A stretch of 32,000 nt of DNA, from assembly GCA_015257795.3 (NCBI GenBank), contig CP072208.2, positions 240,001 to 272,000 on the forward strand, given 5' to 3'. Positions 1 to 32,000 of this stretch are shown one piece after another. Made by a program: the position numbers and the translations under genes. Every line of letters starts with the position of its first letter. Positions within the stretch are counted from its first letter, which is position 1. The notes beneath the pieces are model-generated. The model did not search any database, had not been told where the DNA came from, and worked only from the letters and a program-made list of their open reading frames with translations. This stretch comes from Candidatus Nanogingivalaceae bacterium (GTDB lineage: Bacteria; Patescibacteriota; Saccharimonadia; Saccharimonadales; Saccharimonadaceae).

Positions 1-216
1 GAGCGTGCAAAAGTTCAATTTTTAGAGGTTTTTCCCGGTCGGCACGACGTTAAAGATTCTGAGCTTCGTTATTACAAAAAACGCGTTTCTTATAACCCCG
101 CTCTTGTTGAAATTGCTGAAATCCGCGATGGCGAGATTCGTTGTTTTAATTCCGATTCAATCGGTTCTTGGCGCACAGCGCAACGATATTCGTATAAAAA
201 AATTTTAATGCAATAA
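1..216 (+). CDS. 3' end of an unidentified protein-coding gene (partial, enters from the left edge)
   Basis: Frame 1 is open from base 1 to TAA at 214-216 (...FPGRHDVKDSELRYYKKRVSYNPALVEIAEIRDGEIRCFNSDSIGSWRTAQRYSYKKILMQ*). It is absent from the ORF track only because it has no Met. I recognise no family. Confidence 0.35.
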   Translation, partial: ERAKVQFLEVFPGRHDVKDSELRYYKKRVSYNPALVEIAEIRDGEIRCFNSDSIGSWRTAQRYSYKKILMQ

Positions 217-238
217 TTTTTTAGATATAAACCACCAA

Positions 239-293
239 ATTCTTAAAAAATTCTTAAAAAAGCCTTGCAAAATGATTGTGCTTGTGCTTTAAT
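239..293 (+). promoter_or_regulatory. Promoter of the pilin gene: -35 TTGCAA (265-270), 17-nt spacer, -10 TTTAAT (288-293), preceded by a tandem A-tract repeat (ttcttaaaaaa x2)
   Basis: Hexamers and spacing read directly. The A-rich tandem 11-mer at about 239-261 is in an UP-element-like position. A leader of about 65 nt ends in the SD GAAAGGTGG at 348-356. Confidence 0.5.
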
Positions 294-362
294 GGTTGCA
301 TACGGACAGACCGTAAATAAAAATACTAATAATAATTGTTCATTAGAAAGGTGGAATTTCAT

Positions 363-845
363 ATGAACCTAATCAACAAAAACAATAAAAAAGGTTTCAC
401 AATCATCGAAGTTGTGCTTGTGCTTGCCATTGCAGGTCTTATCTTCTTGATGGTGTTCTTGGCATTGCCAGCATTGCAACGATCACAACGTGATACACAA
501 CGAAAGAACGACGCTTCACGCTTGCGCGCAGCCGTAACAGACTATAGCTCAAACAACCGAGGAGCATTGCCTTGGACTGCTGCAGGAGATATCGCAGATG
601 ATTCAGCATTCCTAAAAAACTATGTTTTGAAAGGATCGAGCTTCAATGACCCTTCAACAAATGCTCAATACAAGGTTAAAGCAAAGGATACTAATAATAC
701 AGCATCAATGAGTGACACTGCTATTGGAACTATGTATGTAGCTGCAAAGGCTGCTTGTGATAGTGACGGTGCTATAAAAGCTGGTAACTCAATCGTTGTA
801 TCAGTTAAAACTGAAAGCGGTGTTGCTAACTGCGTAGAAGGATAA
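363..845 (+). CDS. Type IV pilin / pseudopilin with a class III (prepilin peptidase) signal
   Basis: MNLINKNNKKG|FTIIEVVLVLAIAGLIFL has the G/FTxxE motif with Glu at +5 and a hydrophobic helix. A strong SD lies 6 nt upstream of ATG 363. The track's TTG at 336 is rejected. Two Cys near the C-terminus could form a pilin D-region-like disulfide. Confidence 0.85.
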   Translation: MNLINKNNKKGFTIIEVVLVLAIAGLIFLMVFLALPALQRSQRDTQRKNDASRLRAAVTDYSSNNRGALPWTAAGDIADDSAFLKNYVLKGSSFNDPSTNAQYKVKAKDTNNTASMSDTAIGTMYVAAKAACDSDGAIKAGNSIVVSVKTESGVANCVEG

Positions 846-873
846 TCAAATCTTTCTAAACCAATCAATAAAA

Positions 874-903
874 ATAACTCTCGTGATGAGAGTTATTTTT
901 TTA
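874..903. terminator. Bidirectional rho-independent terminator between convergent genes
   Basis: ATAACTCTC (874-882) / loop gtgat / GAGAGTTAT (888-896), followed by a T-run on + and preceded by an A-run (a T-run on the minus strand). Confidence 0.7.
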
Positions 904-912
904 GTTTCGTTT

Positions 913-1545
913 TTATTTATAGGTAGTTAGCTTTAGTTTTTTATCTACATATTCACCTAGGAATACATCGCTATACTTGTCTACTCCTTGTTTTTTAAGC
1001 TCAGCAAGAAGCCATTTTTCATCTTTTCCGATCAATTTAAGAATATCATTTTGTAGTTGACCATCTGTAATGATAGGAAATTTTGGATTTTCTTCACCAG
1101 AGTGAATTATAATTAGCTGTCCATCTTGTTCAACAATAGCTCTTTTTATTCCGTCTGACGAAAAAATACCGTTAGTTCGTAATTTAAAAGCCACATCGTG
1201 AGCAGATAAACCTGCTTTTTTGCAGTTTTCGATGTTTATCTTACCTTCATTAATAATGGTTAAGGCTTTGCCATCTATTAGTTGTTTGGCGGTTACATTA
1301 TTTTTCTTTATCCATTTTAGAGATAGTACAAGGGCGCACCAAATACATAAAATAGCAACAAATTCGAGAATCGTGATGTTATTATTATAGATTACTCCTC
1401 CGATTATTCCACCGAGAACATAATTTATAATCTGGTCGCTAGCCGATGATGGCGCTAGGTTGCCTTTTCCTGTTATATTTATAATTAGCGTCAATGCTAG
1501 AAAGCCAATTATTAGTTTAATGGTTAATAGTAAAAACAAGTCCAT
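913..1545 (-). CDS. DUF421 (YetF/YdfS-like) membrane protein
   Basis: N-terminal TM helices followed by a soluble region (QLIDGKALTIINEGKINIENCKKAGLSAHDVAFKLRTNGIFSSDGIKRAIVEQDGQLIII) typical of the YetF/DUF421 family. SD AGAGAGGA lies upstream. Confidence 0.75.
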   Translation of the reverse strand: MDLFLLLTIKLIIGFLALTLIINITGKGNLAPSSASDQIINYVLGGIIGGVIYNNNITILEFVAILCIWCALVLSLKWIKKNNVTAKQLIDGKALTIINEGKINIENCKKAGLSAHDVAFKLRTNGIFSSDGIKRAIVEQDGQLIIIHSGEENPKFPIITDGQLQNDILKLIGKDEKWLLAELKKQGVDKYSDVFLGEYVDKKLKLTTYK

Positions 1546-1581
1546 TTTTTTCCTCTCTTTATTAGCTGTAGGTCTATTATA

Positions 1582-2898
1582 TTATTTTTTGAGCTTTAAT
1601 ACGATCAGGTTTTCAATGTGCGGTGTTCGTGGAAAAAAGTTATATCCACGCGCATAAGTTATCTCGTATTTTTTGCTCAAAATTGCCACGTCACGCGCTT
1701 GTGTGGTTGGGTTGCAACTTAGGTAAATTACTTTTTCTGGCTCAATTTCGAGAATTTTCTCACAAACTTCGCGATTCATTCCGGCTCTTGGTGGGTCAAC
1801 AATTAGGTTTGAACCTTTTTTGATAAACTCCAGCGCTTTTTCGCTTGGCGCCAAGATAGCTTTTGCGGTTTCTTCCCTATTTAGCTTTTTGATATTTTTT
1901 TGCATTTCATCCACTGCAAATTCATTGATTTCCACTAGGGTTAAATCGCCCGCGCCAATCGTAAGTCCAATTGAACCCACACCAGAATATAAGTCAACCG
2001 TTGGCTTTGATGTGTCGATGAATTTTTGCATATCGCGCAAAGCTTGCTCATAAACCGGCAAATTGATTTGGAAAAAGCTTTCCGTTGCATAATTAAAGTC
2101 AATTCCTAGCACAGAATCTTGTAGTTTTTGATCTGTTGAGTTTTGAAGTCTTTCGGTAATCACGCTAGCTGGCGACTTTGGATTCGAAAAGATAATTTCG
2201 AAGTTTTTAAAGTTGAGTTTCGAAAGTTCTTGCTCGCTGAAAATTGTAAAGTTTTCATCTTTTACATAAAGCTGGGCTGAAATTTCACCCCTTTGACTGG
2301 CGCGAATTAACAAAGTTTTTAAATCTCGGCTTGGTGTTTTTCTTGTGCGTAAAATTTCAAGCACTTTTTGGCCAGCTTGATTGATTTCTGGCGTCGCCAA
2401 ACTCGTGCCTTTTACTGGGATTTTTCCCTTTCCACCCCGTCTAAAAAACGCCAAATTTAATTCGCCGTCATTTTCATCTTGTTCAGATTTTTCCCACCAA
2501 AATGAAAATTCTACCTTGTTGCGGTATTTAAAAATTTTTCCGTCAGAATAAAATTCTTCTTGATTTTTTAATTCAATTTTTTCTTGGCGGAAGCTTTCAA
2601 GGATTAGCTCTTGCTTGGTTTTTTGCTCAAAATCAAAATTAAAAATCTGCCACGGACTGGTTGAAAGAAAACTTTCGCTATCTTTTGGTTCAATTCTTTC
2701 GGCCGATTTTTCGAAAATTTCAACCGCAAAACCTTCGGCAAAACTTGATTTATTTTTGGTGATTTGAATTTTGGCGGTCTCACCCGGCAAAACACCCCAC
2801 GCAAAAATTTTTTTGCCCGATTCGAGCGTTCCCAAGGCTTGTCCGCCAGGGGTAATTTTATCAAACTTAACTGTTTCAAACTTAATTTTTCGTGCCAT
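1582..2898 (-). CDS. 23S rRNA (uracil-C5)-methyltransferase, RumA/RlmD/RlmCD (TrmA) family with an N-terminal TRAM domain
   Basis: TRAM-like N-terminus, SAM motif VDLYSGVGSIGL, DPPRAG, and the catalytic-Cys motif YLSCNPTTQARD. It lacks the four-Cys Fe-S cluster of E. coli RumA, as in Gram-positive RlmCD. It is translationally coupled to the upstream gene (GGAG, 2-nt gap). Confidence 0.85.
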   Translation of the reverse strand: MARKIKFETVKFDKITPGGQALGTLESGKKIFAWGVLPGETAKIQITKNKSSFAEGFAVEIFEKSAERIEPKDSESFLSTSPWQIFNFDFEQKTKQELILESFRQEKIELKNQEEFYSDGKIFKYRNKVEFSFWWEKSEQDENDGELNLAFFRRGGKGKIPVKGTSLATPEINQAGQKVLEILRTRKTPSRDLKTLLIRASQRGEISAQLYVKDENFTIFSEQELSKLNFKNFEIIFSNPKSPASVITERLQNSTDQKLQDSVLGIDFNYATESFFQINLPVYEQALRDMQKFIDTSKPTVDLYSGVGSIGLTIGAGDLTLVEINEFAVDEMQKNIKKLNREETAKAILAPSEKALEFIKKGSNLIVDPPRAGMNREVCEKILEIEPEKVIYLSCNPTTQARDVAILSKKYEITYARGYNFFPRTPHIENLIVLKLKK

Positions 2899-2900
2899 AA

Positions 2901-3641
2901 TTACTCCATTCTATCAAAATTTTTATTAAATTGCCAGATTTCAATCCAATCTTCACCCTTTAATTCGCTTGGTTTTTTGGTTTTAAATTTCAAGCTACAA
3001 TGTTTTTTGTAAAATTCTGGAGTGGCGAACATTTTGTCAATAAAATCGTTAAAAATTGGCTGTTCTTCTTTCGAAATTAGCGGAGTTTCTCGCCGTTTCA
3101 TCTCAAAAAATACAGTTTCAACGGCTGGGGGTGGCGTGAAGTCAGTCTTACGGAGTGGTTTCTTTATTTTATTTTCGAAAAAAGGAAAAGTTTTTGCGCC
3201 TAAGGCTGAAGTGAAATTTTGTTCACCGGCTATTAGCTTACGCGCGAATTGTTTTTGTAGAATTAAATAAATACTTTTGGGTGAATTTTGGGCATTTACG
3301 AGTTTTTGAATGATAGGCGAGCTTAAATGAAACGGAATATTCGCACAAACTTTATAGTTTTGAGGCGATTTTGAGAGGTTGAAGTGTAAGAAGTCTGCAC
3401 GCAAAACCTCAACATTTTCAAGGTTTTTGGTGTTATTTTTTAATTTTTTGAAAGTTTCACTATCAAACTCAATTGCTAAAACTTGCGCAGATTTCTTACT
3501 GAGAGCAAAAGTAAAAACACCGCTTCCAGCGCCAATATCTAGCGTAAAATCGCGTTTTCGAATATTGCTATGCCCAACGAGCATTAGCGCGATTCGTGGC
3601 GAACGCAAGAAATTTTGTGAAATGCGGTGTTTTCTAGCCAT
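2901..3641 (-). CDS. rRNA adenine N6-(di)methyltransferase of the Erm/KsgA family, Erm-like in length and termini
   Basis: N-terminal SQNFL, SAM motif DIGAGSG, motif IV NIPFHLSSPI, and FTPPPAVETV. It is 246 aa with a C-terminal domain laid out like ErmC. The start codon abuts the permease stop at 3642. Confidence 0.8.
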   Translation of the reverse strand: MARKHRISQNFLRSPRIALMLVGHSNIRKRDFTLDIGAGSGVFTFALSKKSAQVLAIEFDSETFKKLKNNTKNLENVEVLRADFLHFNLSKSPQNYKVCANIPFHLSSPIIQKLVNAQNSPKSIYLILQKQFARKLIAGEQNFTSALGAKTFPFFENKIKKPLRKTDFTPPPAVETVFFEMKRRETPLISKEEQPIFNDFIDKMFATPEFYKKHCSLKFKTKKPSELKGEDWIEIWQFNKNFDRME

Positions 3642-4919
3642 TTATTCGTATCTCAAAGCTTCAATCGGGTCTTTTTTACTTGCACTTCGTGATGGTAAAG
3701 CACCAGCCAAAAAGGCCACAATGGCGATAGCTATAGTTATAATTGTATTATTTTGCAGTGTGAATTTAGTTAACATAAATCCGTCCATTCCCTTTAAGAA
3801 ACTTTCTGTTGCGACATGGTTAAGGGCGTTTCCTGCGCCTTGGGCGAGTAGAATTCCTAAAATCGAACCAAGGACGCCAATTAAAATTGCTTCAATGCTA
3901 AACAATTGAAAGATTTTTCCGTTTGAGAGCCCCATTGCTTTCATTAAGCCGATTTCACGAGTTCGCTCACGCACGCTCATATAAAGCGTGTTGATAATTC
4001 CAAAACTAGCTGCAAGAAGGGCAATTGCACCAAATACAATCAATGAACCAGTAATCCCATTGACTACGTTCATAATTGTTTCGACTTGATCTTTAGCTGT
4101 GCTTGCTGAATAGCCTGCTTTTTCAGCATCTTTTTTAATTTGGTCTAGTTTTTCTTTAGAAACTTCACCGTTAACTTGTGCTAAAACTACAAAACTACTA
4201 TCTTTAACTTCTTTTGGTGTGCTTTTAGATTGAAATGCGTAAAAATCATCATAGCTTGGGCGACTAACCGTAACCATTGCAGATTGAATCAAGCTTTTAG
4301 CTGTTACACCCGTAATTTTTTGAGTAAAGATTTTTTTCTCGCCTGTTAAAGTGTCCGCGATTTGAATGTTAAGTTCTTTACCGATTGCGCTTTGAGCGTC
4401 TTTAAAGCCCATAGGCTCAAGGTAATCTTGCGAAATCGTAATCTCGCCACGATTTACTGCTTTTTTACCCGCTAAGAAATCAAAGTTATACTTTTGGCCG
4501 TCCGCTTCAACGATAACTGTTGTGATTGTGAGTTTTTTGCCATCTTTATATTGAACGTAGTCAGGAGTTATAAAGTCATATAAAGCTGCTTTTTTAACGT
4601 TAGGAATTTTGTTGATTTTCTCGACATCTTTTAAATTTAAAGTTGCTTGCGAAAATCTTGGATTAACTTGTTTGCTTCCATCTTTATATTCTTTTGGGCC
4701 AAAGGTAGTAGCTTCTTGTTTTGGATTAAAATAAAGTATTGAATCTTCACTAAAAACCGAAAGCTGGCGTTGAATATAATCGTTTACACCCATATTTACC
4801 GCAGAAGTTAATGCAATTGTAAATGAACCGATACAAACGGCAATAATCGTTAAAAAGGTGCGACCCTTATTCCGCCACAAATTTGAAGCTGAAGTTCCAA
4901 TCATATCTAAAAATTTCAT
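3642..4919 (-). CDS. ABC transporter permease, FtsX/MacB-type (4 TM with a large extracytoplasmic domain)
   Basis: It starts MKFLDMIGTSASNLWRNKGRTFLTIIAV, typical of MacB/FtsX permeases. ATG 4919-4917 overlaps the ATPase stop (TAATG) and GGAG lies at 4930-4927. The C-terminal FtsX domain includes REIGLMKAMG. Confidence 0.85.
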   Translation of the reverse strand: MKFLDMIGTSASNLWRNKGRTFLTIIAVCIGSFTIALTSAVNMGVNDYIQRQLSVFSEDSILYFNPKQEATTFGPKEYKDGSKQVNPRFSQATLNLKDVEKINKIPNVKKAALYDFITPDYVQYKDGKKLTITTVIVEADGQKYNFDFLAGKKAVNRGEITISQDYLEPMGFKDAQSAIGKELNIQIADTLTGEKKIFTQKITGVTAKSLIQSAMVTVSRPSYDDFYAFQSKSTPKEVKDSSFVVLAQVNGEVSKEKLDQIKKDAEKAGYSASTAKDQVETIMNVVNGITGSLIVFGAIALLAASFGIINTLYMSVRERTREIGLMKAMGLSNGKIFQLFSIEAILIGVLGSILGILLAQGAGNALNHVATESFLKGMDGFMLTKFTLQNNTIITIAIAIVAFLAGALPSRSASKKDPIEALRYE

Positions 4920-5611
4920 TAGTTTTCTCCTTTCGAAATAATTTGACCATCTTGAATTCGAATTTGGCGATCGCATTTTTGCGCTAAAGCTTCATCGTGT
5001 GTAACAATCACTAAAGTAATTCCCTTTTCTCTGTTTAAGCCAAAAAGTAAATCTTCAACTTTTGCGCTTGTTTTTGAATCGAGGTTTCCGGTTGGCTCAT
5101 CTGCAAAAATAATTTTTGGCGAGTTCACGATTGCTCGCGCCACGCAAACGCGTTGTTTTTGCCCACCAGAAAGATTCGAAGCTTTATTTTTAGCTTTGTC
5201 GGTTAACTCAACTGCTTCGAGAGCCTTTAACGCGATTTCTTTGCGCTTTCTTGAGCTAATTCCGGCAATTTTTAGTGGCAAAATTACATTTTGTAAAACT
5301 GTATCCTTTGGATTCATAAAGAATTGTTGAAAAACAAAGCCAAAAGTTTGGTTTCGAAGTTTGTTTAAATTGCGTTTTTTCATTTTAGCGATATTTTGTC
5401 CATCAATAAAAACTTCGCCTTCATTCGGTTTATCGAGTGCTGCTAAAAGGTGCATTAAAGTTGATTTTCCACTACCGGATTTTCCGATAATTGCTACACT
5501 TTCACCTTGATTAATACTGAACGAAACACCATTTAATGCTTTAAAAAATGTGTTTCCATCACGATAAACTTTTACAAGATTTTTAACTTCTATAATCTTT
5601 TCTTTATCCAT
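4919..5611 (-). CDS. ABC transporter ATP-binding protein (MacB/LolD-type)
   Basis: Walker A GKSGSGKST, Q-loop, signature LSGGQKQRV, Walker B IIFADEPTGNLD and H-loop VTHD. SD AAGAAAGGA lies upstream. Confidence 0.9.
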   Translation of the reverse strand: MDKEKIIEVKNLVKVYRDGNTFFKALNGVSFSINQGESVAIIGKSGSGKSTLMHLLAALDKPNEGEVFIDGQNIAKMKKRNLNKLRNQTFGFVFQQFFMNPKDTVLQNVILPLKIAGISSRKRKEIALKALEAVELTDKAKNKASNLSGGQKQRVCVARAIVNSPKIIFADEPTGNLDSKTSAKVEDLLFGLNREKGITLVIVTHDEALAQKCDRQIRIQDGQIISKGEN

Positions 5612-5673
5612 TTCTGTCCTTTCTTCTTGAATACAATTCTATAACAATCGTTTTTCGTTAAATATTTGCAAAA

Positions 5674-8472
5674 TTAGTGCTCAATTTTTAAATTGTTCTC
5701 ACTTTCTTGTTTGTTGCGTGGTTGTGGCTTAACGCTTTTTGTTCGTGGTTTTCGGCGTCTTTTTGAAGCTTGCGGAATTTCAATTCCTTTTTCTGCAAAT
5801 GCTTTCGATAAATCTTTCAAGCCTAAACTTGGTTCTTTTTGCTCGGCAGAATTTGGACTGATTTTTTTAGCGTCAATTGGTGCTTGTGAGAAATCAACCT
5901 TTGTTGCGCCAAGCATTGGCTGGGCTGGTGCGAAATTTTGTGGATTCGCTGCCGGTTTTCGATTCTGAGGATTTTGTTTTCGAATCCCCTGATTTTTTAC
6001 TGGCGCAAACACGTTTTCTTCAACTTTTTTCGAAAATTCTACACCGTTGCGTTCAGCCCAGGCTTTTGTCATTAGTTCTTTTGGCGGAACTAAAATATCA
6101 CGAATTCGTTGTTCGATAACGGCGCGCGGTGTGCTGTAATTTCGGCGAGTGTTTTCGATAATTTTTGCACTCAAATCATTGAAAGGTTTCGGCAAAGTTA
6201 AAGTTGTCGCACTAAATGGCGTTGATTTTTCACCATTAATGATCATCGTCATCACGAAGTGGCGGTTATTCAAGCTCATTAAGTCTGAAGCGTCGAACTG
6301 TGGTTTAAATTGTTCAGCTAAAATTGGTGCGTCTTCAACTGAAACGCGGAATGAGATAATCGAGCCAACGTTTCCAAAAACCGCATTTTTAACGCTGTCG
6401 GTCATTTGTGAAACATATTGGTTAGCAACGGTTAGCGTCAAGCCATATTTTCGAATTTCTGAAAGAATCACCGCGAAAGAATCGGTGGCGAAGTTTTGGA
6501 ACTCGTCAACGTAAAGATGGAATGGTCGGCGATCTTCAAGCCGTTCAATGTCGGCGCGCGATTGAGCTGCGAGTTGAATTTTTGTCACCAAGAAAGAACC
6601 AAGGACCGAGGCGTTGTCTTCACCAATCAAACCTTTCGAAAGATTCACAACCAAGATTTTACCTTCATCCATAATCTCACGAATATTAAAGGTTGATTTT
6701 GGCTGACCGATAATATTTCGAATGATAGGGTTGGCCGTGAAAGCTCCGACCTTGTTTAAGATCGGTGCGATAGCTTCGTTTACCTGCTTTTCACCCCATT
6801 GACCAAATTCCTTTTTCCAGAATTGTAGCACTGAATCATCTTTACAATAAGTTAGCGTTTCTTTTCGAAAATCACCATCAGTCAACATGCGTGAAATGTC
6901 GAGCATTGTTGTTTCTGGTCGATCAAGGAGTGCAAGAAGCGTGAAACGCAAAATATATTCAAGTCGTGGACCCCAAGAGTCACCAAACATACGTTTCAAA
7001 ACACCGATGACTTCGGAAGAAATGTTTGACTTTCGGCTTGGATCGGTGACTTCGAGCGGGTTGAATCCAAGTGGAAATTCAGTGTCGCTCGGGTTGAAAT
7101 AAATCACATCTTTTAGGCGATGTTCAGGAATAAAGCGCATATTGTTTTGCGCAAAATCGCCGTGCGGGTCAATAATTGCATAACCTTCACCGTGAAAAAT
7201 ATCTGAAAGCGCCAAAAGTTCAAGCGATCCAGATTTTCCGGTTCCCGTTTGACCAATAATATAAAGGTGGCGCGAACGGTCACGACGAAGCATTCCAAAC
7301 TGATGATTAATTCCGCGGAAGTTAGTTAAACCGAAAGCTGAAATATTTTCATCATGTGCGCGGTCGCCGTTCAAGATTGGTAGTTTTGAAGGTGGTTCAG
7401 CAGTTTTGCTCGAAGCCCAAACAATATTCGGTGTTTCCACGTTAGTGTGTGGTAAGTGCCAAATACTTGCGAGCTCCTGAATGTTTAAAATATAACCATC
7501 GTCAAAGAAGATTCGCGACTGAAAATCTCGAATTTTATCTTTATCGAGCGAAGAATTTGAAGATTTAAAACCATTTAGGTTTGTGCTGTTGAACTGTTTG
7601 AATGTTCCGGTTAAGGCTTGAATTTGAAGTCTTGCGGTGTTTTCATCTTCACCTAAATAAGCCAAGCGAATTTTAACCTGATAACCAAGTTTTGTGGCTT
7701 TTTCTTCGGCTTTCGAAATACGAGTTTTATCACGGTCGGATGGTTCACTTTTAGTGTCACCTGAACCTTCTGGCGGAGTCCAAAGAGCTTCAAATATTTT
7801 TAATATATATTCCCAATCTAGCTTAAAGCTTTTCTTTCCGGCTTTAACTTTCTTAACCCATTCATCTGATTTTTTATGCCATTCATCTGCAACCGGTCGC
7901 GCCAAAACTTGAATCCAAAGCTGGTCGTTTGTTCCGTCGAGTTTGGCAAGTGTTCCGGTGATTCCAGCTAGCGGGTCAACTTCAAAACCATCAAAAGTTT
8001 TGATTGGTAAGGCTTCATTTTCAATCAGATCGATTTCAGTAGAATAAATAACGTGTTTATTCTCAGAATTTGCCGTGTAATCCTCTTTTGCTTCATAAAT
8101 TTGGACTGTTGGATATTGTGAATAAATCTGCCCTTCAACAAAGCTTTGCAAAGTTCGTGGCATCCAAACATAAAAACGAATTGCACCGTTAACAGATACG
8201 ATTTCGAAACTTAAATGTTCTTGAACGCCGTTGTTATTTTTTAACTCAGTTGAATCACGCAAAATTCCGTGCAAACTGGCAAGGAGTTGTTCGGCGGCAA
8301 GTTCAGATTTATCATTCGTTTTTGGAATTTCAAGCGCCAAAAGAACACTGTCGGTGTTCATGACGTTGAGCTTATCGATTTTTTTGTAATTTTGCCAGGT
8401 TAGAAAAGCTAAAATCGCTACGATAGTTAGCCAGACAAAAGGGTTAAATAAGATTGAAAAAAATGCCATCAT
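5674..8472 (-). CDS. Type IV coupling-protein-like P-loop ATPase (TraD/TraG/VirD4-HerA superfamily) with one N-terminal TM helix and a basic low-complexity tail
   Basis: Walker A IIGQTGTGKSG, then AIIDPHGDF, Walker B HLYVDEFQNF, and LTVANQYVSQ...GNVGSIISFRV (TraG-D_C-like). The TM helix is MMAFFSILFNPFVWLTIVAILAFL. I chose the start at ATGATG 8472 because a promoter lies at 8482-8510, inside the longer track ORF. Confidence 0.7.
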   Translation of the reverse strand: MMAFFSILFNPFVWLTIVAILAFLTWQNYKKIDKLNVMNTDSVLLALEIPKTNDKSELAAEQLLASLHGILRDSTELKNNNGVQEHLSFEIVSVNGAIRFYVWMPRTLQSFVEGQIYSQYPTVQIYEAKEDYTANSENKHVIYSTEIDLIENEALPIKTFDGFEVDPLAGITGTLAKLDGTNDQLWIQVLARPVADEWHKKSDEWVKKVKAGKKSFKLDWEYILKIFEALWTPPEGSGDTKSEPSDRDKTRISKAEEKATKLGYQVKIRLAYLGEDENTARLQIQALTGTFKQFNSTNLNGFKSSNSSLDKDKIRDFQSRIFFDDGYILNIQELASIWHLPHTNVETPNIVWASSKTAEPPSKLPILNGDRAHDENISAFGLTNFRGINHQFGMLRRDRSRHLYIIGQTGTGKSGSLELLALSDIFHGEGYAIIDPHGDFAQNNMRFIPEHRLKDVIYFNPSDTEFPLGFNPLEVTDPSRKSNISSEVIGVLKRMFGDSWGPRLEYILRFTLLALLDRPETTMLDISRMLTDGDFRKETLTYCKDDSVLQFWKKEFGQWGEKQVNEAIAPILNKVGAFTANPIIRNIIGQPKSTFNIREIMDEGKILVVNLSKGLIGEDNASVLGSFLVTKIQLAAQSRADIERLEDRRPFHLYVDEFQNFATDSFAVILSEIRKYGLTLTVANQYVSQMTDSVKNAVFGNVGSIISFRVSVEDAPILAEQFKPQFDASDLMSLNNRHFVMTMIINGEKSTPFSATTLTLPKPFNDLSAKIIENTRRNYSTPRAVIEQRIRDILVPPKELMTKAWAERNGVEFSKKVEENVFAPVKNQGIRKQNPQNRKPAANPQNFAPAQPMLGATKVDFSQAPIDAKKISPNSAEQKEPSLGLKDLSKAFAEKGIEIPQASKRRRKPRTKSVKPQPRNKQESENNLKIEH

Positions 8473-8481
8473 AGTGTTTAA

Positions 8482-8510
8482 ATAATAGCATAAAACTGTA
8501 AAAAAATCAA
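8482..8510 (-). promoter_or_regulatory. Promoter: -35 TTGATT, 17-nt spacer, -10 TATTAT, 9 nt before ATG 8472 (leaderless or near-leaderless)
   Basis: The minus-strand reading is ttgatt-tttttacagttttatgc-tattat-ttaaacact-ATGATG. There is no SD. Confidence 0.5.
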
Positions 8511-8663
8511 GATGGCGGTTATGCTTCTTTCTGGTTTTCGAAAAAGAAAATCGCTCAAAATGGCGGCTTGACATATAGCAACTTAAAACAATAATTTCTT
8601 TTAGATAATATAGGCAAACTCATCAAAATATTTAGGAATACATAAAATATTCCGGCAGAAAAT

Positions 8664-8705
8664 AAAGAGGGCATCAAATGATATATTGCCCTCTTTTTAT
8701 TTTAT
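8664..8705 (-). terminator. Rho-independent terminator downstream of the RloC-like gene
   Basis: AAAGAGGGCA (8664-8673) / 13-nt loop / TGCCCTCTTT (8687-8696) with T-runs on both strands. Confidence 0.65.
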
Positions 8706-8743
8706 ACATCACTTTTAAAGTACTTATAATTTATAAATATTTA

Positions 8744-11266
8744 TCAATGTTTAGTTTGTATATTCTTGATTTCTTTCAGCATACTTTTTAGCTCGTCTTT
8801 ATCAACCGGATTTTCCTCACTCTCAGTTCCGTTATGTAATGCTCCACCCGAGCAACGCCCATGAATAGTATGTAATATGTCAATAATCTCCGAATTGTTT
8901 TCAATTTTTTTTAATTCATCCCAGTTGATTCGGCTATTTTTATTACTATATTTAGTGGGGACTTGATTGTTTAAAATTATTTCATCAATAGCAAACTCAA
9001 CCGCTTTTCTTAGCTTACCGCAAACAAGTTGTTTACTATTATCTGACAATGGATTTTCTGATAATAATTTTTCGATATCAGAAATATAAGTATTTAAGTT
9101 TTCAGTATGTTTTATTTTTATTATACCTTTTTTGTCTTGCCCATCACTCAAAGTTTCGTAAAGGAAAATATGCTTGCCTTTTGATTTACCGCATCCTCCA
9201 TTTACATTTTTACAGATATGACCTTCGGAACCTGTCTCGAAACAATCGAGAAACATCTTATTGTGAGTAAAAATAATAATTTGATTATTTAACGACATTA
9301 ATAACTCAGAAAAATTACTCATGATTCGATGATCTAAACTATTGACAGGGTCATCAAAGATTATAGTACTTTGATTATGTGAAAGACTAATTTCGGAAAT
9401 GAATAAAGCTAGAGCGGTGGCTTTTTGTTCACCCTCGCTTAAGATATCTTCTATATTTTTATTATTTCCTAAAACTAGCTCTGTTTGTTGATTTCCTTTA
9501 TTGTTTGAAGCTTGTAATTGGATGGAAAGATTACCTAACCCAAGCTTCTTTAAATTTTGCTTAAATGTTTTAAAGAGATTGTCTGTAAGTAGGTCATTGT
9601 GTGCCTTTTTACTTAATAGGCTTAATTTTGAAGTAGTTATTTCAGATATAAATTGTTCCTCTTGAAATAATTTATTTCTTAGATGAACAAACTTACTAAG
9701 TTGAGCAAATTGAGAATTTAGTATAGCTTTTTCCTCGAGTGCTATTAATTGCTGATTGTATTTTTCTAAAGATTCTATTCTCTGGGACTGCTTAGAGTTT
9801 AATTCAATTTGTAATTGCTTGATATCACCTATTTCTTTGGATAGATTATTTAATAGCTTATCTTGTATTTTGGGTGCTTTTATAGGTTTTTGCCCTCTCA
9901 ACCTACGTAAGAGCGATTTTTTATTTTTAATTATCTGCTTGTTTAAGGTTATAAGCTTAGGATCATCTTCAAGGGAGAGTTCTATCTTTTCGCTCTTCAA
10001 ATTTACCTTAGAAATATTTTGTAGTACTAGAATTTTTTCCTTGATATCTGCTGTATTTTTATCTAGTTGAATTTGAGTAGTATCTTTTATAAATTTTGAA
10101 TAAGCTTTTGTAATTTCTAACGAAGTTTCATCATATAGCCGATGACAATATGGACATTTATCTTCCAGTTCAAACTCTTCGCAATAACTTATTCCTGATT
10201 TGATAAAATTAGTCCAAGTATCACTATCAGTACCAGGTATATTATTAAAAACTTCAAACTGTTGTTTCGCAACACGATATTTCTTTGTTAATTCAAATCT
10301 ACTTTTAACAAGATTATCGACATTTTTTTGTTCTTCTTTAAGTAACGTAATTATTTTTCTAAATTCTAACTTTATTTTTTTAAGTTTTTCAAGTTTTATT
10401 TCATTGATTTTAATAGCATCGGCTGAATTCGATTTATTAAGATCCTCTATAGACTTTTTAGCCTTTTCAAGTTGATTTTTTTCTTTTGATGAAAAATTTT
10501 CAAAACTTTTTATTTTAACAATATCTTCTTTTTCGAAACTATCTTTATTTAAAAACTCTCTGAAAGATTCTGTAACCTTCTCGAGGTCAATGTCAGGAAG
10601 TGATTCTCTGTCAAGTTTTATCTTTTCTTTTGCTAATTCTTTAATTTCAATTATTAAATCACTTATTTCTGAAAAATATGAAAGTGCGTAAGGTTTAATT
10701 AAGAGTTCATCTGAGTTTCTTTTTTGCAAATAGTTATTAGCATACTCTGTATCAAAAACCCTAATAGAACGTAAATCCGAAATATTCGAAGTATTTGACC
10801 AAGTACTGGACTTAGGGGTATTATCTAAAAGATATTCAATATCAACATTAATATTCTTCGGAGAATCGCTATATACATTGTGCAAAATATTTTTTGATTT
10901 TGCGTGTCCTATCATATTATTTAGTACTCTAAAGTAACTACTCTTCCCAGTACCGTTAAGACCATAAATTATGTTAATTTGTGAAGAAAAAGAAATTTTT
11001 TGTTCATCAGAAAGAGCGTTCACTCCAGAATGATGATTTAATTTTTTTAATATTATTTTTTCATTGTTCGAATTAAATTCGTAAGATGGGGATTTTAATT
11101 CAGGTATTCCTTTTCTTTGAAGTAAATAATCTGCTAAATCATTCTTTGCATTATCATCAATAACTCCCTGATTCTCAATAAAGTATTTTATAACATAAGA
11201 TATCCAAGCATTGCATTTATCGTTTTCGGCTAATTCTATTAAATAATCAATTGCGTTGTTTTTCAT
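8744..11266 (-). CDS. RloC/PrrC-family (AAA_13-type) ABC-like ATPase with a coiled-coil insert, CxxC hook and C-terminal HEPN-like putative RNase domain
   Basis: Walker A GLNGTGKSS (aa 102-110, nt 10937-10963). A K/E/L-rich coiled coil of about 400 aa contains CPYC (aa 371-374, nt 10145-10156). Then come signature LSEGEQKA (aa 609-616), Walker B IIFDDP, D-loop SLD and H-loop FTHN. The C-terminal 160 aa carry LRKAVE (R753/E757) and RCSGGALH (an Rx6H motif, aa 804-811). SD AGAGGAG lies upstream. Confidence 0.7.
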   Translation of the reverse strand: MKNNAIDYLIELAENDKCNAWISYVIKYFIENQGVIDDNAKNDLADYLLQRKGIPELKSPSYEFNSNNEKIILKKLNHHSGVNALSDEQKISFSSQINIIYGLNGTGKSSYFRVLNNMIGHAKSKNILHNVYSDSPKNINVDIEYLLDNTPKSSTWSNTSNISDLRSIRVFDTEYANNYLQKRNSDELLIKPYALSYFSEISDLIIEIKELAKEKIKLDRESLPDIDLEKVTESFREFLNKDSFEKEDIVKIKSFENFSSKEKNQLEKAKKSIEDLNKSNSADAIKINEIKLEKLKKIKLEFRKIITLLKEEQKNVDNLVKSRFELTKKYRVAKQQFEVFNNIPGTDSDTWTNFIKSGISYCEEFELEDKCPYCHRLYDETSLEITKAYSKFIKDTTQIQLDKNTADIKEKILVLQNISKVNLKSEKIELSLEDDPKLITLNKQIIKNKKSLLRRLRGQKPIKAPKIQDKLLNNLSKEIGDIKQLQIELNSKQSQRIESLEKYNQQLIALEEKAILNSQFAQLSKFVHLRNKLFQEEQFISEITTSKLSLLSKKAHNDLLTDNLFKTFKQNLKKLGLGNLSIQLQASNNKGNQQTELVLGNNKNIEDILSEGEQKATALALFISEISLSHNQSTIIFDDPVNSLDHRIMSNFSELLMSLNNQIIIFTHNKMFLDCFETGSEGHICKNVNGGCGKSKGKHIFLYETLSDGQDKKGIIKIKHTENLNTYISDIEKLLSENPLSDNSKQLVCGKLRKAVEFAIDEIILNNQVPTKYSNKNSRINWDELKKIENNSEIIDILHTIHGRCSGGALHNGTESEENPVDKDELKSMLKEIKNIQTKH

Positions 11267-11321
11267 ATAAAATCTACTCCTCTTCTTACTTAGAAATAAC
11301 TTAAAACTACCTACCGCTTTT

Positions 11322-11330
11322 ATTATATCA
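11322..11330 (-). promoter_or_regulatory. Extended -10 (TGaTATAAT) upstream of the RloC-like gene
   Basis: The minus-strand reading is tgatataat, about 55 nt upstream of ATG 11266. The leader carries SD AGAGGAG. The -35 is weak. Confidence 0.4.
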
Positions 11331-11641
11331 TATTGTAGAGATAATGCGAGGCAGAGTTTAGTCTTAAGCAGCTCTTAAAACGTGCCAACTAAAATACTCT
11401 GGGGAAATATTTCGTTAAATTAAATTTTGCCCATAAAATTAATTCTTTCAAGATACTGTAGTTTCCGTTTCTTAGTTGAGAAATACTATATTATTTGTAA
11501 TAAAGCTTGTTCGAATCAGTCTTTGAATTGTGTCGATGAATAAAATTCTTTCAACTCCATAAAACGAGACTTTTAAGATTAGTCTATCACATGAAATACT
11601 ATAAAACCTATTCTAGATTCGTCAGTTTAAATCACTCCTAG

Positions 11642-11902
11642 AGGTGCTTTAATCCTATTTCTGACTTAACCGAAAAACTCACCAAACAATAAGAAGATAG
11701 CTTGAATATCTCCAAGTTTATGACAAAAATCTCTAAATATACACAAGTTTTGTAATTAACCGTTGAAATGGTGGATGAACTGATTGATAAGGTTGTGATT
11801 CATAAGCCAACTGGCATGAAACGCAATCGAATTATCCAGATAGACATCTATTACAATTCCATCAGAAAACTAAATATCGAAAAAGCGAGTCAGATGGACT
11901 GA
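11642..11902 (+). pseudogene. Decayed C-terminal fragment of a large serine recombinase (TndX-like, DUF4368-type C-terminus)
   Basis: One frame reads ...LTEKLTKQ*EDSLNISKFMTKISKYTQVL*LTVEMVDELIDKVVIHKPTGMKRNRIIQIDIYYNSIRKL...*. In-frame stops lie at 11690 and 11753. There is no catalytic N-terminal domain or start codon. The pattern (xFIxxVxKYT..ELTxEMLxELIDKIVVH...IxIYYNFI) matches my memory of DUF4368 tails. Confidence 0.6.
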
Positions 11903-11907
11903 CTCGC
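11885..11907 (+). terminator. Perfect 9-bp hairpin at the end of the recombinase remnant
   Basis: GCGAGTCAG / atgga / CTGACTCGC. It overlaps the remnant's stop codon. The downstream T-run is weak, so terminator function is uncertain. Confidence 0.35.
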
Positions 11908-11974
11908 TACTATTAATCCCCTAATAACTAAATTGCTAAGGTGTTAGCTTGACCAAACGAGCAATTTATTTGTT

Positions 11975-13033
11975 TTAAGCTTCTTCTGCTAAAGCGTAGG
12001 TTGCTTTTGCGACGCGCTTGAATTCTTTTTTGCTTTGAAGGTTTAACAAAACAGTTGTTTCTTTAACTTTGCGTTTCTCGAGCACACGTTTAACGATTTC
12101 GTCACGATAAAGGGGTTCACCAGCTTCACGCAAAACAGCTGTAATAATATCAGCAACAGTTCCACGCTTAAAGCCCCAAGTGTCAAGGGCATAAATTCCG
12201 CGACCAATCAAAACAAAACGTTTGTCTTTGATTAATTCGTTGTGAATTGCTTGAGTTGTAACGGATTTTCGGCTAAAATCACTCTTTCGAATTTCTTCTG
12301 CGATTTCCGAAAAATGCATTGGCTCTTTGTGAGATTCTAAAATCACAAAAATTTTATCACGAATATTTTTTGGATTTACCGCTGGCCATTTTTCTAGACC
12401 CCAAAGACCATTTAGCGTTGCAAGAAGTTTTGAAATTCCGGCAATTGCGTTAATTTGGCTTGGGTGCTCATAGCTCAACTGTTCGTCGAGTTGATCTAAT
12501 GTCATTGGACTTTTGTTCTTTTTGATGATATTGACAATTTCATCGATTGATTTTTTAATTTTTCGTTCATCACCGTATTCTGCATTAGCAATTGCGCTAC
12601 GATATTTGTCGTTTTCTTGCACCAGCACTAATTTTGAGCTAATTTCAGCAATGAATAAAAAGTTAAAAATTTGATTATCGTTAGCTTCAGATTCAATAGT
12701 TTTTTCAACGAGTTCTTTTGTTTTTGAAATTCGTCCAACTTCGGCAAGATTTCGAATGATACTTTTCTCGATTTCGGCTAAATGTTCAATATTACCCTTT
12801 TCGGCGGCAATTTTTAGTCGAATAAGTGCAGCTTTCTCGAGCTGTCGAACACGCTCGCGAGTAATGTCGAGCTTTTCACCAATTTGTTCAAGCGTTTGCT
12901 TTTTTTCGCCAAGCCCAAAGCGGCGGTTAATTATTTCGCGTTCTCGTGGCTGGTCAATAATTTGCAGAGCATTCGAAATAACCGTTTGAATTAATTGGAC
13001 TTTTTCGTTCTGAATCTGATTTTCTTGTTCCAT
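11975..13033 (-). CDS. Sigma-70 region-4 HTH protein with repeated C-terminal HARE-HTH-like winged-helix modules
   Basis: N-terminal REREIINRRFGLGEKKQTLEQIGEKLDITRERVRQLEKAALIRLK is sigma70 region 4. Three modules then end in ...GLWGLEKW, ...RGIYALDTWGF and ...KATYALAE, resembling the HARE-HTH of the RNAP delta subunit. No sigma regions 2 or 3 are visible. Confidence 0.7.
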   Translation of the reverse strand: MEQENQIQNEKVQLIQTVISNALQIIDQPREREIINRRFGLGEKKQTLEQIGEKLDITRERVRQLEKAALIRLKIAAEKGNIEHLAEIEKSIIRNLAEVGRISKTKELVEKTIESEANDNQIFNFLFIAEISSKLVLVQENDKYRSAIANAEYGDERKIKKSIDEIVNIIKKNKSPMTLDQLDEQLSYEHPSQINAIAGISKLLATLNGLWGLEKWPAVNPKNIRDKIFVILESHKEPMHFSEIAEEIRKSDFSRKSVTTQAIHNELIKDKRFVLIGRGIYALDTWGFKRGTVADIITAVLREAGEPLYRDEIVKRVLEKRKVKETTVLLNLQSKKEFKRVAKATYALAEEA

Positions 13034-13069
13034 AATTCCCTTGTTAAAATTAATATTACCATAAAAACG

Positions 13070-13105
13070 AAGTATTATTTATAAATAATACTTACGACTT
13101 GTCAA
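13070..13105 (-). promoter_or_regulatory. Promoter with perfect -35 TTGACA (13105-13100) and a perfect 24-bp palindrome (13070-13093) covering the spacer and -10
   Basis: AAGTATTATTTA|TAAATAATACTT is a perfect inverted repeat. The -10-like TATAAA/ATAAAT lies 16-17 nt from TTGACA. The element sits about 45 nt upstream of ATG 13033. Confidence 0.55.
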
Positions 13106-13163
13106 TACCATTTATCTCTTCTTTATTTATATTATACCACAAAATTGTAAAAAACAATAAAAA

Positions 13164-13200
13164 ATGACATAAAAATTTATTTTTTAAACTTTTATGTCAT
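13164..13200 (-). terminator. Rho-independent terminator of topA
   Basis: Perfect 11-bp arms ATGACATAAAA (13164-13174) / TTTTATGTCAT (13190-13200). The minus strand continues tttttattgtttttt. Confidence 0.7.
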
Positions 13201-13231
13201 TATGCTTGCGCTTATAATAAAATATTAACTG

Positions 13232-15610
13232 CTATTTTTCGGATTTTTTCGTTTTCGAAACGGATTTTTTAGTATTTTTCGAAGTTGTTTTTCGCTTAGT
13301 TGATTTTCTAGTTGTGGTTTTTTTGCCAGATTTTCGTGATTTTGCAACTTCAATTAATTCGCTTGCTTGTTTTTCGGTAATTTTTTCAATATCTAAATCT
13401 TTTGGTAGTAGTGCTTTAACCTCGTTGTCGGCGATATATTTTCGACCAAATCCACCACGAGAAATTTTAATTCCATTTTTAAACTTTTTAAGTACCTTTT
13501 TCTCATCAGCTTTTAGTTTTTCTTCATAAAGCATTTGCGCCTCGGTTTCGGTAATTTCAAACGGTGACATCGGTTTGATGCTTACGAAAGTGTTTTCAAC
13601 TTTAATGTAAGGGCCATATTGACCAATGTTCGAAGTGATCTCTTTGCCGTCGGCGGTTTTTCCCACGTGGCGCGGAAGAAGGAACATTTTTAGTGCGTTT
13701 TCAAGCGAGACGGTTTCGATTTTTTCACCGGCAGGCATTGGTGCAAATTTAACTTCTTCGCCCTCAACTTTATTGTCACCCAGCTGAATCATTGGACCAA
13801 AACGACCAAAGCGTGCAAAAACTTTTCGGCCAGTTTTTGGATCAATTCCGAGCTCGCGAGCGGGCGCCACAGCGTTGCGATCAATCTCGCCGGATTCCAT
13901 GATTAATTTATGAAAAGGCTTATAAAAATTATCAAGAACTTCAAGCCGATTTTCATCACCAACGGCAATTTTATCGAAGTCATTTTCAAGATTCGCTGTC
14001 CAACCATAGTCTACAACTTGATTGAAATAATCGTTTAAGAAGTCGCTTAAAACTTCTCCGCTTGCTGTTGGGAGGAGTTTACCTTTAGTAGAACCAGTTT
14101 TTTCTTGAACAACTTCCCGGTTGATTTTATTTTTCGAAAGTGAAATTTGAATTGCGTCGCGAGGTTTACCTTCACCTTCACCTTTTGCAGCGTAGCCACG
14201 CGCCTGAATTGTGTCCAAAATTGTGGCGTAAGTTGAAGGGCGGCCAATTCCTAAATCTTCGAGTTTTTTCACGAGCGAGCCTTCACTGTAGCGTGCTGGT
14301 GGACGTGAGAAAACTTCTTTCGCAATAATTTCATTAAAATTCAAACTATCGCCATTGGCGAGTTCTGGTAAAAATTCATCTTTTTTGCCGCTTGAATAAA
14401 CTTTCAAGAATCCATCAAAAACAACAACTTCGCCCTTTGCTTCAAAATAATATTCTTGGTTCGAAATTTCAATTTTAACAGTGGTTTTTTCGATTTGTGC
14501 TGGCGCCATTTGACTAGCGAGTGTTCGGTTGCGAATCAATGTATAGATTTTCTGTAAATCTTGGCTGGTAGAAACTTTTTCGTTTTCAATCCCGGTTGGT
14601 CGGATAGCCTCGTGGGCTTCTTGTGCTCCAGCTGATTTTGTGGCAAATTTTCGTGCTTTATGATATTTTTCGCCAAATTTTTTCTTAATGAAATCTGCGC
14701 TTGAAGCGATCGCAAAACTACTCAAATTCACGCTGTCGGTTCGCATATAGGTGATTTTACCAGATTGATAGAGTTTTTGTGCCGCCGCCATTGTACTTTT
14801 GGCTGAAAAACCGAGTCTTGCGTTAGCCTCTTGCTGAAGTGTTGAAGTTGTAAAAGGTGCGCTCGGGTTGCGAGTGCCGGGAGTTTTCGAAACGCTTGCA
14901 ACTTTAAAATTCGCCGTTTTTAGGCTTTCGAGAAAATTAGTTGCAGTTTTTTCGGTTTCGAATTTTTTGTTAAGTTCGGCTTTTAGAATTTCACCAGAAT
15001 TTGGCACGATGAATTCGCCCGTAATTTTAAACGAACTTTTTGCACCAAATTTTTCAATTTCACGCTCGCGTTCTACAAGCAGTTTTACTGCTGGGCTTTG
15101 CACGCGACCGGCACTTTTTCCGCCTGGAACTTTTCGCCACACAACTGGGCTTAAGTCAAAACCAACTAGCCAGTCCAAAGTTTGGCGAGTTTGTTGAGCT
15201 TCGACCATTTTCATGTCGATTTTTCGCGGATTTTTAATCGCATTCTCGATTGCGGATTTTGTAATTTCGTGAAAAACGATCCGCTTGGTTGTTTCGGGGT
15301 TTAATTTTAAGACGTCGCAAAGGTGCCAAGCAATTGCTTCACCTTCGCGGTCTTCATCGGTTGCGAGCCAGACTTCATCTGCCGCCTTCACGGCTTTTCG
15401 AAGTTCGCTCACAACTTTCTTTTTTCCTGGATCAACTTCAAAAGTAATTTTATATTTATTATTTGTTTCAATTGGTCGCCCGCCGGCTTTATTTTTTTTA
15501 GCAATTTGGCGAATGTGTCCAACGCTGGACATTACTGTAAAATCTTTACCGAGATATTTTTCGATAGTTTTCGCCTTGGCTGGGCTCTCTACGATTACTA
15601 AATTCTTCAT
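13232..15610 (-). CDS. topA: DNA topoisomerase I (type IA), Cys-less C-terminal domains with a Lys-rich tail
   Basis: Toprim start MKNLVIVESPAKAKTIEKYLG, DEDREGE, and the active-site region GKITYMRTDS. C-terminal repeats (GRFGPMIQLG, GQYGPYIKV, GGFGRKYI) have no Zn-ribbon cysteines. The tail is KSGKKTTTRKSTKRKTTSKNTKKSVSKTKKSEK. The start is placed at ATG 15610, downstream of the promoter. Confidence 0.92.
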   Translation of the reverse strand: MKNLVIVESPAKAKTIEKYLGKDFTVMSSVGHIRQIAKKNKAGGRPIETNNKYKITFEVDPGKKKVVSELRKAVKAADEVWLATDEDREGEAIAWHLCDVLKLNPETTKRIVFHEITKSAIENAIKNPRKIDMKMVEAQQTRQTLDWLVGFDLSPVVWRKVPGGKSAGRVQSPAVKLLVEREREIEKFGAKSSFKITGEFIVPNSGEILKAELNKKFETEKTATNFLESLKTANFKVASVSKTPGTRNPSAPFTTSTLQQEANARLGFSAKSTMAAAQKLYQSGKITYMRTDSVNLSSFAIASSADFIKKKFGEKYHKARKFATKSAGAQEAHEAIRPTGIENEKVSTSQDLQKIYTLIRNRTLASQMAPAQIEKTTVKIEISNQEYYFEAKGEVVVFDGFLKVYSSGKKDEFLPELANGDSLNFNEIIAKEVFSRPPARYSEGSLVKKLEDLGIGRPSTYATILDTIQARGYAAKGEGEGKPRDAIQISLSKNKINREVVQEKTGSTKGKLLPTASGEVLSDFLNDYFNQVVDYGWTANLENDFDKIAVGDENRLEVLDNFYKPFHKLIMESGEIDRNAVAPARELGIDPKTGRKVFARFGRFGPMIQLGDNKVEGEEVKFAPMPAGEKIETVSLENALKMFLLPRHVGKTADGKEITSNIGQYGPYIKVENTFVSIKPMSPFEITETEAQMLYEEKLKADEKKVLKKFKNGIKISRGGFGRKYIADNEVKALLPKDLDIEKITEKQASELIEVAKSRKSGKKTTTRKSTKRKTTSKNTKKSVSKTKKSEK

Positions 15611-15621
15611 AAGCTTAATAT

Positions 15622-15649
15622 ATTTTACCACTTTAAATAATTTTGTGCA
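15622..15649 (-). promoter_or_regulatory. topA promoter: -35 TTGCAC, 17-nt spacer, extended -10 TGgTAAAAT, 11 nt before the ATG
   Basis: The minus-strand reading is ttgcac-aaaattatttaaagtgg-taaaat-atattaagctt-ATG. The track's GTG at 15631 lies upstream of the -10 and is therefore unlikely to be the start. Confidence 0.5.
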
Positions 15650-15652
15650 AAT

Positions 15653-15683
15653 AAAAGCCCGAACCTGTTAGATTCGAGCTTTT
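15653..15683 (-). terminator. Terminator of the ABC (16432-17994 / 15765-16424) operon
   Basis: Minus strand: AAAAGCTCGAA...TTCGGGCTTTT stem (one mismatch) followed by tatttg. Confidence 0.5.
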
Positions 15684-15764
15684 GGTGGAGAAAATGAGTT
15701 TTATTTAGTTTTTACTTTCGAAATCTTTATTGAGGGGTGGGTTGAAGATTTCGAAAGTGTTTTT

Positions 15765-16424
15765 CTATGCAATCGCCTCAACTTTATTGAATTTGCGCTT
15801 TTTGAGTTCAAAAACTACATCTGATTCTGCTGCAACTTCGCGTTCATGCGTCACGATAATTACAATTTTATCATTTTGGTGTGCGATTTTTTTAAAGATT
15901 TTTACAATTTCACCAGTAGTTTTTTCGTCAAGGTTTCCGGTTGGCTCATCGGCGATAATAATCTCGTTGCCAGTTGCTAGTGCACGCACAATTGCAACGC
16001 GTTGTTGCTGTCCGCCCGAAAGTCGCGAAACTGGTTTGTCGATTAAATCTTTCGAAATTCCCGCTTCTTCAAAAAGCCCTTCGATATTTTTTGCTGAATT
16101 TTTGCCTGAAATTTCCAGCGCGGTTTGCACGTTTTGTCGCGCGGTCATATAAGGCAAAAGGTTATACGCTTGAAAAATCGTAGAAACTTTGCTTTTTCGA
16201 AAGTTTGTTAAACCAATCTTTTCAATCGTTTTACCGTTTAATTTAATTTTACCTTCTTTTGGGGAATCTAGCCCCGCCAGGAGCGAGAGAAAAGTGGTTT
16301 TCCCGCTCCCCGATTGACCCAAAATCGCATAAACCTTGCCTTTTTCGAACTGTAAATTCTCATTTTCGAAAAGGAAATCATCTCGATTTTGGTACCAATA
16401 ACTTAAATTTTCTACTTCTAACAT
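15765..16424 (-). CDS. ABC transporter ATP-binding protein
   Basis: Walker A GQSGSGKTT, signature LSGGQQQRV, Walker B IIIADEPTGNLD and H-loop VTHE. Confidence 0.9.
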   Translation of the reverse strand: MLEVENLSYWYQNRDDFLFENENLQFEKGKVYAILGQSGSGKTTFLSLLAGLDSPKEGKIKLNGKTIEKIGLTNFRKSKVSTIFQAYNLLPYMTARQNVQTALEISGKNSAKNIEGLFEEAGISKDLIDKPVSRLSGGQQQRVAIVRALATGNEIIIADEPTGNLDEKTTGEIVKIFKKIAHQNDKIVIIVTHEREVAAESDVVFELKKRKFNKVEAIA

Positions 16425-16431
16425 TCGCCTC

Positions 16432-17994
16432 CTAATTTGTTAAAATTTCTTTTGGTTTAAGTTTAACAATACTAATACTTGCCAAAATTGTTGAAATAAA
16501 CGTGATGAGAATTGCAATTCCGCCAAGTTTTGCGATGTCGGCTGTGCTTTGTTTGATGTCGAGTTTGTCAATTTCAGCCGAACCGCCCATAGTTCCCATC
16601 ATTTCGCCCATTGGACCACCCATTCCTTGTGGTTTGTGTCGTTTCGAATTTCTGCTAGATTTGCTTGTTGAGCTGCTTGAATTGTTCGAATTTTCACCGT
16701 CGCTTGATTTGCTTTCACTTGAGTCTGAAGAATTCATCTCACCAGGTCCACCAGCACCACCAGGTCCGCCTTGTTTCATTTGTGAAGAGCTTGAAGAATT
16801 CTGTTGAGCCAACAATTGACTACCAATTGCGTTTCCGACAAAGTTTCCAGCAACGCTTGCAATAATAATCGAAATTCCACTTACGGCGAGAAGTTCAATG
16901 AAGAATTGACCGATAATTTTCAATCGTGACTCACCAAGGCTCATCAAAACACCAATTTCATAACGCCTTTCGCGAATGCTTAAAATTACGATTAGGGTTA
17001 AAATTACTGCACCGGCAATTGTCACGAGAATTACGATATTTTGCGCAAATGTTGAAACGTTATTTAGTGGTTGAAGCATTTGTTTGTAAATTTCGTCACT
17101 AGTTACAATTTGATATTTTGAGGTGTCGATTCCGCCCTTAGCTTCGCTTGCGAAGTTTGAGAGATTTTCGGGGTTTGAAATATTAAATACTGCTGAATCA
17201 ACTGTGTCGCTCGTTCCTTTCATTGTGTTTGCAGTTGTGAGGTTTACAAAGATTTTGTTCGAAGGGTTCATTGCGGTATTTCGAACTTGCGCCGAATCAA
17301 TGCTTGCGCTCGATTTGTAAATTCCTACAACTTTTAGCTTGAAGGTTTTCGTTTCGCTATTCACTGTTGTGGTGATTTCGAAAGTCGAACCAACTTTAAG
17401 ATTATTTGCGCTCGCAAGGCTTTCTTCGATTACGGCTTCGTTATCGCTAGTTGAACTTGTAATTCCTGCACCCGAGGTTATCGTGTTTGTGCCTTTGGTG
17501 AATTCGCTATAGGTTGAAGTTGCATTTACGCCAGCAACTGTGAAATCTCCTTGAATTTCTGGGCCGCGACCACCAAATTGTTTTGAATCGTTCGAATTTG
17601 AACTGCTTGAGCTTTCGCTTGAAGAAATTGCTTTAATTCCGCTTCCCGCACTTGCTGTTGTGGCTGAAATGAACGAATAACTTTTTACGCCGTTCATTTT
17701 AGCAATTTTTTGTGCTACCGAAAGTGAAATTGGTGTCATTTCCATTTTTGGTGGTTCGTTCGAATTTGAACTGCTACTCGATTGATTTTTCTTCATCATC
17801 GATTCGCGATTGACTTGAAGCGTGACGCTCGCGCCTGCTTCGTTTTTGGCGTTCTGAATTGCTGCATCTGCCGCCGATTTAATGGTGAGTCCACTCATCA
17901 CAAAAACCAAAATCGCCGAGTTTATCAGAATTAGCAAGCCAGTTTTACCTTTTTTGGCTTTCAGATGAAGCCATGCTCGTTTGATAAAATTCAT
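16432..17994 (-). CDS. FtsX-family ABC permease with Ser/Gly/Asn-rich low-complexity inserts
   Basis: The N-terminus MNFIKRAWLHLKAKKGKTGLLILINSAILVF is MacB/FtsX-like. The FtsX core includes RERRYEIGVLMSLG. An insert of about 95 aa lies between the last two TM helices (QQNSSSSSQMKQGGPGGAGGPGEM...GMGGPMGEMMGTMGG). SD AAGAAAGGA lies upstream. Confidence 0.8.
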   Translation of the reverse strand: MNFIKRAWLHLKAKKGKTGLLILINSAILVFVMSGLTIKSAADAAIQNAKNEAGASVTLQVNRESMMKKNQSSSSSNSNEPPKMEMTPISLSVAQKIAKMNGVKSYSFISATTASAGSGIKAISSSESSSSSNSNDSKQFGGRGPEIQGDFTVAGVNATSTYSEFTKGTNTITSGAGITSSTSDNEAVIEESLASANNLKVGSTFEITTTVNSETKTFKLKVVGIYKSSASIDSAQVRNTAMNPSNKIFVNLTTANTMKGTSDTVDSAVFNISNPENLSNFASEAKGGIDTSKYQIVTSDEIYKQMLQPLNNVSTFAQNIVILVTIAGAVILTLIVILSIRERRYEIGVLMSLGESRLKIIGQFFIELLAVSGISIIIASVAGNFVGNAIGSQLLAQQNSSSSSQMKQGGPGGAGGPGEMNSSDSSESKSSDGENSNNSSSSTSKSSRNSKRHKPQGMGGPMGEMMGTMGGSAEIDKLDIKQSTADIAKLGGIAILITFISTILASISIVKLKPKEILTN

Positions 17995-18099
17995 AAATTC
18001 CTTTCTTTTTTAACTTTCACAATTTATTATAACGAAACGGTCTTAATTTTGGCTTGGAATTAGCTTAAAGTTTGCTTAAAAGGGTTTTTCGAAATTAAG

Positions 18100-18127
18100 A
18101 AATAAAAAATCACCCTTTTCAGGGCGA
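18100..18127 (-). terminator. Terminator of the LPXTG protein gene
   Basis: Minus strand: UCGCCC-UGAAAA-GGGUGA followed by UUUUUAUUUCUU. Confidence 0.6.
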
Positions 18128-18164
18128 TAATTTGGTGATAGAAGAGTGTGCTTAAACTGAATGT

Positions 18165-19733
18165 TTACTCAGTTTCTTTTTTAGTGTTTTTGGCTTTTAA
18201 ACCAAGAAATACTGCAAAAGTAGTTAGTACTCCGCCAATGAAGGCTGCAAATTTAGAGCTAGATTCACCAGTATGTGGTAATGTTTTTACTGCTGGTTTT
18301 TGAGCCACAGTAGAATATTTAACTGGAACCTTGACAGTTTCTTGTTTTTGAACTTTCTTAGGTTCCGGAGTTTTAGGCTTTTCTGGAGTCTTTGGTTTCT
18401 CCGGAACTTTAGGTTTTTCCGGAGTTTTTGGTTTTTCCGGAACTTTAGGCGTCTCTGGTTTATTTTCACCAGAGGCATCACCTTTACCGCCGACTAATTG
18501 GACATAAGACTTAGAAATAGCCCCATCAGTTTCGGCTTTAAGTTCAATCTTATTTGTAGGATTTGTACTTTCAGCCACTGATTTTATCAATTTAGTGCGG
18601 TAATACATATAGATCATATGATCCAAGCGATCCATAGTGATTTCGAAACCGTGTTCAGATTTAGTCATTGATTTAACTAAATTCATCGCATCACCTTTGG
18701 TAACCCAAGGGTCAACGCTCTCCACGTTTTCCATTACAAAATAGTTATCGATCAGTTTTTGATTATCGCTCAGCGTATCAATTAATTTAACATAATTTAA
18801 TACGCGTTTTGCATAGTTTACGCGAACTGACCAATTAATGATCGTAGGATCATTCTTATCTTGAAATCCCCATTTAGAGAGTAACTCATCTTTTCCGATT
18901 TCTTGTTTTTCACCGATATTTACAGTCACTAGCGTACCGTTAAAGTTAGCTGTGACAGGTTTCCCTGCTTCAACTTTATCGGTCCAACTTGCATCAAGCT
19001 CAAGGCTCATTTGCTTATTAAGTGGATGAGTCTTGAAATAATCATTAAACACAGTAACGATCTTGCCAACGCTTGCGTCAGCGGTTGCCTTGCCGACGAC
19101 TAATTTTTCAGGGTTGAAAACATCAAATGTATAACTTGTCTGAAGTTTTACTTCTTGTGGTAAAGTGAAAATAACTTTATCACCTTCGTTAATTGTCATA
19201 TTATCGGCAAATTTGATATTTTTATATTCTACCTTAAAAGGCGAATACAACCCATTTCCATTTGGCTGTTCAATTTTCACTTCTGGGTTTTTTACTGTAA
19301 TTTCAGTACCAGATTTCGTGATCTCAGTCGATTTGTTTTCGACTTTTGGAGTTTCAGCCGCAGGAGTCGCAGTTTCTGTTGCGGGAGCTGCTGTAGTAGT
19401 CGTTGCTTCGGGCGCAGTTACTGCAGGAGTTGCAGGTGCTGGCGCTGGAGTGTTAACTACTGGAGTTGCCTCTGCTGCTGGAGTGCTAGCTTCGGGCGTT
19501 GCCGTAGTTGTATTTTCTGCTGTTGTTGAGGTTTCTGATGCTGTTTCAGCCGCAGTAGTTGCCGCATCTGTTGCGGGAGTTTCTGTAGTAGCTGTTGCTT
19601 CAGTTGCAGTTACTGTAGTTGCTGCAGGTGTTGACGCTGAATCTGGAGTTTTTTGATCTGCAGATACCACTCCGCCAAGTGCGATTGATGCCAATACTGC
19701 TGTTGTTAATAAAGTGTATTTTTTAAATTTCAT
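18165..19733 (-). CDS. LPXTG-anchored cell-wall surface protein with a Cna/MSCRAMM-type (collagen-binding-like) adhesin domain
   Basis: Signal peptide MKFKKYTLLTTAVLASIALGGVVSA. A T/A/E/P-rich region of about 110 aa follows. The beta-rich domain (GKATADASVGKIVTVFNDYF...MSLELDASWT) follows the Cna_A-like pattern. Then come PEKPK repeats, LPHTG (nt 18267-18281), a hydrophobic helix and a KAKNTKK tail. Confidence 0.85.
   Translation of the reverse strand: MKFKKYTLLTTAVLASIALGGVVSADQKTPDSASTPAATTVTATEATATTETPATDAATTAAETASETSTTAENTTTATPEASTPAAEATPVVNTPAPAPATPAVTAPEATTTTAAPATETATPAAETPKVENKSTEITKSGTEITVKNPEVKIEQPNGNGLYSPFKVEYKNIKFADNMTINEGDKVIFTLPQEVKLQTSYTFDVFNPEKLVVGKATADASVGKIVTVFNDYFKTHPLNKQMSLELDASWTDKVEAGKPVTANFNGTLVTVNIGEKQEIGKDELLSKWGFQDKNDPTIINWSVRVNYAKRVLNYVKLIDTLSDNQKLIDNYFVMENVESVDPWVTKGDAMNLVKSMTKSEHGFEITMDRLDHMIYMYYRTKLIKSVAESTNPTNKIELKAETDGAISKSYVQLVGGKGDASGENKPETPKVPEKPKTPEKPKVPEKPKTPEKPKTPEPKKVQKQETVKVPVKYSTVAQKPAVKTLPHTGESSSKFAAFIGGVLTTFAVFLGLKAKNTKKETE
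18354..18461 (-). repeat. In-frame tandem 15-nt repeats encoding (PEKPK[T/V])n, a proline-rich wall-spanning spacer
   Basis: KPETPKVPEKPKTPEKPKVPEKPKTPEKPKTPEPKK. The DNA shows ggtttttccggaacttt / ggtttctccggaacttt-type periodicity. Confidence 0.8.
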
Positions 19734-19880
19734 AATAAAACCTCTACAAAAAAATAAAAATAGAACACTAAAAAAGAAATAGATTTTTAATGTTCTATAG
19801 AGTTACCTATCACCGTCATGAATAATAACATATTTTTCAATGTAAGTCAAGGGTAGTTGGGGTTTTATGGTTGATCATAA

Positions 19881-19907
19881 AAAGACTAGCTTTAGTAACT
19901 AGTCTTT
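19881..19907 (-). terminator. Terminator hairpin overlapping the last codons of the 172-aa gene
   Basis: AAAGACTAG / 9-nt loop / CTAGTCTTT (perfect 9 bp). The minus strand continues ttatgatc. Confidence 0.55.
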
Positions 19908-20417
19908 AGAATTTATTTCAGTCGTTAATCTGGGCTTAAGTTCCTTAAGAATCCTGTTCCAGTCTTCTAGATTAGCGTTTCCCCACTCCATATCCGCACC
20001 GATCTCGCCGATCTCCTCTATAATAGGATCTTTTTCGTAAATAGTTTCACTATAGGCTATTAGAAAATTACAAAGTAAATCTCCGCCTACATCCTCCAAG
20101 TCAAAATCCTCATCACTCTCGAACCTATCTTTAATTCTGTCAATTTTTATAGCAGCTTGGCGATAAATTTCAGCTTTAAATTCTAGGCTCGAATAAAGCT
20201 CAATTTGCTTTTCTAAAAGATTTTTAAGATGTTCGAAATCACTTTGTGTTATTTTTTCTTTTTTCGAAACTGTTCGTATTTCTTTAAAAATATCATTCGC
20301 GTAAGTATAAGAATGAAGCCCATATTTTGCAACTTTCAAAAAATTAGCACCGCTAGTGTTATTCCAATCTTTAATAAGCTTTTCTAGAGTGTTTTCAAAA
20401 ATCTTTTTCTCTGGCAT
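19899..20417 (-). CDS. Hypothetical acidic cytoplasmic protein (172 aa), no recognisable family
   Basis: A long ORF with its own promoter and terminator. It has no TM helix or signal peptide, and I recognise no motifs. Confidence 0.55.
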   Translation of the reverse strand: MPEKKIFENTLEKLIKDWNNTSGANFLKVAKYGLHSYTYANDIFKEIRTVSKKEKITQSDFEHLKNLLEKQIELYSSLEFKAEIYRQAAIKIDRIKDRFESDEDFDLEDVGGDLLCNFLIAYSETIYEKDPIIEEIGEIGADMEWGNANLEDWNRILKELKPRLTTEINSKD

Positions 20418-20424
20418 AATAAAA

Positions 20425-20452
20425 TCCGTATGTTGATATTATAACATACGGA
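20425..20452 (-). promoter_or_regulatory. Perfect 10-bp inverted repeat whose loop carries the extended -10 (TGtTATAAT) of the 172-aa gene; putative operator
   Basis: TCCGTATGTT-gatattat-AACATACGGA. On the minus strand the centre reads tgttataat. It ends 7 nt upstream of ATG 20417. Confidence 0.45.
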
Positions 20453-20545
20453 CTAGTGAAAAACTAAACTCCACGCTTATTGTATAATTTATTTATTCTA
20501 ATACTTGATAAGCTCGGTCGCGAGTAGATTTAAGGTTTTCGAAAA

Positions 20546-20574
20546 TTGATTTCTCTGGTGAAATCTGGTATAAT
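20546..20574 (+). promoter_or_regulatory. Canonical promoter: -35 TTGATT, 17-nt spacer, extended -10 TGgTATAAT, 7 nt before ATG 20582 (leaderless)
   Basis: Read directly. The track's TTG start at 20546 is the -35 hexamer itself. Confidence 0.6.
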
Positions 20575-20581
20575 CAAGCTT

Positions 20582-21892
20582 ATGAAAATTGCAATTGCTT
20601 CTGACTTATTTTGGCCAATGATTAACGGAATTTCAGTTTTTTCGAAAAACTTGGCTGAACAAATGACGGCGCGCGGGCACGAAGTTGTGGTTTTTGCGCC
20701 AAGTCAAACTGGTGAATATTATATCGAAGAAATCGACGGCTACCGCGTGGTTCGTTTGAGCTCGACAAACTTCCCTTTTTATCCAAATCAAACTGAAACT
20801 TTACCGGAGCCGCGTAAAATTGCTGGCGGTCGAATTACTGTTCCGCGAATTTATCTTCACAATGGTTATCGACTTTCACTTTTGCCGATTCTTGAAATCC
20901 GTAAATTCTGCAAAGAAAATAACTTTACTCCAGATGTAGCGCATATTCAGTTGCAACTTTTTGTTGGTCAAGCAATGATTGATTACGCGCGAAGGCATAA
21001 TATTCCAGTGGTGATCACTAACCATTCTAGCCCCGAAAACCTTTTCGATAATTTAAAAATGCTTGCTCCACTTTCACCAATTATCAATCGCACGGTTTTG
21101 CTTTACACTAAACGGTTTGCGCTTCAGGCAGATTACGCCACAATGCCAACTCGCCAAGCAATTGAGCGCCATTTTAAAAATCCCGAAAAAGCCAAAATGC
21201 CAATCGAAGCCGTTTCGAACGGGATTGACTTGAGTCGATTTACCCCCACAAAACCACCAAAAGAATTTTTTAAACGGTTTAACTTGCCACACAATTTGCC
21301 AATTGTTATGAATATCGGTCGAGTTGATGCTGAAAAGCATATTTCAACTCTAGTTTTAGCATTTAATGAAGCTCTAAAAAATAATAAAAAAGCTCAGCTC
21401 GTGATTGTTGGCGACGGAACCGACCGTCAAAATCTCGAAAATTTGGTTTACAAGCTTGGTATTTCGAAAAACGTTCATTTTATGGGGACGCAACTTGGTG
21501 AAGATTTGGTGAATTTTCATCGTGCAGCAACTGTGTTTGTTTCTGCTAGTCCAACCGAAACTCAAGGAATCGTCTTTCTTGAGGCAGCTGCTTGTGGCAA
21601 GCCTGTGATTGGCGTCGATGTTGGTGCGGTTAAAGAAATCTGTCAAGATGGCGTGAACGGATTTTTGTGTGAAACCGACAACGTTTATCAAATTGCTGAA
21701 AGTATTTCAAAAATTCTTGATGACAAAAAACTTGCTAAAGAGTTTTCGAAAAATGGCCTTGAAATTATTAAAAAGCATGATTTGAATTTTACAATTTCGA
21801 AATTTGAAGAAATTTATAATTTTGTAATCGAGAAGAAAAAGCAAGAACCACAAAACTGGTTCGAAAAACTCAAGCAAAAAATAAAGAAATAA
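20582..21892 (+). CDS. Glycosyltransferase family 4 (GT-B fold)
   Basis: MKIAIASDLFWPMINGISVF is a GT4 N-terminus. The C-terminal region FVSASPTETQGIVFLEAAACGKPVIGVDVGAVKEICQDGVNGFL has the E-x7-E motif. Confidence 0.88.
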   Translation: MKIAIASDLFWPMINGISVFSKNLAEQMTARGHEVVVFAPSQTGEYYIEEIDGYRVVRLSSTNFPFYPNQTETLPEPRKIAGGRITVPRIYLHNGYRLSLLPILEIRKFCKENNFTPDVAHIQLQLFVGQAMIDYARRHNIPVVITNHSSPENLFDNLKMLAPLSPIINRTVLLYTKRFALQADYATMPTRQAIERHFKNPEKAKMPIEAVSNGIDLSRFTPTKPPKEFFKRFNLPHNLPIVMNIGRVDAEKHISTLVLAFNEALKNNKKAQLVIVGDGTDRQNLENLVYKLGISKNVHFMGTQLGEDLVNFHRAATVFVSASPTETQGIVFLEAAACGKPVIGVDVGAVKEICQDGVNGFLCETDNVYQIAESISKILDDKKLAKEFSKNGLEIIKKHDLNFTISKFEEIYNFVIEKKKQEPQNWFEKLKQKIKK

Positions 21893-21894
21893 TT

Positions 21895-23589
21895 ATGATT
21901 CTTAGCGTTAAAATTAACGAAAAATCTTTTGGCGATAAACAGCTTCTTCAAGATGTAAATTTTAGTATTAATGAAGGCGAAAAAGTTGGTTTAATTGGAC
22001 GAAACGGGATTGGTAAATCTACGCTTTTTGCGATTTTACTTGGTTTTGACCAAGATTTTTTGGGTGAAATTATTTTTCGAAAAGGTTCGGTTGTTGCTAG
22101 CACTCAGCAGGAATATTCAAATGTTGGCGAACAAACGGTTTTAAACTTCATCTTGAATGACTTGCCAGAATATGCTCACCTTTCGAAACTTTTGCGCGAG
22201 CTTCCTGAAAAAATGGGCGAAAACATGGCCTTAATTGAAAAATACTCCGATGCTTTAAACCGCTTTCAAGAAAAGAATTTTCACTTTATTGAAGATAAAA
22301 TCAAGGCTGAACTTCGTGATTTTGGTTTGGAGGGTTTTGAAAATCGCAAAATGAAAACGCTATCAGGCGGACAAAAACGTTTGGTTGATACGATTAAAAT
22401 AATTCATTCGAATGCTGATTTGGCTTTGGTTGATGAGCCGACAAACTTTATGGATTCGCATGCAAAAAACCGATTTTTAAACTGGATGAAAAACTCAAAA
22501 GAAGCGGTTTTGGTAATTACTCACGACCGCGATGTGCTTTCTGAAGTTGATAGAATTATTGAAATTCGCGACGGCAAAAGCTATATTTTTAAAGGAAATT
22601 ATGATGATTATTTACGCGCCAATATGTTTTCAACGACAAACCAAATTCGTGATTTCGAAAGTGTTCAACGGCGTATTTCGAACTTAAAAGATAAAGCAAA
22701 AGAATATCAGCGCATGAAAGAAAAAGCGCGCGATCCGGATACGATTCGGCGTTTTAAAAGGCTTGAAGAAAAAGCGCGCGAAGAACTTGAACAACTTGAA
22801 GAGATTAAAAAACCGAGTTTTTGGATTGATCAGCAAAATGTTGAAAATCTTGATTTTAAAGTTGCGAAATCGTATCAAAAACTTAAAGCTAAAAATGTTA
22901 AGATTGGAATCAATAACCAAGAAACTCGCTCGGTGCGAAGTTTAGTTAAGGCTGAGAATTTAGCACTTGGTTATGGTTCGCTCGACGACGCGCTTGAAGG
23001 AAAAAATGGTGCAAAAATTCTTTTTGAAAATGTTAATTTTGATTTAAAAGTTGGCGGAATTCTAGAGATTTTTGGTCGAAATGGTGCCGGAAAAACTAGT
23101 TTGATTAGAACGATTTTTGGTTCACAAAATGAAAAGGCTGAAATTTACGATGGTAAAATCATTCTCGACGACACGGTTAATGTTGGAATTTATCAGCAAG
23201 AAATTAGCGCAGATTTTTTTGATATGAAGTTAAAAGACGCGGTTGAAAAAGTTTTTCTCGACCAGAATCTTTCAATAACTGAAGAAAAAATTTATCGAAT
23301 TCTACATCAATATCTCTTCTCTTCTCAAGATTTCAATACGCCAATTCGTGAACTTTCAGGTGGCCAAAAAGCGCGTTTTCAGTTGATTAAAATGCTTTCG
23401 AATGATCCACAAATTCTAGTTTTAGACGAACCAACTTCACACCTTGATTTACCGAGTATTGAAGAACTAGAACGCGCGCTTAAAAAATATTCTGGCGCAA
23501 TTGTTTTTGTGAGTCATGATAACTATTTTCGAGAAGCAATGAAATCGACACAAAAAGATTTTACTGTGGTTAAGATTGGCGAAAATTAA
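21895..23589 (+). CDS. ABC-F family ATPase (two tandem NBDs, no TM domain)
   Basis: NBD1 has GRNGIGKST, LSGGQKRLV and LVDEPTNFMD. A charged helical linker follows (KDKAKEYQRMKEKARDPDTIRRFKRLEEKAREELEQLEE). NBD2 has GRNGAGKTS, LSGGQKARF and LVLDEPTSHLD. It starts 2 nt after the GT4 stop. Confidence 0.88.
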   Translation: MILSVKINEKSFGDKQLLQDVNFSINEGEKVGLIGRNGIGKSTLFAILLGFDQDFLGEIIFRKGSVVASTQQEYSNVGEQTVLNFILNDLPEYAHLSKLLRELPEKMGENMALIEKYSDALNRFQEKNFHFIEDKIKAELRDFGLEGFENRKMKTLSGGQKRLVDTIKIIHSNADLALVDEPTNFMDSHAKNRFLNWMKNSKEAVLVITHDRDVLSEVDRIIEIRDGKSYIFKGNYDDYLRANMFSTTNQIRDFESVQRRISNLKDKAKEYQRMKEKARDPDTIRRFKRLEEKAREELEQLEEIKKPSFWIDQQNVENLDFKVAKSYQKLKAKNVKIGINNQETRSVRSLVKAENLALGYGSLDDALEGKNGAKILFENVNFDLKVGGILEIFGRNGAGKTSLIRTIFGSQNEKAEIYDGKIILDDTVNVGIYQQEISADFFDMKLKDAVEKVFLDQNLSITEEKIYRILHQYLFSSQDFNTPIRELSGGQKARFQLIKMLSNDPQILVLDEPTSHLDLPSIEELERALKKYSGAIVFVSHDNYFREAMKSTQKDFTVVKIGEN

Positions 23590-23612
23590 CGCTATCATTT
23601 TAAGTTAGATAG

Positions 23613-23621
23613 TGATATAAT
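23613..23621 (+). promoter_or_regulatory. Extended -10 TGaTATAAT, 10 nt before ATG 23632
   Basis: The track's ATG at 23620 overlaps the -10 hexamer, so the next ATG (23632) is preferred. Confidence 0.45.
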
Positions 23622-23631
23622 GTTTGATAAT

Positions 23632-24717
23632 ATGAGCGAAAAAAATCAAAAGCGAAATCTTAATATCGACCTAATTAAAGTTTTGGCTGTATTTTTAGTT
23701 GTGCTTGTTCATTTTTTTAATAGAACGGGCTATTATGGTTTACCATCTGGGTCACTATTGATGTTTTTTGCAACCTTTATTTGGAGTGTTGCGATGGCTT
23801 GTGTTCCGTTATTCTTGATTGCAACTGGATATTTAATGAAAAATGCTAAATATAGCAAAAAATTTTTTACAAATTTATTGCGAGTGGTTGGATATTACGC
23901 TGCGGCAGTTATGGTTTTAACGATCACAGATAAACAGGCTCATGGTTTTGGGCTTATTCGTGTGTTTTTCGAAAATCTCTTCACTTTTAACCACTATAGC
24001 TGGTATGTGAATATGTATATTGGTTTATATTTAATGTCACCAATGTTAAATGCGGCTTTTGAGAGCTTAAAAACCAAGAAAAATCAGCTAATAGCAATAG
24101 GCGGATGCTTATTTTTAGTTACTGCCCCAATGACATTAGCGGTATTTGATAGTTTTTTAGGAATGCAAGTTCCTGATTATTTGCGAAAAGCTGCACCAAA
24201 TCACTGGGTAGTTATTTGGCCATTTTTATACTATTTTATTGGTATGTTTATCCGAAAGTACGGCGAAACTAAAAACCATAAAATTAAAAATAAATATAAA
24301 ATCGGTTTATTTTTTGCAATTATTTTTAATACTTTATTAGTTCGAATTATTTCCTCTAAAACCTTTTGCCCAGAATGGGGATTTTTAGGTATTGTTCTTG
24401 TTTCAACATTTTTGTTTTTAACTATTTTAAATTCAAAAATTACTATTAAAAATAAAGTCTTTAATATAGTTATTCAATTTATTTCGAAAAACACGCTTTC
24501 AATCTATTTGCTTTCCTGGATTGCTGATATAAGATTTTATAATATTATTAATACTAAATTTGGTGGTTTTAAAGGTTCTTTCTTGCGAATGCCAGTACTT
24601 GTCATATTGATTTTTATATTTGATATTTTGGTTGGCTTGGTGTTTGTTGCTATGATTAAGATTCTTGCAATAATCGCTAAAAAAATCCAAAAAACAGCAA
24701 AACAAAAAAGGCGATAG
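23632..24717 (+). CDS. Acyltransferase family 3 (OatA/WecH-like integral membrane O-acyltransferase)
   Basis: NIDLIKVLAVFLVVLVHFF (the conserved His near TM1) and about 10 TM helices throughout. Confidence 0.8.
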   Translation: MSEKNQKRNLNIDLIKVLAVFLVVLVHFFNRTGYYGLPSGSLLMFFATFIWSVAMACVPLFLIATGYLMKNAKYSKKFFTNLLRVVGYYAAAVMVLTITDKQAHGFGLIRVFFENLFTFNHYSWYVNMYIGLYLMSPMLNAAFESLKTKKNQLIAIGGCLFLVTAPMTLAVFDSFLGMQVPDYLRKAAPNHWVVIWPFLYYFIGMFIRKYGETKNHKIKNKYKIGLFFAIIFNTLLVRIISSKTFCPEWGFLGIVLVSTFLFLTILNSKITIKNKVFNIVIQFISKNTLSIYLLSWIADIRFYNIINTKFGGFKGSFLRMPVLVILIFIFDILVGLVFVAMIKILAIIAKKIQKTAKQKRR

Positions 24718-24729
24718 ATACGCCTTTTT
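24705..24729. terminator. Bidirectional terminator between convergent genes
   Basis: AAAAAGGCG / atagata / CGCCTTTTT, with A-runs and T-runs on both sides. Confidence 0.65.
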
Positions 24730-24980
24730 TAAAATCGTTTAATGTCTAGTAGTTTTGAAAGCTTCGCGCGATCGAATCCTAGCACAATTTCGCCGTCTAT
24801 ATCTGTTACAGGAACACCTCGGAATTCTCCATTCATTTTTGCGAGCAATTCTTCGCGTGCCGCAGAATCTTCTTCGATATCTTTAGCCTCAAAATTAATA
24901 CCATTATGTTCAAGCCAATCTTTTTCGGCAGAACAAAAGCCACACCAGCTTGTTGAGTAAACAATAACTTTTTTATCCAT
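24729..24980 (-). CDS. Glutaredoxin/NrdH-like small thioredoxin-fold protein
   Basis: VIVYSTSWCGFCSAEKDWL (CxxC active site) and ...RGVPVTDIDGEIVLGFD (cis-Pro and GG/GF motifs). Length 83 aa. Confidence 0.85.
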   Translation of the reverse strand: MDKKVIVYSTSWCGFCSAEKDWLEHNGINFEAKDIEEDSAAREELLAKMNGEFRGVPVTDIDGEIVLGFDRAKLSKLLDIKRF

Positions 24981-24986
24981 AATAAT

Positions 24987-24995
24987 AGTTTAGCA
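24987..24995 (-). promoter_or_regulatory. Extended -10 TGcTAAACT, 6 nt before ATG 24980 (leaderless)
   Basis: The minus-strand reading is tgctaaact-attatt-ATG. Confidence 0.45.
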
Positions 24996-25027
24996 TAAAA
25001 AGCTTAAAAAATCATTAAATTTAAAAA

Positions 25028-25225
25028 TTAAATTTGTTTTGTTAAATACCAGCCGCCGTCCAAATCTTGATAGACTTTTAATTCGAGCGAAAAATCCAGA
25101 GCCATTAAATATTCTGCAGCTCGTTCAGCTTCAAGTTTTGAGGGATACCGTTTCTTTTTCGAACTCGAAAGTTGCATTTCGAAACGTTCAAACTTAATTT
25201 TTTTCTTATTATTTTTGCGTGGCAT
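25028..25225 (-). CDS. Small basic hypothetical protein (65 aa), overlapping the dus 3' end by 17 nt
   Basis: The ORF overlaps the dus stop and may be translationally coupled. The N-terminus is basic and the C-terminus reads [19 protein letters not shown]. No family recognised. Confidence 0.4.
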
Positions 25226-26219
25226 TTCGAAAGTCCTTCAAAATTTCGCGAACTTCATCAACTGTTTTAGTTTCCATCAATTTAGCACGCAAATCACTAG
25301 CGCCAGCAAATTCACGAACATAAATTTTAAAGAAACGTTTTAACGGCTCAAAACGGCGTTTTTCAAGTTCGCGAGAATATTTTTCAAACAAATCAAGTTG
25401 AAGCTCGAGCAAATCTAAATAATCACTTGAGGTTCGAGCAGTTTCTGGCAGATTTTTTTCGAAACAAAATGGGTTTTCGAAAACGCCCCGACCAATCATA
25501 ATTCCATCAATTTTTGGATATTTTCGCCAAAGTTCAAGCCCTTGCGCGCGAGATTTTATATCGCCGTTAATTTGAATTAAAGTGTTTGGCGCAATTTCGT
25601 CGCGCAATTTGAGAATTTCAGGAATTAGTTCAAAATGCGCTGGAACTTTACTCATTTCTTTTTTTGTTCGTAAGTGAATAGTTAAAACTTCGATTTTTTG
25701 TTCAAGTAAGAATTTTAGCCAGTCGTGCCACTCTTCCACTCTCGAGAAACCGAGGCGTGTTTTAACTGAAACTGGCAAACCGCCTGCTTTTGCGCTTTTG
25801 ATAATTTCTTTGGCAAGATCTGGATTTCGAATCAAATCGCTGCCACCACCACTTTTAATAACGGCCTTATCTGGGCAGCCCATATTAATATCAATCGCTT
25901 GATATCCAAGCTCTGGTAGTTTTTCGCACATAAATTTAATGTCGGCTGGTCGCGAACCCCAAATTTGCGCAATAATTGGCTGCTCATCAGGCGTAAAAGT
26001 TAAGCGGCCGCGTGTGCTATGAATTCCTTTTGGGCTAGCAAAGCTTGAAGAATTTGTGAATTCGGTATAATAAACATCCGGTCGAGCAGCTTTCGAAACG
26101 ACATGACGAAAAACCACATCGGTTACGGCTTCCATTGGCGCTAATGAAAAAAACGGTAATTTTTGACCATTTTCTTCGCCGGTTGATTCGATAATTTTTT
26201 TCCAAAATTCACTTTTCAT
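25209..26219 (-). CDS. dus: tRNA-dihydrouridine synthase
   Basis: [22 protein letters not shown] (catalytic Cys region), and the TIM-barrel pattern VSVKTRLG...TIHLRT...NGDI...DGIMIGRG. Confidence 0.9.
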
Positions 26220-26226
26220 GATCTAT

Positions 26227-26275
26227 ATTATATCACAAAACGCGACTTTCGAAAACATAAAAAATATGCTATACT
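26227..26275. promoter_or_regulatory. Divergent leaderless promoters: TGaTATAAT (26227-26235, minus) 7 nt before dus ATG 26219, and TGcTATACT (26267-26275, plus) 6 nt before ATG 26282
   Basis: Both extended -10 boxes were read directly. There is no SD on either side. A TTCGAA copy lies between them at 26248-26253. Confidence 0.55.
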
Positions 26276-26281
26276 ATAGTT

Positions 26282-27415
26282 ATGAAAGTTAAAATTGAAA
26301 TTGATACAAAAACACTAATTCGTTTTTGGCTTGTGATTTTTGGATTTATCATCCTGGCCGGTGCAATATGGATTGCAAAAGATGTCCTAATCATGATAAT
26401 TATCGCAGCTTTTTTGGCATTAGCCTTAAATTCACCTGTCGCAAAAATTGCAAAAATTTTGCCGGGCTCAAGTAAGAATCGTGTCGGTGCGACTGCAGTT
26501 GCGTATCTTATAATTGTGCTAATTTTTGGTGCGCTATTTTCTGTTCTTACGCCAATCATCACAGACCAAGTTAAGCACTTTTCGAAAGATTTACCGCAAA
26601 TTGTTCAAAACTATACAGGAGAGCAATCAGGGATACGACGATTTATTACGGAAAACCATCTTGAAGGGATGATCTCGCAAGCTGTCGATTCTGTGACGCG
26701 CTCAATTAACTCTTCGGTTTCGAAAATTGGCGATGTATTTTTTGGAAGTATCGCTTCGATTGTTGGCTGGATAATTTCATTATTTATGGTTCTTGCAATG
26801 GCTTTCTTGATGCTTGTTGAGGGGCCAGACTTGATCGATAAGATATTTAAAGTGTTTTACACTGATAAAATTCTTGAGAAAAACCATCGTCGAATTCTCT
26901 CGCGAATGTATGGTACAGTTTCGGGATATGTCTCGAGTATTGTGACAATTTGTTCTATTAGTGCAACTTGTGGCTCACTCGCGACAGCAATTTTAGCATT
27001 GATTTTCGGTTTTCCAATTAGTCTAATAGCGCCAATTGCTGTATTGCTATTTATTTTCGGCATGATTCCAATGGTTGGAACGACAATTGCGGGAATGCTT
27101 TCGGCATTAATTATTGGGTTGAATTCACCTACCGCTGGCTTAATCTTTCTAGCTTATTTCTTGATTTATCAGCAGATTGAAAACAATGTAATCTCGCCAA
27201 TGGTTCAAGCTCGAAACAATCAGCTTTCAGCCTTAATTATCTTTATAGCATTAACAGTTGGTGTTTATGCATTTGGACTTTTGGGTGCTCTTCTTGCAAT
27301 TCCTCTTGCGGCTTGTGCTAAGATTCTTGTTCAAGAGCAATTGAAATCTCGAAAACGTCGTTCACGAGAAGAAAACTCTGAAAGACTTGTTGAGCTTCTC
27401 AAGAAAATCAGCTAG
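26282..27415 (+). CDS. AI-2E family transporter (PerM/UPF0118)
   Basis: About 8 TM helices. Family-typical segments are FGMIPMVGTTIAGMLSALI and YQQIENNVISPMVQ. Confidence 0.85.
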   Translation: MKVKIEIDTKTLIRFWLVIFGFIILAGAIWIAKDVLIMIIIAAFLALALNSPVAKIAKILPGSSKNRVGATAVAYLIIVLIFGALFSVLTPIITDQVKHFSKDLPQIVQNYTGEQSGIRRFITENHLEGMISQAVDSVTRSINSSVSKIGDVFFGSIASIVGWIISLFMVLAMAFLMLVEGPDLIDKIFKVFYTDKILEKNHRRILSRMYGTVSGYVSSIVTICSISATCGSLATAILALIFGFPISLIAPIAVLLFIFGMIPMVGTTIAGMLSALIIGLNSPTAGLIFLAYFLIYQQIENNVISPMVQARNNQLSALIIFIALTVGVYAFGLLGALLAIPLAACAKILVQEQLKSRKRRSREENSERLVELLKKIS

Positions 27416-27420
27416 AAATT

Positions 27421-27453
27421 AAAATCAGCCTCGAATTTCGAAAGGCTGATTTT
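27421..27453. terminator. Bidirectional terminator shared with cysS
   Basis: AAAATCAGCCT...AGGCTGATTTT, with a TTCGAA copy (27437-27442) at the stem apex. Confidence 0.7.
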
Positions 27454-27461
27454 TTATTGGA

Positions 27462-28862
27462 CTATTTATATTCCCAGAAACTTTTCTTTGGAGTATCGCG
27501 CAGAATAATATTTTTCGAAAGCAATTCGTCACGAATTTCATCGCTTTTTGCCCAGTCTTTTTCGGCTCGGGCAGCGTTTCTTTCGATAATTTTTTTCTTT
27601 ATTTCTTCTGGAATATCAGGAGTTGAACCAAGCAGATTTAAACCTAAAAGATCATCAATAAACTCCAAAAGTTCTTGAAGGTTGTGATGATTAAGTTTTT
27701 CTGGGTTTGCTTTTAAAATTTCACCAAAAATTTCATCAATTTTTGCAAGCGCTTTTGGCGTATCGAGGTTGTCGTTAATTTGCTCAAGGATTATTTGTTT
27801 ACTTGCAAGGCTTGGAATTTCACCTTTACTTCCTTCGATTTGCCAGCGCAAGTTTGCAATATTTTGCCAGTTTTTAAGCCTATTTTGCGCAGCTTTTAGA
27901 CTTTCGAAACTAAAATTACTTTCCGTTTGGTACTGGCTTTGCAGGACAAACATTTTGAAGTCTAACGGAGAAAAACCTCTCATTTGAAGGTCGTTTAAGC
28001 TAAACCCATTTTGTAGCGATTTTGAAATTTTTCGGCCCTCACTAGTCATATGATTACAGTGGAGCCAGTAGTTAGCAAATTTCTTACCCGTAAAACTTTC
28101 GCTTTGCGCAATTTCATCTGTGTGATGAACTGGGATGTGGTCAATTCCACCAGTATGGATATCAATTGTTTGACCTAAAGTATTAATTGCAATTGCTGAG
28201 CATTCTAAATGCCAACCCGGAAAGCCCTTTCGACCATGAAATTCCCATTCCATATCACGCTTTTGATCTTTCGGTGACCATTTCCAGAGTGCGAAATCGC
28301 TTAAATTACGCTTTTCGGGGTTAAAGTTAACGCGAGCGCCCGCTTTTAGATTCTCTAAATCAAGATGTGCGAAATCAGCATATTTAGGAAACTTGCTTGT
28401 ATCGAAATAAATTCCGTCGCTCGTTTCGTATGTGAAGCCCTTTTTCGAAAGATCTTCAATAATAGCAATTTGCTCAGGGATAAAATCTGTCGCTTTCGAA
28501 AGATGATCCGGCTGGATTAAATTAAGATCATGTATTCCACGCAAGAATTCTTCTGTGTAAAATTCTGCAATTTCCCAAGCTGTCTTCCCTTCGCGGCGTG
28601 CCCCTTTTTCGAGCTTATCTTCACCTTCGTCCTCATCACTAACCAGATGACCAACATCAGTAATATTCATTGTGCGAGTAACATTGTAGCCGTTTAAGCG
28701 TAAGGTTCGAATCAAAATATCCCAATAAATAAATGCAACCCAATTACCGATATGGGGTGTATCATAAACAGTTGGTCCACAGGTGTAAATTTTAACATTT
28801 TGTGGGTCAATTGGCTGGAAGTCTTCTATTTTTCGATCAGGAGTATTGTAGAATTTTAGCAT
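27462..28862 (-). CDS. cysS: Cysteine--tRNA ligase
   Basis: HIGH motif (TPHIGNW), KMSKS motif (KISKSL), the Zn-binding Cys/His pattern (CGPT..., HLECS, H..H) and a class I Rossmann layout. Confidence 0.93.
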   Translation of the reverse strand: MLKFYNTPDRKIEDFQPIDPQNVKIYTCGPTVYDTPHIGNWVAFIYWDILIRTLRLNGYNVTRTMNITDVGHLVSDEDEGEDKLEKGARREGKTAWEIAEFYTEEFLRGIHDLNLIQPDHLSKATDFIPEQIAIIEDLSKKGFTYETSDGIYFDTSKFPKYADFAHLDLENLKAGARVNFNPEKRNLSDFALWKWSPKDQKRDMEWEFHGRKGFPGWHLECSAIAINTLGQTIDIHTGGIDHIPVHHTDEIAQSESFTGKKFANYWLHCNHMTSEGRKISKSLQNGFSLNDLQMRGFSPLDFKMFVLQSQYQTESNFSFESLKAAQNRLKNWQNIANLRWQIEGSKGEIPSLASKQIILEQINDNLDTPKALAKIDEIFGEILKANPEKLNHHNLQELLEFIDDLLGLNLLGSTPDIPEEIKKKIIERNAARAEKDWAKSDEIRDELLSKNIILRDTPKKSFWEYK

Positions 28863-28871
28863 AATAGATAT

Positions 28872-28880
28872 ATTATATCA
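28872..28880 (-). promoter_or_regulatory. Extended -10 TGaTATAAT, 9 nt before cysS ATG 28862
   Basis: The minus-strand reading is tgatataat-atatctatt-ATG, with no SD. Confidence 0.5.
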
Positions 28881-28911
28881 CAGCACAAAGATTCTTTCCA
28901 TTTTATATAAA

Positions 28912-28938
28912 AAGAACCTGCCAGTTTGGCAGATTCTT
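28912..28938 (-). terminator. Terminator of rplA
   Basis: AAGAACCTGCCA / gtt / TGGCAGATTCTT (one mismatch). The minus strand continues tttttatat. Confidence 0.6.
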
Positions 28939-28955
28939 TGTGTTTGCTACTAAAA

Positions 28956-30026
28956 TTAAGCAATTGGGTTTTCTGTTTTAATGCTTGGACCTTGTGAGGT
29001 TGCAACTGAAACACCCTTTACGTAAGCACCTTTGATTGAAGATGGTTTTTGTGAAGCAAGACTATCGAAGAATGCTTTTGCGTTTTCTTCAAGTTTTTCT
29101 ACACCGAATGATACTTTACCAACTGAAAGGTGAACAATCGCTTGTTTGTCAACACGGTATTCAACTTTTCCGGCTTTAGCTTCAGAAACAGCTTTAGCAA
29201 CATCAGCGGCAACTGTTCCAGCTTTAGGGTTTGGCATTAATCCGCGTGGTCCAAGAAGGCGAGCGTATTTACCAAGTTTTGGCATGTATGCTGGAGTTGC
29301 AATAAGAACATCAAAGTTAAGATCTTCTTTATCAAGTTGTTTCAAGAATTCTTCATCGCCAATGATATTTGCGCCAGCTTCTTTTGCGGCTTTATGTTCG
29401 CTTTCTGGTGCGAAAACGGCAACTTCCACATCTTTACCGGTTCCATTTGGCAAGATAACTGTTGAACGAATGTTTTGGTCAGCTTGTCGTGGATCTACAC
29501 CAAGTCGAACGTGAATTTCAACTGAAGCGTCGAATTTAGCTGGGTTTGTTTCGGTTGCAAGTTTAAGAGCGTCAGATAGGCTGTAAACAGTATCTTTTTC
29601 AACTTTTTTCGCAACTTCTTGGTATTTTTTACCTCGTCGTTCGATTCGTGGTCGAGTAATTGGTTTTGGACCTTTTTTAACAACAGCTTCAGATCCATCT
29701 AATGGAGCTGTGTCGCCTGCTGCTTTTCGAGCTTCTTTGGCTTCTTTTTCAGCAACTTCTTCAGCGTGTTTTTTGCTGCGTTTTCCGCTTTTTGCGAATT
29801 TTTCTTCTGTTTCTACAGCTTCAACAATTTCTTCTGCGATTTCAGCTGCTTCAACTGATTCTTCTACGGCTTCCGCTACTTCTACAGCTTCAACAATTTC
29901 TTCTGCGATTTCTTCAGCTTTAGCACCTTTGATTGCTTCATTAATTTGAGCAATTGTCATTTTTTCAGAAACTTCAAGCCCAAGAGCTTTAGCTTCTTCG
30001 ATCAAGTCGGCTTTTTTCTTTGCCAT
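28956..30026 (-). CDS. rplA: 50S ribosomal protein L1 with an N-terminal extension of about 125 aa
   Basis: The C-terminal 230 aa are collinear with bacterial L1 (RGKKYQEVAKKV...FDASVEIHVRLGVDPRQADQNIRSTVILPNGTGK...LGPRGLMPNPKAGTV). The N-terminal extension is in the same ORF with no internal start, and SD GAAAGGA lies 6 nt before ATG 30026. Confidence 0.9.
   Translation of the reverse strand: MAKKKADLIEEAKALGLEVSEKMTIAQINEAIKGAKAEEIAEEIVEAVEVAEAVEESVEAAEIAEEIVEAVETEEKFAKSGKRSKKHAEEVAEKEAKEARKAAGDTAPLDGSEAVVKKGPKPITRPRIERRGKKYQEVAKKVEKDTVYSLSDALKLATETNPAKFDASVEIHVRLGVDPRQADQNIRSTVILPNGTGKDVEVAVFAPESEHKAAKEAGANIIGDEEFLKQLDKEDLNFDVLIATPAYMPKLGKYARLLGPRGLMPNPKAGTVAADVAKAVSEAKAGKVEYRVDKQAIVHLSVGKVSFGVEKLEENAKAFFDSLASQKPSSIKGAYVKGVSVATSQGPSIKTENPIA
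29812..29912 (-). repeat. Exact 32-nt direct repeat (29812-29843 and 29881-29912) encoding the AEEIVEAVE acidic repeats of the L1 extension
   Basis: tctacagcttcaacaatttcttctgcgatttc occurs twice, 69 nt apart. Confidence 0.8.
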
Positions 30027-30037
30027 TTCTATCCTTT

Positions 30038-30068
30038 CTGTGGTAATAGCGGCTTGCGCCTCCCAACA
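30038..30068 (-). promoter_or_regulatory. Putative L1-binding autoregulatory leader (mimic of the 23S L1 stalk)
   Basis: The leader RNA is ...UGUUGGGAGGC-GCAA-GCCGCUAUUACCACAG-AAAGGA..AUG. It contains GGGAGGC, a GNRA-capped stub and AUUACCAC, which echoes the GGUGGGAGGC...AAAUACCACCC junction of 23S H76-78 as I recall it from E. coli. Confidence 0.4.
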
Positions 30069-30086
30069 TTGATTATTAACCTTTTA

Positions 30087-30115
30087 ATTATAACAATTTT
30101 TTGAGAAAAAGTCAA
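30087..30115 (-). promoter_or_regulatory. rplA promoter: -35 TTGACT, 17-nt spacer, extended -10 TGtTATAAT
   Basis: The minus-strand reading is ttgact-ttttctcaaaaaattgt-tataat. It begins 2 nt after the YhgE stop codon. Confidence 0.6.
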
Positions 30116-30117
30116 AA

Positions 30118-32000
30118 CTAAATTTTATTGCTAGAAAGAGTTTTGTTTTCGCTAGAACTCATTTTGACGTAATACGCCAATAAACTTATAACACCAAAAA
30201 TTAAACCAAAAATAATCAAACTAAAGATGGAACTTTCAAAAATTGGTTGAGATAATCCGCCTAATATTGCTTGTCTGAAAGCGGTTAGCGAATAGTAAAG
30301 CGGCATAAATGGCGCCATGTTTTGAAAAATTTGAGGTGTTGTCGCAATCGGGAACATTCCCCCGCTACTTGCAAGCTGTAAAATCATGAAAACAATTGAA
30401 GCAAACTGGCCAACTCTGCCGAAAGCAAACATTAATGCATGAACAATCAAAAGGAATGAAAATGCCGAAACATAAGAACTCAAAACAAAAGAATTTATAT
30501 CCGCAGGTGAAATGTTAAATATTCCGCTAAAAATAATTGTAAGAACTAGAGTTTCAGCTCCGGCAAAGCCAGCCATAATCCCTACCCTTGAAAGCCACCA
30601 TTTAAGTGCTGAACAATTCTTTTTTGGCTTATTTTGGATCGGAAACGCAATATTAAACGAAATCGCCCCAACAAACAAACCTAATGCGATGAAATATGGA
30701 GCCATCGCTTTTCCGTATGTTGCATCTCCAGAATTATTTGAAACTTCACTTTTAACTGGCGTTGCGATATTTTTAGCAGATTCATCCGAGAAATTAATTT
30801 TCGAAAGTTTTTCTGCACCAGATGAAAGTTGTGAAGTTAATAGATTCGAGCCATCTTGTAGTTTTGTGGTGCCGGAATTTATTGTGTTTATTCCTGAATT
30901 TAAAGTGTTAATTCCGCCCAAAAGTTGAGCTGTACTTTCAGGGATTTTTTGTTCACTGGTGTTAAATTCGTTCATTTTTGTTGAGAAAGTTGTAACTCCA
31001 GTTGAAAGCTGTTTTTCGCCCGATAGAAGTAAGTTGTGTGAATTTTGTATTTTGCGTGAATTTTGCGCCAAGCTTTGTGCGGCTGGAACAATTTTTTGCG
31101 AAAATTGCGTTTGCAAGTTTTGCGATTTTTTAGCATTTTTTTGGGCGTCAGCGGTAATATTTTTTGCCGAAATCGCCAACTCATCGGCAAGATTTTTAAT
31201 ATTCTGATTATTAGTTTGTTCAGCTAAAATGTGCATTTTTGCCACTTTTTGATTTAATTCCAATAAGTGTTCACTTTGATTTTTTGCATCAGAATTATCG
31301 CTTATCGCAGAATTTAGTGTGGTTAAACCATTCGAAAACTCTTCACTTTTGGCCGAAAAATCTTGTAATCCCTTTTGTAAGTTTTCGCTATTTTGGCTTA
31401 AAAGATTGGTTTTATTTGAAATTTCGGTTGCACTAAAAGCAAGTTTATTACTCGCTTCGGCCATTTTCTGGTTTGCTGAATTTAATTTTTCCGCGCCATT
31501 TTTTAGTTTTATAACTCCAGAATTTGCCGAATTTAAACTATTGCCTAAACTACTAATCCCGTTTGAAATTTGTTCTGAACCGCTCGCTGCTTTCGAAAAA
31601 CCGTTTTGAACATTCGAAAGTTGAGAAAGTAGAATCTTACTGTAGTTTTCACTAATTTGCGCTCGAACCTGTTCACTCAGTTTTTGTGCGGCGTTGGTTG
31701 AAATCATTTCACCAGATTTACTTTTCGAAACATTTGTTTTAAATGAAATATTCACTTTTTGCGGATTTTCTCCCAAAAAACTAACTGAATTTTTCGAAAA
31801 ATCTTTTGGAATATGTACAATCATGAAAGTGTCGCCATCGGTCAAATCTTTCTCGGCTGTTTTTAAATCCGTAAACTGCCAGTTTAAAGTTCTTGATTGC
31901 TTAAGGTTATTGCTAATTTTATTGCCAAGTTCAATATTTTGACCATTAAAAAGGACAGGTTCATCTTCATTTACTACTGATATCTTTAGGTTTTCGATTT
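30118..32000 (-). CDS. YhgE/Pip domain membrane protein (partial; N-terminus beyond the right edge)
   Basis: The frame stays open to base 32000 (...ISVVNEDEPVLFNGQNIELGNKISNNLKQSRTLNWQFTDLKTAEKDLTDGDTFMIVHIPKDFS), a typical YhgE N-terminal region. A long N/S/Q-rich helical ectodomain follows, then a C-terminal ABC-2-type 5-6 TM bundle. Confidence 0.8.
   Translation of the reverse strand, partial: IENLKISVVNEDEPVLFNGQNIELGNKISNNLKQSRTLNWQFTDLKTAEKDLTDGDTFMIVHIPKDFSKNSVSFLGENPQKVNISFKTNVSKSKSGEMISTNAAQKLSEQVRAQISENYSKILLSQLSNVQNGFSKAASGSEQISNGISSLGNSLNSANSGVIKLKNGAEKLNSANQKMAEASNKLAFSATEISNKTNLLSQNSENLQKGLQDFSAKSEEFSNGLTTLNSAISDNSDAKNQSEHLLELNQKVAKMHILAEQTNNQNIKNLADELAISAKNITADAQKNAKKSQNLQTQFSQKIVPAAQSLAQNSRKIQNSHNLLLSGEKQLSTGVTTFSTKMNEFNTSEQKIPESTAQLLGGINTLNSGINTINSGTTKLQDGSNLLTSQLSSGAEKLSKINFSDESAKNIATPVKSEVSNNSGDATYGKAMAPYFIALGLFVGAISFNIAFPIQNKPKKNCSALKWWLSRVGIMAGFAGAETLVLTIIFSGIFNISPADINSFVLSSYVSAFSFLLIVHALMFAFGRVGQFASIVFMILQLASSGGMFPIATTPQIFQNMAPFMPLYYSLTAFRQAILGGLSQPIFESSIFSLIIFGLIFGVISLLAYYVKMSSSENKTLSSNKI

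What the first reader, a model, noticed from the sequence alone, without database searches (positions are those of the whole stretch)
1582..32000. Highly iterated palindrome: TTCGAA (usually TTTCGAAA) occurs about 87 times, roughly 8-fold over expectation, in every codon phase and in non-coding DNA
I counted TTCGAA by hand, with an uncertainty of a few copies.

| Interval | Copies |
|---|---|
| 1-1581 | 0 |
| 1582-8574 | 20 |
| 8575-11974 | 4 |
| 11975-15631 | 10 |
| 15632-18164 | 14 |
| 18165-20545 | 4 |
| 20546-24717 | 14 |
| 24718-28955 | 15 |
| 28956-32000 | 6 |

With A and T near 0.31 each and G and C near 0.19 each, only about 10-11 copies are expected in 32 kb.

- **Comparison hexamers:** Palindromes of the same composition (ATCGAT, AACGTT) look like single-digit counts by eye.
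- **Flanks:** They are biased to T upstream and A downstream (tTTCGAAa).
- **Not a dipeptide effect:** All three phases occur. TTC-GAA encodes F-E at 3174-3179, atT-TCG-AAa encodes I-S-K at 4932-4937, and aTT-CGA-Att encodes I-R-I at 4957-4962.
- **Non-coding copies:** They are at 18088-18093, 26248-26253 and a terminator apex at 27437-27442.
- **Density:** About 1 per 370 bp, comparable to the cyanobacterial HIP1 element (GCGATCGC).
- **Uneven distribution:** There are none in the pilin, DUF421 and rplA genes, 1 in the LPXTG gene and 4 in the AT-rich RloC island. The motif may therefore also mark native versus recently acquired or strongly codon-selected DNA.

Candidate explanations are a methylation or repair-linked motif (the BstBI/AsuII specificity), a DNA-uptake signal for pilus-dependent natural transformation, or a nucleoid-protein site.
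Basis: seen in the sequence. Interest (0 to 1): 0.85.

Follow-up and report, generated by a model that had tools for sequence, protein, structure and literature searches.

The report
Hyper-abundant TTTCGAAA palindrome in G6 Saccharibacteria
The genome of an uncultivated, ultrasmall mouth bacterium (Saccharibacteria clade G6) is peppered with the short palindrome TTTCGAAA, kept in place by selection on the DNA itself. It is the same kind of unexplained genomic "watermark" as the cyanobacterial HIP1 element and, as far as I could find, has not been reported in this phylum.

Summary
- TTCGAA occurs 90 times in 32 kb. Expected counts are 10.6 from base composition, 26.8±5.3 from dinucleotide shuffles and 26.2±4.3 from protein-preserving synonymous-codon shuffles.
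- The true unit is the octamer TTTCGAAA: 51 copies against about 1.1 expected. It is the top 8-mer in the window.

**Where it occurs.**
- The window comes from Saccharibacteria clade G6 strain JB003 (CP076102).
- It occupies all three reading frames and intergenic DNA (9 copies against 0.97 expected).
- It fills 67% of the positions in core genes where the protein sequence permits the octamer.
- It sits at the chance level in a horizontally acquired defence gene (PDC-S06).
- All sampled G6 clades carry it, one at about half density. Distant Saccharibacteria do not.

**Evidence for selection.** Synonymous sites inside the motif are far more conserved than matched sites outside (87/104 against 63 expected, p=3e-7). 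Loss of motif sites is halved. The rate of new motif creation is not detectably raised.

**Interpretation.**
- This is a HIP1-type highly iterated palindrome under DNA-level selection.
- Codon or dipeptide bias is excluded; repair bias alone is unsupported.
- The mechanism is inferred only. I favour recognition by a symmetric DNA-binding or DNA-modifying protein, probably a TTCGAA methyltransferase, linked to natural transformation.
- No DNA methyltransferase gene was seen in the roughly 53 kb I could reach.

The parts
2183..31798 (.). Field of 90 dispersed TTCGAA palindromes, 51 of them the full octamer TTTCGAAA and 13 the decamer TTTTCGAAAA.

Start coordinates: 2183, 2197, 2219, 2710, 3070, 3174, 3557, 4932, 4957, 5175, 5353, 5979, 6029, 6450, 6635, 6717, 6864, 7712, 8203, 8537, 10532, 10785, 11067, 11510, 12286, 12751, 12972, 13254, 13278, 13629, 14133, 14460, 14886, 14957, 15397, 15717, 15750, 16051, 16196, 16344, 16365, 16643, 16685, 17258, 17280, 17377, 17591, 17759, 18088, 18642, 20232, 20263, 20538, 20641, 21214, 21463, 21745, 21796, 21860, 22076, 22182, 22407, 22654, 22677, 23397, 23968, 24341, 24483, 25158, 25178, 25226, 25458, 25476, 25826, 26092, 26248, 26581, 26719, 27437, 27514, 27903, 28444, 28495, 28706, 30800, 31331, 31592, 31613, 31724, 31793.
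   Evidence: - Exact search and shuffles.
- Octamer and decamer counts.
- Codon-aware nulls.
- Top-ranked k-mer.
3174..3179 (-). Example of a frame-0 copy (TTC-GAA, Phe-Glu) in the Erm-like gene. Eighteen coding copies are in this frame.
   Evidence: - (frame table).
- Conserved in 8 of the 12 mid-group relatives compared (clade B plus L016).
4932..4937 (-). Example of the commonest frame (xxT-TCG-AAx, X-Ser-Lys/Asn). Forty-eight coding copies are in this frame.
4957..4962 (-). Example of the third frame (xTT-CGA-Axx, [ILFV]-Arg-X). Seventeen coding copies are in this frame.
   Evidence: -.
- The third base of CGA inside motifs is 100% conserved against clade B, compared with 73% outside.
26248..26253 (.). 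Intergenic copy between the divergent Dus and AI-2E/PerM genes. It is conserved in every aligned mid-group relative.
   Evidence: - 11 of 11 relatives carry TTCGAA at this site.
- Intergenic enrichment is 9 observed against 0.97 expected.
18088..18093 (.). Intergenic copy between the FtsX-like permease gene and the LPXTG surface-protein gene.
27426..27456 (.). Hairpin followed by a T-run between the convergent PerM and CysRS genes (aatcagcct-cgaaTTTCGAAa-ggctgatttttt), with TTTCGAAA at its apex. This copy is not conserved in the mid-group relatives.
   Evidence: - Sequence read.
- 0 of 11 relatives carry the motif here.
8575..11974 (-). Motif-poor, AT-rich island (gene GC 29%) carrying a single PDC-S06 (AAA_13, RloC-like) candidate defence gene at 8744-11266. 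It holds 4 TTCGAA copies, and the gene uses 3 of 24 peptide-compatible positions, which is the null expectation.
   Evidence: - Observed 3 against expected 2.9.
- Class breakdown.
- Island absent in L076 and L077.
- PADLOC PDC-S06, E=0, residues 1-839 of 843.
1..2182 (.). Motif-free stretch covering the pilin gene, DUF421 and the 3' end of the RlmD-like gene. It is explained by lack of peptide-compatible positions (2 and 1 in the two genes), not by foreign origin.
   Evidence: -.
- The region aligns with the clade B relatives from position 1.
28956..30026 (-). rplA gene with no copy. Only 2 peptide-compatible positions exist in it.

Best explanation
**What it is.** TTTCGAAA (core TTCGAA) is a highly iterated palindrome of the HIP1 kind.
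- It is a lineage-specific octamer.
- It is spread through the chromosome of clade G6 Saccharibacteria by point substitution.
- It is held there by selection acting on the DNA sequence itself, not on the proteins or RNAs it overlaps.

**Shown here.**
- Hyper-abundance in all reading frames and in intergenic DNA.
- Near-saturation of the positions that proteins allow.
- Extra conservation of synonymous sites across the whole motif.
- Roughly halved loss rate.
- Presence in every sampled G6 clade and absence from distant Saccharibacteria.
- Null-level density in a recently acquired defence gene.

**Inferred.**
- A strictly symmetric 6-8 bp site is read on double-stranded DNA by a symmetric (dimeric, or Type II-like) sequence-specific protein.
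- I think the most likely reader is a DNA methyltransferase of TTCGAA specificity (the BstBI/AsuII specificity) without effective cognate restriction.
- The methylated motif would then serve as a 'self' watermark that favours binding, uptake or recombination of DNA from the same species during natural transformation.
- This follows what is now reported for methylated HIP1 in cyanobacteria and methylated RAATTY in Campylobacter jejuni.
- Under this reading, chromosomal sites are kept because alleles carrying them are transmitted and repaired preferentially.
For: **Abundance.**
- 90 TTCGAA against 10.6, 26.8 and 26.2 expected under the three nulls.
- 51 TTTCGAAA against about 1.1 expected.
- Both are the top k-mers against the codon-aware null.

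**Not translational.**
- Three frames are used.
- Intergenic DNA has 9 copies against 0.97 expected.

**Saturation.** 44 of 66 octamer-compatible positions in core genes carry the motif, and 43 of those 44 are the full octamer.

**Genome-wide.**
- 29 more copies in 9.1 kb upstream and 11 in 8.0 kb downstream.
- 17 in 4 kb of an unrelated G6 region, L144.

**Lineage.**
- The window is identical to CP076102 (JB003, clade G6).
- Enrichment is 8-11-fold in clades A, B and D and 4-5-fold in clade C.
- It is 1.2-1.8-fold in distant Saccharibacteria and similar in most outgroup loci (0-3.2-fold).
- Use of octamer-compatible positions is 58-74% in A/B/D, 40-44% in C and 0 of 22 in L061.

**Selection.**
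- About 70% of sites are conserved between clades A and B, against 35% for all hexamers and about 30% for other WWCGWW hexamers.
- Synonymous third positions inside the motif are more conserved than sites of matched base and degeneracy outside. Fourfold G is 0.77 against 0.35 (p=8e-6) and fourfold A is 1.00 against 0.63.
- The pooled Mantel-Haenszel test gives 87/104 against 63.2 expected, p=3e-7.
- Motif hexamers change in 16.9% of lineage comparisons, against 33-42% for other CG-centred hexamers.
- Derived gains segregate at higher frequency than control SNPs, and derived losses at lower frequency.

**Foreign DNA lacks it.**

**Context for transformation.**
- DprA, RecR and a pilin gene lie within or next to the window.
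- Natural competence is demonstrated in G1 Saccharibacteria (PMC10633639).
- Methylated HIP1 boosts transformation (bioRxiv 10.1101/2024.09.10.611283; 10.64898/2026.06.24.733823).
- C. jejuni imports only RAATTY-methylated DNA (PMC10046745).
- HIPs track orphan methyltransferases in cyanobacteria (PMC4390886).
Against: - No DNA methyltransferase, restriction enzyme or Vsr gene was seen in the roughly 53 kb of G6 sequence I could read. The only methyltransferases there are rRNA or tRNA types.
- The other ~93% of the 691-kb genome was out of reach, so the methylation step is pure inference.
- No excess CpG transition loss marks the central C as 5-methylcytosine. The central G at synonymous sites is more conserved than other G-ending sites, not less.
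- A long-read assembly (L026) shows no excess of private differences at the motif that might betray a modified base.
- G6 is uncultivated, and its competence is assumed from G1 relatives and from the presence of dprA.
- G1 strains were transformed with synthesized linear DNA (PMC10633639), and the paper never mentions methylation.
- A site every ~350 bp with per-site conservation is denser than a one-tag-per-fragment uptake signal would need.
- Known 6-bp methyltransferase sites do not explain the strong outer T/A preference of the octamer.
Confidence: 0.4

Rival explanations
1. **Classical DNA uptake sequence without methylation.** A pilus, ComEA or other surface receptor would bind TTTCGAAA directly. 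Preferential uptake plus recombination (molecular drive) would then spread and maintain the motif, as with Neisseria DUS and Pasteurellaceae USS.
For: - Copy density is about 1.6-2.8 per kb.
- The motif is present in all frames wherever proteins allow.
- It is at null level in foreign DNA and conserved across sister species.
- Gains and losses are balanced, with gains at higher population frequency.
- Pilin and dprA genes are nearby.
- Saccharibacteria are naturally competent (PMC10633639).
Against: - Known uptake sequences are 9-12 bp and non-palindromic. This one is a strict palindrome of 6-8 bp.
- The density is several times what one tag per imported fragment requires.
- The gain rate from one-off precursors is not detectably raised (6/79 against 157/2852).
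- G1 strains take up synthetic DNA, although those constructs carried genomic flanks.
- No uptake data exist for G6.
Confidence: 0.2
2. **Chromosome-internal function.** The motif would be the binding or marking site for a nucleoid-associated or chromosome-organising protein. Alternatively it would be a strand-discrimination mark for mismatch repair or replication. Either way, selection would favour high density along the chromosome.
For: - Per-site conservation at synonymous positions and in intergenic DNA.
- Very high density.
- Palindromic symmetry fits a dimeric binder.
- Xu et al. inferred a nucleoid-structure role for HIP1 from comparable evidence (PMC5861425).
- Elhai proposed methyl-directed repair (PMC4390886).
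- A YbaB/EbfC-type DNA-binding protein gene lies just downstream.
Against: - Spacing is not regular. The gap coefficient of variation is 1.13, with gaps up to 2.1 kb set by protein opportunity.
- A 49-kb sample cannot test 10-90 kb periodicity.
- No candidate binder is identified. YbaB is universal and not G6-specific.
- Mismatch-repair genes were not seen in the reachable sequence.
Confidence: 0.15
3. **Neutral by-product of a context-specific mutation or repair bias.** An example would be very-short-patch (Vsr-type) correction of T:G to C:G in TTYGAA. This would continually regenerate the motif without any function.
For: - The commonest alternative state at orthologous sites is TTCAAA/TTTGAA.
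- One-off neighbours are below the dinucleotide expectation (0.43-0.80).
- E. coli Dcm/Vsr is known to raise CCWGG (established knowledge).
Against: - CpG-creating transitions in TTCAAA/TTTGAA precursors are not significantly more frequent than in other contexts (7.6% against 5.5%, OR 1.4, p=0.45).
- The outer T and A positions, which such repair cannot protect, are the most conserved synonymous sites (0.87-1.00 against 0.63-0.83).
- TTCAAA predominates because TCG to TCA is the synonymous transition in the commonest frame.
- The neighbour depletion is measured against an expectation that the motif itself inflates.
Confidence: 0.07
4. **Side effect of codon usage, codon-pair or dipeptide preferences** (Phe-Glu, X-Ser-Lys, hydrophobic-Arg-Lys) in an AT-rich genome.
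For: - The codons TCG and CGA and the T/A-rich neighbouring codons are common.
- 48 of 83 coding copies share one frame.
Against: - Shuffles that preserve proteins and codon usage give 26.2 ± 4.3 against 83 observed, and 6.7 against 45 for the octamer.
- All three frames are used.
- Intergenic DNA is equally enriched (9 against 0.97).
- The same codons are more conserved inside the motif than outside.
- Distant Saccharibacteria with the same peptides use 0 of 22 compatible positions.
Confidence: 0.02

Closest known systems
HIP1 and related highly iterated palindromes (GCGATCGC, TCGATCGA, GGGATCCC, GGCGCC) of cyanobacteria
   Same: - A palindromic octamer with a 6-bp core.
- About 1,550 octamers per Mb and observed/expected about 46. 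Both are inside or near the ranges Elhai tabulates (300-2,700 per Mb; O/E 55-228).
- The top k-mer of the genome.
- Spread by substitution through coding sequence (all frames) and non-coding DNA.
- Conserved between species beyond the codon-level expectation, which is the same test and the same outcome as Xu et al. (PMC5861425).
- Lineage-specific, with density varying between sister clades.
- Palindromic flank extensions beyond the core.
   Different: - A different sequence: AT-rich, with a single central CpG and no GATC.
- A different phylum: an ultrasmall episymbiont with a 0.69-Mb genome. Obligate cyanobacterial symbionts, by contrast, tend to lose HIP1.
- No cognate methyltransferase has been identified yet.
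- Periodicity cannot be tested on 49 kb.
DNA uptake sequences (Neisseria DUS, Pasteurellaceae USS)
   Same: - About one to a few copies per kb, on the order of a thousand or more per genome.
- Placed wherever proteins tolerate them.
- Shared by related species.
- Scarce in recently acquired DNA.
- The organism belongs to a naturally competent phylum with type IV pili.
   Different: - DUS and USS are 9-12 bp, non-palindromic and orientation-bearing. Here the motif is a strict 6-8 bp palindrome at higher density.
- No uptake bias has been measured.
- Only one copy sits in a terminator-like hairpin.
Methylation-gated uptake in Campylobacter jejuni (RAATTY methylated by CtsM)
   Same: - A short, AT-rich palindromic hexamer.
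- It acts, once methylated by an orphan methyltransferase, as the 'self' tag required for DNA import (PMC10046745).
- This is the working model I favour here.
   Different: - RAATTY is degenerate, and as far as I know it has not been described as hyper-abundant relative to expectation.
- Here the over-representation is the main fact, and the methylation is hypothetical.
Type II restriction-modification specificity TTCGAA (BstBI, AsuII, Csp45I, NspV, SfuI; from established knowledge of REBASE)
   Same: The 6-bp core is exactly this recognition sequence, so enzymes that read it exist in nature.
   Different: - Hosts of active restriction systems normally avoid their own site. Here the site is 8-fold enriched.
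- The selected unit is 8 bp.
- No such enzyme gene was found in the sequence examined.
Dcm/Vsr very-short-patch repair in E. coli (CCWGG enrichment; established knowledge)
   Same: A methyltransferase site whose frequency is raised by a sequence-specific process, with the deamination product as the main alternative allele.
   Different: - The enrichment there is modest and is driven by a gain bias.
- Here the gain rate is not detectably raised, and the flanks are conserved too.

Membership tests
Highly iterated palindrome (HIP class) | A short (6-8 bp) perfect palindrome. | tested here: met
   - TTCGAA and TTTCGAAA are self-complementary.
- The symmetric flank logo shows T 77% at -1 and A 64% at +1.
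Highly iterated palindrome (HIP class) | Hyper-abundance: the top k-mer, tens-fold over expectation, hundreds to thousands of copies per Mb. | tested here: met
   - 51 octamers in 32 kb (about 1,590 per Mb; O/E about 46).
- 76 octamers in 49 kb.
- Top 6-mer and top 8-mer against the codon-aware null.
Highly iterated palindrome (HIP class) | Dispersed by nucleotide substitution, not by insertion of a mobile repeat. No conserved sequence beyond the motif. | tested here: met
   - The states at orthologous sites without the motif are almost all substitutions (TTCAAA, CTCGAA, TTAGAA and others), with few gaps.
- The logo is flat beyond ±5.
Highly iterated palindrome (HIP class) | Present in coding DNA in all frames and in non-coding DNA. 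| tested here: met
   - Frames 18/17/48.
- Intergenic 9 observed against 0.97 expected.
Highly iterated palindrome (HIP class) | Sites conserved between genomes beyond codon or composition controls (criterion of Xu et al. 2018). | tested here: met
   (Mantel-Haenszel p=3e-7).
Highly iterated palindrome (HIP class) | Contains the target of a DNA methyltransferase encoded by the same genome (association described by Elhai 2015). | not testable with these tools
   - Only about 53 kb of a 691-kb genome could be read.
- No DNA methyltransferase is encoded there.
- The supplementary gene tables of the genome paper are truncated.
HIP1 proper | Sequence GCGATCGC in a cyanobacterial genome. | tested here: not met
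   The sequence is different, and the organism is Saccharibacteria clade G6.
DNA uptake sequence (DUS/USS) | A non-palindromic 9-12 bp core occurring in both orientations. | tested here: not met
   The motif is a perfect 6-8 bp palindrome.
DNA uptake sequence (DUS/USS) | About 1 copy per kb in native DNA and scarce in recently acquired DNA. | tested here: met
   - 2.8 hexamers and 1.6 octamers per kb.
- The island gene is at null level.
DNA uptake sequence (DUS/USS) | Frequent inverted pairs forming transcription terminators. | tested here: inconclusive
   - One copy sits at the apex of a terminator-like hairpin.
- A palindrome cannot form oriented pairs.
DNA uptake sequence (DUS/USS) | Experimentally biased uptake through a dedicated receptor. 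| not testable with these tools
   G6 is uncultivated and no assay data exist.
Recognition site of an active Type II restriction-modification system (TTCGAA) | The host genome avoids, or at least does not enrich, its own site. | tested here: not met
   8.5-fold enrichment.
Recognition site of an active Type II restriction-modification system (TTCGAA) | Cognate methyltransferase and endonuclease genes are present. | not testable with these tools
REP/MITE-type extragenic palindromic repeats | An imperfect palindrome of 20-40 bp or more, extragenic and hairpin-forming. | tested here: not met
   - Only 8-10 bp are conserved.
- 90% of copies lie inside genes.
Chi / KOPS / AIMS-type octamers | Non-palindromic and strand-skewed with respect to replication. 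| tested here: not met
   A palindrome carries no strand information.

The most novel reading that the evidence does not exclude
TTTCGAAA would be the first HIP-type element outside cyanobacteria.

- It would work as a methylation-dependent 'self' tag that gates DNA uptake or recombination in an uncultivated member of the Candidate Phyla Radiation.
- The HIP phenomenon would then be a general, convergently evolved solution for recognising DNA of one's own kind in naturally competent bacteria.
- Adding the (methylated) octamer to constructs would give a handle for genetic manipulation of G6 Saccharibacteria.
Probability: 0.25. Interest if true: 0.85.

Novelty: new variant of a known kind. Interest (0 to 1): 0.72.

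Why it matters
**Breaking the link to cyanobacteria.**
- Highly iterated palindromes have been studied for thirty years almost only in cyanobacteria, and their function is only now being tied to methylation-dependent transformation.
- An independent, equally extreme case with a different sequence has now turned up in a minimal 0.69-Mb episymbiont of the human mouth.
- It supplies a second natural system for testing the competing ideas: uptake tag, repair mark or nucleoid site.

**Practical uses.**
- The octamer is a sharp compositional signature for binning and for spotting horizontally acquired DNA in G6 genomes. The defence island stands out at the null level.
- Its twofold density difference between G6 clades, and its absence from other Saccharibacteria, set up a clean phylogenetic-profiling search for the responsible gene.
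- If it enhances transformation, as HIP1 does, it could help make this uncultivated clade genetically tractable.

Tried and rejected
1. **Codon, dipeptide or codon-pair bias.** Rejected by protein-preserving shuffles, three-frame usage and intergenic enrichment.
2. **Vsr-like replenishment.** The rate of CpG-creating transitions in TTCAAA/TTTGAA is not significantly above other contexts, and the flanks are conserved.
3. **Hypermutable methylated CpG.**
   - At first TTCAAA looked like a deamination signature.
   - Controlling for base and degeneracy showed that the central G is more conserved than other fourfold G sites.
4. **The Erm-like methyltransferase at 2901-3641 as the culprit.** It scores as an Erm/KsgA-type rRNA enzyme and is present in all clades, including the low-density one.
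5. **Clade C as a derived 'loss' lineage.**
   - A TopA-only tree suggested this.
   - A three-protein concatenate (1,226 columns, 100% bootstrap) and a nucleotide tree (97%) place clade C basal to A+B+D.
   - The polarity is therefore open.
   - Clade C's own sites are ancient and conserved.
6. **A replacement motif in clade C or in distant Saccharibacteria.** None was found.
7. **A modified-base signature in a long-read assembly.** Private differences of L026 are not significantly enriched at motif sites (ratio 1.49, p=0.39).
8. **Regular spacing.** The gap coefficient of variation is 1.13. An excess of 18-25 bp gaps (8 against 3.0, p=0.003, post hoc) was not replicated in the flanks.
9. **Finding a DNA methyltransferase.**
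   - The supplementary tables of the genome paper are truncated.
   - No tool route reaches the rest of CP076102.
10. **Searching viral and metagenome collections for other motif-dense genomes with a triple-octamer pattern.**
    - It returned mostly local operator-like arrays.
    - It also returned one more G6 region (L144) and two odd phage contigs.

Full report

Yes.
- An exact search finds 90 TTCGAA in the 32-kb window, the first at 2183.
- Base composition predicts 10.6 copies.
- One hundred dinucleotide-preserving shuffles give 26.8 ± 5.3, with a maximum of 40.
- Markov models of order 2, 3 and 4 predict 42, 49 and 74. The rise reflects inflation of the sub-words TCGA (219 against 106), TTCGA and TTTCGA by the motif itself.
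- Palindromes of the same composition are unremarkable: AACGTT has 9 copies and ATCGAT has 6.

- Shuffling synonymous codons within each gene, so that every protein and each gene's codon usage are kept, gives 26.2 ± 4.3 copies in coding DNA against 83 observed (z=13). None of 500 shuffles exceeded 41.
- Shuffling whole codons gives 22.1 ± 4.4.
- Against this codon-aware null, TTCGAA is the most over-represented of all hexamers.

**2. What exactly is repeated?**

The unit is longer than six bases.
- TTTCGAAA occurs 51 times, against about 1.1 from composition and 6.7 from the synonymous shuffle. TTTTCGAAAA occurs 13 times.
- The logo shows T at 77% before the core and A at 64% after it, then decays to background within two more positions.
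- TTTCGAAA is the top octamer against the codon-aware null (z=14.5).
- Nothing else is conserved around the sites, so this is not a mobile repeat.

**3. Not a protein or translation effect.**
- Coding copies fall in all three frames: 18 as TTC-GAA, 17 as xTT-CGA-Axx and 48 as xxT-TCG-AAx.
- Nine copies lie outside my ORF list, in 2,898 nt of 29.5% GC DNA where 0.97 is expected. Two of them are inside a 65-aa ORF called in L080, so 7-9 are truly intergenic.
- No tRNA gene is involved.

**4. Saturation and the uneven distribution.**

I enumerated every position where the encoded peptide could be written with TTCGAA. These are Phe-Glu, [FLIV]-Arg-[KNIMTRS], and X-Ser-[KN] after a codon that can end in T.

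| Position class in core genes | Carry TTCGAA |
|---|---|
| Octamer-compatible | 44 of 66 (67%); 43 of the 44 are the full TTTCGAAA |
| Heptamer-compatible only | 34% |
| Hexamer-compatible only | 29% |

| Gene | Compatible positions |
|---|---|
| pilin | 2 |
| DUF421 | 1 |
| rplA | 2 |
| glutaredoxin-like (my addition) | 2 |
| LPXTG protein | 4 |

Their emptiness is lack of opportunity, not foreignness or codon selection.

The one real exception is the AT-rich island.
- Its 840-aa gene has 24 compatible positions and uses 3, exactly the chance value of 2.9.
- The gene is absent from otherwise near-identical strains (L076, L077).
- It is a full-length match to the PADLOC candidate defence system PDC-S06.

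**5. Whose genome is it, and how widespread is the motif?**
- Window positions 1-11545 are 100% identical to CP076102.2.
- That record is the 691,584-bp complete genome of strain JB003, Saccharibacteria clade G6 (HMT-870, 'Candidatus Nanogingivalaceae'), assembled from saliva (PMC8386444, PMC9600527).
- Neither paper mentions the motif or DNA methylation. Searches of the paper library for the motif, for HIPs in Saccharibacteria or the Candidate Phyla Radiation, and for G6 returned nothing relevant.
- Flanking DNA from the same genome continues the pattern: 29 copies in 9.1 kb upstream and 11 in 8.0 kb downstream, for 130 hexamers and 76 octamers in 49 kb.
- An unrelated G6 region recovered from a metagenome has 17 copies in 4 kb (L144).

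Among 73 loci fetched around the topoisomerase I gene:

| Group | TTCGAA enrichment | TTTCGAAA enrichment |
|---|---|---|
| Most close relatives | 8-11-fold | 38-63-fold |
| L004, L006, L012 (clade C) | 4-5-fold | about 20-fold |
| More distant Saccharibacteria (61% TopA identity, 45% GC) | 1.2-1.8-fold | none (0 copies) |
| Bacteroidota, Firmicutes and Proteobacteria loci | none (0-3.2-fold) | none, or 1-6 copies |

One 1.8-kb locus (L020) has only one octamer.

**6. Relationships of the G6 clades.**
- Pairwise identities define clades A (the window and its close kin), B, D and C.
- A TopA-only tree placed C inside B with weak support.
- A concatenate of three proteins (1,226 columns, outgroup L061) places C basal to a tight A+B+D cluster with 100% bootstrap. 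Amino-acid distances are 0.040-0.047 within A/B/D and 0.105-0.118 to C. A nucleotide tree agrees at 97%.
- I therefore withdraw my interim reading that C had secondarily lost the motif. The polarity is open.

What can be said about clade C:
- About 80% of clade C's sites are shared with A or B.
- Clade C's sites are conserved in B at 0.70-0.85, against 0.38-0.40 for background hexamers.
- The motif therefore predates the split of all sampled G6 lineages.
- Use of octamer-compatible positions is 58-74% in A, B and D and 40-44% in C.
- In the distant genome L061 it is 0 of 22 compatible positions, where the window uses 9 of 17 on the same columns.
- No alternative motif replaces it in C or in L061.

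**7. Evidence for selection on the DNA.**

(a) Site conservation.
- Between the window and clade B (about 83% nucleotide identity), about 70% of TTCGAA sites are intact.
- The figures are 35% for all hexamers and about 30% for other WWCGWW hexamers.

(b) Synonymous third positions.
- I restricted the comparison to codons whose amino acid is unchanged, matched base and degeneracy, and used one representative genome (L005).
- Fourfold G is 0.77 conserved inside the motif against 0.35 outside (p=8e-6).
- Fourfold A is 1.00 against 0.63 (p=0.003).
- Fourfold T is 0.87 against 0.64.
- Pooled over strata, 87 of 104 are conserved against 63.2 expected (Mantel-Haenszel p=3e-7).
- This is the test Xu et al. 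used for HIP1, with the same outcome (PMC5861425).

(c) Polarised lineages.
- Ancestral motif hexamers changed in 16.9% of cases, against 33-42% for other CG-centred hexamers.
- CpG transitions in particular were halved (OR 0.52, p=0.03).

(d) The reverse step.
- TTCAAA/TTTGAA to TTCGAA occurred in 6 of 79 precursors, against 157 of 2,852 for CpG-creating transitions elsewhere (OR 1.4, p=0.45).
- Maintenance is therefore by reduced loss, not by detectable replenishment.

(e) Turnover within the nine-genome core of clade B.
- Gains (23-26) and losses (17-25) since the split from A are balanced.
- Derived gains segregate at higher frequency (0.64-0.70) than control T>C SNPs (0.49).
- Derived losses segregate at lower frequency (0.46-0.48) than control C>T SNPs (0.58).
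- Terminal branches show more losses than gains, as expected if many losses are transient.

**8. What these results exclude.**
- Codon or dipeptide bias is excluded (sections 1, 3 and 7b).
- A purely neutral Vsr-type repair bias is disfavoured. The gain rate is not raised, and the outer T/A positions, which such repair cannot protect, are the best-conserved synonymous sites.
- The frequent TTCAAA alternative is simply the synonymous TCG/TCA transition in the commonest frame.
- REP/MITE-type elements, Chi, KOPS and AIMS fail on length, location or symmetry.
- An active TTCGAA restriction system would predict avoidance, not enrichment.

**9. Mechanism: shown and inferred.**

Shown: a symmetric 8-bp word is under genome-wide, lineage-specific purifying selection at the DNA level and is missing from new DNA.

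Inferred:
- Such a word is read on duplex DNA by a symmetric protein.
- The core equals a known Type II specificity (BstBI/AsuII; established knowledge).
- In cyanobacteria, HIP variants track orphan methyltransferases (PMC4390886).
- Methylated HIP1 raises transformation up to 100-fold without being part of a restriction system (bioRxiv 10.1101/2024.09.10.611283). HIP1 is now proposed as an uptake sequence (bioRxiv 10.64898/2026.06.24.733823).
- C. jejuni imports only DNA methylated at RAATTY by CtsM (PMC10046745).
- Saccharibacteria are naturally competent through ComEC (PMC10633639).
- This genome encodes pilins in the window, and DprA and RecR just downstream.

I therefore favour a methyltransferase-linked 'self' watermark exploited in transformation or recombination (confidence about 0.4).

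| Explanation | Confidence |
|---|---|
| Methyltransferase-linked 'self' watermark | 0.40 |
| Methylation-independent uptake sequence | 0.20 |
| Chromosome-internal role (nucleoid binding or repair mark) | 0.15 |
| Neutral repair bias | 0.07 |
| Codon effects | 0.02 |

The weak points:
- No DNA methyltransferase was seen in the ~53 kb examined. The only methyltransferases there are an RlmD-like enzyme, an Erm-like enzyme and a KsgA-type RrnaAD-family enzyme.
- There is no mutational or assembly-error trace of base modification.
- No data exist on competence in G6.
- The density is greater than a simple uptake tag needs.

**10. Novelty and verdict.**
- The phenomenon belongs to a known kind, the highly iterated palindromes.
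- It has a new sequence, sits in a new phylum and occurs in a minimal episymbiont genome.
- According to Xu et al., high abundance of HIP1 itself has not been observed outside cyanobacteria.
- I found no prior report of this motif.
- I class it as a new variant of a known kind and rate it of high but not extreme interest.
- It is testable at once with the deposited nanopore reads and complete genomes.

Noticed in passing
window 8575-11974: - A single-gene island (840 aa, AAA_13, RloC-like; gene GC 29%) is a full-length match to the PADLOC candidate defence system PDC-S06.
- It is absent from strains L076 and L077 and is replaced by a 788-aa variant in L075.
- This marks a variable defence hotspot between the DUF8128/TrwB-like ATPase gene and the sigma-like gene.
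   Followed up: partly
window, e.g. 16344/16365, 17258/17280, 22654/22677, 25158/25178, 25458/25476, 31592/31613: - Pairs of motif copies 18-25 bp apart are more frequent than an opportunity-weighted null predicts (8 against 3.0, p=0.003).
- The range was chosen post hoc.
- The excess was not replicated in the 17 kb of flanking sequence (1 of 38 gaps).
   Followed up: partly
L108 (IMGVR_UViG_3300044959_000237, 111-kb viral contig) and L119: - A phage-like contig carries 96 TTCGAA in 12 kb (24-fold).
- It also has other hyper-abundant words that overlap into the 14-bp palindrome ATGTTCCGGAACAT (ATGTTCCG 91 copies, CCGGAACA 76).
- L119 has 44 TTCGAA in 7 kb.
- The host is unknown, and no relationship to G6 was established.
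   Followed up: partly
window 13232-15631 (topA) compared with 5674-8574 and 11975-13033: - The TopA protein tree mixes clade C with clade B.
- The three-protein concatenate and the nucleotide tree place C basal.
- This may reflect topA exchange between G6 clades, or only weak signal.
   Followed up: partly
window 2901-3641 and L079 about 15346-16137: - There are two RrnaAD-family genes within 13 kb.
- One scores best as an Erm-type 23S rRNA methyltransferase (176 bits, below the 212-bit cut-off). It lies next to an RlmD-like gene.
- The other is the probable KsgA.
- The Erm-like copy is conserved in all G6 clades.
   Followed up: partly
window 28956-30026: - rplA encodes 356 aa.
- It has an N-terminal extension of about 130 residues that is acidic and Ala/Glu/Val-rich (AEEIVEAVE-type repeats).
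- The gene contains a 33-bp direct repeat (29811-29843 and 29880-29912).
   Followed up: no
window 15632-20545: - This block holds the ABC ATPase, FtsX-like permease, LPXTG surface protein and a 172-aa hypothetical protein.
- It aligns with clades A and D but not with clade B.
- It is motif-rich all the same (the ATPase and permease genes use 4/6 and 7/14 compatible positions), so it is long-resident in this lineage.
   Followed up: no
L026 (CAKAEX010000001.1, 666-kb contig): The TopA and Erm-like reading frames are broken in this assembly (split tblastn segments). This points to residual indel errors of a long-read assembly.
   Followed up: partly
L080 1-8026 (downstream of the window end): - A cluster of DNA-handling genes lies here: DprA, YbaB/EbfC, RecR and a DHH (RecJ-like) phosphoesterase, plus MarR.
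- Motif density here is lower (1.4 per kb), and several small hypothetical genes are present.
   Followed up: no
L163, L147, L148, L180 (unrelated metagenome contigs): Local arrays of TTTCGAAA are embedded in longer palindromes (for example GTACTTTCGAAAGTAC) or in tandem repeats. They look like operator arrays or coding repeats, not genome-wide enrichment.
   Followed up: no

Follow-up and report, generated by a model that had tools for sequence, protein, structure and literature searches.

A mobile 3.4-kb cassette carrying an RloC-like candidate defence gene in a Saccharibacteria genome

What is a single AT-rich gene for a large ATPase doing between a sigma-like gene and a T4CP gene in Candidatus Nanogingivalaceae bacterium, and where does it come from? 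The 32,000-nt stretch of contig CP072208.2 analysed here (the window) had been predicted, from its letters, to hold at this place an AT-rich single-gene island encoding an RloC/PrrC-like ATPase-nuclease, a candidate stand-alone anti-phage suicide tRNase. Comparison with empty sites delimited an insert of about 3.39 kb on the minus strand at window positions ~8561-11954, with boundaries accurate to ±3 nt: homology of the flanks to L010 and L078, both empty sites, ends at 11955 and picks up again at 8560, and copies at other loci support the same unit. The interval of 8575-11974 in the original prediction is corrected accordingly. The sigma-like gene abuts the T4CP gene in the nearest genomes lacking the cassette and in about 50 other Saccharibacteria. 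Since the locus is empty in the sister genomes, the gene is not conserved there across the clade, and the island call is borne out at base resolution.

The insert has a GC content of 0.291 against 0.373 in the remaining window, as predicted, and its open reading frame one of 0.286, the other 20 ORFs of the window having 0.373 ± 0.029. No other 3.4-kb stretch of the window deviates as much in tetranucleotide usage (0.357 versus 0.190 ± 0.043). The value of 43-48% GC ascribed to the T4CP gene was slightly too high, the overall value being 0.403. A depletion of TTCGAA was confirmed (4 sites, 1.18/kb, versus 3.0/kb outside), at about 0.4 times rather than half the outside density, where equal densities inside and outside the insert would be expected from base composition.

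The same 3.4-kb cassette, in which the gene, its promoter and its terminator accompany the tail of a dead serine recombinase, occupies at least 8 different loci in another Saccharibacteria lineage and in Streptococcus, with DNA identities of 93-94% at the locus of the other Saccharibacteria lineage and about 86% in Streptococcus. Two points had been missed by the original prediction: the unit is a cassette common to Streptococcus and present at many loci, and the cassette is AT-rich in its own right whatever the host, with 28-30% GC in every one of them. The Saccharibacteria copies are nested within those of Firmicutes. The cassette is foreign and mobile, and was acquired horizontally from Streptococcus-like Firmicutes.

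Both ends were mapped for nine insertion sites, and each of these is the loop of an intrinsic terminator. In the window, the cassette sits in the terminator loop of the sigma-like gene, the left half of the split hairpin lying at 11955-11968 (minus strand) and the right half with its T-run, placed by empty-site comparison and folding, at 8541-8560 (minus strand); the hairpin is intact in the empty site L010 (AAATCGCTCATTTTTGGGCGATTTTCTTTTT). Rebuilt without the insert, the host terminator folds at -9.9 kcal/mol (z -3.7). A hairpin with a U-run at the entry side of the cassette (11879-11908, minus strand; -17.1 kcal/mol; z -3.6 on the minus and -5.3 on the plus strand) takes over from the split terminator, and the differences in its stem among copies are compensatory (TCAG/CTGA versus CCAA/TTGG).

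Positions 11657-11902 (plus strand) hold what is left of a DUF4368-type large serine recombinase: about 80 codons of its C-terminal tail, in decayed form, as judged by profile match. A 44-aa ORF at 11768-11902 (plus strand) matches DUF4368 with an E value of 2e-7 and the remnant, which is interrupted by in-frame stops in the window copy, can be followed as far as about 11657, in agreement with the recombinase pseudogene that had been noticed beside the gene. In Streptococcus copies the remnant consists of ORFs of 60-86 aa, and it was detected in 16 of 20 copies. Of the parts of a large serine recombinase, a catalytic resolvase domain, recombinase/zinc-ribbon domains and a DUF4368 tail, the tail alone survives. 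Since an intact recombinase gene was present in none of the 20 copies, this upstream scar is a pseudogene remnant. Read on the plus strand, the entry hairpin is located at the end of the remnant. A search for an intact parent element or recombinase for the cassette found neither.

Decayed integrative elements that keep their att ends without a recombinase are CIME-like, and large serine recombinase transposons of the TnpX/TndX type involve DUF4368. The cassette resembles such elements in that all it keeps of a DUF4368 recombinase is the final ~80 codons, at one of its ends, in being found at many sites, and in its junction in the window, where two additional T's are compatible with a 2-bp crossover. 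No description of terminator-loop targeting by CIME-like or TnpX/TndX-type elements was found in the literature. Tentatively, the cassette may represent an undescribed non-autonomous mobile defence unit that inserts in one orientation and precisely in intrinsic-terminator loops, re-supplies termination through its entry hairpin and owes its mobility to an enzyme acting in trans, presumably a DUF4368-type serine recombinase recognising hairpin-shaped targets; such a unit would have shuttled one RloC-like gene among streptococci and across phyla to the ultra-small Saccharibacteria.

The gene has its own expression signals, as had been proposed. The ribosome-binding site GAAGAGGAG (11277-11285, minus strand) lies 10 nt upstream of the ATG and is kept in all copies, and the extended -10 promoter element TGATATAAT (11322-11330, minus strand) is retained even in copies of 71-74%. 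Downstream, the intrinsic terminator at 8659-8694 (minus strand) consists of a hairpin at 8666-8694 followed by the U-run UUUAUUUU (-17.6 kcal/mol, z -3.05). Further upstream, copy comparison delimits a block at 11340-11656 with 80-100% identity among copies that are at least 78% identical in protein; it is replaced in the 71-74% copies. This block contains no conserved ORF, folding signal or Rfam match.

The gene itself (8744-11266, minus strand, stop codon included) starts with ATG and encodes an 840-aa protein, whose translation contains every motif listed in the original prediction. Public annotation calls it merely "AAA family ATPase". Pfam AAA_13 (PF13166) matches aa 95-737 on profile positions 16-624 of 713 with 77.5 bits against a cut-off of 36, so that the alignment ends short of the C-terminal R-x3-E...H motif. 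The PADLOC PDC-S06 model PDLC04892 matches over the full length (E = 0, 1154.7 bits; aa 1-839 on profile 1-842 of 843), in line with the call of a defence gene at the level of a predicted defence-candidate family. PDC-S06, a single-gene system with several subfamilies (models of 693-862 aa), is a computational candidate only, and the literature that we found mentions it solely as such. We could find no earlier placement of a PDC-S06 protein in Saccharibacteria, and this is apparently the first.

Motif conservation was scored in 42 homologs with identities down to 28%. A family-specific N-terminal helical domain of about 65 aa (11072-11266, minus strand; AF2 helices 5-14, 20-31 and 38-48) has invariant Y8, L9 and W21. 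All motifs of an ABC ATPase are present and invariant: Walker A GLNGTGKSS at aa 102-110 (10937-10963, minus strand; invariant residues G102, N104, G105, G107, K108 and S109), the signature LSEGEQ (aa 609-614) through Walker B and D-loop IIFDDP (aa 635-640; 9347-9442, minus strand), and the switch or H-loop histidine H668 (9263-9265, minus strand). The putative zinc-hook motif CPYC (aa 371-374; 10145-10156, minus strand), whose cysteines C371 and C374 are invariant in 42/42 homologs, lies at the break between long helices 282-365 and 380-574 of the AF2 model (pLDDT 82.9). The best Foldseek matches were Rad50, at the top, SMC, Lamassu LmuB and retron ATPases. Between head and C-terminal domain, the motif H683-x-C685-x6-C692-x6-H699 (9170-9220, minus strand), in which H683 and C685 are invariant, H699 is kept in 41/42 homologs and a second Cys is always close by, may form a small zinc-binding knuckle.

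With its ABC head, its coiled coil bearing a conserved CxxC and its C-terminal R-x3-E...H domain, the protein has a layout of the RloC type, as originally proposed. The reference protein is GkaRloC of Geobacillus kaustophilus (Davidov & Kaufmann 2008; Klaiman et al. 2012), whose ATPase head is likewise interrupted by a coiled-coil/CxxC zinc-hook insert, and its K44/C291/D572/R692/E696/H737 are collinear with K108/C371/D638/R753/E757/H811 of the window protein (numbering from PMC3458546). The length of 840 aa falls in the RloC range of 658-897 aa (PMC2610378), and both are single genes, usually unlinked to restriction-modification (R-M) and laterally transferred. The published C-proximal rule is R-x3-E-x36-52-H, where "Ser often precedes His" (PMC2610378); in contrast, the window protein has R753-x3-E757-x53-H811, one residue beyond that spacing, and its serine (S806) stands 5 residues ahead of the histidine instead of adjacent to it. 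It also differs in its extra N-terminal domain of about 64 aa, with the Walker A lysine at K108 instead of K44, and in the H-x-C...C...H knuckle. PrrC shares the AAA_13 ATPase and a C-terminal R-x3-E...H domain, and the PrrC/RloC pair is paralleled in the family of the window protein by hook-less forms of ~520 aa beside hooked ones. Identity with PrrC was nevertheless rejected: PrrC has 341-416 aa, lacks a coiled coil and is always encoded within a type Ic hsd R-M locus, whereas the window protein has 840 aa with a hook, does not match the PADLOC PrrC model PDLC02360 at E ≤ 1 and has no hsd locus in the window. Rad50/SbcC and SMC-like defence ATPases such as Lamassu LmuB and the retron I-A ATPase share the head, coiled-coil and, in part, hook architecture, but the cassette contains no partner nuclease gene, and the effector-like domain is part of the ATPase polypeptide itself. 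Lamassu was rejected, LmuB matching at a mere E of 9e-8 (29.7 bits) and the single-gene cassette lacking LmuA. Judged by its sequence, the protein is a new member of the RloC-like/PDC-S06 candidate kind, already known as such.

The C-terminal domain (aa 720-840; 8747-9109, minus strand) is modelled as helices 724-735, 742-764, 782-788, 792-804 and 823-839. The alignment of the 42 homologs defines two motifs in it. In R753-x3-E757-x3-D761-E762 (LRKAVEFAIDE; 8981-9010, minus strand), position 753 is R in 36 and K in 6 homologs, position 757 E in 39 and D in 3, and D761 and E762 are invariant. In the Rx6H-like motif R804-C-S806-GGAL-H811 (8834-8857, minus strand), S806 and H811 are invariant. Both predicted motifs are thus present, but R804 is found in just 32/42 homologs, some having R-x2-H or no Arg, so the arginine of "Rx6H" is not universal. 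In the model, H811 falls within a loop whose pLDDT is below 50. Foldseek against PDB returned 2q00 as the best match (E 0.04, TM 0.43/0.57), followed by HepT toxins, 4nqf, 2hsb and the sacsin HEPN domain (E 0.1-1); these top matches are weak and almost all HEPN proteins, and BFVD yielded no match. Of the predicted structure, the long helices around the CxxC and the Rad50 match stood, and the four-helix up-and-down bundle of HEPN is weakly suggested by the fold matches. Among the profiles, AAA_13 was significant and those of PrrC and HEPN were not matched; aa 639-840 hit no Pfam family beyond noise at E ≤ 10.

We consider it probable that the interval is an acquired, self-contained 3.4-kb cassette from Streptococcus-like Firmicutes with an RloC-like stand-alone defence protein, whose HEPN-like putative RNase domain would act by abortive infection. 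A Rad50/SMC-type ABC head would be divided by a long coiled coil of antiparallel helices that carries a CxxC zinc hook at its apex, the Cys/His knuckle and the HEPN-like domain following downstream of the head. By analogy with GkaRloC, hook and ATPase would hold the C-terminal domain silent until DNA ends or foreign DNA during phage infection cause its ATP-dependent release; the released domain (R753/E757/S806/H811) would cleave tRNA, as an anticodon nuclease, or other RNA, and translation would shut down in the infected cell. Trigger, RNase chemistry, substrate and phage protection may all follow this analogy; direct phage exclusion by RloC itself is a demonstration that we did not find in the literature.

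Less probably, the defence role and the Rad50-like DNA-sensing switch hold and the C-terminal domain is no anticodon nuclease. It could then be a DNase or an RNase of general action, or it could be non-catalytic and serve in interaction or oligomerisation, much as other SMC-like defence ATPases carry effectors of various kinds. An exhaustive HMMER search of 1.84 billion proteins with the domain profile retrieved 149 clusters, all of the same PDC-S06 family; every protein carrying the domain is a PDC-S06 member, and none of the sequence searches used here links it to the RloC/PrrC nucleases. This specificity, the missing PrrC and HEPN profile matches, the variable R804, weak HMM links to LmuB and AriA, and an invariant D761-E762 and H811 that could equally fit metal-dependent chemistry speak for this reading. 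R-x3-E...S...H, however, is ordered as in RloC with nearly the same spacing, the fold matches are dominated by HEPN proteins and the cassette has no partner effector gene. The family includes the short hook-less forms, and the domain aligns, with R-x3-E pairs in register, to the subfamily PDLC04893, which has a canonical x49 E-to-H spacing (...YSRFEH).

The absence of R-M genes from the flanks had been predicted and holds for the entire 32-kb window. It had been taken as unusual, but a stand-alone copy is normal for RloC: linkage to R-M is found for just 8/73 orthologues, and the zinc-hook/ATPase switch inside the protein is proposed to dispense with a silencing partner (PMC2610378, PMC3458546, PMC3874168). 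Distant relatives with the same C-terminal domain do lie in defence neighbourhoods of type I R-M, Mrr and AbiJ: L131 between HsdS and HsdR, as some RloC genes lie inside hsd loci, L129 between a RE_endonuc protein and Mrr, L133 adjoining an AbiJ-like protein, and L102 downstream of HNH-Mtase-Mtase-HNH. These chromosomal settings without a cassette speak against the improbable reading that the gene works chiefly for the cassette itself, either as a toxin for addiction or stabilisation or by excluding competing mobile or incoming transforming DNA rather than phage. Such a role would fit a gene always found in a compact mobile cassette, at many loci of naturally transformable hosts and compositionally foreign in all of them, and a DNA-end sensor could react to incoming DNA; yet an antitoxin-like partner is absent, and the S. 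suis entries include several fragments, so that losing the gene appears to be tolerated.

The exact 840-aa protein is encoded by an intact ORF on 91 contigs, and dN/dS is 0.22-0.25 (about 0.23), with 0.25 between the two Saccharibacteria lineages; the gene is under purifying selection. That intact ORF, this ratio and the conserved promoter, ribosome-binding site and terminator make it very unlikely that the cassette is non-functional passenger DNA in its Saccharibacteria host, even with a dead neighbouring recombinase and a composition unshifted toward that of the host. A housekeeping Rad50/SbcC-type repair ATPase, to which the best structural match and the conserved zinc hook would point, is effectively refuted by the empty locus in sister genomes and about 50 other Saccharibacteria, the patchy, mobile distribution, the missing Mre11/SbcD partner gene and the additional effector-like domain.

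In Saccharibacteria, as in other CPR bacteria, genomes are tiny and recognised anti-phage systems few. Here, purifying selection maintains in a 691-kb genome a candidate abortive-infection gene of 2.5 kb taken from Firmicutes that share its oral habitat, and the cassette is a record of recent gene flow across phyla into an epibiont. Strains with and without it are natural pairs, and cultivable Streptococcus hosts with copies of 82-90% identity could serve for assays of the PDC-S06/RloC-like candidate family against real phages. If confirmed, the apparent restriction of the cassette to terminator loops would be a neat "safe-harbour" insertion strategy.

The interval was originally described as an AT-rich island of aberrant composition, and both the GC and the tetranucleotide profiles agree with that description. 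The insert has a GC content of 0.291 versus 0.373 in the rest of the window, its ORF one of 0.286 versus 0.373 +/- 0.029 for the other window ORFs, and it is the most tetranucleotide-deviant 3.4-kb stretch in the window. The proposed depletion of TTCGAA was also observed, with 1.18 sites/kb inside the interval versus 3.0/kb outside, where base composition predicts equal densities. The motif is more than threefold over-represented in this genome (90 sites over the whole window versus 26.8 +/- 5.3 in dinucleotide shuffles; e.g. 2183-2224 and 16344-16370); it may be related to methylation or R-M, or be of the uptake type. The second low-GC ORF of the window (23620-24717, GC 0.298) codes for an Acyl_transf_3 membrane acyltransferase, and its composition probably reflects membrane-protein bias.

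Species-representative genomes were scanned with the T4CP protein, which yielded 80 loci, for the most part from Saccharibacteria, and the three neighbouring proteins were then compared with those loci by tblastn. In locus L010, whose flanks show 98-99% protein and 93-94% DNA identity, the sigma-like gene abuts the T4CP gene without the AAA_13 gene; the latter is likewise missing between these neighbours in L078 (92-93% protein identity) and in some 50 genomes at greater distance. Compared base by base, the insert lies at window ~8561-11954, and the empty site contains an intact terminator-like hairpin, AAATCGCTCA-TTTTT-GGGCGATTTTCTTTTT, whose two halves flank the insert in the window. Since these empty sites show that the gene is not conserved here across the clade, the island is well supported. 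The window copy carries a 7-bp repeat, GTCAAGC, at either end. It was considered as a target duplication, and this was discarded: the repeat is missing from the empty site and its left-end version varies among copies. The exact 840-aa protein is recorded on 91 contigs, among them the complete 691,584-bp genome CP076102.2, under the NCBI label 'AAA family ATPase [Candidatus Nanogingivalaceae bacterium]'. The order topoisomerase I / sigma-like (Sigma70_r4 + HARE-HTH) / T4CP-like (DUF8128 + TrwB) genes, window 11975-15631, is kept in about 50 Saccharibacteria genomes (L011-L089).

Both ends could be placed by conserved end motifs in nine copies, namely the window copy and those at loci L001, L090, L092, L105, L112, L113, L121 and L124. 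When the flanks were joined in silico, a hairpin was rebuilt across the junction in all nine, with 7-17 cross-junction pairs versus a mean of 5.3 in random 40-mers, and a mean dG of -11.1 kcal/mol versus -3.9 in random 40-mers of the same loci; for six of the nine, z was <= -3.7 against shuffled flanks. Downstream of every rebuilt hairpin the sequence is rich in T (6-11 of the next 16 nt). Each of these sites is another intrinsic terminator, with the cassette in its loop, and in every case the cassette gene runs in the same direction as the host gene that the terminator serves. The halves of the split host terminator are found at 8541-8560 and 11955-11968 in the window. The cassette carries its own entry hairpin and U-run (11879-11908, -17.1 kcal/mol; the stem differs between copies by compensatory changes) and thereby restores a terminator to the host gene upstream. 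The window junction has two additional T's, which would fit a putative 2-bp crossover by a serine recombinase. The 966-aa T4CP ORF has its first ATG inside the right end of the cassette (8561-8574). This long start is probably an insertion artefact, since other gene calls place the start some 35 codons further on (931-932 aa) and a promoter-like site was seen at 8482-8510.

The ~3.4-kb segment recurs at many loci. Taking the window copy as reference (Saccharibacteria, Nanogingivalaceae; between sigma-like and T4CP genes), the copy of a second Saccharibacteria lineage (L001, transglycosylase/AIM24) shares 93-94% DNA identity, and those of S. equi (L090, CHAP/shr) and S. anginosus (L092, rpoC/pgk) about 86%. 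At the protein level, identities were 74% in Streptococcus sp. (L095, cation ATPase/def) and, in streptococcal or Firmicutes-type contexts, 71% (L099, Rrf2/IS), 90% (L105, glyoxalase/AraC-rhamnose) and 85% (L108, MazG-like/ISL3). Since the gene has 28-30% GC in every host and the flanks anything between 30 and 43%, AT-richness belongs to the cassette itself. The dN/dS ratio was 0.22-0.25 in all comparisons, including that of the two Saccharibacteria lineages. A neighbour-joining tree with a 41% homolog as root places the Saccharibacteria copies as a single clade inside the Firmicutes copies, which points to transfer from Firmicutes to Saccharibacteria. None of the IMG/VR viral contigs encodes a close relative, and every relative returned by tblastn against plasmids fell short of 30% identity and bore the annotation 'AAA family ATPase'. 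In the 90% cluster of P0008, several entries from S. suis and S. equi are fragments of 226-349 aa, so that in some streptococci the gene may be a pseudogene or be split between gene calls.

An upstream block (11340-11656) is 80-100% conserved where copies share at least 78% protein identity, far beyond the conservation of synonymous sites (9% divergence versus a dS of 0.40). More distant copies have other sequence in its place, and the block of L112 is mosaic. As a ncRNA or small gene it was rejected, with no Rfam match, no ORF kept across copies and no folding z-score signal. Since in L112 the block is 98-100% identical and the protein just 88%, the apparent constraint may be due to mosaic recombination.

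The recombinase pseudogene predicted beside the gene was recovered as a 44-aa ORF (11768-11902, opposite strand to the gene) matching DUF4368, the C-terminal domain of large serine recombinases. This remnant, of ~67-80 codons, was recognised in 16 of the 20 copies at 0.28-0.70 kb before the gene start, ~0.38 kb being the commonest distance, and it never belongs to an intact recombinase gene. The best matches to a parent recombinase in phage and plasmid collections were 34-38% identical, with no close intact parent among them. Staphylococcus plasmids (L103) carry a homolog from the PADLOC family PDC-S06 (subfamily PDLC04891, 2975-5518) and, divergent from it, the intact gene of a small serine recombinase (2155-2763), and a resolvase adjoins GkaRloC in Davidov's table (PMC2610378). 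RloC-like genes and serine recombinases look like a recurrent association.

The gene was read from the window sequence as an 840-codon ORF (8744-11266, minus strand), with an RBS (GAAGAGGAG), a conserved extended -10 (TGATATAAT) and a good intrinsic terminator, as expected from the original prediction. Its translation placed all the predicted motifs at the residues claimed: Walker A (aa 102-110), CPYC (aa 371-374), LSEGEQ (aa 609-614), IIFDDP (aa 635-640), H668, R753-x3-E757 and R804-x6-H811. Across 42 aligned full-length homologs, down to 28% identity, the ATPase motifs, C371, C374, H811, S806, D761, E762 and W782 are invariant, residue 753 is R/K and residue 757 E/D. R804 of the Rx6H motif is kept in only 32 of the 42. 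A conserved H-x-C...C...H cluster (9170-9220, aa 683-699) between the ATPase head and the C-terminal domain is a possible second zinc site; the RloC papers cited here describe no such cluster for RloC, and the original prediction was also silent on it.

Profile searches gave a significant Pfam AAA_13 match (77.5 bits, cut-off 36; alignment stopping at profile position 624/713) and a full-length match to PADLOC PDC-S06 model PDLC04892, a computational 'phage defence candidate' listed in the literature as predicted only. In the full-length AlphaFold2 model (mean pLDDT 82.9), three N-terminal helices make up one domain; the rest consists of an ABC head, very long helices flanking the CxxC, a small beta region and, at the C terminus, a helical domain. 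The best structural matches in the PDB were Rad50, SMC heads, Lamassu LmuB and retron-associated ATPases; sequence and profile searches of the PDB gave only ABC-motif-level matches or noise. Modelled alone (helix pLDDT 86-93), the C-terminal domain matched almost exclusively HEPN structures in Foldseek (2q00, HepT toxins, 4nqf, 2hsb, sacsin), weakly (E 0.04-1), and neither a Pfam HEPN family nor the PADLOC PrrC model. An exhaustive HMMER search of 1.84 billion proteins with a profile of this domain returned only 149 clusters, nearly all of the ~840-aa architecture, and all ten proteins scanned, the most distant and short forms included, were PDC-S06. The short form (~515-525 aa; P0191, P0193, P0209-P0211, P0217, P0218, P0224 and others) has the same head and C-terminal domain without the coiled-coil/hook insert, and the ~520-aa and ~840-aa forms parallel the PrrC (short)/RloC (long) pair.

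RloC has been defined by PrrC-like ABC motifs, a Rad50-like coiled-coil/CxxC insert, a length of 658-897 aa and a C-proximal Arg-X3-Glu-X36-52-His, often with Ser before His (Davidov & Kaufmann, PMC2610378). K108, C371, D638, R753, E757 and H811 of the window protein are collinear with K44, C291, D572, R692, E696 and H737 of GkaRloC (PMC2610378, PMC3458546); the window protein differs in an extra ~64-aa N-terminal domain and in an E-to-H spacing of 53, one residue past the published range. A 158-aa GkaRloC query from the OCR'd supplement of PMC2610378, its rows evidently scrambled, gave no matches. In a sister PDC-S06 subfamily, a Ralstonia megaplasmid protein truncated by IS5 carries R-x3-E-x49-H, and its C-terminal domain aligns weakly with that of the window family (hhalign E 0.005), the R-x3-E pair being in register; it could not be matched to the published orthologue Q8XW56.

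As predicted, no restriction-modification genes flank the gene, and none were found in the whole 32-kb window. This had been taken as a departure from rlo loci; it is instead expected, since only 8 of 73 RloC orthologues are R-M-linked and an internal hook/ATPase switch has been proposed as the reason for RloC lateral mobility (PMC2610378, PMC3458546, PMC3874168). Distant members with the same C-terminal domain are found in defence neighbourhoods: between HsdS and HsdR (L131), between an RE_endonuc protein and Mrr (L129), beside an AbiJ-like protein (L133) and after HNH-methylase-methylase-HNH (L102). Directly 3' of ~40%-identical homologs there is a conserved 110-112-aa gene (MVDQYP.ITLCGSTKFKKEF...; L126:3069-3404, L127:5036-5371, L128:4393-4728, L129:5036-5365) with no Pfam match, which may be a partner gene in that subfamily.

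With the architecture, conservation, selection, foreign origin and defence context of relatives observed here, the best-supported reading of the window protein is a RloC-like, stand-alone abortive-infection protein. By analogy with RloC, its zinc-hook ATPase of the Rad50 kind would sense DNA ends as the trigger and gate a C-terminal HEPN-like domain with putative RNase chemistry and, presumably, a tRNA target. The main rival explanation keeps the same DNA-end-sensing switch and gives it a different effector chemistry or target. The window protein is a member of the PDC-S06/RloC-like candidate family in an unusual host, and its compact cassette, common to different phyla and seated in terminator loops, is a finding beyond what was originally claimed.
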